This document shows, in pieces, positions 1 through 64,000 of a stretch of 64,000 nucleotides of DNA (position 1 is the first letter of the stretch; each line of letters opens with the position of its first letter). A program made the position numbers and the translations under genes. The DNA is from a virus. Its lineage: Duplodnaviria > Caudoviricetes. The stretch covers positions 163,619 to 227,618 of the IMG/VR virus record IMGVR_UViG_3300028591_000081; one strand, 5' to 3'. Under the pieces are notes generated by a model, which was given only the letters and a program-made list of their open reading frames with translations, was not told where the DNA came from and made no database searches.

Positions 1-4
1 AACA

Positions 5-75
5 GGCCCTATGAGAACGATTTGACACCTATCCCTATGGATATAGGGGTGATTACAAATGTCGCACAGAGAGCC
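5..75. repeat. Copy A of dispersed 61-bp-core imperfect palindrome (T[CA]TG..CGATTT-N33-[AG]AA..CAGA)
   Basis: TATG at 10, CGATTT 18-23, 33-nt spacer, AAAT 57-60, CAGA 67-70; same geometry as the copies at 15501 and 31138. Confidence 0.6.
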
Positions 76-108
76 TCCTAGGCACTTCTGTGAGGATGTT
101 TGAAATAC

Positions 109-263
109 GCCGTGAAAGTTCAGTGGCAGTAACGGGTCAAGATCCATCGGTACAACCATTTAGTGACGCAGACTATTGTTAGCGCACTGTTCCAGTCGAA
201 ATAGTCATAGCTAAAGATACGATGGTGTGATGCAGACTTTGGGTTCGATTCCCAGACACGGCA
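109..263 (+). ncRNA. tRNA-like RNA (155 nt) with the anticodon arm replaced by a long hairpin; no anticodon assignable
   Basis: Acceptor stem GCCGTG 109-114 / CACGGC 257-262 plus discriminator A263; D-arm-like GTTCAGTGGCAGTAAC 118-133; canonical T arm TTGGG-TTCGATT-CCCAG 239-255; no encoded CCA. Confidence 0.65.
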
Positions 264-280
264 TTGTGAAGAAATGGGCC

Positions 281-553
281 ATGCTCAAGCACTTATACGT
301 TACCATCAAAAACGGCCAGCCGGTTAAAGCAACCAAAAGCATTGCAGAATCAGGCGGCATACATGAAATTTACACCTTGTGGAATGATCAAGGCCCGGCA
401 CAATGGAACTGCGCCAAAACCAAAGAAGTCGAGATGTACATCCATGCCAATACCTTTGAGGAGTTCTGTCTGTATGACGATGACGAGATATTCCACAAAG
501 CCTTTGAAATCTGCGGAATTGACTTGGATGAGTGGCGTTTCGTCAACGTGTAA
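281..553 (+). CDS. Hypothetical protein (start moved to MLKHLY because the longer ORF overlaps the tRNA-like RNA)
   Basis: ORF track 227..553; followed immediately by a terminator hairpin. Confidence 0.55.
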   Translation: MLKHLYVTIKNGQPVKATKSIAESGGIHEIYTLWNDQGPAQWNCAKTKEVEMYIHANTFEEFCLYDDDEIFHKAFEICGIDLDEWRFVNV

Positions 554-555
554 TA

Positions 556-583
556 AAAATGGCCTCTATGATGAGGCCATTTT
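556..583. terminator. Bidirectional intrinsic terminator
   Basis: AAAATGGCCTC/GAGGCCATTTT stem between convergent genes. Confidence 0.8.
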
Positions 584-584
584 A

Positions 585-3500
585 TCATGCAAAGATTCTG
601 GACTGCATAGGCATGGAGGAACTCCTCAACCTGTCCACTTCCCTGTCTCGATTCATGGACTTGACTTGATTGGACAGTTCCCGAATCTGTTCAGACAATT
701 CCTTCATAGACTTCTGCATCGAGATAGCCTCGGACTGCTTGTCTGAGAACTCTCCGATGCTGGTCAGATACTTCAACTGCATCTGCGCATCCATACTGCC
801 TAATACAGAGTACTTCTCTTCAAGCTGTCTGATGTAATTCTCGAATCCTTCCCTCATCGTCGCGAACTGTAATGGCATCCCGTCCACCTGAACTTCTTGA
901 GACTCTGCCATGACATTTCTTGAGAGCCGTTCCAGCTCTATCGGGTTCAACACGTCTCCACGCTTTGCACCAAGGATTCCAAGAATCAAGTCCTGCTTCA
1001 GCTTCATGTCATGGTGAGGTTTGTCCATGAAGTACTTGTAGGTTTCATCCAGTTCACGAAGTACTTCGCTGAAGTTACTCGGTTTTCTGCCAGAAACACC
1101 TCCAGTGTTCATGGACGCCGTAGCCTCTGACTGAGCCAGACTGGTAACGGGTTTGGTTGGAGCTGGAGCACTAGCTTCTGCATCACCCATGGTTTCCGTA
1201 AAATCCGGCGGTTCCGATATAGGTACATTGACGGAATCCGTGTAGTTCCCAAACATAGATTTGAAATACCCAGCGAGCTTGAATCGGTTCGGTTTCCATG
1301 CCGTGTTCTGGACACCGATGTTGCTGGTTCGGGTTCTGAGGAAGCCAGCCGGGTTCTTTTTGGAATAAATCGAGGCAGAACCTGCGGCGTTCCAGTAATG
1401 ATCACTGGATGACGCGATGCCGACATGCGTAGGCCGCTTATCAGAGGATTTGTTTCCCACGAACGTTCCCGGATTACCTGTAAAAACAAACATACCCGGT
1501 TTGACCTGATCCTGAGGAACACTGACCCAATCGGGATCGTGTATCAGGCCGGGCCATGGATACTCTTTTGGATTTTCAGGATAGCCGTACACAATCGTGG
1601 AGATAGGATACATGAATCGCTTGGCGAGCTTTCCATAACCTATGGCATCCAGACCGTACCAGACCAGCTCATTGCAGACAAACCCTTCCCATTTCTTTCC
1701 TGTGTAAGGATCTTTTACTCCATGTAGCTCATAGTTCAGGTTCTTCTTGCTGGCCGCCCAGCTAACCAACTCACTGATAATCTGGTATGCTTTTTCTTCC
1801 TTCTCGGTCTTCTCTGGTTTTGGTATTTCAGACTTGTTCGGTTCTGGTTTTACCTCAGGAATCTTCGACATGTTGGCCTGTGAGGCTTTCTGCGCCGTAC
1901 CAAGCGCGTCGGACATAGCACTGAAGGCTTCTCGTGAGGCTTCAGGAATATCTGAACGATCTTTGACCTGATCGGCCAAATCTTTCATACGTTCCGGCTT
2001 GGTCGCTGGCAGTACGGCCTCCGTTTTGTTTCCTTCACCGATCTGCGTTACGGCTTCCTGTGTGAAGACGTTACCCTCTGAGGAATAATACTTTGCTCTG
2101 ATTTCGTCCCGGTTCTCTGCCGTGTCTTCGTCAGAAACCCCACTTCCAATACCACTTCCTATTGCCCCTAACCCAAAAGCTCCGGCCAACGCACCCAAAG
2201 CACCTGCCACAAATTTGGCCTTTCCAGATCCTCCGAAACGACTGGCCATCTTAAATCCAGCGACGGCTCCTCCTACACCACCTCCGGTTGCACCTATACC
2301 GGCCCCCAGAGCTGAGTTTTCTTTTTTCTTGGCACGAATGACGGTTCCGAGACTCTCATCATAAGCCTGTTCCAATTCCTCAACACGGGACTTCAACTTG
2401 GTATAGGATCTCCTGTCTCCGGACTGGTAAGCCTTTTCCATTTCTTTCCGGGCTTCGGCCAGTTCCTTACCCTTGTCACGCGCATTGTTCTCGGCTTCTT
2501 CCCGCCCATTCTTCTCACGCCACCAGCCTTTCCATGCATCCACAATTTTATGCACTGCCGCCACAGCCGCAAGAATACCTATTAGTGGGCCAGCAATAGC
2601 TTTGAGACCCGTAGCAATCTTTGGCAATCCTTTGGTGCTAAACTCAAGCAATTTCCCGGACACCTTGGACAATGCTCCTGTTCCCTTCGCCGTAGTTTCC
2701 AACCACTCGCCTACCTTCGGGAATGCTTTTGTAATCGACTGTGCTTGCAAGGCCATGATTACCATCGTGAAACCTTTCTTCACGATATCCTGCATGGTTC
2801 CGGCCCCGTTTACACCCCACAGAAATGAAGTGGCTCCAGTAAGAGCACCACCCACGGTCGCAGAAATGTCATCCTTGATACGTTCCGTCCAAGGTAGTTC
2901 CTGTCCTCCCTGTGCTTCTCCGACCGTGGCATTGTGTCCCTGTCGTCCAGAGGTCATGTTCATCAGGTTCATGGCCATCTTCACTGAGGCATCATCCCCT
3001 TTCTGTTGAAGAGCCATCGCATAAGCCTGCATGTTTTTGGCTACGGATTCGTTCGTAGATGCTATTTCCGAAAGGCGTTTCTGCATTTCCTTAGAGGACA
3101 TCCCTGTAACATCTACCCCGGCACTGGACAGGAATCCAGCCATATTCTTCCACATCTGGTCCTGACCCTGCCCGCCATAATACCCAAGGGATGTCTTCAA
3201 ATCAGCAAAAGCTAGATTCTGTGCCCTCTGCTGATCCATCCCCATGTTCACCATCTGTTGTACTTCTTTGGTGAACTTGGAAACCATCTCTGCGGTTTCA
3301 TCGCCGGTCTTCATGGAGGTCTGAGCCAGACTGACGATCTTCTCGAAGTCCTGAGAGAGTTTTGCTGTATCGGTACGAATCGTGTTCTCCCCGCTCTGGG
3401 CCGCCATAATCTGTTCAAGCATCTTACGCTGGGAGGCTTCTCCCATTTTCATGTTGTCCAGAGCAAGCAACGTTTCACGATTCACAGATACACCGAACTT

Positions 3501-4442
3501 ATCCAGACCGGTTACAAGGGCATTGGTGGAATCAGCCAAGTGCGTGGCATTGAGGCCATTTTTCAACACCTGATCTTTAATGGCCTTGATGCTGTCTGAC
3601 ACAGTAATGTGTATTCCGAGAGAGTCCGTGACAGCCGTCCGTGCCCCAAGAGTCGCATCCATGATCTTGGCACTGGTCTCACCGTTTACATGGTAGGTAC
3701 GACGCAGTTCGTCATTGAACTTCTCGAACTTATCCATGGAGCTGACAAGGAAATCACGGATACTCTCAAGAATCTTCACTGCAACAGAGTTCTTGACGAC
3801 ATCCTGTAAATCTTGTGCCCTCTGACCCTGCTCCCCTTCACCAGTGTTGGGGTTCGGCCCTTGATCAACGTTCGTACTTCCCTGAGCTTCCGCCGCCAAC
3901 GTACTCGCTTTTGAAGACTTAGTTCCTTCAGGCGTCCGGCTGGCATCCGTAGGAGAAGAATGTACAGCAGGTCTAGGAACTTCTGGAACCTGTGGTACAG
4001 GACGGGCCTGAGGCGTCTGGGTAGGAAAAGGCGGTTGTCCAATATCACTATGACGTTCCTGTGGAAAGGTTCCGTCCCCGCCTTCTTTTTTCGATGCGGC
4101 ACCAACATCTTTCAACGTGTCTGCTGTGTTTTTTAACAGCTCTTCGTGCTGGGTTTGGTTCTGCTCCAGCAGTTTTAGCCTCTGGTTCAGGCTACTCACG
4201 GCCTGATTGATGTTGGTAAACGCAGTATGTAACTGAGGAAGGATTCCCTGCACCTGACCTTGGAATCGTTCGAGCTTCTGGTCTCTGTCCTTCTGAGCTT
4301 GATCAAGTTCTTTCTGTTTCTTTTCCTGATCCTTGACATACTGGTCAAATGACTTTTTGGTCTCAGACAAAGTCGATGCAAGGTCAGCGTCCTTCACGCT
4401 CACCGTGATTCCTGATTCAGTTGTTGCCACATACTTTGCCAT
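585..4442 (-). CDS. Tail tape measure protein with C-terminal NlpC/P60-like peptidoglycan hydrolase domain
   Basis: Long helical Ala/Gly-rich protein downstream of tube and sheath; Gly-rich hydrophobic segments; IGEGNKTEAVLP motif; GFVCNELVW (Cys) ... THVGIA (His) NlpC/P60 pattern; GGAG RBS before ATG 4442. Confidence 0.75.
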   Translation of the reverse strand: MAKYVATTESGITVSVKDADLASTLSETKKSFDQYVKDQEKKQKELDQAQKDRDQKLERFQGQVQGILPQLHTAFTNINQAVSSLNQRLKLLEQNQTQHEELLKNTADTLKDVGAASKKEGGDGTFPQERHSDIGQPPFPTQTPQARPVPQVPEVPRPAVHSSPTDASRTPEGTKSSKASTLAAEAQGSTNVDQGPNPNTGEGEQGQRAQDLQDVVKNSVAVKILESIRDFLVSSMDKFEKFNDELRRTYHVNGETSAKIMDATLGARTAVTDSLGIHITVSDSIKAIKDQVLKNGLNATHLADSTNALVTGLDKFGVSVNRETLLALDNMKMGEASQRKMLEQIMAAQSGENTIRTDTAKLSQDFEKIVSLAQTSMKTGDETAEMVSKFTKEVQQMVNMGMDQQRAQNLAFADLKTSLGYYGGQGQDQMWKNMAGFLSSAGVDVTGMSSKEMQKRLSEIASTNESVAKNMQAYAMALQQKGDDASVKMAMNLMNMTSGRQGHNATVGEAQGGQELPWTERIKDDISATVGGALTGATSFLWGVNGAGTMQDIVKKGFTMVIMALQAQSITKAFPKVGEWLETTAKGTGALSKVSGKLLEFSTKGLPKIATGLKAIAGPLIGILAAVAAVHKIVDAWKGWWREKNGREEAENNARDKGKELAEARKEMEKAYQSGDRRSYTKLKSRVEELEQAYDESLGTVIRAKKKENSALGAGIGATGGGVGGAVAGFKMASRFGGSGKAKFVAGALGALAGAFGLGAIGSGIGSGVSDEDTAENRDEIRAKYYSSEGNVFTQEAVTQIGEGNKTEAVLPATKPERMKDLADQVKDRSDIPEASREAFSAMSDALGTAQKASQANMSKIPEVKPEPNKSEIPKPEKTEKEEKAYQIISELVSWAASKKNLNYELHGVKDPYTGKKWEGFVCNELVWYGLDAIGYGKLAKRFMYPISTIVYGYPENPKEYPWPGLIHDPDWVSVPQDQVKPGMFVFTGNPGTFVGNKSSDKRPTHVGIASSSDHYWNAAGSASIYSKKNPAGFLRTRTSNIGVQNTAWKPNRFKLAGYFKSMFGNYTDSVNVPISEPPDFTETMGDAEASAPAPTKPVTSLAQSEATASMNTGGVSGRKPSNFSEVLRELDETYKYFMDKPHHDMKLKQDLILGILGAKRGDVLNPIELERLSRNVMAESQEVQVDGMPLQFATMREGFENYIRQLEEKYSVLGSMDAQMQLKYLTSIGEFSDKQSEAISMQKSMKELSEQIRELSNQVKSMNRDREVDRLRSSSMPMQSRIFA

Positions 4443-4478
4443 ATCTCGTCTCCACACTATCGCCGATACCTAAAAAGA

Positions 4479-4507
4479 AAGGGAGTAGCGAAAACAACCA
4501 CTCCCTT
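4479..4507 (-). terminator. Intrinsic terminator
   Basis: AAGGGAGT/ACTCCCTT stem followed by a T-run on the - strand. Confidence 0.6.
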
Positions 4508-4544
4508 CCTCAACCATCACCGTCATCTGATGCTATATGCTAGA

Positions 4545-5420
4545 CTATCTGAAACGCCGGATAGATAATCGTCTTCCCTCATTCATACGATAGGCAACCG
4601 TGTCACGAACCCAGTCAGCAAGACCTTCTGCATCCTGAACGTTCTCCACAGTCTTAACGGCTTCATCATCCACATAGATAACCATTGCAAGGGAACCCTT
4701 GTACGGCACAAGCACAACCGTAACCTGATGAGGCATTTTGTTCTTGTCCGAAAAATTCCCTGTATATGTGGCCAGAGCATCTTCGGCAAGAGCTACCGAA
4801 TACACTTTGGTAAGGTCGATAATGTAATCGGCCCCAACGGACTGTACAGTAACCTCAACAGCTCGTGCGATGTTCTGCGCGGACTCTCTCAAATTCTGAT
4901 TCATCGGGGAAATGTTTTTGTCCAGCACATCACTGTCTTCACCAGTAGCCGAAGTATCCGAACGCTGAGACATTACATAGGCATTAGACTGGTCTCGAAG
5001 GAAATCAAGAAACCCCTGTGCATCGATCCGGCAATTCAGTGACGGGGAGTACCCATCCATACCTTCACATCGCGTGATAATACCATCATTATTGACATCC
5101 AATGTAATGACCAGAGCCTTGGTCTTGTCCGTAACATTAGATTCCAGAGTGTCATCGAAAGCCGTAAGTGTCCATGTCTCTGTACCATCTTGATGATGGA
5201 CGATATCTAGGTCTGCACGGCTCCCGCATCCCGCCTGTGTAAGAATGCTGTCAATAACGCTCTCAAGAGCTTCACGGGTTTCTACATTCTCAAATATGTC
5301 GGAAGGTTTCCCGACTTCGAGATTTTCAGCTACGACCTCCATGTCGAAGTTTTCATACTTCGGAACACGGAATGCCGGTGCGATTCGTCGGCCATCGCGG
5401 CCTGTAAGCGTATTACTCAT
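4545..5420 (-). CDS. Putative internal head protein; basic leader and basic C-terminal tail
   Basis: Leader ..GRRIAPAFRVPKYE|N, internal NLRE|SA, tail RMNE|GRRLSIRRFR; acidic body. Confidence 0.55.
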   Translation of the reverse strand: MSNTLTGRDGRRIAPAFRVPKYENFDMEVVAENLEVGKPSDIFENVETREALESVIDSILTQAGCGSRADLDIVHHQDGTETWTLTAFDDTLESNVTDKTKALVITLDVNNDGIITRCEGMDGYSPSLNCRIDAQGFLDFLRDQSNAYVMSQRSDTSATGEDSDVLDKNISPMNQNLRESAQNIARAVEVTVQSVGADYIIDLTKVYSVALAEDALATYTGNFSDKNKMPHQVTVVLVPYKGSLAMVIYVDDEAVKTVENVQDAEGLADWVRDTVAYRMNEGRRLSIRRFR

Positions 5421-5432
5421 AGGCCACCTCCA

Positions 5433-6035
5433 TTACGCATTGGTATCACTGGAAGAAACCGTTGTACGCTCCAGACGGTCACACGAGAAACTGCACGTGA
5501 TCTGTGTGAACCCGCCACCCGTACCCATGTTCGGGATATTGATGTTCGTCGGGAAAAGCCCAAAGACTTCCCACGAACGAATAACGCTGGCGTCAGGGGC
5601 AAACACAAGAAGGGATGCCGTAGTTTTGTAATTCACGGCCAGACCCATGAGCTTGTCTCCATCGAAATTGTAAATAAGACGGAACCAGTCCAGAAGCATG
5701 TTCTGAATATCGTAACCGATACTGTCAATGCAGTTGATGGACACCTGACCACCCATAGTCGGGTTCGTTGCAATAAAGACCTGCTCATTACCACGTTTGA
5801 TGCTCTGAGGAGTGACCGACAGGGCCGGTAAAGAGACAGACTGCACTGCAAGACGAATGATGTTGGAGTCATTTTGCGTAAAGGCACGTCGCGCTGAGTT
5901 CATCTTCTCAGGGAATGCCTGTGTAGGAAGGTTGATTACCAATTCCCAATGAGAGTCGCGTTGCGGTTCCCAGTTCGCATTGTCTGTAAAATGGGACGCA
6001 CCATAATACTGGGATAATCTTACGTCACTAGCCAT
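5433..6035 (-). CDS. Tail tube protein (T4 gp19-like)
   Basis: 200 aa; EPQRDSHWEL, SVSLPALS, LLDWFRLIYN, YKTTASL, W..FGLFPTNI match the gp19 family pattern; lies downstream of the sheath. Confidence 0.85.
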   Translation of the reverse strand: MASDVRLSQYYGASHFTDNANWEPQRDSHWELVINLPTQAFPEKMNSARRAFTQNDSNIIRLAVQSVSLPALSVTPQSIKRGNEQVFIATNPTMGGQVSINCIDSIGYDIQNMLLDWFRLIYNFDGDKLMGLAVNYKTTASLLVFAPDASVIRSWEVFGLFPTNINIPNMGTGGGFTQITCSFSCDRLERTTVSSSDTNA

Positions 6036-6050
6036 AATGGTACCTCCTTA

Positions 6051-7103
6051 TTACTTAGCCGGTTTCGGATTTCCGGGGGCCAAGCGATGAATACGGAACC
6101 CGTTGATTCTGGATTCAGTAGCAATCACCACCTTGTGGTTCTTCGCATAAACACGAATATCGCTGGGATCTTCTGCTTCAGAAGACTCCGTAACGGTCTC
6201 GCTGATGTCAGGAAATTCTGCTGAATCTGCGGCCTGAATCGCCTGATTTGCTGAGGCATCGGGTTTAAGATCCAAGTCCTGAGGCGTCACCTGTTCAGGA
6301 GCAGGAATGTCGTCCTCATTTTTCTTCTTGCGCTCAGGAGATTTGGCCCACAGCATAGCCTCCCGGAATGCCTTGCTGGCCGAGTTGTCATCCGTGAAAT
6401 CCTCAAATTCTTTGGTCTTGGTGTAAATCTTTGCGAAGGGCTGATCTCCGCATTCCACGAATACATCCACACCGGCATTGTACGCCTGTGCACAGACCTT
6501 CATGGCGTCCTGCAAAGACTCAAACTCACCTGAGTATTTCTTACGTGTCGCCGCATGTTCACGAGTAATGCAGGACACCTTGTACAAACAGTCCTCTCCT
6601 TCATTCGCAGAAGCCTTGCAGATAGAAGCCACTTTGTGGACTTTTTCGGTCTTGGCCTTGCTTGATTTCAGGAACGTAATGCGATGAATGGAAACCTCAC
6701 CATTCGATCCGTTCAACGCCTTCCCTTCAACACAGACCAAGTCTCCCTTTCGGACATGCTTTAGGATGATTTCCTTGGACTTGCCGCCCGTAGAGCAAAT
6801 CCGTTCCAAAGTCTGATCTCCGACGCCGCTCGAATAGACCAGAGTAAGGACAACTTTTCGACCCTTCATCTCTGGGTCGGATTTCACCCTGCCAATGATG
6901 ATGGTGTACGACATCCCGTCCTCATTCGCGAGATCATCATCTGTTGCACCCATGGTCTTAGCCAGTATGTCAAATTCTTTCTGGGACTCTGCCTCAATCA
7001 CGTCATCGGACAGAACGTTCTTTTCAAGATGACGACGGAACGAGTTGCGATACTCATTCTCACGATTACGCATATCCATGTTGCGCCAATTTTTGCGAAT
7101 CAT
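6051..7103 (-). CDS. Putative internal head protein containing an SSB-like OB-fold
   Basis: Leader MIRKNWR..FRRHLE|K; YTIIIGRVKSDPEMK and HVRKGDLVCVEGKAL resemble SSB strands; internal RKKKNE|D; tail ATE|SRINGFRIHR. Confidence 0.5.
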   Translation of the reverse strand: MIRKNWRNMDMRNRENEYRNSFRRHLEKNVLSDDVIEAESQKEFDILAKTMGATDDDLANEDGMSYTIIIGRVKSDPEMKGRKVVLTLVYSSGVGDQTLERICSTGGKSKEIILKHVRKGDLVCVEGKALNGSNGEVSIHRITFLKSSKAKTEKVHKVASICKASANEGEDCLYKVSCITREHAATRKKYSGEFESLQDAMKVCAQAYNAGVDVFVECGDQPFAKIYTKTKEFEDFTDDNSASKAFREAMLWAKSPERKKKNEDDIPAPEQVTPQDLDLKPDASANQAIQAADSAEFPDISETVTESSEAEDPSDIRVYAKNHKVVIATESRINGFRIHRLAPGNPKPAK

Positions 7104-7204
7104 ATTTCCTCCAAAACTATGTATCTCTTAGTTGATGAGCTTGAAATGATTTTGGGCATCATCCCTCGTCTTCACAATTCGATAGGTGATGCCCAAAACA
7201 CGGA

Positions 7205-10153
7205 TTACGTAATGCTGGATTCAACCGTATTTGCCGAGGAATTGACCACAAACTCAACAGTGTAAATTTCAGCATCAGGCACAAACTGCAACTCAATCAC
7301 GCCATTGATTTTACGCTGGGCAATGAGTTCTGCTTTGGTTGTGTCAAAACCCATCTTCACGGTATAGGCCGCAAGTCCACCAAGAGACGCCAGCGGTGCC
7401 AGAATCATTGAGGACACGTACTGTTTCCACCGTTGCCACAGACTCAAATCATTCAGGGAGAACACCTGAGTGTTCGTGTAACGATCCACCCGAGAACGGA
7501 TGTAGATAAGAGTTCGCGCAATGTGGGCGGCACTCAAGTCAGAGTACACAGGATTCAGAGTTTCGTTCCCGTAAATCTGGATACCCTGCACACCGAGATC
7601 GTAAATCGGGTTGATGTGGTAGTTGATGAGCTTGTCTCGTTCAAATTTCTGCGCCGGATTACGAGTTACCCGAACCTCATCTCCAAGGACACCTCCCTGT
7701 TCACCGGCTACCGGATAGAAGGTACCACGGACGCGATATGAAGCCAGTCCCTTCATAATAACCTGATACGCAGGAGACATCGGTACAACAACGGTTTTGC
7801 TCGGAACGCCATTGTTGAACTTCTGACAGGTGATGTTGATCCAATCCCAGTACATCTCACAGTAGAAGCTCTGATCCGCATAGGAGATGGCCCCAGTCGA
7901 ACCATACTCCCAGAGATCCGAGTACTCTCCAAGGGAGTTGACCCAGTTACAGGCTTCATCAAGAGACATGCCCCAAGGCGTCGTGAACACACAGGTGAGA
8001 TCTTTACGGTCAGCCGCAATCATCTTGATCAGGTAATGAAGGGCGCGACGTTCCGATTCGTCTGCGGATTCTGAGAGATGGCAGATTTTACCGTCTTTGT
8101 CAGTAACCATGGCCGATAACTCAGAGATAAAGCATCCAGAGTATCGAGGATCGACAAATTCGTTAAGGGCAGTCTGATAGTCCTTGACCGACACGTTAAA
8201 GTGGCCTTCCGAAAGTTCCACAGGCTGGGAGCAGTTCTTCCCCTCGATGACCAAGGCACGAAGAGACGACACTATGTCAAAATCTTCTTCCTTGTACGGA
8301 TCCATCATGGTGAAAGTAAGGTAACTGCCTAAGACAGAGTTGAGGGATGCAATGAACGATCCGTTGGTCAGGTTCTCAGGAATAGAGAACCGAGCTTCCT
8401 TGATAATCCCCTTGTCAGGAGCGGCCTCGTCATAGCTCTCATACAGCTTGACATCCATTGCATACAGCTTGAGCGATTTCGGCTTCAACTGAACCAAATC
8501 CGTCTTGAGATAGAGCTTGTCTGTAATACTCGACACGGCTTCTGCATAAGGTTCCGTCGCATTGGTATGTTTCACCGTAACAGGGAAACCGTCGTCATAC
8601 GGAATCGGATTTCCTTCCGTATCGAGCTTCATGGGAATCGTGATACGAGTGTAGGTCTTCCCTTCCTTCACTTCCGTAGAAACCGTATAATCCACGCCTT
8701 CCACCAAGCATGTGCAGGACACCGGGCTGTTGGCAATGCAAAGACGAGTGTCTCCGGACTCCAGAGCTTTGAAGGTAATCTTACCACGTTCCTTGGCCCC
8801 TTCAAAGTTAGACTGTGTGAATGGAACATCGACGCCGGTCGATTTACACGGAACCATGTCTGGAACGAACCGACCAAGCATATCCGCACTACGTTCTTCC
8901 TTTGTAAGAGCATTGGCGGTGCTGTAAATTGCCATGGCCACAGCGATGTTCATGCCGAGCTGAGTACCTGTGCTGACTATCTTTGCACTCGAAGGATAAG
9001 TTCCGTAGGTTCCAGAAGGCACACTGGTAGCAATCGTGTCACTGCCGTGCATCAGAACAACGTACTTATTGTCCTGAACAGCATCCTTGATATCCGTATT
9101 GGAGAACCAATCCACGTCGGTAGTTTCGATGGCGATAACCGAACCTTCAGAAGCACCATACGACGTGAGGGTAGGAATGAGTCTGGCCAAGTCTGCATCA
9201 GGATCTGCCTCGTTGAATGGAATGAGAACAAAGTCTCCAGCCTTGGCCGTGTCCAGCCAGAACAGAACAATCTCATGCAACGGGGAATCCGTATCTACAC
9301 CATAAACATTGCGAAGATCTGCGATTGTGGAAATCTTCCACGCTCCGTGATAAACACCAGAACCGCCTTCCATCTGCTTCCATTCATTGAACGCCGTAAG
9401 GAGGTCTTCTGCGGGCTTGTCGAACATCCCAGAGACCACTGCATTCCCTGCAAAGGCATTCGCAATAGAATCTCCAGAAGAGGCAAGGTGATCAATCTCT
9501 TTTACCTGACTGCCAGAAACTTTACCGATATGAACCGTGTAAATATCTCCGACCTCAACACCATCCTCGGTAACTGTTTCCCGCGACAGTTTCACAGAAA
9601 GTAAGTTCCCGTGATCACCCTTCTCACGCATCTCAACGACATTGTTCGCATCCAGCGTGTACTTCGCGGCGGTATCCGTGTCAGCAAAGGTCATCCCGAA
9701 ACCAAGAACAGGAATGCCCCGACCTCCCGTAAGTTCCGGAATGTTGCAGATACCGGGGATGTCAATGACGCCACGTTCATCCGTGCGCATCTCCTCTGTG
9801 ACAGTCGAATGATCGCTGGCATCCCCCAGCAGAAGAGCGAAACTCGCAGGATCGCCGCTGGGAACCTTTGCGATATACACAGAGAATCCAGCTTTCACAA
9901 TCTCGCGAACAGCATACAAATCGCGGTATTTCTCAGGGTCAATACGAGGATCACCAAAGATACGGTCTAACGCATCCGTGTCCTGAATCAAGACCGGAGC
10001 ATACGCAATCGTGTCCGAGTCTTCTTTAGCTTTCGGCCCCCAAGGGGTAACACATGCAAACAGACCAGCATAATCAAGAATGTTTGTGATTCGAGAGTTG
10101 TCCTTTACATGGGAAACAACATACGCCGCCTCACGTCCTTCAGTCGGTTTCAT
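7205..10153 (-). CDS. Tail sheath protein (gp18-like) with a large central insertion, ~982 aa
   Basis: N-terminal TPWGP..FGDP; C-terminal ERDKLINYHINPI..IYGNETL..HIARTLIYI..GVIELQFVPDAEIYTVEFVV sheath signature; GAGGAG RBS before ATG 10153. Confidence 0.9.
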   Translation of the reverse strand: MKPTEGREAAYVVSHVKDNSRITNILDYAGLFACVTPWGPKAKEDSDTIAYAPVLIQDTDALDRIFGDPRIDPEKYRDLYAVREIVKAGFSVYIAKVPSGDPASFALLLGDASDHSTVTEEMRTDERGVIDIPGICNIPELTGGRGIPVLGFGMTFADTDTAAKYTLDANNVVEMREKGDHGNLLSVKLSRETVTEDGVEVGDIYTVHIGKVSGSQVKEIDHLASSGDSIANAFAGNAVVSGMFDKPAEDLLTAFNEWKQMEGGSGVYHGAWKISTIADLRNVYGVDTDSPLHEIVLFWLDTAKAGDFVLIPFNEADPDADLARLIPTLTSYGASEGSVIAIETTDVDWFSNTDIKDAVQDNKYVVLMHGSDTIATSVPSGTYGTYPSSAKIVSTGTQLGMNIAVAMAIYSTANALTKEERSADMLGRFVPDMVPCKSTGVDVPFTQSNFEGAKERGKITFKALESGDTRLCIANSPVSCTCLVEGVDYTVSTEVKEGKTYTRITIPMKLDTEGNPIPYDDGFPVTVKHTNATEPYAEAVSSITDKLYLKTDLVQLKPKSLKLYAMDVKLYESYDEAAPDKGIIKEARFSIPENLTNGSFIASLNSVLGSYLTFTMMDPYKEEDFDIVSSLRALVIEGKNCSQPVELSEGHFNVSVKDYQTALNEFVDPRYSGCFISELSAMVTDKDGKICHLSESADESERRALHYLIKMIAADRKDLTCVFTTPWGMSLDEACNWVNSLGEYSDLWEYGSTGAISYADQSFYCEMYWDWINITCQKFNNGVPSKTVVVPMSPAYQVIMKGLASYRVRGTFYPVAGEQGGVLGDEVRVTRNPAQKFERDKLINYHINPIYDLGVQGIQIYGNETLNPVYSDLSAAHIARTLIYIRSRVDRYTNTQVFSLNDLSLWQRWKQYVSSMILAPLASLGGLAAYTVKMGFDTTKAELIAQRKINGVIELQFVPDAEIYTVEFVVNSSANTVESSIT

Positions 10154-10310
10154 AATATCTCTCCTCTTTCCTTGCAAGGTACAGGATAACCGCGCATCAC
10201 ATTCAAGAACTTCGGTGTGCGCACACCCACGTCCACTGATGCACGACAAATTCACGTGAAGTTTGATAAACAAACGGCCAGACAACCGACACCTAGATGT
10301 AGACAAAAGA

Positions 10311-10342
10311 AAAGCGCATACCGTGATACGGATATGCGCTTT
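10311..10342 (-). terminator. Intrinsic terminator
   Basis: AAAGCGCATA/TATGCGCTTT stem. Confidence 0.7.
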
Positions 10343-10364
10343 GAAGGTAGATCAGACCAAACTT

Positions 10365-11228
10365 TTAATGCCGCAACATAGTTCTCAGGTTTTGTGGCCA
10401 CCCATCAATCGTATCGGTAATCTTTTCCCAATACTCACAAAGTTCGTCAGCGATCTCCTGAAGATTGACCATACTATCCAGACGTTCAATCGTAGTCTTT
10501 AATTCATGCATAGCGTAATCAAAGGAGGATTCAAAAGCACCGTCCACACGATCCATCTCCTCAAGCATGTCAAGGAACGACTCGGTAGAAATCTTCCCAC
10601 GTCCTTTCAGCATCTCTAGGTACTTAGGAAGATCAGAGTCCTCATTCAAATCGAAATCAATATCCGGCTCCAGAAACAAATGAGCGTCGCTTCCAGCAAT
10701 GCGTGACTCGGAGGCATCTTCCAACTGATCAAGACAGGACATGATGCGGTCTTGATAATAAGCCACCTCCTCATTGTCCCGTTTGTGCTCCTGAACCCAA
10801 TACCTGCACCCCCGAACATAGCTTACGAGACGATCTGCATCCTGAGAGGACAGAAAACTCCCTCTCTTCAAAGCCTCACGAATTGTGTTCAAATCCGGAT
10901 CGTCGTCGAGAGAATCATTGGCTTCCTCAAAAGCCTCGAACATCTGAACCATCTCGTCTTTCAGATCAGATTTTTCAGCAGAGGTAAGGAACTTCCTTCG
11001 AGATGTGAAAGACTTTTTTATGTACCCCATGGTCGTTAATACACTCTGGATGTATCGGTCGTTCAGTTTGATGTACAACTCACCCAAATTGCGGAACAGA
11101 CTCTCGGTATCCACACGGAAAACCTCACTGTTATCTGCGTACAGCCATTCCAAGAGGTCTTGAATCGGGTAGTCTCCAAACTGTTCATACTGTAAGGATT
11201 CGCAAATTCTACGATTGATTCTGAACAT
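10365..11228 (-). CDS. Putative internal head protein, acidic helical
   Basis: Leader MFRINRRICE|SL; very D/E-rich body. Confidence 0.55.
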   Translation of the reverse strand: MFRINRRICESLQYEQFGDYPIQDLLEWLYADNSEVFRVDTESLFRNLGELYIKLNDRYIQSVLTTMGYIKKSFTSRRKFLTSAEKSDLKDEMVQMFEAFEEANDSLDDDPDLNTIREALKRGSFLSSQDADRLVSYVRGCRYWVQEHKRDNEEVAYYQDRIMSCLDQLEDASESRIAGSDAHLFLEPDIDFDLNEDSDLPKYLEMLKGRGKISTESFLDMLEEMDRVDGAFESSFDYAMHELKTTIERLDSMVNLQEIADELCEYWEKITDTIDGWPQNLRTMLRH

Positions 11229-11276
11229 AAGACTTCCTTAAAAGGAAAGGGAGGTATCTCACTCCCTTAGTTTGTT

Positions 11277-13133
11277 TTAGTCTCTTCCGTCATAGATGAC
11301 ATCTTCATAGTCATCAGGGTCTACCTCACGAATACTTCCTTCCTGTGCCCATGTATAAATACCACCATCGTGATAGCGGTAGACATCCGCAAACAGGTCG
11401 GTCTCTTCCGTTCGGTACATCTCGTCATAGAACAGGTCTGCATTTTCTTTTACCAGCAGTTCACAAATTTCCTGATCATTGAGATTCTCAAGATTTTCAG
11501 GAATGGTGTCGAAGTATTTTTCAGGATCCTCACGAACCCATCCGGCCAGAATCTCTTCACGGAGTTCCGCTACGGAATCCTCTGGAACAGTAAGTCCGGG
11601 AGCATTCTCAGAACACCAGTTGGCCGCGATGTCCAGAGCCTCTCCTTCCCAAGGTGCCCAGACAAGCATCGTTGAAAGCTGATAACCGGCTCCCGGCCAT
11701 AGACCTACCAAATACAGATTACTGCCGTCCGAAGAATCATTGATGCACCCATAATCAGGGTCTTCGATGTTATTGCTCTCGAAACGACGTGACTTTCCAT
11801 TCGCTTTCATCTTACGTATCGCCTTGGTTTCAACATAGTTACGGTTCACGGTATTACGAACACTGCCAGCATCAGCAGGATCGTTGTTCGCGATGACATC
11901 CAAAGCCTCACCAAATGAGGCACACGCACAACGAATGAGGTAACGAAGACTGTCTTCCTGATCCTGTACACCTGCCGTACAGAGGGCCGTAGGATAATAT
12001 GTGTTGTCCACAAAGGAACATTCATAAGCACGACCTTTGCGTTTCACATAAGCCTTGAAGGTCTTTTCCACAGCATCAGAGACTTCCTGACGGGATGCCG
12101 AGAAACCTTCCATCTTACGAACCGTAACGGCCACACAGAAGGCGTTCAGGTCATAGTCCCCTTCCGGATCATCCAAGCTACCAACATACGGTACACAAAT
12201 CTGAACTACGAAACGAGCCTTCCACGGATTATCACCAGTCGAGCCAGCACAATCCAGAGCAATTCCGCCTACCATACAATGAGCGGTATCCAGACCGTAA
12301 TCTTCCTGAGAAGGATCTCCATCCCATTTGTCAATCCAACGGCGGCCCGTAGGATTGACTGCAAGACCTCCGAACCCAGCTTTCAAGGTTTCAACCAGCG
12401 TTGCGTCATCCGTACTGGATTCTTTAGACATGGAGACGTTGGTGTTCGTTGAGGACTTCAAACGGTTGACGAACTTCAATGCCTCGTCCTCAGCAATCAC
12501 ACGGTACGCGCTACGTTCCCAGTCCTGACGGTTGCCCGGACGACTCTTCTTTGCCGCCTTGTCATCAGGTGCGACACCGGCGATGCGTTTCTTGGCTTGA
12601 AGATAAGCACTGTCAGGGTCTTCGAGGTCTTGGTATTTCTTGTTATGGAAATGTGCACCGGCCCCGTGATCGAGGCTTTTGGAATCGACATCCCCAAACC
12701 CTGTCTGTGTAGAGGCAATAAGGTCTGCAACGCCGGGATAATCCTCAGGAAGTCCAAGCTGTTTAATGGTAGCCAGCACGTCCAGAGCCTTTGCAACCTC
12801 AGAATCATCCGTAAGATCGCGAAGAAGATCCACAATCTCGTCATCGGAAAGAATGTCGTTCTTTTTGCACGCGATGAGGATCTTCTTCAACCGGCTGACT
12901 GCGGACTTTTTGTTTGAAAAGTCATCCCCAACGTCTACCACACCTGATGCCCCGATACCACGACCGGTCTTGATGAAACGGATCAGAGCCTTGATTTCTT
13001 TGTCAATCTCACGCTGACCATGACTACCAACGATGGAAAGATTGAAGATCTTCTGATCAATCACATCCCCATCCTCATAGGACTCAAACCGACGCGCTCT
13101 CAGGCGTCCACGACTGCATGTGTGTCTAATCAT
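11277..13133 (-). CDS. Putative internal head polyprotein
   Basis: Leader MIRHTCSRGRLRARRFE|SY (AAGGG RBS); internal linker KAIRKMKANGKSRRFE|SN before an acidic C-terminal module. Confidence 0.6.
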   Translation of the reverse strand: MIRHTCSRGRLRARRFESYEDGDVIDQKIFNLSIVGSHGQREIDKEIKALIRFIKTGRGIGASGVVDVGDDFSNKKSAVSRLKKILIACKKNDILSDDEIVDLLRDLTDDSEVAKALDVLATIKQLGLPEDYPGVADLIASTQTGFGDVDSKSLDHGAGAHFHNKKYQDLEDPDSAYLQAKKRIAGVAPDDKAAKKSRPGNRQDWERSAYRVIAEDEALKFVNRLKSSTNTNVSMSKESSTDDATLVETLKAGFGGLAVNPTGRRWIDKWDGDPSQEDYGLDTAHCMVGGIALDCAGSTGDNPWKARFVVQICVPYVGSLDDPEGDYDLNAFCVAVTVRKMEGFSASRQEVSDAVEKTFKAYVKRKGRAYECSFVDNTYYPTALCTAGVQDQEDSLRYLIRCACASFGEALDVIANNDPADAGSVRNTVNRNYVETKAIRKMKANGKSRRFESNNIEDPDYGCINDSSDGSNLYLVGLWPGAGYQLSTMLVWAPWEGEALDIAANWCSENAPGLTVPEDSVAELREEILAGWVREDPEKYFDTIPENLENLNDQEICELLVKENADLFYDEMYRTEETDLFADVYRYHDGGIYTWAQEGSIREVDPDDYEDVIYDGRD

Positions 13134-13144
13134 ACCAAAACCCT

Positions 13145-13444
13145 TTATATGTGTGATGCTGTCCCACAATACCTCATAAACTCCTGAGGCAGGAAGCGAA
13201 CGAACTGAACAATAAACCCACGAAGACACGTTACTGCACGGTCGTAATACTGCCGACGAAATTCTCTGTCCTTCTCGAAGTAAAACACATGTCTTTTTTG
13301 GTCATACTGCATACTACGAATCAGGGCGTCAAATTTCTTTGGACAGCTATACGGCCACAGCCACTTTACACCATAACTTTGGATATTCCGCACCACGGAA
13401 CGACCAAAGGCATCCGTGAATCTGTTGTGGATTTCAAAGCGCAT
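13145..13444 (-). CDS. Hypothetical protein
   Basis: ORF with GGAGG RBS, downstream of the motif promoter at 13474-13515. Confidence 0.6.
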   Translation of the reverse strand: MRFEIHNRFTDAFGRSVVRNIQSYGVKWLWPYSCPKKFDALIRSMQYDQKRHVFYFEKDREFRRQYYDRAVTCLRGFIVQFVRFLPQEFMRYCGTASHI

Positions 13445-13473
13445 ACACCCTCCGACGAAGACCGACCTTCCTT

Positions 13474-13515
13474 ATGATAACAGAAGTCCAGTTATCCAAC
13501 CAAATCAGCACCATT
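13474..13515 (-). promoter_or_regulatory. Motif promoter (ATGGTGCTGAT-N24-TATCAT)
   Basis: Upstream box 13504-13514, TG-extended -10 at 13474-13479. Confidence 0.6.
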
Positions 13516-13548
13516 CAAGGATTTCAACATAACGGAGGTGTGTGCATA

Positions 13549-14562
13549 ATGTCGATTCTCATTACAGGAGGGGCTGGTTTTATAGGCCATCATCTCGCAA
13601 AGCATCTTCTGGAAACATCCTCAGAAGAGCTTGTTCTCATTGACCATCTGGAGGTGGATTACACCGAAAACTTCTATCGTGACATGATGCTGAAATTCAC
13701 AAGACTCTCGCGCCTTGGTATAGACAAGGGTGACTTGATTTCAGGAAAAACCACGATTGTGAATGACCGGTGTGTGTTTCATCGTATGGATATTACAGAC
13801 CGAAAAAATCTTGAGGAAGTGTTTCAGGAACATCGAATCTCCACCGTAATCCATCTCGCCGCCCAAGCCGGAGTTCGAAAGTCTTCTGAGTGCCCTGAGG
13901 AATACATTGCTTCAAACCTAACAGGGTTCTTCAATGTTCTTGACCTCTCAAGAATCTACGGTGTCTCGAAATTCGTGTACGCCTCTAGCTCAAGTGTGTA
14001 CGGAGACTTGCAAAAAGAAAGGTTCTCAGAAGACGACATGCTGGGTTTGCCAAAGAGCTTGTACGCCGCCACAAAGCGTTCTGATGAATTGCTGGCCCAG
14101 TCCTATGCTTCCATGTTCAATATGCCCACCATTGGACTTAGGTTCTTCTCCGTGTATGGGGAGTACGGACGGCCAGATATGGTCGTGTGGAAATGGGTTT
14201 ATGGGATATTAAACGATACCCCAGTAGTCATGTTTGGGAACGGAACGATGGAACGGGATTTCACTTATGTGGGCGACATTGTTCAAGGAATCTCAAAAAT
14301 CCTTGGTACAGAAAAGCATGAAGGAGCGCATATTTACAACCTAGGATACGGGAAACCAGTGAAAATTTCGGATCTGATTCATCGCATCGAAGACCTGTGT
14401 GGAAAACGTGCAAAAATTCAGATGCGTCCAGCGCATCCTTCAGACGTAGAACGAACCTGCGCAGACATCACCAAATTCTTTGCAGAGTATGGGTACAAAC
14501 CCGAAACCACTCTTGAACAAGGCTTGGAACGGTTTGTAAGCTGGTTCAGGAATTACTCGTAG
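13549..14562 (+). CDS. NAD-dependent epimerase/dehydratase (UDP-glucuronate 4-epimerase-like)
   Basis: ITGGAGFIG Rossmann motif, HLAAQAGVR, YASSSSVYG, catalytic YAATK, RFFSVYGEYGRPDM, RDFTYV. Confidence 0.92.
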   Translation: MSILITGGAGFIGHHLAKHLLETSSEELVLIDHLEVDYTENFYRDMMLKFTRLSRLGIDKGDLISGKTTIVNDRCVFHRMDITDRKNLEEVFQEHRISTVIHLAAQAGVRKSSECPEEYIASNLTGFFNVLDLSRIYGVSKFVYASSSSVYGDLQKERFSEDDMLGLPKSLYAATKRSDELLAQSYASMFNMPTIGLRFFSVYGEYGRPDMVVWKWVYGILNDTPVVMFGNGTMERDFTYVGDIVQGISKILGTEKHEGAHIYNLGYGKPVKISDLIHRIEDLCGKRAKIQMRPAHPSDVERTCADITKFFAEYGYKPETTLEQGLERFVSWFRNYS

Positions 14563-14563
14563 T

Positions 14564-14605
14564 TGTGGTGCTGAAGCTACCTGCATTGAAAATTTGTGCT
14601 ATGGA
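14564..14605 (+). promoter_or_regulatory. Motif promoter (TGTGGTGCTGAA-N24-TATGGA)
   Basis: Exact box 14564-14575; TGC-TATGGA at 14597-14605. Confidence 0.6.
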
Positions 14606-14681
14606 TACACCAGAAGTTAGGTGAACTTCAAGTTCAAACCAACTCAAGAGTTCAAAAAATCGCTTTGCAGGAGAAAGAGAC

Positions 14682-15458
14682 ATGAAAACCAACATGAACA
14701 CCCGTACAAATCTTTTCACTATCCTCATTATAACCCTTTTGGCATTACTGACGGCTACCGCTTGCAACAATGATCCCTGCGTCCAGTTCGACAGGATGAC
14801 CGCAGATACCTCAGGTAAGTACAGTTCTCAAGAAATCCGAGAAACAGAAAAGGCATGTCAGACGATAGTGAACCAAGACATCAAGGGAATGTCCGAAAGA
14901 CAGGTCTATGAGAAGTTCTGTTCCATGAAAGAATGGGACTCCGGAGGCAAGCTGACTGAAGTACGTAGAACCTCATGTGAGCAGTTTTACACTCTGAAAT
15001 TCAGTGAACATCCAGATTACGTTCACTATCTGTGTACCCCTAAAAACGACATAGGTATTCCTGCCATCATCTCCAGAGGGAGTCAAGCATACAACTTCTC
15101 GTCAGTAGAGTTCCAGACCATTTACACCGGAAACCTTCCGATGCCGTACATGAAAATCACTCTGGATGGCAAGTATTACGGAACGGTTCCTGAGACGATG
15201 AATCTCACCCTGACCAACGAACGGTATGCCAATATGCGTATGGATAAGATCACATGCACAGCCAATGGAAAGGACTCCAGAGTGGCGTATGACCAAGACC
15301 GTGTGCAATGTGAAATCATCATCAAGGAAGGATTCAGCGACGACCCGGAGAAATACGGAATCAAGGCCAGAGAAGACGAGTCTCTCAGAAGCATGGCCGT
15401 AATCATCGGAAACGTCACCAACTGTGAAGACCTCAAACCAAAAGACTGGAAGAGATGA
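14682..15458 (+). CDS. Putative lipoprotein
   Basis: Basic N-terminus, hydrophobic LFTILIITLLALL, lipobox-like ATAC; AGGAG RBS. Confidence 0.65.
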   Translation: MKTNMNTRTNLFTILIITLLALLTATACNNDPCVQFDRMTADTSGKYSSQEIRETEKACQTIVNQDIKGMSERQVYEKFCSMKEWDSGGKLTEVRRTSCEQFYTLKFSEHPDYVHYLCTPKNDIGIPAIISRGSQAYNFSSVEFQTIYTGNLPMPYMKITLDGKYYGTVPETMNLTLTNERYANMRMDKITCTANGKDSRVAYDQDRVQCEIIIKEGFSDDPEKYGIKAREDESLRSMAVIIGNVTNCEDLKPKDWKR

Positions 15459-15494
15459 GACTCAGAACAAACTTCTCTGTGTGAAGACAAAAAC

Positions 15495-15566
15495 GGCCTC
15501 TCTGACAACGATTTCGGATGTACCCTTACTACCATAGTGATGTAAAAGAAAACGCGTCAGAGGGGC
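15495..15566. repeat. Copy B of 61-bp-core palindrome
   Basis: TCTG 15501, CGATTT 15509-15514, 33-nt spacer, CAGA ends 15561; lies between convergent genes. Confidence 0.65.
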
Positions 15567-15589
15567 AGTTTTATGTCCTGTATGAAGAA

Positions 15590-16549
15590 CTAAGATTGCG
15601 AGTCCTTGTACCGATAATCTTCAAGACTCCATGCAATGACATTCATTGTATGTTCAAGGTCAAGGAGGGCCTTCTCGATGGCATCACAAATCGCAAAGGT
15701 TCCTTTTCGATTTTCTGCATGATCAACGGTTATCTCTGATACAAACCCATTGTCCTCAAGACGATCAAAGATTTCCTGAATGGAATCAAACCGATCCACA
15801 TAAATCTTGTAGACAGGCTTGATAAAGGACACAGTAGCCGAATACGAGAGTCCTTGGTTATCAGGATTCGATTCGAAGTTGCCGCAAGACACGGTAATCA
15901 GAGTGACGACCTTCTGGTTCGGAACCTTCGAAAGAAAATCTTCATACTCACACTTCACAAGGAATTCGTGATCACTGAAGTCAATCGAAGTCACCTCGTA
16001 ATGACGCGACAGAATGCGTTGATTGATGACCTTTACCTTATCACCACCCGGTCGGAAGATGTTACGCCCCTCCTCCTCTTCTCTTACCATGTTACGAGTT
16101 CTGAATTTAATCATACGCCCCTCCTCCTCTTCTCTTACCATGTTACGAGTTCTGAATTTAATCATACGCCCCTCCTCACTCTCTTCTTCTCCGCCTCCTT
16201 CTTCGGGCTGTTCTGGTTCCGTTTCAGGAGCCACTTCACCACCACCTTCCGCATTGTCTTCACCAGTACTGGTTTCAGGCTCAACTTCCTCGCCGCCCTC
16301 TTCGGATTCTTTTTCCGCTTCATCCAGATCGATACCAATCCCCTCAAGGGCTTGCTCAATCCGTTCGATGACGGCCTCTCCTCGCTCCACACGATCCGAC
16401 AGAGTAGAGACTAGTTCCTGCAACTGAGCAAGAACAGCATCGAACCCCATCGAAACACGATCTGCGGGCTGACTATCCTCATTCATCGGAACACGCGTAA
16501 TGCTCTGCACGAACTCCGTAGAGGCTATTTTACATTTAGGTGTAATCAT
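15590..16549 (-). CDS. Putative internal head polyprotein with duplicated internal leader
   Basis: Leader ..ITRVPMNE|D, coiled coil, Glu-rich linker, then MIKFRTRNMVREEEEGR twice. Confidence 0.6.
   Translation of the reverse strand: MITPKCKIASTEFVQSITRVPMNEDSQPADRVSMGFDAVLAQLQELVSTLSDRVERGEAVIERIEQALEGIGIDLDEAEKESEEGGEEVEPETSTGEDNAEGGGEVAPETEPEQPEEGGGEEESEEGRMIKFRTRNMVREEEEGRMIKFRTRNMVREEEEGRNIFRPGGDKVKVINQRILSRHYEVTSIDFSDHEFLVKCEYEDFLSKVPNQKVVTLITVSCGNFESNPDNQGLSYSATVSFIKPVYKIYVDRFDSIQEIFDRLEDNGFVSEITVDHAENRKGTFAICDAIEKALLDLEHTMNVIAWSLEDYRYKDSQS
16063..16177. repeat. Perfect 51-bp tandem repeat, 2.25 copies, in frame
   Basis: Units 16063-16113, 16114-16164 and partial 16165-16177. Confidence 0.95.
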
Positions 16550-16575
16550 AATCTGTCTCCTTTAGCCTGAACCCA

Positions 16576-17688
16576 TTACCGGATTCTTCGGTTCTGAGAC
16601 TTTCTCGACTCCAAACCCATATAACGTCGTTCGATGTCGTTATCGGTAAGGATGTCTGCACAAAGAAGAATGTCTCTGGCCAGCGAGTCGTACCCACCAC
16701 GGAAATCGAAGAAGGACAGGTCAGACATACCGTACATCTCATCACCGTATTTCCTGAGAAGGCCCTGAATTTCACCCTTATGATTTGCACAGAGCAGTTC
16801 TGCCTTACGATTTCCGGCTTTCCACGCCTCTTTCAGATCATCTATCAGATCCTTACTCATGTCGCTACGAAGGGTATCAAGACTCTCATATCTACACTTC
16901 CTGCTCTCCTTGGAGTTCTTCAGATCATAGATAGCATTGGCAAGATCTCCAGCAAAGGACTTCATTTGACGCTGGACGGCACTGAAATCAGGACCAAGCC
17001 ACCGTTTCCAAGAAGCCGTCCAAGAACCTCCATCCATCTCACGATTGGCCCGCTGTACCTGATCTTGTACAGAGGAAGCCTGTTTCAAGAGACGGTCTTT
17101 CGAGACGCCCTGCCCTTCCAGTTCGCACAACTTGTTGAAGTTGGTGCAAATAAGAATCCCTGTCTCTGCGGCATCAGGGATGCCCCACTGATTGCGTTTG
17201 GCCTGCATAGCTATATCTGCCTTATCCCAAAGAGCGTCAGGAACAAACAGATCCGCAAACTTCAATGCTTTTGAACCGGCTTCCTTCTTGAGGGGTCGGT
17301 TCGAAGGTCTTTTTGCCTCAAGAGCACATTCGGCACCGCATCCATCCAGAGCCACAACCTTGTCCAAAAGGTTTTTGTCCAGACAACGGAACTTGCCAAT
17401 AAGGATGTAATCACCACCCTCACGTGTAGGGTATGCAAAACAGGAAACCCAGTTATTGGTAATCTCAACCTCACAGAAGGTACCGTCAATCATGGCGTCT
17501 TCATTGTCGGATCGAATCGCAATAAAATTGTCTCCCGGTTCTTCTTCAATAATTTCCCAATCGCCTCGGGCGGCAATGTTCAAAGCCTGACATACCTCTT
17601 CGGCAACAGAACGTCGATATTCGGCATCGCTCAGGGCAGACTCGTGTTTGAGGGTATAGGAATTACGTTTGTTTGTAGGACGTATCAT
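16576..17688 (-). CDS. Putative internal head polyprotein (3 modules)
   Basis: Leader MIRPTNKRNSYTLKHE|SA; linkers KRPSNRPLKKE|AG and KESRKCRYE|SL; tail GLE|SRKSQNRRIR; GGAGG RBS. Confidence 0.6.
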   Translation of the reverse strand: MIRPTNKRNSYTLKHESALSDAEYRRSVAEEVCQALNIAARGDWEIIEEEPGDNFIAIRSDNEDAMIDGTFCEVEITNNWVSCFAYPTREGGDYILIGKFRCLDKNLLDKVVALDGCGAECALEAKRPSNRPLKKEAGSKALKFADLFVPDALWDKADIAMQAKRNQWGIPDAAETGILICTNFNKLCELEGQGVSKDRLLKQASSVQDQVQRANREMDGGSWTASWKRWLGPDFSAVQRQMKSFAGDLANAIYDLKNSKESRKCRYESLDTLRSDMSKDLIDDLKEAWKAGNRKAELLCANHKGEIQGLLRKYGDEMYGMSDLSFFDFRGGYDSLARDILLCADILTDNDIERRYMGLESRKSQNRRIR

Positions 17689-17699
17689 GTATGCCTCCA

Positions 17700-18443
17700 C
17701 TAGTCTCGACGGATTTCAAAGATACCGTCATCTGTCTGAACGAACTCTAAGTCCATCTGGATGTCACGGCCAAATGCTTCATAATCGAAGTAGCGTTCCT
17801 GATTCTCTTTACCGACGCCATCCCAACCGAGCTGATCCACGACTTCACGACCGATTTCTTCATCATCGGCACGGTCATCACCACACCAGTACTCTCCGGC
17901 GGTCTCAGGATCTTCCGATTCCATAGGATAGTACTCCAGACGAATATCCCGTCCATACGCCTCATAATCGAAGTAATTCTCAACGTTCCTCAACTCACTG
18001 AATCCTATGGAATCCACATAGTAGGCACCGATCTCCTCATCCATCTTATGGGACAGTCTCTCATCGCTAATCTTCACCACGGAATCATTTGCGATGAGGT
18101 CTAAAGCGTCACGAAAGTCACCAGAGTATTCCATCGCGGCCTTGAACTCTTCTTCCTTGTCGTCGTCCACGATACTCTCAAGGGCCTCGGCATACTCATT
18201 GACATCATCGAGACTCATGTATTCACCGAGTCCATCCAGATCCACCCAGTCATAGTCCGTGTCCCAATCGGTGAAAAACCACTCTTCATAGACAGAACCG
18301 TCTCCACGATCTTCCCCAATACCTACCTTCTTCAGACTGTCTTTGAAGTCGTCCTCATCACACGGAAAGGAAACCCACACATAGTCCAAGTCGCCTTCGT
18401 TATACTTGCCGAGATTCGTCAATGCACCACGTAATACGTCCAT
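17700..18443 (-). CDS. ardA: ArdA-like antirestriction (DNA mimic) protein
   Basis: LTNLGKYNEG..WVSFP, YEEWFFTDWD, YFDYEAYGRD motifs; highly acidic. Confidence 0.88.
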   Translation of the reverse strand: MDVLRGALTNLGKYNEGDLDYVWVSFPCDEDDFKDSLKKVGIGEDRGDGSVYEEWFFTDWDTDYDWVDLDGLGEYMSLDDVNEYAEALESIVDDDKEEEFKAAMEYSGDFRDALDLIANDSVVKISDERLSHKMDEEIGAYYVDSIGFSELRNVENYFDYEAYGRDIRLEYYPMESEDPETAGEYWCGDDRADDEEIGREVVDQLGWDGVGKENQERYFDYEAFGRDIQMDLEFVQTDDGIFEIRRD

Positions 18444-18510
18444 AATCAGTTCTCCTGTATGTTAAGATCTCTCGCCTACTGGTGGAGAATACGTCAAAAC
18501 ACATTGAAGT

Positions 18511-18552
18511 TTGATACCACCAAAGCTAAGGAAAATCCTCATCAGCACCACA
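18511..18552 (-). promoter_or_regulatory. Motif promoter for ardA (TGTGGTGCTGAT-N24-TATCAA)
   Basis: Box 18541-18552, TGG-TATCAA at 18511-18519. Confidence 0.6.
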
Positions 18553-18559
18553 AAAGAGA

Positions 18560-18602
18560 TATGGTGCTGAGCTGAGTAACAAACACAGCTCTATGATAAA
18601 CT
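18560..18602 (+). promoter_or_regulatory. Divergent motif promoter (TATGGTGCTGAG-N25-TAAACT)
   Basis: Box 18560-18571 forms an inverted pair with the ardA box; TGA-TAAACT at 18594-18602. Confidence 0.55.
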
Positions 18603-18652
18603 CATCAGGTATTAGGTATGGCATGACGCCAACCTTGCTATGGAGTATCGCC

Positions 18653-19042
18653 ATGATAGAATTTGTGTCGTATGATGGAAAGTTTCCAACCCTGTGTGAA
18701 GGGCTTCTTGTGGTTAGAATAGACGGTAAGCTGTACGCATTCTGCCCGTACCCAAACGAATCCCTGTACAGATCGTTCTGGAACCGTTTAGACCGAATGG
18801 AAGTCCTTGAGGATGACAATATCACCAAAGTGTTCGGTTTTTATCTGGAGTCAGGTGGGTACATTGACTGGGGTGATGACAGAGAAAGTCCAAAGATCGT
18901 AGAAGGAAAGTGGACAATCGACGACGAAACCATGAAGCTGGAGAATGGTGTACGGTTTATCCTATCAGGCGAACAGAAGTCAGAACTCGAAAAAGTGATC
19001 AACCAGAACATCGAATTTGGATGCTGTGGAGGATGTGTCTGA
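18653..19042 (+). CDS. Hypothetical phage protein (C-terminal GCCGGC)
   Basis: MIEFVSYDGKFPTLCEG..GCCGGCV; GGAG RBS. Confidence 0.7.
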   Translation: MIEFVSYDGKFPTLCEGLLVVRIDGKLYAFCPYPNESLYRSFWNRLDRMEVLEDDNITKVFGFYLESGGYIDWGDDRESPKIVEGKWTIDDETMKLENGVRFILSGEQKSELEKVINQNIEFGCCGGCV

Positions 19043-19088
19043 CCTCACAAATAAAAAGAGCGACTGGATAATCAGTTGCTCTTTACAA

Positions 19089-19469
19089 TCATTCCATAGA
19101 ATGGCCTGAGTAACGATATTTTGAACACCTACGGACTCGTTCAAGAACTTCACTGTGTTTTCCAAACCGATACAGAATTATAGCGTCATCAAGTATTTCG
19201 TAAAGCAACACCCTATCTCCTTGAGGATGACAATCTCTTACATTCACAGCATCCTTTAACCCTCTAACACGGCCTTGTAAAGGATGGTCATCATACATAG
19301 CAGGAAGGGGTTGTCTGTTACCGATCATTCTGACGACGGTGAAGAGAGCTTCAAGGGTGTTTCTGTCCCTATTCTCATTATAGGATTTCAAATCGGTCTT
19401 AAACTGAGAAGATTTGAGCAAATTGAGACTGACCACTCCCACATGACCCAAAAATTGTTCCCACCTCAT
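19089..19469 (-). CDS. yafQ: YafQ-family ribosome-dependent mRNA interferase toxin
   Basis: QFKTDLK..LPAMYDDHPLQG..RDCH..DRVLLY..RFGKHSEV with the three conserved His positions. Confidence 0.85.
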   Translation of the reverse strand: MRWEQFLGHVGVVSLNLLKSSQFKTDLKSYNENRDRNTLEALFTVVRMIGNRQPLPAMYDDHPLQGRVRGLKDAVNVRDCHPQGDRVLLYEILDDAIILYRFGKHSEVLERVRRCSKYRYSGHSME

Positions 19470-19687
19470 CAGCTCTCTCCGTCAGCATAGTACTCGGACA
19501 GTATGTGTGCACGTTCTGAAAAAGCCTCAAGGGTCTCTTTGTTAGGAACAAACTCATTACCATCCATATATCCTACACAAGGATGTCCGTCAGGGTCTTT
19601 GGAAGATTCGCAAACCCGTGTTTTTTGACGAACCCTAGAAATGCTCTCTTCTGTAATGTTTTTCCTCTTCCGTATAATCATGCTCAT
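19469..19687 (-). CDS. DinJ/RelB-like antitoxin remnant with a basic leader
   Basis: VPNKETLEAF resembles the DinJ/RelB C-terminal PNxETxxA motif; TGATG overlap with yafQ; N-terminus MSMIIRKRKNITEE|S..RVCE|S instead of an RHH domain. Confidence 0.5.
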   Translation of the reverse strand: MSMIIRKRKNITEESISRVRQKTRVCESSKDPDGHPCVGYMDGNEFVPNKETLEAFSERAHILSEYYADGES

Positions 19688-19706
19688 ACCTCACAAAACG
19701 TGGACT

Positions 19707-19749
19707 AAAAGAAATAGCGTGCTGAAATACCCAGCACGCTATTTCTTTT
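19707..19749. terminator. Intrinsic terminator (18-bp perfect stem)
   Basis: AAAAGAAATAGCGTGCTG/CAGCACGCTATTTCTTTT. Confidence 0.75.
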
Positions 19750-19787
19750 ACCATAAAAGGTAACACAGGCGCGTGTTCAGCACCACA
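19745..19787 (-). promoter_or_regulatory. Motif promoter (TGTGGTGCTGAA-N25-TAAAAG)
   Basis: Exact box 19776-19787; TGG-TAAAAG. Confidence 0.55.
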
Positions 19788-19798
19788 CCAAAGTAGAG

Positions 19799-21580
19799 TT
19801 ATCTGCCCACTTCTTTGTCAATGAGATCCAGTGCCCAGTTCACGATGTCTGAACAGAGACTGCGCATGTCGTCCTCCCAGTCACCAGACCATGTGCATCT
19901 AAACTCTTTGTCCTCAATGGACTCAAAGTCACCGTCCACAATCTCCTCAAGTTCCACGTTGTAGACTGCCGTAGCCCGTCCCGATAATCCGGATTCACGA
20001 ACATCCAAAGAGAACATTCGATTGTCTTTGGCACCAGAGTCGGTTTCAATGGTGTATGTCCAGCGCGTCAAATCCGAATCCAACTGATACGACACATCAT
20101 ACGAGCCGTAGATCTCCTGACAGGAATCGTCGATAATAGTCTCAAGGGAGACCTCCACGGCGTCGTCTTCCACAGTAAGTTCTTCAAAACGACGCATCCT
20201 CGACTCACCGACTTTCACATGGGCATCACCTTTTTTGAGCAACTGATTCGTGGCATACGCAACCAAATCCAGTCCCTTGATAAGGGAGGCTTTAGTGATT
20301 GGCTTACCTGCGTCGATAGCTTTCTGTGCCTTGTCATCCTTTTTCAGGGCCTGACAGAGGAAACGGTAACACCGTTTGTCTGCGCAATAAAACCCATACC
20401 CATAGGCACGCGTAAAGCTGAGACCCATGTCCTGAAGCATCTGAACAATCTCCTGCTGATCCCACCCAGCCTCTGTAAGCTCAACGATCTGCCCTTTCAC
20501 CTTAATGAGCACTTTGTCCGGGAAAGTACGTTCCTCCGCCTCATAGAGTCTTACCCTGTTACGAATAATCATACGTTTTTCCTTTATCCAAGAATCACCA
20601 GTACGTAGAGCGTCGAAATCCACAATGGCTTTCGACCCTTCATAGAGGTGCAAATTCCCTTCGTCATCGAGAACCCCACCATAGGCACATACCCCGGCCA
20701 AATAAGCCGCATCCTGAGAACGTGTTCTGCGATAGGTATCCTTGATTGCGCTGACCATAGGTGTATCATGCCAATAATAATACATTCCTGACACCACACC
20801 GTCCAGCTCAGGTTTCGGAGAAGTCTTGTCGTAATACGTATTCAGAAGGATCTTGTGTGCCTCCTTGTCCGATACGATGTGGGTCGATCCCGGTCCACCA
20901 AAGATAAAGTCCCAAACATCGATCCGTTTTATACCACTGAGTTTAGCCAAGACAGCACATCCAAAAGCAATCAGGCACTGGGCATCGCTTTCCGGCATGG
21001 ATTTTATCCATGAAAGATTGCGTGCCTTTTCTGCAAATTCGTCCAACGAACGGCCCTTGTTGGCCTGTGCAAACGTTACCATCTTCACGCCATTGTCCCG
21101 TTCGTTGACACCGTGGATTTTCTCGACAGCTCTATGCTTCATGTCACGACGCCCATGTGCAGATTCTTCAACTGACGAAGACAGGGCTTTGGACAGTGTC
21201 ACAAAGTCATCTTCCATCTTGGAAGACAGGTCACGCAACTCATGCGCCACCTTCCCAATATCCCCAGCCTTCAGCGGAGAATACACCATTTCATCATAAG
21301 AACGGACATTTTCATCGCAGAAGGCGATCAGGTCTTCCAGCGTTTCGATTCCCTGATTTATCGCATCTTCAAGAAATCCGTTCTGCAAGCACTGTCTCTT
21401 GTAATCGACAAACTCCACATGGAATTCATCCCCAGAGTCAGAAGAGACTCTGTCTACGCGAATCTGGCCCACGGCATCACCAAGACTGGGTACGATGTAA
21501 AACACATCGTCATCCACGCCGTCCAGTGGAACTCCAAGACTCTCCAGACGGTCATACAACCGATCAAATAAATCTTCCAT
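19799..21580 (-). CDS. Putative internal head polyprotein (4 modules)
   Basis: Linkers VEE|SAHGRRDMKHRAVE|K, MIIRNRVRLYE|A (own AAGGA RBS and ATG at 20572), GE|SRMRRFE|E. Confidence 0.6.
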   Translation of the reverse strand: MEDLFDRLYDRLESLGVPLDGVDDDVFYIVPSLGDAVGQIRVDRVSSDSGDEFHVEFVDYKRQCLQNGFLEDAINQGIETLEDLIAFCDENVRSYDEMVYSPLKAGDIGKVAHELRDLSSKMEDDFVTLSKALSSSVEESAHGRRDMKHRAVEKIHGVNERDNGVKMVTFAQANKGRSLDEFAEKARNLSWIKSMPESDAQCLIAFGCAVLAKLSGIKRIDVWDFIFGGPGSTHIVSDKEAHKILLNTYYDKTSPKPELDGVVSGMYYYWHDTPMVSAIKDTYRRTRSQDAAYLAGVCAYGGVLDDEGNLHLYEGSKAIVDFDALRTGDSWIKEKRMIIRNRVRLYEAEERTFPDKVLIKVKGQIVELTEAGWDQQEIVQMLQDMGLSFTRAYGYGFYCADKRCYRFLCQALKKDDKAQKAIDAGKPITKASLIKGLDLVAYATNQLLKKGDAHVKVGESRMRRFEELTVEDDAVEVSLETIIDDSCQEIYGSYDVSYQLDSDLTRWTYTIETDSGAKDNRMFSLDVRESGLSGRATAVYNVELEEIVDGDFESIEDKEFRCTWSGDWEDDMRSLCSDIVNWALDLIDKEVGR

Positions 21581-21599
21581 ACCTACCTCTCTGTTTGTG

Positions 21600-22277
21600 C
21601 TATCTCATGCAGTAGAACAAGCTGTGGGATGCTGTGCCCAGCTTCTCTTCAAGGGCCTGTTTCTCGCTATTCCCTTCGCTCCGTAAATCCCCGGCATTAT
21701 GAGTTACAGGGGAACCTTGGATCTGAACATGACCAAGAATCTGGGCCTCGCAGAGCTTCACCAAGGCCAGCGAATACTCGAAACACCAGTTCACGAAGTT
21801 CTCAGGCATATTCTGGACACTCTTTTCCGTGATGGCCTCAACCGTGTAAGGCGGAGACTGCCCGTCAATGTACAGGGTATCCCCAACCAGACGGAACCCT
21901 ATGTCGTTGACGGTTTCCTGCAACGTGTTATAAACGAGTTCAGCCGTCAGGGTGTACTCAAGTTTGTCGCTTGAAGACCCGTTGGTCAGTCCACCGTAGT
22001 AAATGTTCGTTCGGTAAATGTCTTCGATGGCGTCTGTATTGGCATCATACGCACTGCCGGGAGAATGCACACGAAGTACCGCATACACCAGCTTGTCCGT
22101 GAACTTGACTGTGGAAGACGACACAGTGAACATGTCCACAGAGTTCAGGTACGGGGCCGCTTTCCGTATTGCCGCATCGCACTGCTGGTTTATCATGTCA
22201 TCCGTAATGGCGAGATGCACCACTGGATACCCCATCCTAGTCTTTATGTCGCTTATCCACGCCGCACGGTCTAACAT
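21600..22277 (-). CDS. Neck/head-completion protein (T4 gp13-like)
   Basis: IKTRMGYPVVHLAITDDMI N-terminus; WCFEYSLALVKLCEAQILG..NAGDLRSEG..EKQALEEKL C-terminus. Confidence 0.75.
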   Translation of the reverse strand: MLDRAAWISDIKTRMGYPVVHLAITDDMINQQCDAAIRKAAPYLNSVDMFTVSSSTVKFTDKLVYAVLRVHSPGSAYDANTDAIEDIYRTNIYYGGLTNGSSSDKLEYTLTAELVYNTLQETVNDIGFRLVGDTLYIDGQSPPYTVEAITEKSVQNMPENFVNWCFEYSLALVKLCEAQILGHVQIQGSPVTHNAGDLRSEGNSEKQALEEKLGTASHSLFYCMR

Positions 22278-22330
22278 GATACCTCCATATCCTTTCCAAA
22301 CTACACTCTACCTACCTGTCCTAATTTGAT

Positions 22331-23697
22331 ACGACTCGCGAGATTTAGCCCGTTGGTAAGGCGAGCAATTATTCTTGCATAAAGAATAACTATTTGTTAC
22401 CTATATGTCTGGGTGGTTAGTCCGACGGGATGAAAAGTGAGTAAGCCTCTCACCCACCACCCTCTAAAACAAAAGGCACGTATTCAAGGCTAAATACCAG
22501 TATGACTTACAAAGCGTTCAAGTACAGACTCTATCCTACTGCACCACAAGCAGAGAAAATCAACCAGAACATTGGTTGTGCTAGGTTCGTCTATAACCAA
22601 CTGCTTGATGACAGGATAAAGGTCTATAAGGAAACAAAGCAAAGGTCAAAGAAGACCTACTGTGACTTGAAGAAAGAGTACGCTTTCCTTAAAGAAGTTG
22701 ACAGTCGTGCATTGCTTCATGCAAGAGAAAACTTGGACGCGGCATACGACAAGTTTTTCAAAGAGCCAAGTACAGGCTTTCCGAAGTTCAAGGCAAAGCA
22801 TAAGTGTCGCTGGAGTTATACCACGGACAACAACAGTGATGCTGTCAGATTTGATGGTAATCGCCTCAAACTGCCAAAAATCGGGTACGTCAAAGTTGTT
22901 GAACACAGACGGCATGAAGGACGCATTCTAACAGCAACGATAAGTCAAGAACGAAGTGGCGAGTATTATGCTTCTGTTTTATGCGAAATTGAACCGTCTG
23001 AACCATTGCCAGTCACTGATAAGGTTATCGGAATCGACCTAGGATTACATGATCTCATTGTTTGCTCGGATGGTGAAAGAGTAGCGTCGCCAAAGCATTT
23101 CCGCAAATCAGAACAGAGACTGGCAAAACGACAACGAGCTTTCTCAAGAACTCAGAAAGGAAGCAAGGGACATGAGAAAGCTCGTTTGAAAGTCGCCCGG
23201 TGTCATCAGAAAATAAAGAACCAGAGGAATGATTTCCTCCAAAAGTTGTCCACCAAACTCATTCGCGAAAACCAAGTGATTTGTTTGGAAGACCTGTCTG
23301 TCAAAGGCATGGAACGAAACAAGAAACTGGCTAAGAGTGTATCTGATGCTAGTTTTTCAAAGTTCGTTTCGATGCTTGAGTACAAGGCAGAATGGTACGG
23401 ACGCGAGATAATCAAGATAGATCGTTTTTATCCTAGCACACAGCTTTGCAATGGTTGTGGATACAAGAATGAGTCTATTAAAGGCTTGAAAGGATTGAAG
23501 TTTAGAGAATGGATTTGTCCTGAATGTGGAGAAGTCCATGATCGAGATTTGAACGCCTCAAGAAACATCCTCAAAGAAGGAATAAGAGTATTGAACCTAC
23601 GGAACGTGGGGGATAGCAAGTTTACTGTGCATCACACTGCTTTAGTGTGATGTGCTTGCACTTGAAGCCCACCCGCTTTATCGGGTGGGTAGTTCAC
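22331..23697 (+). mobile_element. IS200/IS605-family tnpB-only (IS1341-like) element; left boundary uncertain
   Basis: Right-end hairpin GCCCACCCG/CGGGTGGGT 23667-23690 followed by TTCAC; no tnpA; visibly more AT-rich than the flanks. Confidence 0.7.
22502..23650 (+). CDS. tnpB: RNA-guided endonuclease TnpB
   Basis: HTH YKAFKYRLYPT; RuvC-I GIDLG, RuvC-II LEDL, RuvC-III DRDLNA; Zn ribbon CNGC..CPEC. Confidence 0.95.
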   Translation: MTYKAFKYRLYPTAPQAEKINQNIGCARFVYNQLLDDRIKVYKETKQRSKKTYCDLKKEYAFLKEVDSRALLHARENLDAAYDKFFKEPSTGFPKFKAKHKCRWSYTTDNNSDAVRFDGNRLKLPKIGYVKVVEHRRHEGRILTATISQERSGEYYASVLCEIEPSEPLPVTDKVIGIDLGLHDLIVCSDGERVASPKHFRKSEQRLAKRQRAFSRTQKGSKGHEKARLKVARCHQKIKNQRNDFLQKLSTKLIRENQVICLEDLSVKGMERNKKLAKSVSDASFSKFVSMLEYKAEWYGREIIKIDRFYPSTQLCNGCGYKNESIKGLKGLKFREWICPECGEVHDRDLNASRNILKEGIRVLNLRNVGDSKFTVHHTALV

Positions 23698-23908
23698 TCA
23701 AAGCCAGCCACAAAGCAAACCTGAAAGGAAGACTGACCGAACCCTTCTGTCTCGGTTTTGCCGTGAACACACATGCAGAAAAAGACTCATAGACATACAC
23801 TCTCGGGCCACGAAAATCCTTATCCTTTCGTACACAATAATGCTGATATTTCTTCAGCTTTCTACGCTGTTTATGCCTAGGCAAGGTAGTATAAGAGAGC
23901 ATAAGCAC
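23678..23908 (-). CDS. Possible small protein running into the IS right end (may be truncated by the insertion)
   Basis: Starts right after the GT stop codon; last codons lie inside the IS end. Confidence 0.3.
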   Translation of the reverse strand: MLMLSYTTLPRHKQRRKLKKYQHYCVRKDKDFRGPRVYVYESFSACVFTAKPRQKGSVSLPFRFALWLALSELPTR

Positions 23909-23909
23909 C

Positions 23910-24791
23910 TCATCCCTTGGAAGTCTCTGATAGGACTTGGTTCATCCAGTCCTTGATTTCTGTACACGGGACGAATCGAGTTCGATTTCCGATACTGTGA
24001 AGTTCGCCGTACACCGAAGACAGCTTGGAGAGGGTCTTGTTCCGTGTGGATGCCGTATTTCGTTTGCACTTGGCTTTCCACTCACTCTCCGACTTGTACA
24101 GATAATGACCAATAAACACATTCTCGTTGAACGTGAACGTCTTTCGACGGTTGTGCATCGTAGGCGAAACCCCATTCTCGAAGTAGGCCAAAGAAGAGCC
24201 GTTTCGTACCAGAGGATTATGTAAATGATGATAGGGCTGAACCTTTTCAGTCATACCGTAGTACACGTCCTGATCCGTCCGAACAAAGGTCTTGATGTAA
24301 GCACCACGGGCGTCATACCTATGATACGTCTTGAACTGAAGTCTGGTACAACGCGTCGTATGCGTGTTCAGGTAAGTCTCCGTGCGCTCCGTCATGGGGT
24401 TTTCAGATAGCATGTAGACCCACTCAACCGCTACCTTCTTATACTCCAAAGCATCCATGGCCTCCAAGAACTCATTGACGGAATGATGGTATTTATCCCC
24501 GATGTAGAGAATCTCATCGTCATCCAGCGGAATGCACCAGCGTGCCCGGGAGTGATTATTTACATGCTCTGTGTACAGCCTAGACTGGTCTGGGAAACCT
24601 CGAACTACGTGGTACTCCACCTTTGGGAAGGATTCGCACAACTCTTTAATCGGCACCGTAGACTCATTGTCATAGACAACAATATGATCAAAAGGAATAG
24701 CCTCAGAGTACCACCACAACCATAGGCGCAAATCCTCAAGGTTGTATGTCTTGGTCAGAAGCAACACTTCTGACTTGTAGAGATTGTCCAT
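23910..24791 (-). CDS. Glycosyltransferase (GT-A fold, GT2/GT92-like)
   Basis: FDHIVVYDNEST, WCIPLDDDEIL (DxD), IKTFVR, HYLYKS; GGAGG RBS. Confidence 0.85.
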   Translation of the reverse strand: MDNLYKSEVLLLTKTYNLEDLRLWLWWYSEAIPFDHIVVYDNESTVPIKELCESFPKVEYHVVRGFPDQSRLYTEHVNNHSRARWCIPLDDDEILYIGDKYHHSVNEFLEAMDALEYKKVAVEWVYMLSENPMTERTETYLNTHTTRCTRLQFKTYHRYDARGAYIKTFVRTDQDVYYGMTEKVQPYHHLHNPLVRNGSSLAYFENGVSPTMHNRRKTFTFNENVFIGHYLYKSESEWKAKCKRNTASTRNKTLSKLSSVYGELHSIGNRTRFVPCTEIKDWMNQVLSETSKG

Positions 24792-24814
24792 CGTATCCTC
24801 CCATTTCAAAAAGA

Positions 24815-24847
24815 AAAGCCCATGCATAAGGTTCATGCATGGGCTTT
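24815..24847 (-). terminator. Intrinsic terminator
   Basis: AAAGCCCATGCAT/ATGCATGGGCTTT. Confidence 0.7.
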
Positions 24848-24876
24848 CGATATAGAGGTTTTTGACAGAAGAAAGG

Positions 24877-26265
24877 TTACTTACGGACGCGTCGGAAACG
24901 CTTTCTGGACTCAGCAGGAATGAACCTGCCTTCTCCCGGGAGACCTATACCTACATGACGCTTCGCACGGTCCAACACATCCCAAATCAGGCTGTTGTGT
25001 GTATCACTGATGGCCGCGTTCTCAAAATCGACAAGATCATCCAGAAGTTGTGCAAGTTTCTCAAAGGACTTCAGGAATACCACCGCATCGTCATTATCCA
25101 CCATAACGAACTGGTCATTAAGCTCATTCAGGTAGTCTCGAAGTACTTCAAATGACCACGAATCGCCGGGCATCTTCCAGTTCACATCAAGGTCATCGTC
25201 ATAGAGAGCATGAATGCTCTTCTCCAACTGAATCATCTCATAGACCATGGAGTCCATCTTTTGTGCGATGTAATCATACCCACGGGCAATCTGTTCTGCG
25301 CGAGCAATGTCGGAATCCTTATCCAAATCCCAGAAGGTTGGACTCACATCGTTCGTGAATGCCTCATCCATCCTGTCAACAAAGTCAAGAATCTTCTCCA
25401 CAGAGGACTGAATGGAATCTTTGTTACCAAAGAGGTCTTTACCGTTGTACCCAGTCTTCTTGGCAACCCCAGCTTCCTGACGGATAGAATTACTGCACGC
25501 TTTCCAGTCATTGATGAGCTGATCAGAAACCAGTGCGTATTTCTTGTAGTTTCCGAAATACTGTTCCCAGTCCTGAGGCTCCACACCCTCGTTGCGTCTT
25601 CCCCTGTTACCTCGTTTTCGCCCCTCAAACTCGCTACGCAGGTCTCTGGAAATCTCGTACCGAGCATCATCCCACTCATCAGACACACGATTGATTTCTT
25701 CCTGAATCGTGTCTCGAATCAAGGACTCCATCTGAGCATCCGAACGAAGTTTCAACGGCCCGCGTTCCTCAAAACACAGATTTAGCGGAATCGTAATGCT
25801 GTCAGCCCACAATGTGGTTCCTGAGTCATTATTCAGAGCCACCGACAGAAAAACATGGGTGGGATACAGACCCAACTGTGAATTACGACCGCCTCCGACG
25901 TGTAACACACCACCGGAAAGACGCGCAAAATGTCGGTTCAAGTTGCCTACCGTAGCACGGAACAAACTCTCACCTTCCGAAGAATCACCGCTGACGAAAC
26001 CACGGATATTGGCAACGGACAGATAACGTCTGGCACTCTCACAGGTATCGCCAAGATCACAGATGTCGAGCATCCGTTTCATATAGGAGATGAATCCTCC
26101 TGCGATGGAAGAGATAACTGACGAAGACATGAGTGCGGCCAAGCTGATACCAAGAACGGAACTGCAATATGTCTGGAAACGCATGTCTAGCTTCTCGGAC
26201 ATATTGTATTCACTGTGTGCTTCAAAACGTCGTCGTAGGCTTGTATTTTTATGATGAACGATCAT
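24877..26265 (-). CDS. Putative internal head polyprotein
   Basis: Leader MIVHHKNTSLRRRFE|A; linker FE|GRKRGNRGRRNE|G; tail AE|SRKRFRRVRK; GGAGGAG RBS. Confidence 0.6.
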   Translation of the reverse strand: MIVHHKNTSLRRRFEAHSEYNMSEKLDMRFQTYCSSVLGISLAALMSSSVISSIAGGFISYMKRMLDICDLGDTCESARRYLSVANIRGFVSGDSSEGESLFRATVGNLNRHFARLSGGVLHVGGGRNSQLGLYPTHVFLSVALNNDSGTTLWADSITIPLNLCFEERGPLKLRSDAQMESLIRDTIQEEINRVSDEWDDARYEISRDLRSEFEGRKRGNRGRRNEGVEPQDWEQYFGNYKKYALVSDQLINDWKACSNSIRQEAGVAKKTGYNGKDLFGNKDSIQSSVEKILDFVDRMDEAFTNDVSPTFWDLDKDSDIARAEQIARGYDYIAQKMDSMVYEMIQLEKSIHALYDDDLDVNWKMPGDSWSFEVLRDYLNELNDQFVMVDNDDAVVFLKSFEKLAQLLDDLVDFENAAISDTHNSLIWDVLDRAKRHVGIGLPGEGRFIPAESRKRFRRVRK

Positions 26266-26282
26266 AGACTCCTCCAAAATCA

Positions 26283-28031
26283 TTATCTCATGGGCTTTCT
26301 GGCATTGCGACGAAAACTTTCCTGAGCAGGGAACCATGTATCGGCCTGCGACACAAATTCCTCAAAATCGGACATGCTGACTCCCAAATCTCTGAAACGT
26401 TCTGTGTCGATGGAATCCTTGTGCATCAAGAGATCGTAATCTGGATCCGTCTTGATCTGTTTGGAAAGTTCCTTCTGACAGGCATCCATGTAGTCTTTCA
26501 TGGAGGTCACGCAAGACTCGATCTTATCCGCTATTTGCGACAGAACACCAGAATAATCAGAAAGATCCAGTTCATAGTCGGTTTCTTCCTCAGCGTTATA
26601 AGGGTATGAAAGGGAAGACTTGAACTCCTCAACATCCTCGAATCCATCCTTTGCTACGGTTTGAAGGCGTTGTGTCGCCCAAACTGCCATCTCCCCGATC
26701 CAACGATGATGCTCGGCATAGAACACGCTTTGCTTAATGCCCCACGAAACCACCTGTTCCACAGGAAGCTGTTTGAGGGTTTTAAGCGAGACTTCAGCCT
26801 GTTTTGCCCTTCCAACGATACGCACCGAAAGTTCTGCAAGGTCTTTTAAGGAATCCTTTGAAACACCGCGCTGATCAAGCATGTCATAAAGATCTGAATA
26901 CACGGCATCACGCAACTGAACCGCCAGCTCCTTATTACTCACCTGAGCATCTCCAAGACTAATTAAAAATCCCACCTCGGAACGATCTTTAGACGCAAGT
27001 CCAATAAACACTGCTGGAGAGTCACTGGCAAGATCGTCCATGCACTGGAACACCTGAAGGTTTTTAGAAACAAAGAACTTGGAAAGCTCCTTGAGAAGAT
27101 TCGGATTGAACAGACCCATTCCGTCTTCCGTCTGGCATACAAGAGATCCGTCTTCCGTCAATGGAAGATCCAGTCCCTTATAACTGTCCGCTACGGAGAC
27201 CCAGTTCCGTTCGTCAAGCACAAAAGCAAACCTCTCAAACATTTTCCCACCGTCCACGGCATTCAGGGTCTTCAAATCCTGTGAAATATCATTCGTGGTG
27301 GCATAGAGATAATTCCCCTGCGTAACAAACTGATACTTCCCGATACGACCAGAACGTATGAAGGAGTTTTTCTTAGCGTAAGCCTGAAGTTGCTTGGTCG
27401 TCATCTTCTCAAGACGACGTTTTCTGGCTTTGGCGGCAGGATGTTTGCTCTCATACTTCCATTCCCCTTCAATGAGGAAAATGTTGTAATACACGCCACC
27501 CACTTCTTCGGACTCCGTGTGACCTTCAATGTCCAGCTCGTGTCCGTATCCATAAACTTCCCACAGCTCTTTGCAGAAGGCTTCACGGTCAATGACTTCC
27601 ATATCCCAAAGTTCGGAAATGGAATAATTGTCTTCCACCCACTCATAAATCTCGTCGTCATCGTCCGGCGCATCGTCACGGTCATTTTCCGCCAACCATG
27701 CATCAAGAACAGCATCGGAATTCCATAAATCGGTTCGCTCAGCCATACGGCACAAGTCCGGGTCATGCTCAATCATCGAACCGTCAGTGAATGTGTCGAG
27801 GAAATGGGCAGTGGCTTCTCGCTCCGCTTCTGAATCGGTCATAACCCAATACACATTCCCACTGAATGTAACTTCGGTAACGGGGCCGCTAAAACCATCG
27901 ACCGTACTGACATCAACCATGTCCGGGTCTGCACCAAAGAAGTTGATGACGGCCTGTCTACGGTCTTCGTTAGTCGAAGATTCAAACCGTCTGGATTTTC
28001 TCTCGAAATGTTTTCTTTCACGACGAAGCAT
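26283..28031 (-). CDS. Putative internal head polyprotein
   Basis: Leader MLRRERKHFERKSRRFE|SS; very acidic first module; linker KYE|SKHPAAKARKRRLE|K; tail QE|SFRRNARKPMR. Confidence 0.6.
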   Translation of the reverse strand: MLRRERKHFERKSRRFESSTNEDRRQAVINFFGADPDMVDVSTVDGFSGPVTEVTFSGNVYWVMTDSEAEREATAHFLDTFTDGSMIEHDPDLCRMAERTDLWNSDAVLDAWLAENDRDDAPDDDDEIYEWVEDNYSISELWDMEVIDREAFCKELWEVYGYGHELDIEGHTESEEVGGVYYNIFLIEGEWKYESKHPAAKARKRRLEKMTTKQLQAYAKKNSFIRSGRIGKYQFVTQGNYLYATTNDISQDLKTLNAVDGGKMFERFAFVLDERNWVSVADSYKGLDLPLTEDGSLVCQTEDGMGLFNPNLLKELSKFFVSKNLQVFQCMDDLASDSPAVFIGLASKDRSEVGFLISLGDAQVSNKELAVQLRDAVYSDLYDMLDQRGVSKDSLKDLAELSVRIVGRAKQAEVSLKTLKQLPVEQVVSWGIKQSVFYAEHHRWIGEMAVWATQRLQTVAKDGFEDVEEFKSSLSYPYNAEEETDYELDLSDYSGVLSQIADKIESCVTSMKDYMDACQKELSKQIKTDPDYDLLMHKDSIDTERFRDLGVSMSDFEEFVSQADTWFPAQESFRRNARKPMR

Positions 28032-28049
28032 ACTACATTCTCCTTGCCC

Positions 28050-28490
28050 CTACTTCAGTAATGATTTTATTTCACGTTCCCTGCATACCGAATCATACAC
28101 GGTAAATGTCGTGTACTCACAGGAATCGTCCAAGTCTTGAAGAAGACTCAAAGACACCTTCTCGATAATCCCATCCTCGTCATCGTCCTCATCAGAGCAC
28201 GATTCCTGAACGAAATCATCCAAAGCGTCGGCTGACTCAAAGAGGTATGCCGTGATACCAAACGCCTCATCGTCGCCTTCCCCGGACAGAATCCGTGCTC
28301 TGAGGTCTGCATCATAAGACGCCTCGCTCAGGGCACGCACAGCCTGTTCCACAGCCTCAGTGTACAGAGTGTCCAGCCATTCCTCAAACATAGAAGGTCT
28401 AACACACAGAGAACCTCGGAAACAAAGAATGAACGGTGTTCCATCAAGTTCGTCATAAATTATGTCCAGCACGCGAGATACAGACCCCAT
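28050..28490 (-). CDS. Hypothetical acidic protein
   Basis: ORF with GAGGG RBS. Confidence 0.6.
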   Translation of the reverse strand: MGSVSRVLDIIYDELDGTPFILCFRGSLCVRPSMFEEWLDTLYTEAVEQAVRALSEASYDADLRARILSGEGDDEAFGITAYLFESADALDDFVQESCSDEDDDEDGIIEKVSLSLLQDLDDSCEYTTFTVYDSVCREREIKSLLK

Positions 28491-28529
28491 ACACCACCCT
28501 CTTCGAAGACTTCAAAAACCAACAGTTTA

Positions 28530-29030
28530 TTAAATTTCTTTGACGCGTTTCAGCATTTCCTTACGGCTCAAACCTTCAGGATCAACTCCATGCTCCGTCA
28601 GATACGCGGCCAGCTCGTCCTTCTTCATGGAGAAGAAATCAGTCTTCTTGTCGGCTTTCATGTCTTCCACAGACGGTTCCACAGGAGGTTCTACGACTTC
28701 CTCTTGAATGGAAGCCATGTCTTCCACAATCTCGGATTTGGGAGACGAAACAGGGGTTTCGGCAACTTCAGGAACGTCAGACTTCAACACGTTCCCTGCC
28801 GACACATTGGAGGATTGATCAGGAACATTCTCTCTCACAGAAGACGCATCGGCAATAGCACCGATCACCTGAACAGAGAAAGCGTGATTGCGATTCAGCT
28901 CCTTGACCATTTCATCCGTCAGATTCATACGAACCTTGATACCTGCCGGGAACACATATCGTTTACTGCCAATCCATACTGCGGTCTGCACTCTCCGCAA
29001 ATTCTTCACAACGGCTTTTACCATACTCAT
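28530..29030 (-). CDS. Protein with C-terminal HeH/LEM (Rho-N-like) nucleic-acid-binding motif
   Basis: FFSMKKDELAAYLTEHGVDPEGLSRKEMLKRV after a low-complexity linker. Confidence 0.6.
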   Translation of the reverse strand: MSMVKAVVKNLRRVQTAVWIGSKRYVFPAGIKVRMNLTDEMVKELNRNHAFSVQVIGAIADASSVRENVPDQSSNVSAGNVLKSDVPEVAETPVSSPKSEIVEDMASIQEEVVEPPVEPSVEDMKADKKTDFFSMKKDELAAYLTEHGVDPEGLSRKEMLKRVKEI

Positions 29031-29102
29031 AACGTCTCTCCTGCCCCACAGAGCATCAATGGATGAAGTCCTACACATGATTACCAAAGCAATAACATTG
29101 CT

Positions 29103-30404
29103 TTATGCGTTTGGATAACCTTTGCAAGGGATATGGTACTCCCTGCAACACCGTAACGCCTCTGTAATTGAAATCTCTGAACTCCACACGTGCATAGCCT
29201 GTCTTGGCACCCTATGATACCCTGCCATGCACATTCCGTTCTCTTCAATCTTCGCCGACGGGACAGAACGAATCAAGGAAGCGTGGATATCCGGTAAGGT
29301 CTTGGCCATCCATTCTCTGTACCCACGATTGTCCGAAGAACGAATCTTCCCGTCATCATGGGTATCACCGGCATAACATCCTAGTACCCCTGAAGAGGTC
29401 GTCCAATAAAGACTGGTCTTGAGGACGCTGGCCAGCTCATACTTGAACCCCAATGCTACCATCACGCTGTCTGGAACCATTCGCGGATCGGTCTTAAAAG
29501 TAAGATGTAATACCGTCTGGTCATCCGAAGACAGCTTTTCATCCCCCTGCATCAGAACAATGTACTGCTCAAGTGCCGTAGCCAGCATCTTACGGATACA
29601 TGAAAAGGAAGCCTTGGCCTCATGTGATGTCTTATACAGTCGGACTGTTATCCTGTCATACCGCCGGTCTTGGAGAGTCTTCCCATAGAATGGAGTCATG
29701 GAACAGGCCCACACGGAAGTGCCAATCCCGTTGACGAACTTTACGTACACACCCTCACGTTTATCATTCCGATACAGGTACTCCGGCTTGACACAACCGA
29801 ATCTCAAGATACTGGAAAAGAAGTCATCAAATTCAGACAGCCTTCCACGGTCCACGATCCCCGAGTCATTAAACACTGGAGGACTGATACCTGAATCTTC
29901 TGTGACTTTTCCGAGGCGTCGTAGATAATCCATGATGGAATTGCCATACTCCATGTGGTTGGACATTTCCACCACACATGCCCCGGCTTCCTCAATTTCC
30001 CTTACATGACTCAGTGTCGCCGCATCGTACAAGGTCTTTCGTATCCTGCTCTGCGTGCAAAGAACCGGGAAGGACTCGACAAATTTTTCCGAATACTTGA
30101 GGCAACAAAGACTGGGCAGAAGACGGTATTCCACATCCCCACTCTTACGGGAGGCATATAATCCCAATGGAACAGGGAATACAGACGGCACCCTGCACAC
30201 GAAACACCTGACGTTATCCTCAGAAAAGCGACATGGGTACCCAGCTTCCGTCTCGTAGGGGATAGGGATGCGTGCCGTCTCATACCATCGGTATAGAGAT
30301 TCCATCACGACATGCAACCAGTCCTGAGTGATGCAGTTTACCCATTCCACACATGGAAACAGCTTCGAATAATTCTGCTCATGCCTGATCATGGACAGCT
30401 CCAT
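29103..30404 (-). CDS. Hypothetical protein
   Basis: 433-aa ORF in the operon. Confidence 0.6.
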   Translation of the reverse strand: MELSMIRHEQNYSKLFPCVEWVNCITQDWLHVVMESLYRWYETARIPIPYETEAGYPCRFSEDNVRCFVCRVPSVFPVPLGLYASRKSGDVEYRLLPSLCCLKYSEKFVESFPVLCTQSRIRKTLYDAATLSHVREIEEAGACVVEMSNHMEYGNSIMDYLRRLGKVTEDSGISPPVFNDSGIVDRGRLSEFDDFFSSILRFGCVKPEYLYRNDKREGVYVKFVNGIGTSVWACSMTPFYGKTLQDRRYDRITVRLYKTSHEAKASFSCIRKMLATALEQYIVLMQGDEKLSSDDQTVLHLTFKTDPRMVPDSVMVALGFKYELASVLKTSLYWTTSSGVLGCYAGDTHDDGKIRSSDNRGYREWMAKTLPDIHASLIRSVPSAKIEENGMCMAGYHRVPRQAMHVWSSEISITEALRCCREYHIPCKGYPNA

Positions 30405-31092
30405 CTGGATACGGATGTTTGGACAGAAACTCCTCCACCTCTAACTGCGTAAGACCGTATGAATCCATCCACAGTTCTCCCTTCCCACGGACTCCGTTTT
30501 TACAGGAGCATGTATCATAATGTCTAATCCATTCCGATTTGACGTACCAAGACTTCTTGCCGCAGGACTCGCATACCGCAGGGACGAACCGAAACTTCCC
30601 ACACATGAAAGACGGCCCAAGGCATCGCAACGTCTTGCACAGGTCTCCTGCTTTCGGGTCGGTGTTCTGCATCTGAAGCTCTAACTTTTCCCTTCTCTCA
30701 GCAAGGTACTGTTCTTTTGCCTGTGCTTTTCGAACACTGTCCATGATATACGCCTGACGACATCCACAGGATACCGTAGACCCGGAAGTAAGAGCCTTCA
30801 GGTCTATATCCTTCTCATTCCCGCAGTCACACAGACAATGTACATGACGGCTTTTGGACGCGCCTTCCCTGAGATGATCATACATCACTGTCAGCTTTCC
30901 GTACCTTTCCCCGCGATGCGAAACACAGTGGGGTTTAATAGCACCGATACACACCCCACCATGAGGAACCTTCATTAAAGCGTTTCGGTAATCCGGGTCA
31001 TCGAAAGTGTCTAACGGGACGTGAAACTCATCCTCAAGGAAGTCTTGAGAGAACCCATCCAAGAGATCTGTTGAGAAAAGATGTCCATACAT
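30379..31092 (-). CDS. Cys-rich phage protein with an HNH/AP2-associated Zn-binding motif
   Basis: GERYGKLTV..CLCDCG..LTSGSTVSCGC; no intact HNH nuclease motif seen. Confidence 0.6.
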   Translation of the reverse strand: MYGHLFSTDLLDGFSQDFLEDEFHVPLDTFDDPDYRNALMKVPHGGVCIGAIKPHCVSHRGERYGKLTVMYDHLREGASKSRHVHCLCDCGNEKDIDLKALTSGSTVSCGCRQAYIMDSVRKAQAKEQYLAERREKLELQMQNTDPKAGDLCKTLRCLGPSFMCGKFRFVPAVCESCGKKSWYVKSEWIRHYDTCSCKNGVRGKGELWMDSYGLTQLEVEEFLSKHPYPDGAVHDQA

Positions 31093-31132
31093 GACGAACC
31101 TACCTAAAACATCCACAGAGAAGTTCAAAATT

Positions 31133-31203
31133 TGCGTTCTGAGAGCGATTTGAGGTTTGAATGACAAATCATACGTCTAATTCGAAATCGCTCTCAGAAG
31201 GGC
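31133..31203. repeat. Copy C of 61-bp-core palindrome (15-bp perfect arms)
   Basis: TTCTGAGAGCGATTT 31137-31151 / AAATCGCTCTCAGAA 31185-31199, 33-nt spacer. Confidence 0.75.
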
Positions 31204-31233
31204 AAAAAATGCCATTATAGAGACGTGTGAAAA

Positions 31234-31452
31234 TCAGTCGGGTAATTCTGACGTTTCTACGGCGTGCTGGAGGTAGTCGTTGTATCGTTCCAGAAGGTCT
31301 TCAAAGGATCGAAACAGCTTGATTGAATCTTCTTTCAGTTCGTCTGGAAGCTCATCCAGAGGACTTTCGTCCAGCGTAGAGTAAATCTGTGCGAAGGCAG
31401 AGTACACCGTCGTCACAAACAGAAGTCGGTTGAATTGTTCCTTGGTTATCAT
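31234..31452 (-). CDS. Hypothetical protein
   Basis: GGAGG RBS; tightly packed operon. Confidence 0.6.
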   Translation of the reverse strand: MITKEQFNRLLFVTTVYSAFAQIYSTLDESPLDELPDELKEDSIKLFRSFEDLLERYNDYLQHAVETSELPD

Positions 31453-31465
31453 CGAAATTCCTCCA

Positions 31466-31978
31466 TTACCAGTCGGCGTAAAAAATCAGATCGAAATGTT
31501 CCCAGTCAAAGGTGTCCATCACCTCACGGCACATGCAGTAAATCGAATGTACATCCGAGTATGTGGCATTCACTTCCTTGCAAGGCATTTCGTAATCCTG
31601 TGCATCATTGATCAGGTGTCTTTCCAGTATGCCCTTCATGTAATCAATGAATACCTGTAATTGTTCCTTGGTGACGGGCATGTATGAGGAGTTCTCCGTG
31701 TACCCAAAGTAATCAAGCATCCATCCGGCAGAACCTCGACGCCCGAAGTACTTCACTTCCTTGGCTCCGTAGAACGTGTCATGCTCTTCAAGGAAATCGT
31801 GTACGGCATCATACAAGGCTTCCCAGAAATCCCTTTCAAGGGCCTTTGAAAAACGGTACAGGCGGTCCAGTTCCGCCGATACCATGTCCGGCATCTTGTG
31901 CTGAGACAGAATGTTCAGAGGAATACAGTCCTCCGGCCCCAGTTTGGGTTTACGCATAAACGAAACATCAAGTCCCAT
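31466..31978 (-). CDS. Hypothetical phage protein (MGLD...YADW pattern)
   Basis: MGLDV start and IFYADW end are typical of a common small phage family. Confidence 0.65.
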   Translation of the reverse strand: MGLDVSFMRKPKLGPEDCIPLNILSQHKMPDMVSAELDRLYRFSKALERDFWEALYDAVHDFLEEHDTFYGAKEVKYFGRRGSAGWMLDYFGYTENSSYMPVTKEQLQVFIDYMKGILERHLINDAQDYEMPCKEVNATYSDVHSIYCMCREVMDTFDWEHFDLIFYADW

Positions 31979-32171
31979 GATTCCTCTCCTTCTCTGCTTT
32001 TTCCACGGCTTCGAGGTAAATAAGCACCTGCTGTAACTTCTTCAAAACGAAGGACGGTACAGAGGAACCTTGAGGAGGTCGAAGTTTAACAAACACATCC
32101 TCAAGCTGTCGAATACACGTAGAAAGAGTTTTTGTGTCCAAAGTGGGTGCCGTCATACTGTATGTGTCCAT
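31968..32171 (-). CDS. Hypothetical protein
   Basis: Overlapping operon packing. Confidence 0.5.
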   Translation of the reverse strand: MDTYSMTAPTLDTKTLSTCIRQLEDVFVKLRPPQGSSVPSFVLKKLQQVLIYLEAVEKAEKERNHGT

Positions 32172-32551
32172 CCGTTCGCCAAGAAACGTTCCCTCATCAT
32201 CTCGATGTCATACTTGGTACGTGGGAAAATCCGTGCAAAGCGTGAACTGTACACAGGACTGAACCCTCGGGAACGATCACAAACAAAGACCTTTCCATCA
32301 GGCATCACGTACCCAACAAACAGATCCGCGTTGTGACCGTTATAAACCAATGCTTCGAACAAATCACAGGCATCATCCATACTGTCGAACGTCTGATACA
32401 GGCCAAGCGACTCAATCACGACACGATCAAAGGAAAGTACCCCAGCCTGCTTTAAGAGGGCTTCCATAAGGTCTTCTTCGGACTTCCGTGTAATCCCGTC
32501 CATTCGGTAAAGGTAGCTCGATAGATGCTTTTTTCGTTCATTCTGATTCAT
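32153..32551 (-). CDS. Hypothetical protein
   Basis: AGGAG RBS. Confidence 0.6.
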   Translation of the reverse strand: MNQNERKKHLSSYLYRMDGITRKSEEDLMEALLKQAGVLSFDRVVIESLGLYQTFDSMDDACDLFEALVYNGHNADLFVGYVMPDGKVFVCDRSRGFSPVYSSRFARIFPRTKYDIEMMRERFLANGWTHTV

Positions 32552-32562
32552 TACAATGTCTC

Positions 32563-32829
32563 CTATTTCGGGTTATCCGGAAGTTTTGTCCAATGCGTGA
32601 CGCGGACAAACTTCTCATGTTCCAAATCGTCTATGTCTTGTGTTGCCCAATGATCCCCTCGCCACTCGGCTACTTCCGGAACAAGGCGAAAGGTCTCGTC
32701 TTCAACAGTCACCATGGATACCAGTACCCAGTCATAGAGTTCTTTGTCCGGGTACATTTCGGTTACGCTAATCCAGTCCCCGAACTGAAATGGCTTCATC
32801 TCTGTGTATATTTGAAAATCTCTACTCAT
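32563..32829 (-). CDS. DUF551-like protein
   Basis: WISVTEMYP...VTHWTKLP; ATGA overlap with the upstream gene. Confidence 0.7.
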   Translation of the reverse strand: MSRDFQIYTEMKPFQFGDWISVTEMYPDKELYDWVLVSMVTVEDETFRLVPEVAEWRGDHWATQDIDDLEHEKFVRVTHWTKLPDNPK

Positions 32830-33014
32830 AAGGCTCTTCCCATCAGATACGGAGTGCTCCATACCGCAAAGACCTCTGCTGGCACCATAGTCCAGTACGT
32901 GGAATCCGCGTTCTCACAGATTCCGTTCAGATCATACTCCATGCGCGGTTCCTCTTCATTGTCGAGCACCACAAGAATCGCCTCCTCTTCATAACCTTTC
33001 TCAAATGTCTTCAT
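32826..33014 (-). CDS. Hypothetical protein
   Basis: AGGAGG RBS. Confidence 0.55.
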   Translation of the reverse strand: MKTFEKGYEEEAILVVLDNEEEPRMEYDLNGICENADSTYWTMVPAEVFAVWSTPYLMGRAL

Positions 33015-33023
33015 AACATCCTC

Positions 33024-33365
33024 CTAACGTACACGATGTACCTGTCTCCAGTCCTCGGTAATTCTGTCCACATCTATGCTTCCATAATCAATGAATGGAA
33101 TAAGGAAAGGAATCTCTGGATTCTCTTTTGACTCAACGTACAGACCGGCTTTTCCGTTATACCGGTCTTTGTCTTTCAAGATGTCCATTGCATGACCCAA
33201 GCTCGTCGAAATTAACTCACTGCCAAGGTCTTTCATCCATTTAGGAATTTCCCGCTTTGCACCAAAAAGATTTACGATGCATGGACTTTCAGGATTGCTG
33301 TCGATAAATGACATCAGACCCTCACAAAATTCGTGAACACTTTGCATAAACCAAACCTCCTCCAA
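33024..33365 (-). CDS. Hypothetical protein, paralog of 33615..33962
   Basis: FIDSNPESPCIVNLFGAK..LKDKDRYNG..IPFIDYGSI. Confidence 0.65.
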   Translation of the reverse strand: MEEVWFMQSVHEFCEGLMSFIDSNPESPCIVNLFGAKREIPKWMKDLGSELISTSLGHAMDILKDKDRYNGKAGLYVESKENPEIPFLIPFIDYGSIDVDRITEDWRQVHRVR

Positions 33366-33371
33366 TAGCAG

Positions 33372-33602
33372 TTATTCGTCATCCCAATTCTCGGATTCTG
33401 CTTCAGAATCCACGTCAAACAAAACCTTGTCGAACTTTTTCTGATTCGGAATCAGTTCATTACGTAGGATTTGCACATGGCTTGGGGCATCCAAACCGAT
33501 CCGCACATTACCGCCGTGAACTGCTTCGACAGAGACCAAGACTGTATCCTTCCCGACTCGGATAACAAGGGACTCTCCGACTTTTCGTGTAACTACCAGC
33601 AT
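33372..33602 (-). CDS. csrA: Carbon storage regulator CsrA/RsmA
   Basis: MLVVTRKVGESLVI..GNVRIGLDAP..ILRNEL. Confidence 0.92.
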   Translation of the reverse strand: MLVVTRKVGESLVIRVGKDTVLVSVEAVHGGNVRIGLDAPSHVQILRNELIPNQKKFDKVLFDVDSEAESENWDDE

Positions 33603-33614
33603 ACGTCCTCCAGA

Positions 33615-33962
33615 TCATAACAGGATATTTTCGACGAGAGACGTTGAAGTGCTTATCCCTGCGAAGTTCATGCGCATGGAAAGCCCTTTCATGGATAGGG
33701 TACCGTAATCTTCGAAGGGGATGGGATCGAGCTTGGAACCCAGACTCAAAGCACCCATACCGCCGTACCGACCCTTGTCCTTCAAGTACTCTAAAGCCTC
33801 ACCAAGAGTGGTGGAGATCATACAGAGTTTGCCCGCAGGGGCCTCCCCTTCAGGACATTTCTGTTTTGACCCATAGAGTGTCACAATACAGCTCTTGTCC
33901 GGATGTTCGTCAATAAAGGATATCAGTTGGTTCCGTGCCTCTAAGATTTCGTAAATAGACAT
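33615..33962 (-). CDS. Hypothetical protein, paralog of 33024..33365
   Basis: FIDEHPDKSCIVTLYGSK..LKDKGRYGG..IPFEDYGTL; GGAGG RBS. Confidence 0.65.
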   Translation of the reverse strand: MSIYEILEARNQLISFIDEHPDKSCIVTLYGSKQKCPEGEAPAGKLCMISTTLGEALEYLKDKGRYGGMGALSLGSKLDPIPFEDYGTLSMKGLSMRMNFAGISTSTSLVENILL

Positions 33963-33984
33963 GTAATCCCTCCAGTGATTTCTG

Positions 33985-34155
33985 TTAGATGGAATTGCCA
34001 TTTTCGGATATGTCCTTGAGACGTTCATAATACCTGTTCAGGAAACCTTGGGAGAATACTAAGTCCTTTCCTGACATGTACTCGATAATCTCCAGCAATA
34101 CCGATGCTACAAACTTCATGTTCTCTTGTGCGATGATTTCTTCGTCTGTCCTCAT
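33985..34155 (-). CDS. Small hypothetical protein (56 aa, not in the ORF track)
   Basis: AAGGAGG RBS, MRTDEEIIAQENMKFVASVLLEIIEY..NSI then TAA; fills the operon gap. Confidence 0.6.
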   Translation of the reverse strand: MRTDEEIIAQENMKFVASVLLEIIEYMSGKDLVFSQGFLNRYYERLKDISENGNSI

Positions 34156-34169
34156 AAGGTTCCTCCTTT

Positions 34170-34475
34170 TTACTCCTGTACATCATGGTCCGTGTGCTCC
34201 ACCTGCGTAAAGTACGGTATGCAGTACAAACCCTTTGTTTCCCAGCCCTGATGCTCTATCTTGGATCGTTTGTTCAGAGCCGATACCAAAGCCTTAATCC
34301 CTTTTGGTACCTGTATCACATGGGTAGTTTTCAAAAAGATTCCGGAAACAAGCGTGACGGGATGATCCAACCCAAAGAACTCACGAAGATATGGCAGGGT
34401 ACCTGTGATGTCCCTGTAACCTTGATATCCACTCCCTCTGTGGCATCGTACCGTGTAAATTTTCAAGCTCCGCAT
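34170..34475 (-). CDS. Hypothetical protein
   Basis: Start moved to MRSLKIY, downstream of the motif promoter; GAGGG RBS. Confidence 0.5.
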   Translation of the reverse strand: MRSLKIYTVRCHRGSGYQGYRDITGTLPYLREFFGLDHPVTLVSGIFLKTTHVIQVPKGIKALVSALNKRSKIEHQGWETKGLYCIPYFTQVEHTDHDVQE

Positions 34476-34510
34476 GTCCACTACCCTCAAACACCCATGA
34501 CCAAGACTGG

Positions 34511-34553
34511 TATATACCATACTCGGCAGATGAATAGGAACTTCAGCACCACA
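34511..34553 (-). promoter_or_regulatory. Motif promoter (TGTGGTGCTGAA-N25-TATATA)
   Basis: Exact box 34542-34553; TGG-TATATA. Confidence 0.65.
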
Positions 34554-34587
34554 GAAATACACTAGACTACGGAAGGCTTCGAATAAA

Positions 34588-34679
34588 AAGACCGCATGAA
34601 AGATTTGGTGAGTTTCATGCGGTCTTGTGCAGTAACCCATGATGAGGGGGAAATTAAACAAAAGACATGGGTTACTGCA
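34588..34679. terminator. Tandem pair of 14-bp hairpins
   Basis: 34588-34601/34613-34626 and 34628-34641/34666-34679. Confidence 0.65.
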
Positions 34680-34700
34680 AGTCTTAAAGGTTCACAGACT

Positions 34701-35255
34701 CTATGGCCTCAAGCATCCGCCGAGGCGCAGATCCCATACACGTCCCTGAAGAAGCAATGGGAACAGAGCGACCTTCAGCTTCTTTGATACGTCAAGCATC
34801 TTGCGGTAGTACTCGTTGCGTTCCAGCATCCTCCGCTCGTCTGCGTCGGTTTTGACCATACACATACGGCTCTTTTCAATCTCTTCCTGTACACGCAGAT
34901 CTCCCGGAAGTTCCTCACCGTGCATCATGGCATTGAAGGCTTCAAGAAAGAAATCCGATCCCAGACATCGGGTTGCGAACATCGCCGACGACACAAAAAG
35001 TTCCTCGCACAGCTTGTCGAAGAACTTCATTTCCTTACGATTCCGAAACCCCTTGACGGCATAAATCATCCCATTGGCCTTCATGTCCTCTATATTCGGC
35101 ATGATAGGTTCTTCAATCTGCACCCGCAGGACATCCTTGGTGAAGAACATCCAGAAACCTACCCTCTCCCGCTGATATTGGCGGTCACGGATACGGTACA
35201 AAGCATTCATGGCCATATCCTTGGCTGTCACCCTGCGTACTACCCGGAACTTCAT
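34701..35255 (-). CDS. Hypothetical protein
   Basis: GGAGG RBS, ATGA overlap. Confidence 0.6.
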   Translation of the reverse strand: MKFRVVRRVTAKDMAMNALYRIRDRQYQRERVGFWMFFTKDVLRVQIEEPIMPNIEDMKANGMIYAVKGFRNRKEMKFFDKLCEELFVSSAMFATRCLGSDFFLEAFNAMMHGEELPGDLRVQEEIEKSRMCMVKTDADERRMLERNEYYRKMLDVSKKLKVALFPLLLQGRVWDLRLGGCLRP

Positions 35256-35467
35256 TCTGCCTCCGTGTCCTGAAAACGATGAATGTAGCAAGTAACGATG
35301 ACAGGCGAAGGGTCAGACAGTCCTTTGGCACGTCTATCCACCTCTTCTCTTGTCCGATACCATTCGAACACCTTTCCCTGTATGTCATAGTTAATGTAAC
35401 TCAGCTCATAGAAGGACTCTATGACTTCTTTTGACCTCAATAATGGTTTCTCCATATCCTTTTCCAC
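35252..35467 (-). CDS. Hypothetical protein
   Basis: Operon packing. Confidence 0.5.
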   Translation of the reverse strand: MEKDMEKPLLRSKEVIESFYELSYINYDIQGKVFEWYRTREEVDRRAKGLSDPSPVIVTCYIHRFQDTEAE

Positions 35468-35474
35468 TCCGTCA

Positions 35475-35807
35475 TTATGATTTGTATTTACTTGCTTTTT
35501 GAAAGGCTTCGTTCGTTATAGCTTCGATGGCGGCACGGTTCTCAGGTTTTGTCCATGGCAAAAAAGGTATCTCGACCTGAAGATCACTCATACGACACCA
35601 AGCCAGAACATCCTGTGGGTGTACCACCGCAGACCAGCGATACTGAATCCAGTACCCTTCAAACTGTGCATATCGGTTGAGTCGTCCCTTGTGGTACTCA
35701 GCCTCAGCCATGCTCCCATCATTCTTGTAAATAATGAAACTCCCAGTCGAAGGGTTTGGAACTTCAGACCCTTCATGCCAACCTTTTCTGCTCTCCGATG
35801 ACTCCAT
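35475..35807 (-). CDS. Hypothetical protein (weak DUF551-like pattern)
   Basis: WHEGSEVP...VLAWC; AGGAGG RBS. Confidence 0.6.
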   Translation of the reverse strand: MESSESRKGWHEGSEVPNPSTGSFIIYKNDGSMAEAEYHKGRLNRYAQFEGYWIQYRWSAVVHPQDVLAWCRMSDLQVEIPFLPWTKPENRAAIEAITNEAFQKASKYKS

Positions 35808-35847
35808 CCTGTCCTCCTATATATTACCAAAGAAAAGAGACTTATCT

Positions 35848-35889
35848 AGCATACCACATATACGACGGAATGGGTCACTCAGCACCACA
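35848..35889 (-). promoter_or_regulatory. Motif promoter (TGTGGTGCTGAG-N24-TATGCT)
   Basis: Box 35878-35889; TGG-TATGCT. Confidence 0.65.
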
Positions 35890-35899
35890 AGAACATGTG

Positions 35900-36547
35900 T
35901 CATTTGTCATTTTCCAACTCAGAGAAGTACCGCATACTTTGGTCCTTACGAATGGATCGAACCCTGTCCTGAATGCCCGGCAACAGATGTTCTGGGTCAC
36001 GCACACTTTCAGGATGTTTGTTCAGAACCTCAAGAAAATCCTCAATGAAATACAGCCAATCCCACCTCACATTGTCAGGGATGTTGTTGAGATTCGACTC
36101 CTTGCTGATGGGGTAGAACCGATAACCCTCGCAGGGTAGCGTCCAATCATTCATACGGTCTTTTGCAGTAAACACTTTATGAATGTATCCGGTCAAAGGT
36201 TCCAAAGAAGATTCAGAAAGAAGATACTCCCCGGCATCTCTACCCACACCCCTTTCCAGCTCGTCACCAATGGTCAGGACACGGTTATAAAAATAATCTT
36301 TCACGACGTGTAGGACTGACTTCTCGATGCTTTTGAGAAGCGGCTCTGTTTCTGTCTGCAAACAGAGATCATCTTCTGTTCCATAGTCTTCACGGACAAT
36401 ACAGCCATCCCCAAAGCCATCCTCACTCCAGACATACCCACTGCCTAAGACAAGAAGCATCTTATGAACGGCCACCGTAACGTTGGGTACAGAAGCCGGG
36501 AATTGAAGCATCATCTCAAACACCATTCGGTCGGCTGGTTTCGACAT
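35900..36547 (-). CDS. Hypothetical protein
   Basis: AGGAG RBS. Confidence 0.6.
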   Translation of the reverse strand: MSKPADRMVFEMMLQFPASVPNVTVAVHKMLLVLGSGYVWSEDGFGDGCIVREDYGTEDDLCLQTETEPLLKSIEKSVLHVVKDYFYNRVLTIGDELERGVGRDAGEYLLSESSLEPLTGYIHKVFTAKDRMNDWTLPCEGYRFYPISKESNLNNIPDNVRWDWLYFIEDFLEVLNKHPESVRDPEHLLPGIQDRVRSIRKDQSMRYFSELENDK

Positions 36548-36664
36548 ACCTAAGTTCTCCTATGTCTCTAGGTTCGGTACCCTTTCAATGCAGTGCGGCA
36601 CTGAACCTGACGGTAACACTCTAAGAAAAATTCAGCGTTTCCTTCGCTCATACAAAATACTCGG

Positions 36665-37624
36665 TCAATGCCAAGCAAGATCGTCTGAAAACCTCATCCA
36701 TCCGTCAAGAAAGGTACCTTCTACAACGCGTGGTCTCTTCAAGGCTCTTAAATCCTGATTCCGAGAAATCTCATGTAACAAAGCAATACCGCCGTCTCCG
36801 TACTTTTCATGCACAGCCCTTTCATAGAGTTCCATCCTACACCGGTGTTCCAGTTTCTCTTCATACGAGTCTCCTTCCTTTTCCAGAAGCATATCCAGAG
36901 TAATCGGTTTGCCCTCTATGGTAGCCTTCACACGATCTTTGAATATCTCAACACCTTTATGTACGATAGCCCTAGGAAGGTTGCATACAACCGTCCATCT
37001 ACACATCATAGCCTCTCCATACTTGTCCGCGAGAATGTCGGCCAATTCAAGGGATTTTTCCGCCCACGAAATACAGCTTTTGGGTGCAATACAATAGAGA
37101 TAGTGATGAAGGAACAGACGGGCTTTGAGGAACCATCCCCAAGATCTGCTTAGACAGTCATAGGGAGGGTCAATAATCGTGAACGAATCTAGGATCCTAC
37201 ACCATTCTCTTAACCTCTGATCGTCATCGCCACGTGTTCTGATCCACAGATCTTCACATCTCGACACCTCTACCCAATCGTAAGGAGTATCGGTCTGTTT
37301 CGGAAGTGGTAAGTCCATTCTTAATAAAATCTGTCTCCGAAGGGCGGCACACCAGAATCTGGCCCTTCGATCCTTGGGTCGTTTGGAATTCAGAAGGGAC
37401 AGTCTTGAGGTTTCAAGCAGGTCTGCAATACCCCTCAAAACCCTTAAAAACTCTTCTATGGGCAAACACGGGGTGTCACGCAGGTCAATCTTGTCAAAAT
37501 TGATCTGAACCTGCGTGATATGGGTATAAGAACAGGCACTGAAATCCACGTGATCTACAATGTCGTTGATGCACGAAGCTACGTTAAATCTGGTTTCTTT
37601 TGATCTTCTGGACATAGGGGACAC
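36665..37624 (-). CDS. Hypothetical protein
   Basis: 319-aa ORF. Confidence 0.6.
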   Translation of the reverse strand: MSPMSRRSKETRFNVASCINDIVDHVDFSACSYTHITQVQINFDKIDLRDTPCLPIEEFLRVLRGIADLLETSRLSLLNSKRPKDRRARFWCAALRRQILLRMDLPLPKQTDTPYDWVEVSRCEDLWIRTRGDDDQRLREWCRILDSFTIIDPPYDCLSRSWGWFLKARLFLHHYLYCIAPKSCISWAEKSLELADILADKYGEAMMCRWTVVCNLPRAIVHKGVEIFKDRVKATIEGKPITLDMLLEKEGDSYEEKLEHRCRMELYERAVHEKYGDGGIALLHEISRNQDLRALKRPRVVEGTFLDGWMRFSDDLAWH

Positions 37625-37672
37625 CTCTGACTAGCTAGGGGTTATGAATCAACAAGTTCCTTGCGTCAGTTT

Positions 37673-38119
37673 TTATCCAAGAGCAGGTTCTCCACTCAGT
37701 TCACACAAGGGTTTACCAGAACGCTTTTCATTCACTACGAAGGACAGCCACGAGTATGAACCCGCAGAAATTATGTCGATCCCGTCAACGCGAAGAGGCT
37801 CCCACATAAAACGGGGAGTGAGAATGAACGCACTTCCATACTCCGACAAACGCTTTATGATGCGTCCTTGGGGAGTATCCAGAACCTCCACGTCGGCCAT
37901 GAGACAGTCCGGGGTCAGGTACAGTTCCTTCAATGCAAGGGCCACATACGGGTATTCTATTTCCATACGATCCGAATTTGAATGGGTCTGTACCAGCTCT
38001 ATGCTTGAACGAAAATCCTTGTCCTCCTTAAATCTCCTGACCACCTCTTCAGCAAAACCTTTCGTAAAAAGATTCCCTGAGTCCAATACCCGGTTATACA
38101 TAACACTTTCAATCAGCAT
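37673..38119 (-). CDS. Degenerate paralog of the prohead protease (gp21 fold), probably catalytically altered
   Basis: RMEIEYPYVALALKELYL and VLDTPQGRIIKRLSEYGSAFILTPR align with RIDISYPEVGLCVEKIWI and ILDTPVGRILDSLIRYGSKIGISAR of 40597..42189. Confidence 0.7.
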   Translation of the reverse strand: MLIESVMYNRVLDSGNLFTKGFAEEVVRRFKEDKDFRSSIELVQTHSNSDRMEIEYPYVALALKELYLTPDCLMADVEVLDTPQGRIIKRLSEYGSAFILTPRFMWEPLRVDGIDIISAGSYSWLSFVVNEKRSGKPLCELSGEPALG

Positions 38120-38822
38120 GATCTGTTCTCCTCTTGGGTAGCAGGTCGGTAAAATCGGTATGTGTCGCAAAGACCTTGGAACCGTCAGGAAAGGTGAAAG
38201 GGTTCGCCGTCAAACCAGTGTTGTACAGAACCAGAATGTATGACCCCTTACGTAAACCTAAGTAACCACGAAGCTGTAAAAGAGCCTGAAAACATCCCTT
38301 GAAGAACCCGTCCTCATCACTAGGATGCTCAAGCATTTCCTCAAAGAAATCGATCATCATGCAGTAAGGCGATTCAACGGTCGCATACTGTTCTGCAATG
38401 CCAATCATCTCCCTTGCCCATTGCTCAGGATGTTCTCTCAGAAGAACACAGTCCTCAGCCCATGAGAGCATCGTATCTGGATATGATTCCTTCAAATCCC
38501 ATGTCAGAAGAAACTTGAAGAACGAACACCACAGGTAATAGGCCATGTGACATGAATGTTCCTTGGACGGAGATTTGCGCTTCACATACTCCGCAACCGT
38601 CTCGAAGTCTGTTCTGGTATATCGGGCCTCGTGTTCATTGTGGCTGAAGACCAGCTCCATCTCCGGGCACCCCTCAATCACATCCCAATGAACCCTACTC
38701 ACTAGTTCCTTTTGCTCAGGTGCAAAGAACGCCAGATATGAACCCGTATCGCAGGGATTGCACAATTCTTCAATCCTTCTCTGGATTATCTGTTCTCTCA
38801 GCTTCTTTGTCATGCGGGCCAT
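38109..38822 (-). CDS. Hypothetical protein
   Basis: AAGGAG RBS; first gene after the motif promoter. Confidence 0.6.
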   Translation of the reverse strand: MARMTKKLREQIIQRRIEELCNPCDTGSYLAFFAPEQKELVSRVHWDVIEGCPEMELVFSHNEHEARYTRTDFETVAEYVKRKSPSKEHSCHMAYYLWCSFFKFLLTWDLKESYPDTMLSWAEDCVLLREHPEQWAREMIGIAEQYATVESPYCMMIDFFEEMLEHPSDEDGFFKGCFQALLQLRGYLGLRKGSYILVLYNTGLTANPFTFPDGSKVFATHTDFTDLLPKRRTDHAD

Positions 38823-38861
38823 AGATAATCTCCTTAAACCAAAACGCTCAACGCAAAGGAG

Positions 38862-38903
38862 ATTATACCACCGAAAAACTCAACGCATGGATTCAGCACC
38901 ACA
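38862..38903 (-). promoter_or_regulatory. Motif promoter (TGTGGTGCTGAA-N24-TATAAT)
   Basis: Exact box 38892-38903; perfect TGG-TATAAT at 38862-38870. Confidence 0.75.
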
Positions 38904-38910
38904 AACAAAA

Positions 38911-38947
38911 AAGACCTGATGAAGAATGATGAGCTTCATCAGGTCTT
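38911..38947 (-). terminator. Intrinsic terminator
   Basis: 14-bp perfect stem followed by a T-run on the - strand. Confidence 0.75.
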
Positions 38948-39041
38948 AGGCAGTAACGAGTAACGCATAACATGTATATACAGAGAAGAGGATTGAATTA
39001 GCCTACTGCATAAGACATGAGGATAGAATGTGGGGTAAAAG

Positions 39042-39077
39042 AAAGGCCCCAAACACCTTGCGATGTTCAGGGCCTTT
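39042..39077 (-). terminator. Terminator after the major capsid gene
   Basis: AAAGGCCC..GGGCCTTT plus T-run. Confidence 0.65.
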
Positions 39078-39110
39078 GGTAACGAAGACGCTAGGTTCAG
39101 CAGAAAGCTC

Positions 39111-40580
39111 TTAGTAACCCTTGATCTCACCACGGACAAGCAGTTCAGGACGAACCAGCTTGTACCCCCAGTAGCTAATAAAGCCGGATTCTACCTTGAA
39201 GGTGTCGTGGGTGAGCCAGTCGGTGTGCATGATCGGCAGATAGTCAGCGACCAGAGCCGAAGCATTCATCAGGGTCGATTTGTGGCCGACGAGGAACTCA
39301 TTCTCACGCAGGTACGGCGAGCAGATAATCTTGAGGTTGTTATCAAGGATACCTGCGACATACGGACCCTGCGGAGCTTCCACGTAGTTGGGTTCGAAGC
39401 GGGGGCGACCGACATTCATAAGGATGTTGAGGCCATGGGTACCGACGACGGCCCAGTTACCACGGAAGTTCTGGCTACGCTGGAAGATGGTGGTAGCGGC
39501 GGCATTGAGGCAACCGATGAAGCTCTCATCATGCTCACGCTGGGAGATGTAGTTCGTATTGGTACGATCCCACATCGTCTTGTTACCGGCCTGACGCAGA
39601 AGGTTGTCGATAACCTCATTGTCACGTTCCTGTTTCATCTCCATCGTACACTGATCGATAAGTGTCTTCTGGATGTCGATGCCGAAGCTGTTCTGATACA
39701 TGTAACCTGCATCGAAGCTGTACTCGACACGGAGCTTGTGAGGCATGGCCTGAATCGGCTCGACGCGCTGAACGAGACGTACACGACCGCTCAGAGCCGG
39801 GGCACTGGAGAGATCCTGCGTGTAGTCAACATAGACAGAGGTAAGAGCGGCAAAGTCGCTACCGGCCTGAGCCGTGAACTTGACGAGACCGCTTTCGGGA
39901 TCGACTTCAACAGGATCTGTACTTGTGTCGAGAAGGTCATTGCCGACAGCATAGTTGTGCGTGTCGAGTGCCTTGAGTTCATAGCTGTTTGCACCTGTGC
40001 GACGGAGGATGAATCGCGTACCGCTGTTGGCCGCATCCGTGAAGATGACGCCATTATCGGCATCAATCAGCATAGGCATGTGGGAGCAATGCAGTTCGAC
40101 TTTGCCACCGGCGACAGAGGCGGGTTCGCCACTGATACGGCCCGAAGCATAACGATTGCGGGAACGATAGTTCTGGGAGGCACCGAGATCATTGATCATC
40201 ACGTTGCCACGGACATTGTCGCCACGCGTGTCGCCATACTCGCTCTGGAAGAACACCACCTGACCCATCGGGCTGTCGATGGCCTGAACCCAGACGAGGT
40301 CTTCAAGGATCGAGGAAGCGGCCATACGGGCGGTCATGTTGATCATGTGCTGGGGGAACCAAGCGATGTTCTGCGGCTGAGAGATACCACCACGGATAAC
40401 GCTCTCATTCGCCTGACGACGCTGGGTGCCGTCCTGCAAGACGTTTGCGGCATTGTTCAGAGTGAGGAGGAAAGTTTTTTCCTGATCGTCACTCATGTCA
40501 CGTACTTTACGCACGGACTCCAATGCGTCCTTGAACTGGGTTTTCAAAAGTTTGAAGTCTTCGGTTGTAAGCATAGCCAT
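39111..40580 (-). CDS. Major capsid protein (T4 gp23-like)
   Basis: LVWVQAIDSPMGQVVFF, AMPHKLRVEYS..FGIDIQKTL..EMKQERDNEVI, RGNWAVVG, FLVGHK; predicted propeptide cleavage RRQANE59|S. Confidence 0.9.
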   Translation of the reverse strand: MAMLTTEDFKLLKTQFKDALESVRKVRDMSDDQEKTFLLTLNNAANVLQDGTQRRQANESVIRGGISQPQNIAWFPQHMINMTARMAASSILEDLVWVQAIDSPMGQVVFFQSEYGDTRGDNVRGNVMINDLGASQNYRSRNRYASGRISGEPASVAGGKVELHCSHMPMLIDADNGVIFTDAANSGTRFILRRTGANSYELKALDTHNYAVGNDLLDTSTDPVEVDPESGLVKFTAQAGSDFAALTSVYVDYTQDLSSAPALSGRVRLVQRVEPIQAMPHKLRVEYSFDAGYMYQNSFGIDIQKTLIDQCTMEMKQERDNEVIDNLLRQAGNKTMWDRTNTNYISQREHDESFIGCLNAAATTIFQRSQNFRGNWAVVGTHGLNILMNVGRPRFEPNYVEAPQGPYVAGILDNNLKIICSPYLRENEFLVGHKSTLMNASALVADYLPIMHTDWLTHDTFKVESGFISYWGYKLVRPELLVRGEIKGY

Positions 40581-40596
40581 ACTGATTTCTCCTTTG

Positions 40597-42189
40597 TTAT
40601 TTCCTTTCACCGGTAAGGAACACACCCCGCTTTGGGGCTAAATCGTGAACATCACGCTCAAAGTTAGATATACTGCGTATGCGACGTTCGATAACCCTTT
40701 CATCCTCATTGATATTCTGACTACTACGGCTATTGCCCATCAGTTTATCCATACGCTCGCTCCTGATTCCCTGCGATTCCGCCTTCTGTTTCCATCTGGC
40801 GACACATTCTTTTACGTTGACGTGTTTACGGGAGTCCGAAACATCAACACCATTCACTTCCTCTGTATTAGATACATTGGAAGATTTGAGTAGAGACTCG
40901 ACCTTGTACCGTCTTGGTTCACGGCGTAACGTGGTCTTGGAAAGAAGTTCATCCACATTCACCACACGGGATTTCTGGGTACGACCTTCAAGGACTGCTT
41001 CCCTTCCATTATGGATACGGCCAGACTGAACCGACTCATTGCGAAGGGGTCTGGAAGTTACATGATAGTGGTTCTCTTCCACGGTCTTCGTCAGTCGGTT
41101 CATTCTGGAAACCATTCTGTCCAAGCGTTTGGAAAGCTCGTCAGCCTCACAAGCAAGACGGGAAAAGCTCTCCAGATACCGCGCCTGATAGATACCCTTG
41201 GCGATTCCATGCTTGAGGCTCTCATTCTGTACCTTCACGGCATCCTTTGCAGAAACGGCAATCTCCAGCTCACTGTGCAAACGTTCACACTCACTCTTGT
41301 AATAATCGAGATCTGCTAGAGCTTTTGCATACGCTACATTCTCGGAATTCAACTCTTCCTGAACCTTTGTATCAGGAACAGATTTACCCGATTTGTTTGT
41401 GGACTGCATGACTTCTTCCACGGAGATTCGTTTGGATTCGAGTTTCCGTCCGGTAGTCTGCTTGTTTATACCCTTACTGCGTAAGACAGCGGACAGTGCG
41501 TCATCATCGGTACGTTTGGTAAGCTCCTCCACCATTTCGTGCATACGGCTCTCGAATGCAGGAATTTTCAGGGCGTTCAGTGCCGCGACATTATTCTTGA
41601 GTTCGCTGGTCGTCATGGAAGAAAGCGATTTGCTTTCCTGCACCTTTTCCAGATGAGCGCATTTGAACCCGGGGTCTGGAACGGCATCGAACGTGATGAG
41701 ATCATACTCAGTCTCGCTCATAATCTCTGTGTTGCCTTCCATCTTGCTTTCGGCGAGGGCGCGGGCAGAGATGCCGATTTTTGAACCGTAACGGATAAGG
41801 GAATCGAGAATGCGACCGACCGGAGTGTCAAGGATTGCGAATCGACCGTAAACAAGGTGGTCAGAATTTTCAGGAATCCATATTTTCTCGACGCAGAGAC
41901 CTACCTCTGGGTAAGAAATGTCTATACGGGTTTCGGGATGTCCTCCTTCGCCCAACATACACTTGTTCTTGATGGCTTCCTGAACGGGCTTGTAATTGAT
42001 GATTCTGTCTTCAATCAACTTGCGGGAATAGATGCGGTTGTTCTGATTGACGCGACCGAACTCCATGCAGGGGCCTTCAACAATGCACAGGGCAGAGGAA
42101 TTTTTATTTCCGGCTTCGTCAACACGTCGCATTTCGCTCACAAGCGATTCAGAAACAATATGCTTGCCTGTTTCAACATGTGTCGTCAT
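40597..42189 (-). CDS. Prohead core protease (gp21-like) fused to a C-terminal scaffold-like region
   Basis: NQNNRIYS, LGEGGHP, ILDTPVGRIL, GISARA, YDLITFDAVPDPGF; ~340-aa coiled-coil tail rich in xE|S sites. Confidence 0.9.
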   Translation of the reverse strand: MTTHVETGKHIVSESLVSEMRRVDEAGNKNSSALCIVEGPCMEFGRVNQNNRIYSRKLIEDRIINYKPVQEAIKNKCMLGEGGHPETRIDISYPEVGLCVEKIWIPENSDHLVYGRFAILDTPVGRILDSLIRYGSKIGISARALAESKMEGNTEIMSETEYDLITFDAVPDPGFKCAHLEKVQESKSLSSMTTSELKNNVAALNALKIPAFESRMHEMVEELTKRTDDDALSAVLRSKGINKQTTGRKLESKRISVEEVMQSTNKSGKSVPDTKVQEELNSENVAYAKALADLDYYKSECERLHSELEIAVSAKDAVKVQNESLKHGIAKGIYQARYLESFSRLACEADELSKRLDRMVSRMNRLTKTVEENHYHVTSRPLRNESVQSGRIHNGREAVLEGRTQKSRVVNVDELLSKTTLRREPRRYKVESLLKSSNVSNTEEVNGVDVSDSRKHVNVKECVARWKQKAESQGIRSERMDKLMGNSRSSQNINEDERVIERRIRSISNFERDVHDLAPKRGVFLTGERK

Positions 42190-42294
42190 GGTGCGTCTCC
42201 ATTTTCTATGAACTACCGAAAAGCATACAAAGGATTTCGGCTACTTCCTATTCGATATTCTATGCCATACGGCATCATGTGGTTTTGATACCGT

Positions 42295-43650
42295 TCATTT
42301 TACCACTGCATCCAACATTTTGTTCAGAAGGGAGGCAACCACTTCGATATAATCCCTCTGCAAGAAGGTGAATGCATAATAGAACGCCTGATTGTTAGCA
42401 CTGTGGGTAAGGTCAGCAAAGTTCACGGTACTCTGGAAATGAACCTTTCGTACCGACATCGTGACTTTCCCTGTCTGATTGAAATCCTTTATCGGAGTGT
42501 AATGCGCATAGGACAAAACATTTGACCAAGAGAATTCCAAATCAATCGGGTAGGCATAAGACAGGTCTCTGAAGTAATGACTGACGGACACCTTGATATT
42601 GCAGGACGTGGCATTTGTCGGATAGCTCTTCTGCTTCAACTGTTCCTCAATCGCATCCGCAAGAGCGTTATTGGCTTTTTCCTGTTCTCTGGACAGGTGA
42701 TGTTTCTTTGAGGCGTCACGAATCAGTTTGTCCAGCCGATCCTTAGACCCCTTGATGAACCACGTCTTGAAAGCATCCACGGACATTTTCTCCAATTTGG
42801 AGACATTGGCGGATTCTGCATTATTCACCATATAGGTCTTTAGGTATGACCAGAAGTCGTCCTGATCATAGGCGTCCAAGGCTCGGATGACGTTTGGGAG
42901 TTCCGTAGAAAAGTCCCAAGTTACTGCCTGTTTACGGAAGTTCGGGGAGACATCGTACACCAAGTCCTTTATGGCCCCCACCTGCCATGCATTGAACTCC
43001 GTATCCACCCAGAGGCAGTACAGAAGGTACAAGGCTTTTGAGAACATCTCCTTGTCCTTGGTATCCTCCAAAGGACGCATGTTCTTGGCCTGACCTATAC
43101 GCATGTCGTCCTGACTCATCGGGGAATCCCCTTCCCAGTGCAATTCGTCGAAGGCATGAACCATCTCATGCTGGAGAGTGTCCAAGGCCGCCCTGTCCAC
43201 ATCACTACCCCGGGTACTGAAGTAGGTGTCGAAATCAGAGGTGCGAATTTTAACCACGACATTACGTGATGCACAGAACCCTTCTGAGGATATAAGGGTT
43301 TCCCATCTCAAGAAGTGATCTTTGAGTTGAAGTGTGGCCAGAACCTTATCCCAGTAATCCTCAATTTCCGCATCGCTGGCCTTTGGATTTTTACTGGTGA
43401 GGTCGTAATCCGAGAGAAGGACGAAGTACACGGACACTCTGTTGTAGGTGTTTTTGCCTTTCTTCACACGGTCTGGAACATCATCCACGGATTCGAGGAA
43501 GTAACTCGAATCTGCAACCCAACATCCGTCAGAAGGGTATTTGTCTTCACGGTATAAATTTTCCAAGGTGGCTTTTGCCGAATAGTACAAAGCCTTCAGA
43601 CCGGCCAAGTCGTACTGAATACCGAACTTCTCAGGTACGAATCTCAACAT
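42295..43650 (-). CDS. Zincin-like metallopeptidase
   Basis: TLQHEMVHAFD (HEXXH) with downstream DTEFNAW; short leader MLRFVPE|K. Confidence 0.65.
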   Translation of the reverse strand: MLRFVPEKFGIQYDLAGLKALYYSAKATLENLYREDKYPSDGCWVADSSYFLESVDDVPDRVKKGKNTYNRVSVYFVLLSDYDLTSKNPKASDAEIEDYWDKVLATLQLKDHFLRWETLISSEGFCASRNVVVKIRTSDFDTYFSTRGSDVDRAALDTLQHEMVHAFDELHWEGDSPMSQDDMRIGQAKNMRPLEDTKDKEMFSKALYLLYCLWVDTEFNAWQVGAIKDLVYDVSPNFRKQAVTWDFSTELPNVIRALDAYDQDDFWSYLKTYMVNNAESANVSKLEKMSVDAFKTWFIKGSKDRLDKLIRDASKKHHLSREQEKANNALADAIEEQLKQKSYPTNATSCNIKVSVSHYFRDLSYAYPIDLEFSWSNVLSYAHYTPIKDFNQTGKVTMSVRKVHFQSTVNFADLTHSANNQAFYYAFTFLQRDYIEVVASLLNKMLDAVVK

Positions 43651-43740
43651 AGAACCTCTCTCCTACGACATTCCAAACAAAACAAAGACAATGAAATTCG
43701 ATAGTTGGGAGTTTCTGACGTAACGTAAAGGTGAAAACAA

Positions 43741-43769
43741 AAAAGGCACCACAAAACGTGATGCCTTTT
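43741..43769 (-). terminator. Intrinsic terminator
   Basis: AAAAGGCA..TGCCTTTT. Confidence 0.65.
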
Positions 43770-43797
43770 CTAATCAGGTTTGGAATGGCCTAAAAGC

Positions 43798-44229
43798 CTA
43801 ACGCACAGACTTACGACGCGGGCGACGTGTTTTACGGCATTCATCGGCGTCATGTGGGTCAAGCCAGACCAAGTCATGGAAAAGTTTCTCGGCGTCGGGC
43901 TGTTCACCTGTATCGAAAACTTCCCCGGCTTTGAAGCTACCGTCTTTCTGTTCAATCATAAGCTGTTGCGACATGAAACGACCGTCAGGAACAACCTTGG
44001 TGTAGATGACGCATGTATCCTCGTTCTCGTTGGAGATTTCCATGAATCCCATATCATTGATCCAAATGTCGCAATAGACGCCCTGCTCTTCCAGCATTGC
44101 TTCAATATCCGTGGCAAACGAGTACCACAGATTGTGAGAATCGTCTGCCACGGATTCCACCTTTCGGGATTTCTGGAAACGTTCCAAGCGGGCCGATTTA
44201 ATGTTTCTGTTAAGTTTACGAATCGTCAT
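43798..44229 (-). CDS. Putative internal head protein (single acidic module between basic leader and tail)
   Basis: MTIRKLNRNIKSARLERFQKSRKVE|SV ... DE|CRKTRRPRRKSVR. Confidence 0.65.
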   Translation of the reverse strand: MTIRKLNRNIKSARLERFQKSRKVESVADDSHNLWYSFATDIEAMLEEQGVYCDIWINDMGFMEISNENEDTCVIYTKVVPDGRFMSQQLMIEQKDGSFKAGEVFDTGEQPDAEKLFHDLVWLDPHDADECRKTRRPRRKSVR

Positions 44230-44244
44230 AGTGCCTCCACAAGA

Positions 44245-45597
44245 TTACATGGTGTGAATGATGTCGATGATGATGCTTTCGGCGAGGTCTGAAACGTTAT
44301 CGAAGTCTGCCGTATCGTAGACCCCCATACTCTGGTTGGTGTCTGCGTAGAGAACTTCAACGCTGTCCCAGATATCGACCTTGAACTTGAGGTAATTGCG
44401 AATTGTCAGTATGCCTAGATGGTCTGTCACCATCTTATAGGAACAAACGTAACGAGGATTCACATTGAATCGACGTTTATTACGATTGAATGCCTCCACG
44501 AGAGCTGGCATCAACTCCTCGTAATCGACACCATAAGACTCATTCTTTCGACGAAAACGAGAGACACGGCGAAGAGCTTCCTTCTTTTTGGTCTTAGCCA
44601 GTTGCTTATCGACCAAGGTGATGATTCCGTCGGCCAGCTTGTCAAACTCAGGGGCATCGACATCCACATTCACCGTGATGGAATTGTTATCGTCGTCAGT
44701 AACCTTTGCCTTGTCCTTGCTGTAATCGAGCTGAATCTGAACAGCTTCAGTCTCGCCGGATTTCGGATAAATTACGACCGTAGCCGTACCATTGTCCGTA
44801 ACAAGGATCTCGACCTGACCGCCTTTGTAGTAGGCCGTGAGTTCTGCGTCCACCGCCTTCATGGTATCTGTAAATCCTCCAGTATAATCAGTCTTTACCG
44901 ATTCTTTCTGGAACACGCTCTCACGCTTCTGGAAACGGAAACCGCGACGCTCTACTTTGTGAGATTGGAGGTTATTCAAGATGCGCCACTGAACAGGTTT
45001 TTTCAAAGCAGACAGTTTGAAGGTCTTACCCTGTTCCGTAGAGATAACCACATCCCGGCCATCTTTTTCAATCGTCGTGATGTCATAATAGCGTCCCCAC
45101 ACATCATCCTGCATGTATATGTGCTTTTTGGTGATGTCCACAGAACCTCCGTTGCGATCAAGAACCCCATTGATATAAGCAATGGCATCCTTCAGAGAAT
45201 CGAAATTCTCCGAACTTTCCATATCCGGAAGCACCTTGCCTTTGGTACGTTTGGATGGAACACCTTTCACATAGTACCATTTACGGCTGTCTTTGTCGTA
45301 CAGGTACATATACTCAATAGACTCTTCATGCATCTGGTAGAAGGCTTCGTGAATCGTCTTCACATTATCGATCTTCACGCTAGGTTCATACTCCTGAGAG
45401 AACGTGCAGGTGTCGATTTCAGGATGAAGCGCGGACAGATTTCCCTTCTTCAAGAGGGCACGGATAGTCCGTTCGTCGTTGTAGTAGTTGATGAGGTCTG
45501 CACCTACCCACTCAAGATACCCATCATTGTGGCAGTAAATGTACTCGGCGGACTGTTCTTTGCCGTCGTAGATTCCGATAAAACTTCTTGTGGCCAT
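44245..45597 (-). CDS. Putative internal head polyprotein; N-terminal conserved phage domain (TRS..YCHNDGY)
   Basis: Linkers KVE|RRGFRFQKRE|SVFQKE|S and KKE|ALRRVSRFRRKNE|SY. Confidence 0.6.
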   Translation of the reverse strand: MATRSFIGIYDGKEQSAEYIYCHNDGYLEWVGADLINYYNDERTIRALLKKGNLSALHPEIDTCTFSQEYEPSVKIDNVKTIHEAFYQMHEESIEYMYLYDKDSRKWYYVKGVPSKRTKGKVLPDMESSENFDSLKDAIAYINGVLDRNGGSVDITKKHIYMQDDVWGRYYDITTIEKDGRDVVISTEQGKTFKLSALKKPVQWRILNNLQSHKVERRGFRFQKRESVFQKESVKTDYTGGFTDTMKAVDAELTAYYKGGQVEILVTDNGTATVVIYPKSGETEAVQIQLDYSKDKAKVTDDDNNSITVNVDVDAPEFDKLADGIITLVDKQLAKTKKKEALRRVSRFRRKNESYGVDYEELMPALVEAFNRNKRRFNVNPRYVCSYKMVTDHLGILTIRNYLKFKVDIWDSVEVLYADTNQSMGVYDTADFDNVSDLAESIIIDIIHTM

Positions 45598-45623
45598 AAA
45601 ACTCTCTCCAAACGTAATCGTTT

Positions 45624-46961
45624 CTATTCCTCGGAATAGAAATCTTCAAGGTAATCTTTCAAAGCGTCCGCAGGTACCGTGGTGTCTGCAACGACAACCA
45701 CATTCTCGTACACATCCGTTACCGACACATGATTCCCATACACGCTGATACGTATGCAAAGCACTTCCTCATCCTTTGTCGATCCTTCGTAATCATACGA
45801 TCCGTAAAGGATGTAGTCATGCGCTTCCGTTTCGATATCCACCTTTGCCCGGGCTTCCTTGGCAGGAAGGCTATGCTCAAGGAAATCAAGCATTATTCTC
45901 TTGATGTCGCTGACCGTATCGGCAGTGTCCATGATCTTTTCATTTTTAGAAGCCTTGCGAGACGCAGACTTCCGTTCAACAATACGACAAGCCAAGCTGA
46001 GAGGAATTTTCGACAAAGTTTCTTTGGTATAGAGAACACGTCCAGTCTTACGGAAGCTCTCATCGCGCTCATACGGATTGTAATCGAGATCGTTGTTCAC
46101 GCGCTCAACCATGAAATCCTCGGCAACCTGTCTCCAAGCCATATCCCACATCTTGCCTGTATGGTTTCTTGGATGGAACCATTCCCGAATCTGGATGGCA
46201 TAAACGGAACGCAGGGATGAGAAGGTGTCCGGCCCGCCAATCTGCGTAACGGTATTGGAATCTTTGTCCACATCATACACAGGGGACTTCTTGGCCAGCG
46301 CATTCTGCTGAGGATCCTGTGAATTGAACATCACCATACACTGCGATGTGATCTGCAAAGGTTCGGCGGCCATGTCCAAATCCTGACCTGACTTACCCAT
46401 CGCTGTGAGCATGATTTCCTCACACAACTCACGAACCGTTCCGTTATCGTTCAGCTTGAAGTCCTGCACCTTTACGTCAATGTCGCCTTTGACATCCTCC
46501 CCATTGTCGGCCTTGATGTACTCAAAGATGTCCGACAGAACGGCATCCGGGTCTTCACGAAAATACGTGCTGAGAACCTGATTGATGTCATCATCCGTAA
46601 TCGAGATGTGAGATGCCAGAATTTTTGCAGGATCGCTCTTGTCCGATCTAGGATCATCCGAAATGACAAGAATCGTCGGGTACAGCATCGAACTGCCGTC
46701 TTTCTCAGTAGCCGTAAAGACGAAACGGAAGTGATTGGGGTTCTTTAACGCCTTACGCACATCCGCCTCGTCTCCAGCCTTCGCGAGATCTTCCAGAACG
46801 GACTTGCTGGGATAGAACACCTGATAGGGAGCTTTTTTCAGAATATCAGCCAATGCCTTTGCGACCATCCAGAAGGTTCCTGTATGGCTCTCTTTGACCA
46901 GACCTTTCAGACTGGCAGGAATCTTAGAGGATTCCACTGTGTATTTAATGTTCAGACTCAT
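45624..46961 (-). CDS. Putative internal head polyprotein
   Basis: MSLNIKYTVE|SS (GGAG RBS); linker DE|SFRKTGR..RKSASRKASKNE|K before an acidic C-terminal module. Confidence 0.55.
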   Translation of the reverse strand: MSLNIKYTVESSKIPASLKGLVKESHTGTFWMVAKALADILKKAPYQVFYPSKSVLEDLAKAGDEADVRKALKNPNHFRFVFTATEKDGSSMLYPTILVISDDPRSDKSDPAKILASHISITDDDINQVLSTYFREDPDAVLSDIFEYIKADNGEDVKGDIDVKVQDFKLNDNGTVRELCEEIMLTAMGKSGQDLDMAAEPLQITSQCMVMFNSQDPQQNALAKKSPVYDVDKDSNTVTQIGGPDTFSSLRSVYAIQIREWFHPRNHTGKMWDMAWRQVAEDFMVERVNNDLDYNPYERDESFRKTGRVLYTKETLSKIPLSLACRIVERKSASRKASKNEKIMDTADTVSDIKRIMLDFLEHSLPAKEARAKVDIETEAHDYILYGSYDYEGSTKDEEVLCIRISVYGNHVSVTDVYENVVVVADTTVPADALKDYLEDFYSEE

Positions 46962-47050
46962 CTGCATGTCTCCAAGTAATTGATTTAGATTAGACGCAGT
47001 AATACGCCGATACCGTCTCATTATTTGATTGATTTGGTTACTGGTGAAGA

Positions 47051-48175
47051 CTACTCAGTACCTCGAACAGGGATGAGTTCAGACCCTCTCTTATACCCTG
47101 CCAGAAGACCTCCACCTATCGCACACATGTTACCATTATTGTACAAGGTGCCGATTGGACGGGCATTCGGAGTTGTGAGAACCAGTCTGGACGTGTCAAT
47201 GTACCCCTTTAGCGTGTCACCGTACACGATTCGGAATTCATAAGGATCAGAATCCTCTTCGGAGTACCCTGCAAACACCGCAATCTTTGAGAAACGGTCT
47301 TTACCAAGAACAGACGGAATGTAGGTACGAAGGGAGATATAGTACGTATCCGTGTGCAAGTGACAGGGAACCCAGACAGAGGTAGAGTAGTTTGCCGTCA
47401 TGCACGCCGCCGTGGCCACACCGAACTTGTTATGAAGTGGGAGAGCTGGTTCTGTGTCTGAGCCAATACCGCAGTCAGTAATGATGGGCATATTTTCATC
47501 AGTCTCAAGGGACAGACGGACGGCCATATAACGGGATGCAAACGAGGTGTCCCTGTCAGCGTACAGCAAGTCATTCAGGAGATGGCCACATACAAATCCA
47601 CGGAGCTTGTCCCCATCAGACATTTTGTGAGAAAACCCGTAGATTGTGTACCCATCGGAAATGACGATGTAGGAATACCACTCATCGTTTCGATTGATGT
47701 CAAGAAAAGACTTCGGAAAACGGTTTCTGGCCCCGACCGTCCCTACAAAAGGGGTTGCTTGATAAGGCTTACGGATTCCTGTGCATTTATTGGCGGCATC
47801 GAATGTGAACTCGAAGTTCTCATCACACAAAGCTGGAATGACAGAACACATCAGTCCTCCGGCATACTGCCCAGCATGAGCCTCTCCACACTCATCGGTT
47901 CCGGTACGGGCTGGGAGACACATCGAACGAAAAGACGCAGGACAGGAGGATACGTTCAAAGCCAGACAAGCCCTCAAATTCGTGGTGGAATGCTTGATAA
48001 GGACGTAGGCAATCTGTCCGTCATCATTCATGGAATCTTCCCAAGTACTTTGGAGCAACCATCCATAATCCATCATGGAAATGACCAGACCTGTCAGAAC
48101 ACCGCGTGCCCCGGCCATGTCAGAGGTGAATTTCTCACCTGCAAAGGAATACTCGACTCTGGTAAATTCAGGCAT
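47051..48175 (-). CDS. Hypothetical, possibly virion structural protein
   Basis: 374-aa beta-rich ORF in the late-gene region. Confidence 0.5.
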   Translation of the reverse strand: MPEFTRVEYSFAGEKFTSDMAGARGVLTGLVISMMDYGWLLQSTWEDSMNDDGQIAYVLIKHSTTNLRACLALNVSSCPASFRSMCLPARTGTDECGEAHAGQYAGGLMCSVIPALCDENFEFTFDAANKCTGIRKPYQATPFVGTVGARNRFPKSFLDINRNDEWYSYIVISDGYTIYGFSHKMSDGDKLRGFVCGHLLNDLLYADRDTSFASRYMAVRLSLETDENMPIITDCGIGSDTEPALPLHNKFGVATAACMTANYSTSVWVPCHLHTDTYYISLRTYIPSVLGKDRFSKIAVFAGYSEEDSDPYEFRIVYGDTLKGYIDTSRLVLTTPNARPIGTLYNNGNMCAIGGGLLAGYKRGSELIPVRGTE

Positions 48176-48234
48176 GACGGTTTCGCTCCAAGCACAAAAA
48201 GTTATAGGTTACTGCAAAAGACAACAAAAATCTT

Positions 48235-49245
48235 CTACATGGCGTCATCGAGTTCGTCAAATGTCCATTTCTCAATGACACGGCAAGGACGCTTGAGTTC
48301 TCCATTGACATAGTATGAGCAGTCCTCTTCCTGTGCCAGCTTGAGGAGATCACGGATACCTTCTGCGGAATCGTCAAGGGTCTTAAAACCGTCCTGTTGT
48401 TTCAGGCGGCCACGATTCACCGTACTCTTGAGAGAGGAAAGAACATCGGAAGATTTGTTGGAAACCACGGCATTCATAAACTCGTCGCTGGCCTCGACGA
48501 GCATCAGAATGTCTTGCGCTTCAGAGTTCTTCATAAAGTGGTACATGTACCAAACTTCCTCAAAGCCTTCTTCAGGTTTCGGCAACCGAAGGGCACGGAT
48601 TTTCGACATGTCTTCACTCATGTCGAAGTAGTAATAACTGAAGTTCACGCAGTCTTCTGGGTTTCCGCGATAAGCCGCTTTTTCACCTGAAGCATACTGT
48701 TTGAGATCAAAGTCGTCCAGACCCTGACTCAGCTTGTTCACCGCCTTGGTCTTCTTCTGCCAGACAGGGCCATGACCCTGAGAACCCGGGCAATGCATGT
48801 CCTTGAGATACTCCGTCATGTCTTTGTAAGTCTTCATGCAGTAGGCATGACACATCTCATGGGCCATCGTATCACGGAGGTTGTGCAGAGTCTTGAACAC
48901 AAACTGAGAACTGATGGTGATACCCGTGATAGAGGTTTGACTGATGTCGTTATTCACCCAGTTGATTACACCACTACGCTCATATCGGGTCATAAACACC
49001 GAAGTGTGATCAAAGTAACCAAGCACATGAGGCCCGGCATCACGGTACTGAATCCAGTCATCCTGCCATCCGTTGTTTCTGAAGAAATCGCCGAAGTATC
49101 GGTGATCGATGTCCCAGAACTGATCGACCAGAAAATCATGTGATTTCCACTCTTCACGACGAATGTTTTTGCGTGCCAGCTTGGGATCTTCTGCCTCATC
49201 ACGAAGCATACGGGATTTGACGGATTCGTATATGCGTTTGATCAT
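48235..49245 (-). CDS. SprT-like zinc metalloprotease with a short basic leader
   Basis: TMAHEMCHAY..GHGPVWQK SprT signature; leader MIKRIYE|SV. Confidence 0.8.
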   Translation of the reverse strand: MIKRIYESVKSRMLRDEAEDPKLARKNIRREEWKSHDFLVDQFWDIDHRYFGDFFRNNGWQDDWIQYRDAGPHVLGYFDHTSVFMTRYERSGVINWVNNDISQTSITGITISSQFVFKTLHNLRDTMAHEMCHAYCMKTYKDMTEYLKDMHCPGSQGHGPVWQKKTKAVNKLSQGLDDFDLKQYASGEKAAYRGNPEDCVNFSYYYFDMSEDMSKIRALRLPKPEEGFEEVWYMYHFMKNSEAQDILMLVEASDEFMNAVVSNKSSDVLSSLKSTVNRGRLKQQDGFKTLDDSAEGIRDLLKLAQEEDCSYYVNGELKRPCRVIEKWTFDELDDAM

Positions 49246-49312
49246 GGTTATGTACTCTCCATACAAGATAAGTAAATACAAATGGTTTGATTTACGTTGC
49301 CACAGAAACAGA

Positions 49313-49341
49313 AAAAGCCCACGCATCAGGCATGGGCTTTT
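49313..49341 (-). terminator. Intrinsic terminator
   Basis: AAAAGCCCA..TGGGCTTTT. Confidence 0.7.
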
Positions 49342-49370
49342 AAGTCTAACTGTCTAAGACAGAAGAACGA

Positions 49371-51608
49371 TTAGTACACACGGAGAACCACGTACAGTTC
49401 AACGCCTTCGGTATCGGGATCGGTCAAACCTACCGCCGTCATCCACTCTTCAATCTTGTTGCAGAAGAAGACACATTCTGGATGGTCAAGAGCACCATCG
49501 CAAGCCGAGCTGTACAACCACTCACCAATGTAAGTGTGCATCTGCTGGGCCGGAACCGTCTCGTACTCGGCATTGAGATGCGTATAGAGAGCCTGAACTT
49601 CAATGATAGCGGGGGCACTCAGGGTGTTTCCGTCAGGATTGAGAAGGCCGATAATGTTGTCGCGATAATCGTGAATCGTCAAACGCAACCCATCCACCGA
49701 ACGATAGTACGGTTCAACGCTGAATCCAGCAGTCATACGGACCGGCGTAAACATCGGGGAATCATCTTCGGAATTGTATGTTACGCGGGCAAGAATCAGG
49801 CAGGTGGGGGCACCAGAAATGTAGCTACCAGACTCAATGGACAGAAGGGTGGATCGCGTCAAGTCTGTGGCGTGCCCATTTGCATCGAAAGAAACCTCAT
49901 TACCAGTAAAGTGTGAGATCGTAAAATCGAGAGATTCGGAACGGTTCTGGATATTCGGATCCGTGGAGCGTTCCGTCATCTGGATGCCGTAATTGACCTT
50001 CTGGAAAATCTCGTCACCCGCTTCACCAACGCGACCACAACCGAGCGTAATACGACCATCACGGACATCAAGACCCGTGTAGTCGATAATGGTACCACTC
50101 TGTCGGTCTTCCGTAAGAGCCGGACGACGGGAATTGTAAGCCACCATTTCGGCCTTGGCGAGTTCACGCTGGGCCGCAACGTTCTCGGCGTTATGAGCGT
50201 CAGCCCCGTGAATCCATGCTTCAGGATCGAGCTTTCCGTCCGCATCATACACCGTCTGCATCAATGCAGGAAGCAGAGTTCCAAGAGGAATGTCATCACC
50301 GTCATGGAACCCAATCAGCTTGAAGAACTCATCCCAGTCTTCAAGAGACGAGTTGCCGACCGTATGAACAAACACATCGTGGCTGTAAACGGGTTCAATA
50401 CCGTCAAAATTCGGATTCCCGGAATAAATCTTCGAGGAAGGATTGGTCACTTCGACAGGGGCATTGGAAGCCGACTTGAACCACATGTCGTAGTTTGACG
50501 ACAAGTCACCGCAGGAATCGAAGTAGTAGCTGTACCAAGCAAGGAAGTTTTTACCAGACGTGGTTCCGCCGTATCCATCTCCTTCCATCGAACGGACGCA
50601 GAAGATCTCCTCGTGCGGGGTATCGTACTCATCAGTCCAGCGTACACGGATACCGTTGCACACGCTATTGTTTGACGAGTCTTCATAACGAAGCAATGAG
50701 GCATGAAGCGTGTCGTAGTTTACTGCGGAAGACGAGCCAAATGCCGAAAGGTATCCGTATCCTCCTCCTTCTTCAGTTGGTTTGGTTGGCGTAGGATCCA
50801 TAAATGCCTTGGCAGAATGGATGTCCTGATTCAGATCCGTCTTGACATACTTATAACCCTCCTCACCATCCGCGATAATCGTATCGGCATCGAGATGGAG
50901 ATTGGCCTGATCGATGACGTTACCGTCTGCATCCGACAGGATGATGTCGCCTGTATTCGAGTTGAATGCAATATGAAGACCTTCAATGCCCTCCATACCT
51001 TCAATCGCATCAATGCGACGGCTCAAGGCATCTGTCACATCATAGGTAGCATAGGCATCCGGGTTGAAATCGACCGACATGTACCCGTTCAACTTATGGA
51101 TCGTGAACGACACATAAGTTGCATTTTCCACAGCATCAAGAGGATCGTTTCCGCTGGCAAGATGTTTGTGAAGCGTGTAGCCCTCGGAAATCGTAGCTAC
51201 GGCAATAGGAAGGTCTTGATTGGTCGAAGGATCCGTGCGAAGAAGAACGAAGGTATTGACCGAGATGTCTTCAACAGCACTGGCGTCTGCCGCCGGGATG
51301 GCTACCTTTGCCACCAAACGAATCGAACCTTCCTTCTCACTGGGCTGAACACGGACAATGTTACCAATGAACTGACCGCTTTCGTCACGGCAGGAAACAC
51401 GATCCCACATCGTGTCATTGCCCAACTTCGACCAATCAAAGTTCAGGGCCTCTCTGGATGAGAGAGGATTATTGAGAGCCAAAGGGATGACAGCAAAGGC
51501 TTTCAGATACCCCTCTACCGCACTCGTGGTGTAGAGACGAGAAAAATCCACATCGCTGGATGCCAAAAATGCTTTGGTCAAAACCGAATAATCAGCAACT
51601 GTACTCAT
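49371..51608 (-). CDS. Putative tail fibre/baseplate-associated protein
   Basis: N-terminal beta-rich attachment-like domain; YVKTDLNQDIHSAKAF resembles the fibre Q.I.G.KTF motif; adjacent to a fibre gene. Confidence 0.5.
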   Translation of the reverse strand: MSTVADYSVLTKAFLASSDVDFSRLYTTSAVEGYLKAFAVIPLALNNPLSSREALNFDWSKLGNDTMWDRVSCRDESGQFIGNIVRVQPSEKEGSIRLVAKVAIPAADASAVEDISVNTFVLLRTDPSTNQDLPIAVATISEGYTLHKHLASGNDPLDAVENATYVSFTIHKLNGYMSVDFNPDAYATYDVTDALSRRIDAIEGMEGIEGLHIAFNSNTGDIILSDADGNVIDQANLHLDADTIIADGEEGYKYVKTDLNQDIHSAKAFMDPTPTKPTEEGGGYGYLSAFGSSSAVNYDTLHASLLRYEDSSNNSVCNGIRVRWTDEYDTPHEEIFCVRSMEGDGYGGTTSGKNFLAWYSYYFDSCGDLSSNYDMWFKSASNAPVEVTNPSSKIYSGNPNFDGIEPVYSHDVFVHTVGNSSLEDWDEFFKLIGFHDGDDIPLGTLLPALMQTVYDADGKLDPEAWIHGADAHNAENVAAQRELAKAEMVAYNSRRPALTEDRQSGTIIDYTGLDVRDGRITLGCGRVGEAGDEIFQKVNYGIQMTERSTDPNIQNRSESLDFTISHFTGNEVSFDANGHATDLTRSTLLSIESGSYISGAPTCLILARVTYNSEDDSPMFTPVRMTAGFSVEPYYRSVDGLRLTIHDYRDNIIGLLNPDGNTLSAPAIIEVQALYTHLNAEYETVPAQQMHTYIGEWLYSSACDGALDHPECVFFCNKIEEWMTAVGLTDPDTEGVELYVVLRVY

Positions 51609-51671
51609 AAAACCTCCAAGAACGCCCCAAGTAAACAATCATTTTTGATAAAATTTAGAGTAACCAATGGG

Positions 51672-53507
51672 TTACGAAACCCTCACCACGAGAACCAGAG
51701 AACCAGATCCTTGTGAATAGGTAAGCAAGACCCAAGTGCCTTCGAGAGGAGTGTTATCCACTGACGTATTTGTGATACCATTCCCAGTATCCTTTAAGGC
51801 CACATAGGTAAGATAATTCCCGCTAATGAACTCTCCGGGATGTAAAAAATCATTAAAATTATTCACTCTACATAGGCAAATGGCCCCAACTTCAGGATCG
51901 TGTCGCACCTGACTCTCAGTCGGACTTCCTGTGATAAACTGAAGTAACTTCGAAGTCAATGGAGTCTGTTCTATCTGCAAATCATCACAGTACATGGTTT
52001 TGCAAGCAATAGATGCAAACTTGCACCCTGCACTACGAGAACTTCCGGGATATCCCAACTGCCAAGAAATGCCTTCATCCCCATAAGGTTCCACGGACAT
52101 AACTCTTTCATTGGCCGTCTCACCGCCTTGGAAACGAACATCAATCCATGCTGATTTTTTAGTCCCATTGACACCCTCAGAAAAGGAGAGCTGTGCAAAT
52201 CCGGGCTGTAAAAGGAAACGAGAAGACCTGTTTTCAGAGGACGGGTCATTGCATAGAACCTGAAATACATCATTGGTTCTGGAAGTTATCGAAGACGGAA
52301 TCACCTCGACGGAAGAATTCTCATAATTTGAGGAAGACTTGATGGTCACGGGGGCATCATAGTCGGCATTGAAAGCCTCTATCGTGATATCCCCTTGGTT
52401 ATAACTACTTGAAGAGGTCTGAATGTGGATGTTACCATCTGTAACGGAAGCAGTAAGGGTGGAACGGTACGCAAACGCCTCACCACGGATCTGTACTGCA
52501 TTGGAATCATCGTTGGACTGTCCACTATGATTTGCATACAGATCGAAGTACCCGTGGTAATTGTGATAAATTGAATAATCGCACGGATCACTATAAACCG
52601 AGTGTATCGTTCCACACTCAACAGTACTGTATGTGGTGAACGAGGTATCATCACTAGACGAAGCCATCGAAGACTCCATACCTAAACTGTGGTACAGTCT
52701 GCCAGACTGGTCTTCTGAATAGTTATCGAGACGAATGGAGCGTCTCTGGGCAGGACACCCACTCTCGGCCTGTTCAATAAAGTCTATTCTGTCCAAGTTG
52801 TTCGTGTACTCAAAAGACTCTGTGCCGTTGTAATTGGACACATTCACAGTAAGAGTATCACTGGATTCTGGAGAACTCAAAAGGATCTGTTTCCGTTTGC
52901 CTTGCATCTGATTTGACCCTTCGTCTTCGTAGGCGTCCGACACAGACACCCCTGTGCTACGCACTCCAGAAAGAAAGGTCTTCGTCCCGGAAATGTTCTG
53001 ATCCTCACCCTCAGGACTTCCTGCCTTGTGGGTACTCACAAATCTGGAAAGGTCGGACTGACTTGCAACTCCGGACTCCACCACATTGATTGTAGAACCG
53101 GAACATGCCGACATTACGAGATTGACAACAAACCGAGTCACACAAGGTGCATCGAGGGATGAAGGCAAAGTTATCGAGCTTTCACCATCCGAACAGTAGG
53201 CCACAATAACACCGTCCCCCTGACCGGAATGAAGTCTACCCATGAGCGCGACACACTTCACCGCCTGTGAAGACATCGTATCGGAGTTTCCGAAAGACAG
53301 AGTAATGCGTGCCGCACTGCCTGACGAAGACGCAGAATCAATAGTGCCTTCCTTTCCGGAATACGATGAAACAATGCTCGGATCTGATGGTACCGTGGCA
53401 TTACTCAGAGCTTTGGTGTAAACAATCGCGTCCGCCGCCGTGGCATGAGCGATAAGGTTCAGACCCTCTTGTGTGATGGTCTGATTTTCAAAAAGATGGT
53501 CTGCCAT
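51672..53507 (-). CDS. Tail fibre protein
   Basis: N-terminal ITQEGLNLIA..IVYTK collar-fibre pattern; DQNISGTKTF fibre motif; C-terminal GTWVLL..LVLVVRVS. Confidence 0.7.
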   Translation of the reverse strand: MADHLFENQTITQEGLNLIAHATAADAIVYTKALSNATVPSDPSIVSSYSGKEGTIDSASSSGSAARITLSFGNSDTMSSQAVKCVALMGRLHSGQGDGVIVAYCSDGESSITLPSSLDAPCVTRFVVNLVMSACSGSTINVVESGVASQSDLSRFVSTHKAGSPEGEDQNISGTKTFLSGVRSTGVSVSDAYEDEGSNQMQGKRKQILLSSPESSDTLTVNVSNYNGTESFEYTNNLDRIDFIEQAESGCPAQRRSIRLDNYSEDQSGRLYHSLGMESSMASSSDDTSFTTYSTVECGTIHSVYSDPCDYSIYHNYHGYFDLYANHSGQSNDDSNAVQIRGEAFAYRSTLTASVTDGNIHIQTSSSSYNQGDITIEAFNADYDAPVTIKSSSNYENSSVEVIPSSITSRTNDVFQVLCNDPSSENRSSRFLLQPGFAQLSFSEGVNGTKKSAWIDVRFQGGETANERVMSVEPYGDEGISWQLGYPGSSRSAGCKFASIACKTMYCDDLQIEQTPLTSKLLQFITGSPTESQVRHDPEVGAICLCRVNNFNDFLHPGEFISGNYLTYVALKDTGNGITNTSVDNTPLEGTWVLLTYSQGSGSLVLVVRVS

Positions 53508-53537
53508 ACGAAGTCTCCATAAGAAAGAAAAAGAACA

Positions 53538-53581
53538 AGTCAGGAACAGAGCTGGTCGGTACTGGTCGCCTGTTCCTGACT
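53538..53581 (-). terminator. Intrinsic terminator
   Basis: AGTCAGGAACAG/CTGTTCCTGACT. Confidence 0.65.
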
Positions 53582-53611
53582 GTAATGAGGTCTTAGACAG
53601 TAACTTTATGA

Positions 53612-56600
53612 TCAGGTTGGGTAGACCGTGACCCCGGAGGAATCCACGATGTCAATCACCGCCCCACAGGCATAGGTGTCTGGGGTGTTTGTCTGCAAAT
53701 CTACCGACATGTTGTACGCCTCAAGAGCCTGTTCATACGGGATACGATCCAAGTACGGAATAATCGCAGGAAGCGTTCCTTCTACAAAATCCTTGGCATC
53801 CCCAAGGCCGAGTACATCCCCACTCAACTTTCTGACCAATTTAATCGCGTTCATTTTTTGTTCGTAGGACACCAAACGGACGCTGTACAAAGGTAAAGGT
53901 TCAGGAAGGACTACATCTCCATTTTTATCCACAACGCGGAACTCGGCCTCAGCGTCATAAGTCGAGTCTCCAGAACTCTTTAACGCTTCGATGGCCTCAA
54001 AGGCTTGCGTGGCGATGTCCAGCTTCGTGTTGATGTACGAAACGACTCCAGACGGTAAATTGGATGAGTTTACGCTGGCCTGACAGTCCGAAAGACCGAG
54101 GCCACACGCATCCCGTATCAGGTATAAGCAGTTGAGAAGTGCTGAGAAAGACACGACCTGAAGAGTGTAGGAATAAGGATTGTCCACCTCAGACAGATCG
54201 ATGGGGGTTCCAGTATGATTCACGATGACGAGTTCCGCACCGGCATTGTGCAGATGAAGCTGTTGTTTGGTTGTAAGTCTTCCAAGTCCCTCAAGAGCTT
54301 CCTCAAGACTTACATCTGTATAATGCGGGGATACGTTCGTAGGCACCCCCTGCTCCAAAAGAGCTTGACGCTCATCGTCAGAGAACTCATCCATCGCGGA
54401 CCATAAAAATCCTATCACGTCATCACCAGAAACGTTTGGATTATCACTCTGAGGATCGTAAGACAGGACACGGAGCGTATAATTCCCTTCAGAAGGATTA
54501 CTCAAATTGTCAGATATGACCACATTACTTTCAAGAACATACCCTATGCGCTCCTCTCCCATGCTCGTGTACCGTACTTTCACGAAACCGTTTTCCGTGC
54601 GTCCGAGACATGTGACATGTGGACTTTGATTATCGTCGTAGTTGCAAACCCTCGTATTCTCGTCATTGTACATGTAGATGTAATAAAGATCTGAGATGGT
54701 TCCCGGCAACTGGAACTCCTGAACAAGAGGAACTTCCCGGAATTCATACCCATTGCACCATGCCATAACAGGCACCGCTTCGGAACTTCCAGACTCCCTG
54801 ACAAACACCTGCACCTGATAGAGAGATACTCCATCACTGGTGTAGAGCCGTCTCTTGCATGGGTATCCGCGAGTACGAATGACATTTGAAACCAGATCCG
54901 ATTCATAAGGGTCTGAAGTCTCGAACGAGCACCCGAATGGCGTGGTGTGGACTCTATCCGGAGACACAGTTATATCGCATTCCTCCTGCATAAAGGTGAG
55001 TCCGTAATTCCCTAAAATTTCTGGTGGTTGAATAATAATCAAGTGCCCCATATAAGAAGTCACGTAGTAATCCGTCGTCGTACTAGAAGAAGTGTCGTCA
55101 TAAGATGTGTTCGGACGTACCGTTCTTGATACTAGAACGGGTTGCGAAATACCTGCTGGTAAATCCGGCATATCAATGTTGTGAGTGATGTTGAAGGCTT
55201 TCAAAAATACCACTTCCTTCGGCGTATCCAAGACACCCCACTCAAACTCGGAAGTGTATTCCTCAAGAGGGGCCATGATTCCGTCAATACCTTTATCACT
55301 CGTGATGCAGTAAACCCACGCAGGCATAGGCATAATCGAACCACCACTGTACACAACTCCAGCATCATTTATCCGATACCATCGAACGGTTCTGGAAATG
55401 TCAGGGAAGGTCTTGGTGATCTTCATCGAAGCCTTGTGTGTACCCTGCAACAGACCGTAGGCCCATTTAGTAGTGTTCCAAGAACTTCCGGTTGGAGGGG
55501 ACATGTTATACGAGGGGTCGAATCCCTTTGGACTATATCCAGCGGGTTCGCTTTCAAAGTATGCATCTAAGTCAACCTCCATAGGATTCTTAATGTACAC
55601 GGCGTACTGAGAAACGTCCTGCACCATTGGAACCAGTACAGAGGAATCTTCCTGTGCAATGAGCCTGTCCGAAATGCTCACCCCATCAATGGATTCCCAC
55701 AAATAATATCCATAGTGATTGATGTAGAATGGAGGTGTTCCGGGAACCTTTGGGTCAGCCACAAACAAGGTCTCCATAGTACCGGAAACGAGGTAGCTAC
55801 CAGAGTGATTTGTGTTGTTTACGGACAAAGTGTCACGCACATAATGCAAATAGACACTCTGAATACCCGGAGACATGATAATGTAACGCGTGTCGCGTCT
55901 TACTCTGTAATACGCATCGTCATCCATCCCAACATAATGGAAGCTGTCTTCCTTCTTAATATAGAAGGGTACCGTGATAGGAATATCTTTTAGAGCAGAC
56001 CACATCTTGGTGACTTTGTAAAAAGTCGTGCCGGAAACTGTTTCTTCACCAAGAATAAGGAACACGGCTGAGGGCAGTTCCATGGTGCCCAGTACTTCAT
56101 AACCCTGATCCGTTCGACTGTAAACCGTAAGCGTACCTACGGACATCCCATCAAAACTATGAGAAGATGGTGGCAAAGACGTTCCGTACACACTTAGGTC
56201 TTCCCTAGTAATCCAGAGGTACTTGGCGACATTATACGGAACATAGCCGGATCCTGTCACATTCACCGAAAGTCCGCTGTACGCTACTCCGTTCTGATCA
56301 ATGAAATACTCTTCATAGTCACCGCTGAGGTCTCCCTCCTTAGGAAGGATGATCCTCTTTGTGAATAGATGATCGGACAAGTTGGTTTCATCCAACACTT
56401 CTCCAACTCCAGACATCGAAAGGAACTCTCGGATATCTGGACAGTGCAACGCCTTTGGTTCAGAGGAGGTTACTCCAGACTTAAATGTAGCCGTAGTAGG
56501 CTGAATGTCCTCAAGTCCAAGTTTGTCCTCTTCATCCAGCCATGAGCACAGCAAAGGCGTTGCGCTCATTACCTTATGCTCATCGCACCACCCCTTTCGT

Positions 56601-59398
56601 TCTTCAAAATAATAGTACGGATAATCCTCCCCAAGATCGTCATCCTTATACCACTGAGAGGTTGTGACATAATAAGGAACCTGTTCGGAACCTTCAGACA
56701 CCGTACTGCCGGAGAAAGGACTCTTGTGAAGAATATGATCGGAATAAATGACAAAGGCAGAGCCATCTGACTGGCTCGTATATCTTTCAGTCTGCACCAT
56801 CACCGAGGCGTCAAAGAGTGTGTCCTCAGGATTTGCACCTGTGCTTCCCTCGGTTCTAGTCGTTGTGACGATGTCCAGCTCCGTGTCACGTACAGGAGAA
56901 TAAACCGTAAATACCCTGACGTTTGACAACGTGTATGGGGTATCCAAATCAGGGATGTAAACCGTGCAGTTCTCAAGATCACAATACTTTCGTGTCTCCA
57001 GCAAACCCACTTCATCCGAAAAATCCGTGATGGATTCAGAACAGTGAAGAATCGGAGCTTCAAGAGTTCCCGTGACCATCCCAAGTACGTACAAACGGCT
57101 GTACGGATTCTGTGATACGAGTACACCTCTATCACCCCACACCTCAAATTCTGTCTTAGGCAGTTCCAAACCGCCGGTCAGAGACAAATGTCTCTCTTCG
57201 ACGAAACCAAACGGGGTTCTGATCGGTGCGGTCTGACCCAACGGCTCCGAGAACGAGTACACTTCAAGACAGGATATTTCGCGCCCAACCTCCCCTGCAT
57301 TTCCAGAGGAAGGATCTTGACCATAAGGATCATTGAAAGAGCTTATCGAAGAAACCATCGCATAAGCCGTATAAGGGGCAGTGTCCGTCTTTTTGGCCAA
57401 AGACAGCTTGAAGGCTTGGATATAATGTACGTCCTCATTCGATGGATCCAACCTCAAAGCATAGTATCGGTAAGAGCCGTAAGTAAACGTGCCGATAACA
57501 TACAAGAGCTGGCTTGGGAAAATGGATTTTGTGTTGTCCGGAACACCGTCCTCAGTCTCCCCTTCATTATCGTTCTCCAGCATTGCTTTGAACACTTTAT
57601 TATGCTCAGAAACAGCAGAAGTGGTACATCCGCAATAAAATCCGGCTGAAGGGTTTATCCACACAACCTCATTAACCCCTGCTATGGGTTCCAAGGTGGG
57701 CACATGCTCGTATCGAAGTTTACCACTGGAGAAGACCTCGTCCTCGACCGTAAACTCAAAGTCGTTGGAATCCACGATGCCGACAAGCTGACCATTCTGT
57801 CGCCCGGTAATCCTGACGAGATCCCAAGTCTGTACTTCCTGAGAAGAACCTTCCGAAATTCCATCCAACGTAAGGGACTGCGTAGCATAAGCGCGACGTG
57901 GAGGATCAAACACCTCATCCATTAGTCCAAGATCCTGAGTGACCGTGACATAACGCCCGACATACTTCCGGACATTGTGACCGTCCAACTCTGTTACAGG
58001 AACATCATCCCACACCGCCTCGTCTACATCTACGCCGCGCCCGGACACCCAACCAAAATCTGGGAAATTGTTCTCAAACTCAGGCTCAACGCTTCCAGAC
58101 ACATAGTCAGGCGGTACTTGGAGGAAGTGGATCTTGAACAGCATCACACCGTTACGGTACGCATAGCCCACCACGTTATACTTTTGGCTAGACACGGCCA
58201 TACGGCAGATCTTTTTCGTGCTGGCCGTATGGGAAGTCTGGAGATTGCATTCCTGCGTGACCTCAAGAGTTGGAAGAGGTAAGGAATCGAAATTCGTTAT
58301 CCCAGAAGAGTACTCATTTAAGAAGGTGAGATACGAGGTAGGTATATCCACCTGCTCTCCATTCTCGTCACGAAGATATGCAATTCCGTCGTCCTCAATC
58401 GTCAACAAAGTCAACACTGTACCTGCCGGACATCCGTCAACTTCTTCATTGAGCTGAACATACTGAGGGTACTCTGGATCGAACACGATCTGGTAAGGTG
58501 CACCGCGAGTAATCACCCCACCCCACACAAAACCTATGTCCAGTCCTACGATAACCTCTGTTTGGTTATTCGACAGACGAATCTTGGCAAGACTGTGTGC
58601 CAAATCCAGTCCTATGACCTTCTGATTGGTTCCCTCATCCAAGAAGTAGTAATTGACGATATTTCCGTTACTGTCCAACTCCGCCGCAATGGTTCTTGCG
58701 GTTGCCGTGACATAGGCATTACCGGACAACGGAATAAACTCGGCATCCGAAGGAACGATTGGGTAAATACCCACATCATCAGGATCGAGAGACGCCGCAA
58801 TGTACATAAGTCCAGAAATCTTTACGACCTCAAGCTCTCCAACCGATGAACGTATGAAACCTCGATAGACTCCCTCCGATGCATAACCACCTGTAATTTC
58901 AGACACGGTCTTGGAGGTCGGATCAAAAATTCGTCCGGAAGACTCCAATATGTCTTGACCGAGAACAGCGGTAGCCTTGATCATGCACCCGCGATTGGAG
59001 GTATCTGGAAAGTACCGAGAATCCCCATCAATCTGAATAATACGGTCGAGGTTCTGCTCACGAATCCATTTGGCCCCTTGAGGCAGGTTCGCACTAGGAT
59101 TTATATGCGGTTCTTTAGGGAAACACAGACGATCATTCGACTTCAGGGAATTATCCCTATGAAGTCGAATCATGGAGATCTCATCACTGCTATTCGTGGA
59201 AACGAAGTAGGGATCATCGACCGCTTGCGTGTCTTCATGCTTGTAGTACATGTCGTCCACGATCTGTGTGTACCGTTCCGATTCCAGAGTCATTTCCTGA
59301 CCGGAAATCACGGAAGGCACGAAGTCCTTCATCGAATGTGCGCTTATGACGACCAGTTTGCCATTTTGCAGGGCATAGTAAACGGTTTGCTTAATCAT
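53612..59398 (-). CDS. Giant (1928 aa) multidomain protein, beta-rich SH3-like segments, ending in three L7/L12-CTD-like domains
   Basis: Last domain YSVRLVSYEQKMNAIKLVRKLSGDVLGLGDAKDFVEGTLPAII matches the bL12 CTD KxxxIKxVRxxxGLGLxxAKxxVE motif. Confidence 0.65.
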   Translation of the reverse strand: MIKQTVYYALQNGKLVVISAHSMKDFVPSVISGQEMTLESERYTQIVDDMYYKHEDTQAVDDPYFVSTNSSDEISMIRLHRDNSLKSNDRLCFPKEPHINPSANLPQGAKWIREQNLDRIIQIDGDSRYFPDTSNRGCMIKATAVLGQDILESSGRIFDPTSKTVSEITGGYASEGVYRGFIRSSVGELEVVKISGLMYIAASLDPDDVGIYPIVPSDAEFIPLSGNAYVTATARTIAAELDSNGNIVNYYFLDEGTNQKVIGLDLAHSLAKIRLSNNQTEVIVGLDIGFVWGGVITRGAPYQIVFDPEYPQYVQLNEEVDGCPAGTVLTLLTIEDDGIAYLRDENGEQVDIPTSYLTFLNEYSSGITNFDSLPLPTLEVTQECNLQTSHTASTKKICRMAVSSQKYNVVGYAYRNGVMLFKIHFLQVPPDYVSGSVEPEFENNFPDFGWVSGRGVDVDEAVWDDVPVTELDGHNVRKYVGRYVTVTQDLGLMDEVFDPPRRAYATQSLTLDGISEGSSQEVQTWDLVRITGRQNGQLVGIVDSNDFEFTVEDEVFSSGKLRYEHVPTLEPIAGVNEVVWINPSAGFYCGCTTSAVSEHNKVFKAMLENDNEGETEDGVPDNTKSIFPSQLLYVIGTFTYGSYRYYALRLDPSNEDVHYIQAFKLSLAKKTDTAPYTAYAMVSSISSFNDPYGQDPSSGNAGEVGREISCLEVYSFSEPLGQTAPIRTPFGFVEERHLSLTGGLELPKTEFEVWGDRGVLVSQNPYSRLYVLGMVTGTLEAPILHCSESITDFSDEVGLLETRKYCDLENCTVYIPDLDTPYTLSNVRVFTVYSPVRDTELDIVTTTRTEGSTGANPEDTLFDASVMVQTERYTSQSDGSAFVIYSDHILHKSPFSGSTVSEGSEQVPYYVTTSQWYKDDDLGEDYPYYYFEERKGWCDEHKVMSATPLLCSWLDEEDKLGLEDIQPTTATFKSGVTSSEPKALHCPDIREFLSMSGVGEVLDETNLSDHLFTKRIILPKEGDLSGDYEEYFIDQNGVAYSGLSVNVTGSGYVPYNVAKYLWITREDLSVYGTSLPPSSHSFDGMSVGTLTVYSRTDQGYEVLGTMELPSAVFLILGEETVSGTTFYKVTKMWSALKDIPITVPFYIKKEDSFHYVGMDDDAYYRVRRDTRYIIMSPGIQSVYLHYVRDTLSVNNTNHSGSYLVSGTMETLFVADPKVPGTPPFYINHYGYYLWESIDGVSISDRLIAQEDSSVLVPMVQDVSQYAVYIKNPMEVDLDAYFESEPAGYSPKGFDPSYNMSPPTGSSWNTTKWAYGLLQGTHKASMKITKTFPDISRTVRWYRINDAGVVYSGGSIMPMPAWVYCITSDKGIDGIMAPLEEYTSEFEWGVLDTPKEVVFLKAFNITHNIDMPDLPAGISQPVLVSRTVRPNTSYDDTSSSTTTDYYVTSYMGHLIIIQPPEILGNYGLTFMQEECDITVSPDRVHTTPFGCSFETSDPYESDLVSNVIRTRGYPCKRRLYTSDGVSLYQVQVFVRESGSSEAVPVMAWCNGYEFREVPLVQEFQLPGTISDLYYIYMYNDENTRVCNYDDNQSPHVTCLGRTENGFVKVRYTSMGEERIGYVLESNVVISDNLSNPSEGNYTLRVLSYDPQSDNPNVSGDDVIGFLWSAMDEFSDDERQALLEQGVPTNVSPHYTDVSLEEALEGLGRLTTKQQLHLHNAGAELVIVNHTGTPIDLSEVDNPYSYTLQVVSFSALLNCLYLIRDACGLGLSDCQASVNSSNLPSGVVSYINTKLDIATQAFEAIEALKSSGDSTYDAEAEFRVVDKNGDVVLPEPLPLYSVRLVSYEQKMNAIKLVRKLSGDVLGLGDAKDFVEGTLPAIIPYLDRIPYEQALEAYNMSVDLQTNTPDTYACGAVIDIVDSSGVTVYPT

Positions 59399-59511
59399 AA
59401 AATTCTCCTCATCCCCCAGTGATCACACGAGACATAGAAATGGCCTCTTAATTTGATTTCATGTGTGAAATCCAGCGAACGTTCCACTGACTGTATGGGC
59501 AGATTCAGCGT

Positions 59512-59553
59512 TGTGGTGCTGAATCGGAGCATCATCAGTCCATGTGGTATAAC
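59512..59553 (+). promoter_or_regulatory. Motif promoter (TGTGGTGCTGAA-N24-TATAAC)
   Basis: Exact box 59512-59523; TGG-TATAAC at 59545-59553. Confidence 0.75.
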
Positions 59554-59616
59554 GTGTTTGTCAGATGGGAGAGACCCAAGGCTCCCGACACTCACTTCAC
59601 CCTGACGGAGGCTGTC

Positions 59617-60954
59617 ATGGCAGAGTTCATCGTTCCCGATTTCAAGTTTGAATCACTTTCCAAAAAGCTCAACACCATTGCCAATAAGTGCAAAAAAGCA
59701 GGTGTAGACTACATCATGGAGATCGGTGAACTCTACCCTCAGCGTTGCATGGTGCATTGCTTTTCTAAAGAGATGCATACAGAAACGACAGAAACACAGG
59801 TCATTGCGTGCCGGAAGGTAAACCTTGAACTGAAGTACAGAATCAACGGGTGGTCTGTACTTGGTACCGTCAATGTAAAAAGCGGCGTGCGCCAAACCTA
59901 CTTCGCAGACGCCTCCCTGTGTCAGAAGTATGGTGATGTGGATATGGCCCACTGTGACCATTGCCATACCAACCGTAAACGCAAGGCTGTCGTGGTTCTT
60001 CAGAACGAAGAGACCCACGAAGTCAAAGTGGTCGGTGCCACCTGCTGTAAAGAGTTTACAAAGGGTCTCGACGGGGCCATGTGCTCTGAATGGTGCAGTG
60101 TGTATGACGACCTTGTCCACCTCTCCATCAACGACTGTGAGACAAAGTGCTATTTCAATGACGAAGACCTTCCTAGGAAATCAGAACTTGTGGGCTTGGA
60201 CATATTCCATAACATCACCAGTCTGTCCATCGTCATCGCGGCATCTTACCTTATCTGTAAACAGGGTTTCGTGTCAGGTCAGGATGCCCGGATGTGCAAC
60301 GAGTTTCCTACCAGCCACTATGTAAAGAATCTCGTGAACGCGTGCCAGAACGAGTATATCTGCTGGTACTGTGACCGTCGGGAAGACGAAATCCAGAAAC
60401 CTGAAGACTTCATTCGCCTTGGTGCAAAAGACATCACGAAAGATCAGATCGACCTTGCGTATAGTGCCTTTGAGTGGTGCAAAAACCTTACCGACGAAGA
60501 GGCCGCCGAGTCTAGCTACCTTTTCAATCTCCGCACCCTGTGCCGTTACGAAGACACCATGGCCACCAATATGAACGCCGGTATGCTTACCTCTCTTATC
60601 CCAGCATATCGTCACGCCATGGATAAAAAGAGCAGAGAGCAGGCCAAGGCGTCTGAGAAGGCCAGTGAGTACATGTTCAATGTTGGAGAGCGCGTAAGCA
60701 CCGACGCCATCTTTGAGGACTATTTCACCTTCTCTACCTACTCCGTGTACTCGCGATACGGTGAGGTCGTCAAAGTCGTGTACAAGTTCAATGTCACCGG
60801 AAACACTCTGGTGTGGATTACAGAGACAGCAGACCTTATTAACAATCTCCACAAAGGTCAAAACGTTCGGTTGACGGGCCGTGTAAAGGAACATTCTGAA
60901 TACCGTGGAGTAAAACAAACCGTTCTGACCCGATGCAAGGTCGTGGTCGCATAA
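59617..60954 (+). CDS. Phage protein with Zn-finger (CDHC..VGATC) and C-terminal OB-fold-like domain
   Basis: CDHCHTNRKRK..VGATCCKEF; C-terminal GRVKEHSEYRGVKQTVLTR; GGAGG RBS. Confidence 0.65.
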   Translation: MAEFIVPDFKFESLSKKLNTIANKCKKAGVDYIMEIGELYPQRCMVHCFSKEMHTETTETQVIACRKVNLELKYRINGWSVLGTVNVKSGVRQTYFADASLCQKYGDVDMAHCDHCHTNRKRKAVVVLQNEETHEVKVVGATCCKEFTKGLDGAMCSEWCSVYDDLVHLSINDCETKCYFNDEDLPRKSELVGLDIFHNITSLSIVIAASYLICKQGFVSGQDARMCNEFPTSHYVKNLVNACQNEYICWYCDRREDEIQKPEDFIRLGAKDITKDQIDLAYSAFEWCKNLTDEEAAESSYLFNLRTLCRYEDTMATNMNAGMLTSLIPAYRHAMDKKSREQAKASEKASEYMFNVGERVSTDAIFEDYFTFSTYSVYSRYGEVVKVVYKFNVTGNTLVWITETADLINNLHKGQNVRLTGRVKEHSEYRGVKQTVLTRCKVVVA

Positions 60955-60964
60955 AGGAGAAACA

Positions 60965-62212
60965 ATGAGCCTTCTAGTAAACAAATTTACCTTATCTGAA
61001 GACTTCCTGAACCGCGTCTATGAAGATCTCATTCAGGAGCCAGACCTTTCCCACATCTACCTGAGCTTCTTGGAAGATGTGTGCATTGCAAATCGCATAG
61101 AAACCGTTGGATGCTGGACGGAAAACCTGTACCGAATCGTCGCGAAAAACGACAGCTCCATGAATGATGTCACTTGGTTCTCAACCCGCGCCGACACCCT
61201 GCTGGAGACGATCAACAGATTCAGGAACGAACGAAAGCCAGTACACACGTTCAACATTGTAAAAGATCAGTATGGGGTAGAGATTCTTAATGTAATTGTT
61301 GGGGATCATGCCGAATACGGATTGCCGGTCAGAGTCATGCGTGCCCCTTATAACCCCACAGACCTTAGTAAAGGTATGCATACCACGAGCGTCGAAGAAG
61401 CCATTGTTCTTGACGTGTTCAACCAGCAGAACCTCAAATGCGTCTCCTTAAACAGCAACCTTCGAGATCTCATCGTTAGGGCAAGACTGACGGCACGATC
61501 AGAAAATCGTTCTATAAGCCTGACTGAAAATACAGTATCGCTATGCCCACAATCCTCAAGTGTATTCTGGACAAATGAACACATGGCCGTAGTAGAGCAG
61601 TGCGAACATTCCACCAGTCAGCCTATTTCAGGGTCGGTGTTTCATCTGCCATCCACGCTACTTAAAGGGATTCTCAGTGACGGTCTGGATCATTTCGAGG
61701 TTTTCACGTCTGAACCCTCCACAACGGCTCTATATGGGGTGTACGAGGGAAGACCACACATGTGGTACGTAAGAGGGTATTACTATGACGATGCCGACAC
61801 CTGCGCGTACACCGCATTGTTTAAGGAACATGTGAAGGAATCTGGGTATGAAATTCACCTGAAGAAAAAAGAGCTGTCCCGTCTGAAAGAAGAAATCCAG
61901 AGATGTCGAAAGAGCTTCGAGTGTAAGAATGATCTGAAATACATCATTATGTCGCTCTATAATCAGGCTTCAAATATCCAGCTTGGAAGCGAGAACTACA
62001 ATGGTGAGTTGAGTATTGGAACCCAGATTATACGTCACAACCAGAACGTTGAGAGTCGTCATATTTACAACACTCAGTATCTGCTGGACATGCTGAAGCA
62101 TTACGGAAAGATGGATGTGTCGATAAACTGCACGGAAGACTTCATGGTGTGTAAGCCTGAGGGAAATGGGAAACGAACCATCCTCATTGCCGGTATGAGG
62201 GATCCTTACTGA
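60965..62212 (+). CDS. Divergent DNA polymerase III beta-clamp-like protein
   Basis: C-terminal YNTQYLLDMLK..ILIAGMR resembles the DnaN FNxxYLLDxL..VVMPMR end. Confidence 0.5.
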   Translation: MSLLVNKFTLSEDFLNRVYEDLIQEPDLSHIYLSFLEDVCIANRIETVGCWTENLYRIVAKNDSSMNDVTWFSTRADTLLETINRFRNERKPVHTFNIVKDQYGVEILNVIVGDHAEYGLPVRVMRAPYNPTDLSKGMHTTSVEEAIVLDVFNQQNLKCVSLNSNLRDLIVRARLTARSENRSISLTENTVSLCPQSSSVFWTNEHMAVVEQCEHSTSQPISGSVFHLPSTLLKGILSDGLDHFEVFTSEPSTTALYGVYEGRPHMWYVRGYYYDDADTCAYTALFKEHVKESGYEIHLKKKELSRLKEEIQRCRKSFECKNDLKYIIMSLYNQASNIQLGSENYNGELSIGTQIIRHNQNVESRHIYNTQYLLDMLKHYGKMDVSINCTEDFMVCKPEGNGKRTILIAGMRDPY

Positions 62213-62226
62213 ACCGAGCAAAATGG

Positions 62227-62262
62227 AAACAGGCCAGAACCTCAATCTGTTCTGGCCTGTTT
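62227..62262. terminator. Bidirectional terminator
   Basis: AAACAGGCCAGAAC/GTTCTGGCCTGTTT between convergent genes. Confidence 0.8.
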
Positions 62263-62279
62263 TTTCTTGACTTCCTTAC

Positions 62280-64000
62280 CTACGCATTGTTGTCGATAAC
62301 CTCAACCGTACCATACTGTTCGTCCGAACTCTCGAACAGATACTCCGTGTTGTAGGCATGATCCTTCCGTAGGTGCGGGAACACCGTGTAAGGAAGATGA
62401 CCAACCCCTTCCCGCACCTGTTCAACGTATTCATCATACGTGCCCTGAATGTCCGGCCCAGAGCCAATAAGGGCGTAATACAAGCCTTGCGCGAGGTCTT
62501 CCACAGTAACACCGTCTCGAACAGAAGTAAGTACAACCCTATAATCCGTGGCAGGTACCGTAATGTCAGGAATACCAGAATCCGGACAACTGAACCTCGC
62601 ATCACACCAGAACGGGTACAACTCAAGATCATAAGGATCATCAGGATTCCGTTCAGACGTGAGATACGTCGAAATCTTCTCCATGAGGTATCTTGCTTTC
62701 TCCAGAGGCAGATGCTGATACAAGATAACGGACGGGGTTTTGAGATAATCCATCAACTCGGACCACCCGTAACCGGAGACATCCTTGATGTAGAGAAGCA
62801 TACTGGAACAGTCTGCGGCGTCGGCACCACTCAGACCGTTCATGCTTTTAATGTAAAAAATGTTGGTTCGGTCACGCACAGAAAGTTCGTCATCACCCTC
62901 TCGCACTTCCCAATGAATGAGATCACTTGTCTGAACGGTACGCATCAGAACGACAGCCTGTTCGAGGGTAATATGTTCTAACACCTTTACAGGCTGGGGG
63001 TGTTCTGTAAGAGCGTTGACCACAGCAGTGCTTTCGTAGATGTCGTTCAGAAAACGGTCTATGTCCATAATCACCTGCGAACGATTCTTTGAAATGTCTT
63101 CAGCCTCATCTGGAGAAATCCACAGAGAGTAGATGCTGTTGCTGGTATCCAGAGGACTGGAGGACATCGTGTACTGCGTTGCATCTTCATGTGGAGTACC
63201 GCTAAGTTCCTGCTTTGTAAGCTCGATCACACTTAGTTTCGCTTCACACTCGTCGTGTGTCCCTACGAATACAGTACATGGGGCATGACGAAGAATGGAA
63301 TGAGGAAGAGATAAGGCGTCCAACACTGAGAAATCCGAAGAATCCTGACGACCGTCAGAACCGATGCTGATTGTGTACAGAGGGGCAGGATCTGGAGTTA
63401 TCGTGGGTTCGTCGTCTTCTCCAGTCACATACATACCTATGACGTGGAAAGGGGAATGTGTGTCTAAATTTACTCGCTCGGTAGTACCATCACTGTTGAT
63501 CTGTAATACACGTAAATTCACAGACGTGGAAAGGGTGGTTGTCTGTACCGGAGTAATATGTCTCGTCCGAGACTCCTCAAAAGCCGATTCAAGAAGTTCG
63601 TACATCTGGCTCGGGTAAGAATACGTGAAACCAGAGAAGTCGCAGAATCTTATGTCGTTCGGGGCATCCTGTTCACCTTGATAGAGAATCAGACCGATAC
63701 TTTTGTCATATATCAAGATTCTGGAAAGGAACAGAGTACCTTCGGTATAAGAAAAGCTCCTGCCCACCAAAGTGCCGTCCCGCATAACGTGAGACCATAC
63801 TACCACGGGGCCAAGAATTTCGGTGTTGTGATTTCGGTCCAGATCAGGAAGCTGTGATGAAGACATGAGTTCTTCCGTGGCATCCAGCTCAATGTCAGAC
63901 AGCTTGACATATACTCCAGATTCAGTGAGTGCAAATCCATTGGAAGTGATTCTGACGACATGAACCTGCCCGGGAACCGTAATCTGTGAAGAGGTACTTT
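62280..64000 (-). CDS. Partial large protein (open to the window edge) with degenerate L7/L12-CTD-like repeats
   Basis: Frame has no stop from 63866 to 64000; SGYGWSELMDYLKTPSVILYQHLPLEKA and YRVVLTSV..LPYTVFPHLRKDHA resemble the bL12 CTD. Confidence 0.55.
   Translation of the reverse strand, partial: STSSQITVPGQVHVVRITSNGFALTESGVYVKLSDIELDATEELMSSSQLPDLDRNHNTEILGPVVVWSHVMRDGTLVGRSFSYTEGTLFLSRILIYDKSIGLILYQGEQDAPNDIRFCDFSGFTYSYPSQMYELLESAFEESRTRHITPVQTTTLSTSVNLRVLQINSDGTTERVNLDTHSPFHVIGMYVTGEDDEPTITPDPAPLYTISIGSDGRQDSSDFSVLDALSLPHSILRHAPCTVFVGTHDECEAKLSVIELTKQELSGTPHEDATQYTMSSSPLDTSNSIYSLWISPDEAEDISKNRSQVIMDIDRFLNDIYESTAVVNALTEHPQPVKVLEHITLEQAVVLMRTVQTSDLIHWEVREGDDELSVRDRTNIFYIKSMNGLSGADAADCSSMLLYIKDVSGYGWSELMDYLKTPSVILYQHLPLEKARYLMEKISTYLTSERNPDDPYDLELYPFWCDARFSCPDSGIPDITVPATDYRVVLTSVRDGVTVEDLAQGLYYALIGSGPDIQGTYDEYVEQVREGVGHLPYTVFPHLRKDHAYNTEYLFESSDEQYGTVEVIDNNA

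Follow-up and report, generated by a model that had tools for sequence, protein, structure and literature searches.

Organization of the tagged genes

The stretch of DNA analyzed here, referred to as the window, covers the final 64 kb of the genome of an uncultured gut phage (227,618 bp, ~228 kb). About 15 of its late proteins carry short Arg-rich peptides ending in Glu, hereafter tags, which lie at N-termini and between swappable modules (Table 1). All 18 tag peptides quoted in a preliminary description of the window were located in the ORFs and at the positions given there. A ribosome-binding site of the GGAG type lies 6-12 nt before each start codon assigned in that description, except for 11277-13133, whose site is weak. 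The leaders are 7-27 residues long, often begin M-[I/L/F]-[R/K] and have a net charge of +1 to +7 (at least +3 except in two). The modules had been described as mostly acidic and 100-200 aa long; the majority are indeed acidic (pI 4.1-5.4) and a few are basic, but their actual sizes are 87-435 aa. Many tagged precursors end in Arg-rich tails that contain no Glu, and 10 proteins have at least five basic residues among their last 12 (2.2 expected). Codon usage varies from tag to tag, which argues for selection at the level of the peptide rather than of a DNA cassette.

Table 1. Tagged genes and neighboring head genes in the window (a slash marks the predicted cut; positions following a tag are those of the P1 Glu codon)
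Feature	Coordinates	Strand	Layout and tags
Acidic protein	4545..5420	-	leader ..RVPKYE/N, 5352-5354; Arg-rich tail
Protein with leader	6051..7103	-	leader MIRKNW..FRRHLE/K, 7023-7025; internal ..RKKKNE/D, 6315-6317
Acidic 277-aa module	10365..11228	-	10-residue leader MFRINRRICE/S, 11199-11201
Precursor	11277..13133	-	leader MIRHTCSRGRLRARRFE/S, 13083-13085; 435-aa central module; ..KSRRFE/S, 11778-11780; 166-aa very acidic module (pI 4.1)
Acidic protein	15590..16549	-	duplicated tandem internal leader-like tag ..MIKFRTRNMVRE/E, 16130-16132 and 16079-16081
Precursor	16576..17688	-	leader MIRPTNKRNSYTLKHE/S, 17641-17643; ..RPLKKE/A, 17281-17283; ..RKCRYE/S, 16885-16887; Arg-rich tail
72-aa protein upstream of YafQ toxin	19469..19687	-	tag-like N-terminus ..TRVCE/S, 19607-19609
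Four-module protein	19799..21580	-	no N-terminal leader; internal ..KHRAVE/K, 21122-21124; ..RVRLYE/A, 20540-20542; ..RMRRFE/E, 20183-20185
Precursor	24877..26265	-	SD site before ATG at 26265; leader MIVHHKNTSLRRRFE/A, 26221-26223; internal ..RGRRNE/G, 25588-25590; Arg-rich tail at end
Precursor	26283..28031	-	leader MLRRERKHFERKSRRFE/S, 27981-27983; very acidic module 18-208 (pI 4.1); ..RKRRLE/K, 27408-27410; 374-aa module; Arg-rich tail
Major capsid protein (MCP), 489 aa	39111..40580	-	ATG at 40580; Pfam Gp23 2.9e-27, PHROG major head protein; residues 1-59 a predicted propeptide, with the cut behind Glu59, ..QRRQANE/SV.., 40404-40406
Prohead protease	40597..42189	-	S77 domain ~residues 1-235; PHROG head maturation protease 2e-38; Pfam Peptidase_S77 1.4e-13; Glu251, GRKLE/S, 41437-41439, kept in L001 (GRRTE/S) and G2 (NRKDE/T); Glu431, RYKVE/S, 40897-40899, kept in L001
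Zincin-like protein with HExxH motif	42295-43650		head module
Small acidic module	43798..44229	-	25-residue leader ..FQKSRKVE/S, 44155-44157; Arg-rich C-terminal tail
Four-part precursor	44245..45597	-	PHROG 1987 domain and second domain; ..FQKRE/SVFQKE/S, 44920-44922 and 44902-44904, before central module; ..RFRRKNE/S, 44539-44541, before C-terminal module
Head-module protein	45624..46961	-	weakly basic leader ..GLVKE/SHTG, 46890-46892; internal ..SKNE/K, 45939-45941
SprT-like zincin	48235..49245	-	Pfam SprT-like 2.5e-8; SD site before ATG at 49245; 7-residue leader MIKRIYE/S, 49225-49227 (matrix 8.2 bits); second site RMLRDE/A, 49195-49197
Large ORF	49371-51638		portal candidate on position only; no match to any family

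The tagged genes lie within a structural block conserved in the relative G2. Several of those in the window (4545-5420, 6051-7103 and 10365-13133) stand amid neck and tail genes, away from the head genes. A 51-bp repeat of 2.3 copies (98% identity) at 16063-16182 falls within 15590-16549.

Data on the head genes indirectly support the proposal that the MCP itself carries a tag: Glu59 is kept in 34/35 homologues and is invariant in an 18-sequence alignment; Arg or Lys precedes this position in 18/18 aligned relatives. An intact S77 protease of the gp21 type, also proposed earlier, is present, and its catalytic His and Ser align to the T4 gp21 positions (5JBL). Fused to the S77 domain is a C-terminal extension of 295 aa, basic and of coiled-coil type, with a conserved C-terminal tail. 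The protease had been credited with many copies of the tag; we found two that are conserved (Glu251 and Glu431), beginning just past the catalytic domain, and a few weak ones. Structure prediction (AF2) of the only protein folded, 44245-45597 (mean pLDDT 60), gave pLDDT below 50 at residues 195-232 and 336-355, which are the tag linkers, with folded parts on both sides. Thus, as had been expected, low-confidence stretches fall at tags in this protein.

Enrichment of the strict motif

The tag rule was first stated as (R/K)-x-E/S. In this loose form we observed no enrichment over within-protein shuffles of the whole proteome, from which the expected pattern counts in this paragraph are derived ([RK]x(1,2)ES, 88 versus 84.9). 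The signal resides in a strict form in which the P1 Glu is preceded by several Arg/Lys (P3-P6) and followed by Ser, Ala or Gly (P1'). R[RK]xE[SAG] occurred 18 times versus 5.9 expected (z 5.1-5.8), RRFE 6 times versus 0.7, and at least three basic residues in P8-P2 followed by Glu and a small P1' 47 times versus 28.4. No excess was detected in the proteome shuffles for R[RK]xE with a non-small P1' (25 versus 24.9) or for reversed, Asp and Gln control patterns. At certain conserved sites P1' is Lys, Glu or Asn. TnpB, dNK, Toprim and GT2 enzymes also contain some of the strict matches, and neither unsupervised mixture modeling nor a two-position scan recovered the motif unaided.

We then scanned the present genome with a weight matrix built solely from the relatives' sites. 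The scan returned 13 matches of at least 8 bits versus 2.3 expected, 12 of them inside the window, and 8 of at least 10 bits versus 0.6, an enrichment that is partly by construction because the training set consists of homologues of the window's proteins. The matrix also picked up non-homologous sites of 16.0, 13.4, 12.3 and 11.6 bits. Precursor 24877-26265 contributed 16.0 bits, the top score of all, and 11.6 bits, though it has no homologue in the training set, and E268 of 16576-17688 (E272 in the longer ORF), which scored 13.4 bits, is outside the stretch homologous to G2. The tags of 26283-28031 scored 10.6 and 8.1 bits, and those of 44245-45597 10.2 and 9.0 bits.

Matches of at least 6 bits had a density of 1.84 per 1000 aa in the minus-strand genes of this set, compared to 0.06 in the remaining genome (Fisher p 7e-11); hardly any tags fall in genes for replication or other non-structural functions. 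The 29-39 kb block suggested as a control had a density of 0.32 per 1000 aa, a difference with p 0.054 in a small sample. Strict forms were 3- to 13-fold over shuffles, and this was replicated in G1 and G2. In G1 (the 45%-MCP relative), 11 matches of at least 8 bits were obtained versus 3.1 expected, and the matrix found 9-residue leaders there (MVKLRRVxE/S or A, MRVLKRVKE/S).

Three proteins scored low. Both sites of 6051-7103 reached at most 3.2 bits, and that of 4545-5420 less than 3.2 bits; their Glu are kept in G2 (..VRRDE/K and ..RRKKDE/E for the former, ..LPKYE/S for the latter). We regard these two, encoded amid tail genes, as weaker candidate members of the set. The membership of 19469-19687 appears doubtful: its tag scored 5.9 bits only, and we detected no family match and no homologue in G1, G2 or L001.

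Rearrangement of modules at tags in relatives

Comparison with relatives showed that modules are fused, split or swapped exactly at tags, at at least nine junctions, and that leader and internal linker interchange. In a 1085-aa polyprotein of G2, the central module of 11277-13133 is joined directly to the module of 10365-11228 at ..SKRRNE/A, a linker that aligns with the leader of 10365-11228. In G2 and in P0038-P0041, the module of 43798-44229 stands behind a leader and is joined to the central module of 44245-45597. This central module occurs in at least six architectures, with Glu232 invariant in an 11-sequence alignment, and the leader starting an L001 gene, ..KRTCKRE/S, corresponds to an internal linker in 44245-45597. 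Residues 142-336 of 19799-21580 match a stand-alone G1 protein with a basic leader at its N-terminus, and residues 332-591 match a separate G2 protein whose N-terminus, ..PIKRE/A, aligns with E347. The last module of 11277-13133 is standalone in ~20 protein clusters, mostly behind a basic Glu-ended leader; cluster matches begin at residue 452-460, and P0043 and P0045 have different modules past this boundary.

In other genes one module is shared and the neighbor is not. G2 has only module 17-131 of 16576-17688 in common, between ..VFCNE/S and ..RKRKRNE/S, and then diverges; its orthologue of 26283-28031 reads MIRSKKRRYE/S, equivalent module, RKRRVE/T and then unrelated sequence. The E/SH boundary of 45624-46961 recurs in L001 (..IAYE/SH) and in G2 (MIRLNKYNRVNKRYE/SH), where an additional C-terminal module follows behind ..RRKYE/S. 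The G2 orthologue of the SprT-like zincin has NKRNE/S at the aligned position.

The P1 Glu is conserved far better than the basic residues or other Glu. It was kept in 10/11 G0-G2 pairs versus 54% for other Glu (p 0.011), in 34/35, 11/12 and 8/9 homologues at three sites, and in 5/6 homologues of 43798-44229. The MCP, the protease and 47051-48175 stay 64-89% identical, while module content turns over fast between close relatives. We consider the comparative data on the tags decisive.

Interpretation of the tags

We conclude that the tags are likely cut by the phage's own prohead protease, an S77 enzyme of the T4 type, and delimit interchangeable modules of internal head proteins; they probably also act as prohead-loading signals. 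Head-protease cleavage is the best reading because of the junctions at tags, the conservation of the P1 Glu, Glu59/Ser of the MCP and the intact S77 protease. Late genes would be translated into precursors with one to four mostly acidic modules, usually starting with a basic leader of 7-27 residues and joined by linkers of the leader type, which follow the strict form described above. The protease would then act in the prohead, cutting after the tag Glu in the MCP (Glu59), in itself (Glu251 and Glu431) and in the precursors, and the inner modules so released would retain the basic tract at their C-terminus. As for what follows the cleavage and head loading that we infer, the modules may stay with the DNA until ejection, or be expelled in the manner of scaffold fragments. 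Some points count against this reading: P3 is mostly basic, unlike in known head-protease sites, several tagged genes lie amid neck and tail genes, P1' is not small at certain conserved sites, and the unsupervised searches missed the motif.

That the motif is a chance or compositional pattern chosen by eye is hardly credible: the loose expression is unenriched, unsupervised searches miss the motif and some strict matches occur in the enzymes named above, but the excess of the strict forms recurs in G1 and G2, and orthologous conservation together with the rearrangement junctions largely refutes it. The basic tracts could instead stay uncleaved and serve as flexible linkers and tails for binding to nucleic acid or to an acidic partner, their terminal Glu being incidental. 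The Glu-free Arg-rich tails of many of the same proteins and the position of the tracts within low-confidence model regions fit this explanation, which we nevertheless judge improbable: an N-terminus needs no linker, yet modules in first place retain a basic Glu-ended leader, the P1 Glu outlasts the basic residues and other Glu, the excess depends on a small P1', and the end of the MCP propeptide bears a like signature. It is more improbable still that the sites are cut by another enzyme, either 48235-49245, the HExxH protein 42295-43650 or a host protease. Two metalloprotease-like genes do sit between ORF 49371-51638 and the protease gene, and zincin domains have been proposed to process polyvalent proteins (PMC5512222), but cutting after Glu is the hallmark of gp21, gp175 and gp245 proteases, the MCP and the S77 protease themselves bear the tag signature, and 42295-43650 has no homologue in G1, G2 or L001.

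The preliminary description went further and viewed the modules as anti-defence and takeover effectors (DNA mimics, an SSB, zincins, a toxin-antitoxin module), packaged into the head, released by cleavage and injected along with the DNA. The quick turnover of modules beside well-conserved head genes fits an arms race, one tagged protein is a SprT-like zincin, and there are precedents in T4 internal proteins and Alt (PMC3012670; PMC9958956), P1 Dar (PMC9024508), SPN3US ejection proteins and polyvalent proteins (PMC5512222). The individual cargo assignments fared less well. ArdA (17700-18443) and the YafQ toxin (19089-19469) are untagged, lineage-specific insertions, which the 68%-MCP relative lacks in its syntenic block; the SSB match, to 6051-7103, has an E of 0.0085, under the Pfam cut-off; and of the zincins, 48235-49245 is the sole tagged one. 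No Pfam or PHROG family or solved fold was matched by the other modules, and a strongly acidic module might just as well be a scaffold-like piece of the core, expelled as are T4 gp22, gp67 and gp68. We hold this fuller version to be unlikely.

Comparison with known systems

The proposed processing of tagged head proteins by the phage's own protease has a close parallel in T4, where gp21 and the internal proteins IPI, IPII, IPIII and Alt likewise involve an S77 protease (PMC3012670, PMC9958956, PMC5694885). Both phages have a capsid protein of the gp23 type whose N-terminal propeptide (predicted here) is ~60 residues long and ends in Glu, short Glu-ended N-terminal leaders (10-20 aa in T4, 7-27 aa here) and diverse cargo with the tag as the only common feature. 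Unlike in T4, the tag is reused here between several modules per chain, many Arg-rich tails are present, and the tagged genes are spread across the neck, tail and head gene block. T4 has Leu/Ile at P3, whereas P3-P6 of the predicted sites are Arg/Lys-rich here.

Proteases of the gp21, gp175 and gp245 types all cut after Glu, and SPN3US gp245, which favors Ser at P1', also trims itself at the C-terminus (PMC10052503; PMC5694885). In phiKZ, 201phi2-1 and SPN3US, as predicted here, cleavage after Glu affects many head proteins and can take place at several points of one precursor (PMC10052503, PMC5694885). Their proteases (gp175, gp245) are S80 rather than S77, their motif is A/S/G-x-E, with P4 Val in SPN3US, rather than basic, and nearly all their cuts take off N-terminal propeptides, whereas the tags here separate unrelated modules. 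P3 of the present tags is mostly Arg/Lys, whereas T4 has Leu/Ile at this position and phiKZ and SPN3US have Ser/Ala/Gly, and thus such a basic specificity is without precedent that we found in the head-protease literature.

Polyvalent proteins (Iyer et al. 2017, PMC5512222) resemble the present precursors as chains of 2-15 unrelated, fast-shuffled domains whose genes lie close to virion genes; packaging and delivery along with the DNA have been predicted for them, and some undergo proteolytic processing. They are defined by known effector domains, often with a built-in processing zincin, whereas the modules here match no known family and their joints bear a stereotyped head-protease signature. 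The P1 Dar anti-defence proteins are loaded into the head via an N-terminal capsid-targeting signal, and DarA and DdrB are processed, but P1 has an HK97-like protease, no common tag and hierarchical loading via partner proteins (PMC9024508). The idea of packaging and processing is already published, in the T4 capsid-targeting sequences, phiKZ/SPN3US multi-site processing and polyvalent proteins. Taken together, the tag system is most likely a new flavor of a known phage trick, and what is new here is the basic tag together with the Arg-rich C-terminal tails.

Leader and linker positions of the tag

The preliminary description had claimed that about 15 window genes carry protease-cut basic (R/K)-x-E/S tags, that is, Arg/Lys-rich peptides ending in Glu (P1) that stand at the N-terminus as leaders or between modules as linkers (the slash marks the predicted cut before P1'). 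All 18 peptides that it quoted are present where it had placed them, and a GGAG-type ribosome-binding site lies 6-12 nt upstream of each start codon that it chose, save that of 11277-13133, where the site is weak. We compared the window with 21 kb around the major capsid protein (MCP) gene of two related loci, L001 (89% MCP identity) and L002 (46%), and with two full IMG/VR records, G2 (98.6 kb, MCP 68%) and G1 (252 kb, MCP 45%). Short Glu-ended leaders stand on otherwise unrelated proteins in about ten window genes with SD-supported starts, and likewise in G1, G2, L001 and metagenome homologues.

Between relatives, modules are swapped, fused or split at the tags at nine or more junctions, the tag being kept while the cargo varies. 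A single 1085-aa protein of G2 spans two window genes, and its internal ..SKRRNE/A aligns with both the internal ..KSRRFE/S of 11277-13133 and the leader MFRINRRICE/S of 10365-11228. The L001 orthologue of 44245-45597 is without the first 209 residues, and its leader ..KRTCKRE/S is the internal linker of the window protein. Among ten metagenomic homologues, the central module of 44245-45597 is found in six or more architectures, and one 601-aa homologue carries four or five modules in series. A basic tract and Glu always precede this module, the Glu being invariant in the alignment; where the module comes first in the chain a leader is present, and where it comes last the protein ends within the basic tract. 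At 50% identity, the copies of the last module of 11277-13133 form about 20 clusters; their matches start at query residue 452-460, right behind the tag. A basic Glu-ended peptide (for example MLKLKRKYE/S or MLRKKSCKE/S) stands ahead of it in about 11-12 of 16 N-terminal copies and in all six internal ones. Further junctions lie at tags in 19799-21580, 26283-28031, 16576-17688, 45624-46961 and the central module of 11277-13133. Since an N-terminus needs no plain linker, the tag has a function of its own, and this equivalence of leader and linker is the strongest result of our analysis.

Sequence requirements of the tag

The proposed (R/K)-x-E/S rule survived in a tighter form only. Its loose version, [RK]x(1,2)ES, occurred 88 times against 84.9 in within-protein shuffles and is thus not enriched, whereas R[RK]xE[SAG] was found 18 times against 5.9 expected in such shuffles (z 5.1-5.8), and RRFE six times against 0.7. 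Reversed, Asp and Gln versions of R[RK]xE[SAG] showed no excess. With a non-small residue after Glu, R[RK]xE was observed 25 times against 24.9 expected, so the signal requires a small P1' residue, as a protease site would show; the related SPN3US protease favours Ser at P1' (PMC10052503). Related motif forms were also in excess in two relatives' genomes, with 17 matches to [RK][RK]xxE[SAG] against 4.7 in G2. Some strict matches belong to TnpB, a Toprim protein, a glycosyltransferase and a deoxynucleoside kinase, which agrees with a background expectation of about six.

When the basic cluster ahead of E[SAG] was defined loosely, there were only 48 occurrences, compared with 30 of its mirror image. 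Two-component EM, run without supervision on every Glu-centred window, settled on the periodicity of amphipathic helices, and did so for Asp, Gln and Lys too. Arg/Ser pairs did not rank when all combinations of a single upstream position with P1' were scanned; the top result there, T-x-E-D, was spread over 36 proteins and resembles a general helix N-cap motif.

We derived a weight matrix solely from sites in relatives (75 windows, effective n 46). Its logo has Arg at P4 (0.44), Arg/Lys at P3 (0.61) and P6 (0.47), Asn/Tyr/Asp at P2 and Ser (0.38), Ala (0.13) or Gly (0.10) at P1', and Leu/Ile at P3 is rare across the 75 windows. On this genome the matrix gave 13 matches of at least 8 bits against 2.3 expected, and eight of at least 10 bits against 0.6, part of this enrichment being built in by the homology of the training sites with sites of the window. 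Of the 13 best matches, 12 lie inside the window. Four of the top matches cannot be traced to any homologous site in the training set; two of them (16.0 and 11.6 bits) fall in 24877-26265, another (13.4 bits) in 16576-17688, and the last (12.3 bits) in a gene beyond the window. The density of matches of at least 6 bits was 1.84 per 1000 aa in the minus-strand genes of the original observation, compared with 0.32 in the minus-strand 29-39 kb block that had been proposed as a control and 0.06 elsewhere in the genome. Among the 11 originally described sites that could be aligned with G2, the exact Glu is kept in ten and displaced by one residue in the eleventh, compared with 54% of other Glu residues in the same alignments (p 0.011).

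Applied to G1, the same matrix gave 11 matches of at least 8 bits against 3.1 expected, among them the 9-residue leaders MVKLRRVNE/A, MVKLRRVYE/S and MRVLKRVKE/S; a fourth, MVKLKRCNE/I, scored 6.5 bits. This near-fixed leader stands on dispersed G1 genes (loci L024-L036; e.g. G1 46168-48387, 9310-10524, 154067-154771 and 200759-201079), two leader-bearing genes being directly upstream of the G1 protease and MCP genes.

Head genes and inserted genes

The window forms the final 64 kb of a single-contig phage genome of 227,618 bp, and its genes lie mostly on the minus strand. Megablast against cultured phages and a single-sequence scan of viral contigs gave no match. The best identity of the MCP with cultured relatives is 26-28%; its metagenomic homologues span identities of 41-97%, and many of them sit on contigs 180-310 kb long. 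The relatives were sampled in sheep-gut, rumen and other metagenomes.

Window genes assigned by family searches, with the partner gene of the toxin
Feature	Position	Strand	Evidence
gp23-type major capsid protein	39111-40580	-	Pfam Gp23 2.9e-27
S77 prohead protease, long C-terminal extension	40597-42189	-	PHROG 207 2e-38; Pfam PF03420 1.4e-13
Tail sheath	7205-10306		family match
Tail tube	5433-6035		family match
Head-tail adaptor	21600-22277		PHROG match
ArdA antirestriction gene	17700-18443	-	Pfam 7.5e-32; inside structural block
YafQ-type toxin	19089-19469	-	2.1e-17; inside structural block
72-aa partner upstream of YafQ	19469-19687	-	

The protease His (..GGHPE..) and Ser (..GISARA..) align with catalytic positions of T4 gp21 (PDB 5JBL), and the protein passes the S77 Pfam threshold, its S80 score of 22.3 bits lying under the 23.4 cut-off. 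Its own first tag is directly behind the catalytic domain. The MCP has a predicted N-terminal propeptide ending in Glu. The equivalent of MCP E59 is invariant in an 18-sequence alignment, with R/K always ahead (QRRQANE/S, QRHNE/S, KRVTE/G, GIRNE/G), and is kept in 34 of 35 homologues of a wider set. Directly upstream of the protease gene, 42295-43650 (-) encodes 451 aa with an HExxH metalloprotease-like motif (..QHEMVHAFDELH..); it has no Pfam or PHROG match, no tag and no homologue in G1, G2 or L001. The large ORFs 49371-51638 and 51672-53507 had no family match, a portal was not found among window genes, and the 1928-aa ORF 53612-59398 (-) is without an informative family match or a strong tag.

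Most of the cargo suggested in the preliminary description found no support. The N-terminus of ArdA is without a basic tract, its Pfam match beginning at residue 9; YafQ has no tag, and the tag of its 72-aa partner scores only 5.9 bits. For the supposed SSB, 6051-7103, the match is under threshold. As for the zincins, a SprT-like zincin was found, the sole module with a family match. Absent from the syntenic structural block of G2 are ArdA, YafQ with its partner, the TnpB insertion and the GT2 and epimerase-like genes, so ArdA and YafQ with its partner look like inserted accessory genes. Two plus-strand genes at 13474-15458 are inserted in the structural block of the window; the product of one is epimerase-like and has a Rossmann GGAGFIG motif, and that of the second has a lipoprotein-like N-terminus. 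At 22502-23650 (+) an IS200/IS605-type TnpB-like ORF, 68% identical to one in G1, breaks the minus-strand block; a second TnpB lies at genome 128482-130275 (PHROG transposase 3.3e-55).

Properties of the modules and their tails

The modules are mostly acidic, as had been stated (pI mostly 4.1-5.4, genome median 5.8), and their measured length range of 87-435 aa is wider than the 100-200 aa originally given. An AF2 model of 44245-45597 (mean pLDDT 60) is confident at 1-124, 233-335 and 356-450, and its low-confidence stretches 195-232 and 336-355 are exactly the two tag linkers, so that in the one protein checked for this the domain borders coincide with tags. In Foldseek searches of the PDB, neither this model nor the central module of 11277-13133 reached E 0.001 with any entry. 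Pfam matched none of 26 homologues of the recurrent module, and PHROGs, searched with ten further window proteins, returned only the head-tail adaptor and one family of unknown function. Apart from the zincin, the modules have no family or solved-fold match in Pfam, PHROG or the two fold searches.

Many tagged proteins end in an Arg-rich, Glu-free C-terminal tail, and ten proteins have at least five basic residues in the last 12, compared with 2.2 expected. Cleavage after Glu would likewise leave inner modules with a basic tract at their C-terminus. Outside the window, the unrelated proteins of genome 90991-92037 (+) and 135388-138036 (-) (loci L041 and L043) have a common C-terminal peptide, ..ENRLPRGIRKKYIG and ..EARLPLGIKKKYI, which may be a targeting peptide; the former also has a basic Glu-ended leader, ..RQRRYE/A. 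An L002 protein has the C-terminus ..RVLPRRIKFI.

Within 15590-16549, a 51-bp tandem repeat (16063-16182; 2.3 copies, 98% identical) doubles a 17-residue internal leader-like peptide (..GRMIKFRTRNMVREEEE). This duplication is recent, and the repeated peptide looks like a former gene start that is now internal.

Interpretation of the tags

Because the tags match the known scheme in place, length, P1 and P1', we read them as prohead-protease sites, and we consider it likely from the combined analysis that they are such sites and probably loading signals as well. A recombination cassette of shared DNA is ruled out, the longest stretch common to different tags being 10 nt; the variation of codons between tags points to selection on the peptide. 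The leaders are without a hydrophobic core, and on this ground a signal-peptide reading was rejected; import into a phage nucleus is another conceivable role. As to what the modules do, their quick turnover between close relatives fits arms-race cargo, and it is equally possible that they are scaffold-like core pieces that are expelled.

A more tentative and rather doubtful proposal is that one peptide signature (an Arg/Lys tract, x-Glu and a small residue) acts as both loading signal and cut site, and that a retained Arg-rich C-terminal tail ties the acidic module to DNA for exit at infection. As in a plug-in code, a module with the signature on its flanks would remain head-bound whether it is newly added, fused to another or transferred to a different gene. 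After cutting, the Arg-rich tail would hold the otherwise acidic module on the packaged DNA, with which it would leave at infection. Such a code would imply a basic-specific S77 protease, and the signature would reveal packaged proteins in the uncultured jumbo-phage genomes of the clade.

If the tags are prohead-protease sites, head-internal proteins could be listed from sequence alone throughout this clade of uncultured jumbo phages from gut and rumen, the specificity of gp21-type proteases would widen to basic P3-P6 contexts, and packaged proteins could evolve by module shuffling at a short peptide joint. The modules themselves form a candidate pool for early-acting phage proteins. The leader could be a loading tag for foreign proteins, like the T4 and P1 signals.

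Comparison with known systems

The cleavage motif of T4 gp21 is Leu/Ile-x-Glu, with Leu/Ile at P3, whereas the tags described here are basic at P3. The S80 proteases of phiKZ and SPN3US go with small Ser/Ala/Gly at P3; here P3 is basic and the protease is of the S77 type. The characterised proteases of this lineage, T4 gp21, phiKZ gp175 and SPN3US gp245, all cut after Glu; besides taking the propeptide off the MCP and trimming themselves, they process many other head proteins, some of them at more than one site (PMC9958956, PMC5694885, PMC10052503). The diverse internal proteins of T4 are loaded via a leader of 10-20 residues, which gp21 afterwards cuts off (PMC3012670). The present system resembles them in its S77 protease, gp23-type MCP propeptide, Glu-ended leaders and variable cargo, known here from sequence. 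In polyvalent proteins (Iyer et al. 2017, PMC5512222) the chain is made up of effector domains that can be recognised, such as nucleases, ARTs, MPTase and methylases, whereas the SprT-like zincin is the only such domain found here. The kind of system is thus already known from the T4 capsid-targeting sequence and internal proteins, giant-phage processing, P1 Dar and polyvalent proteins. New here are the arginine-rich tag, with a basic P3-P6 context new relative to the published T4, phiKZ and SPN3US accounts, its use as leader, joint and (Glu-free) tail, and the well-documented shuffling at the joint within this jumbo-phage clade of gut and rumen.
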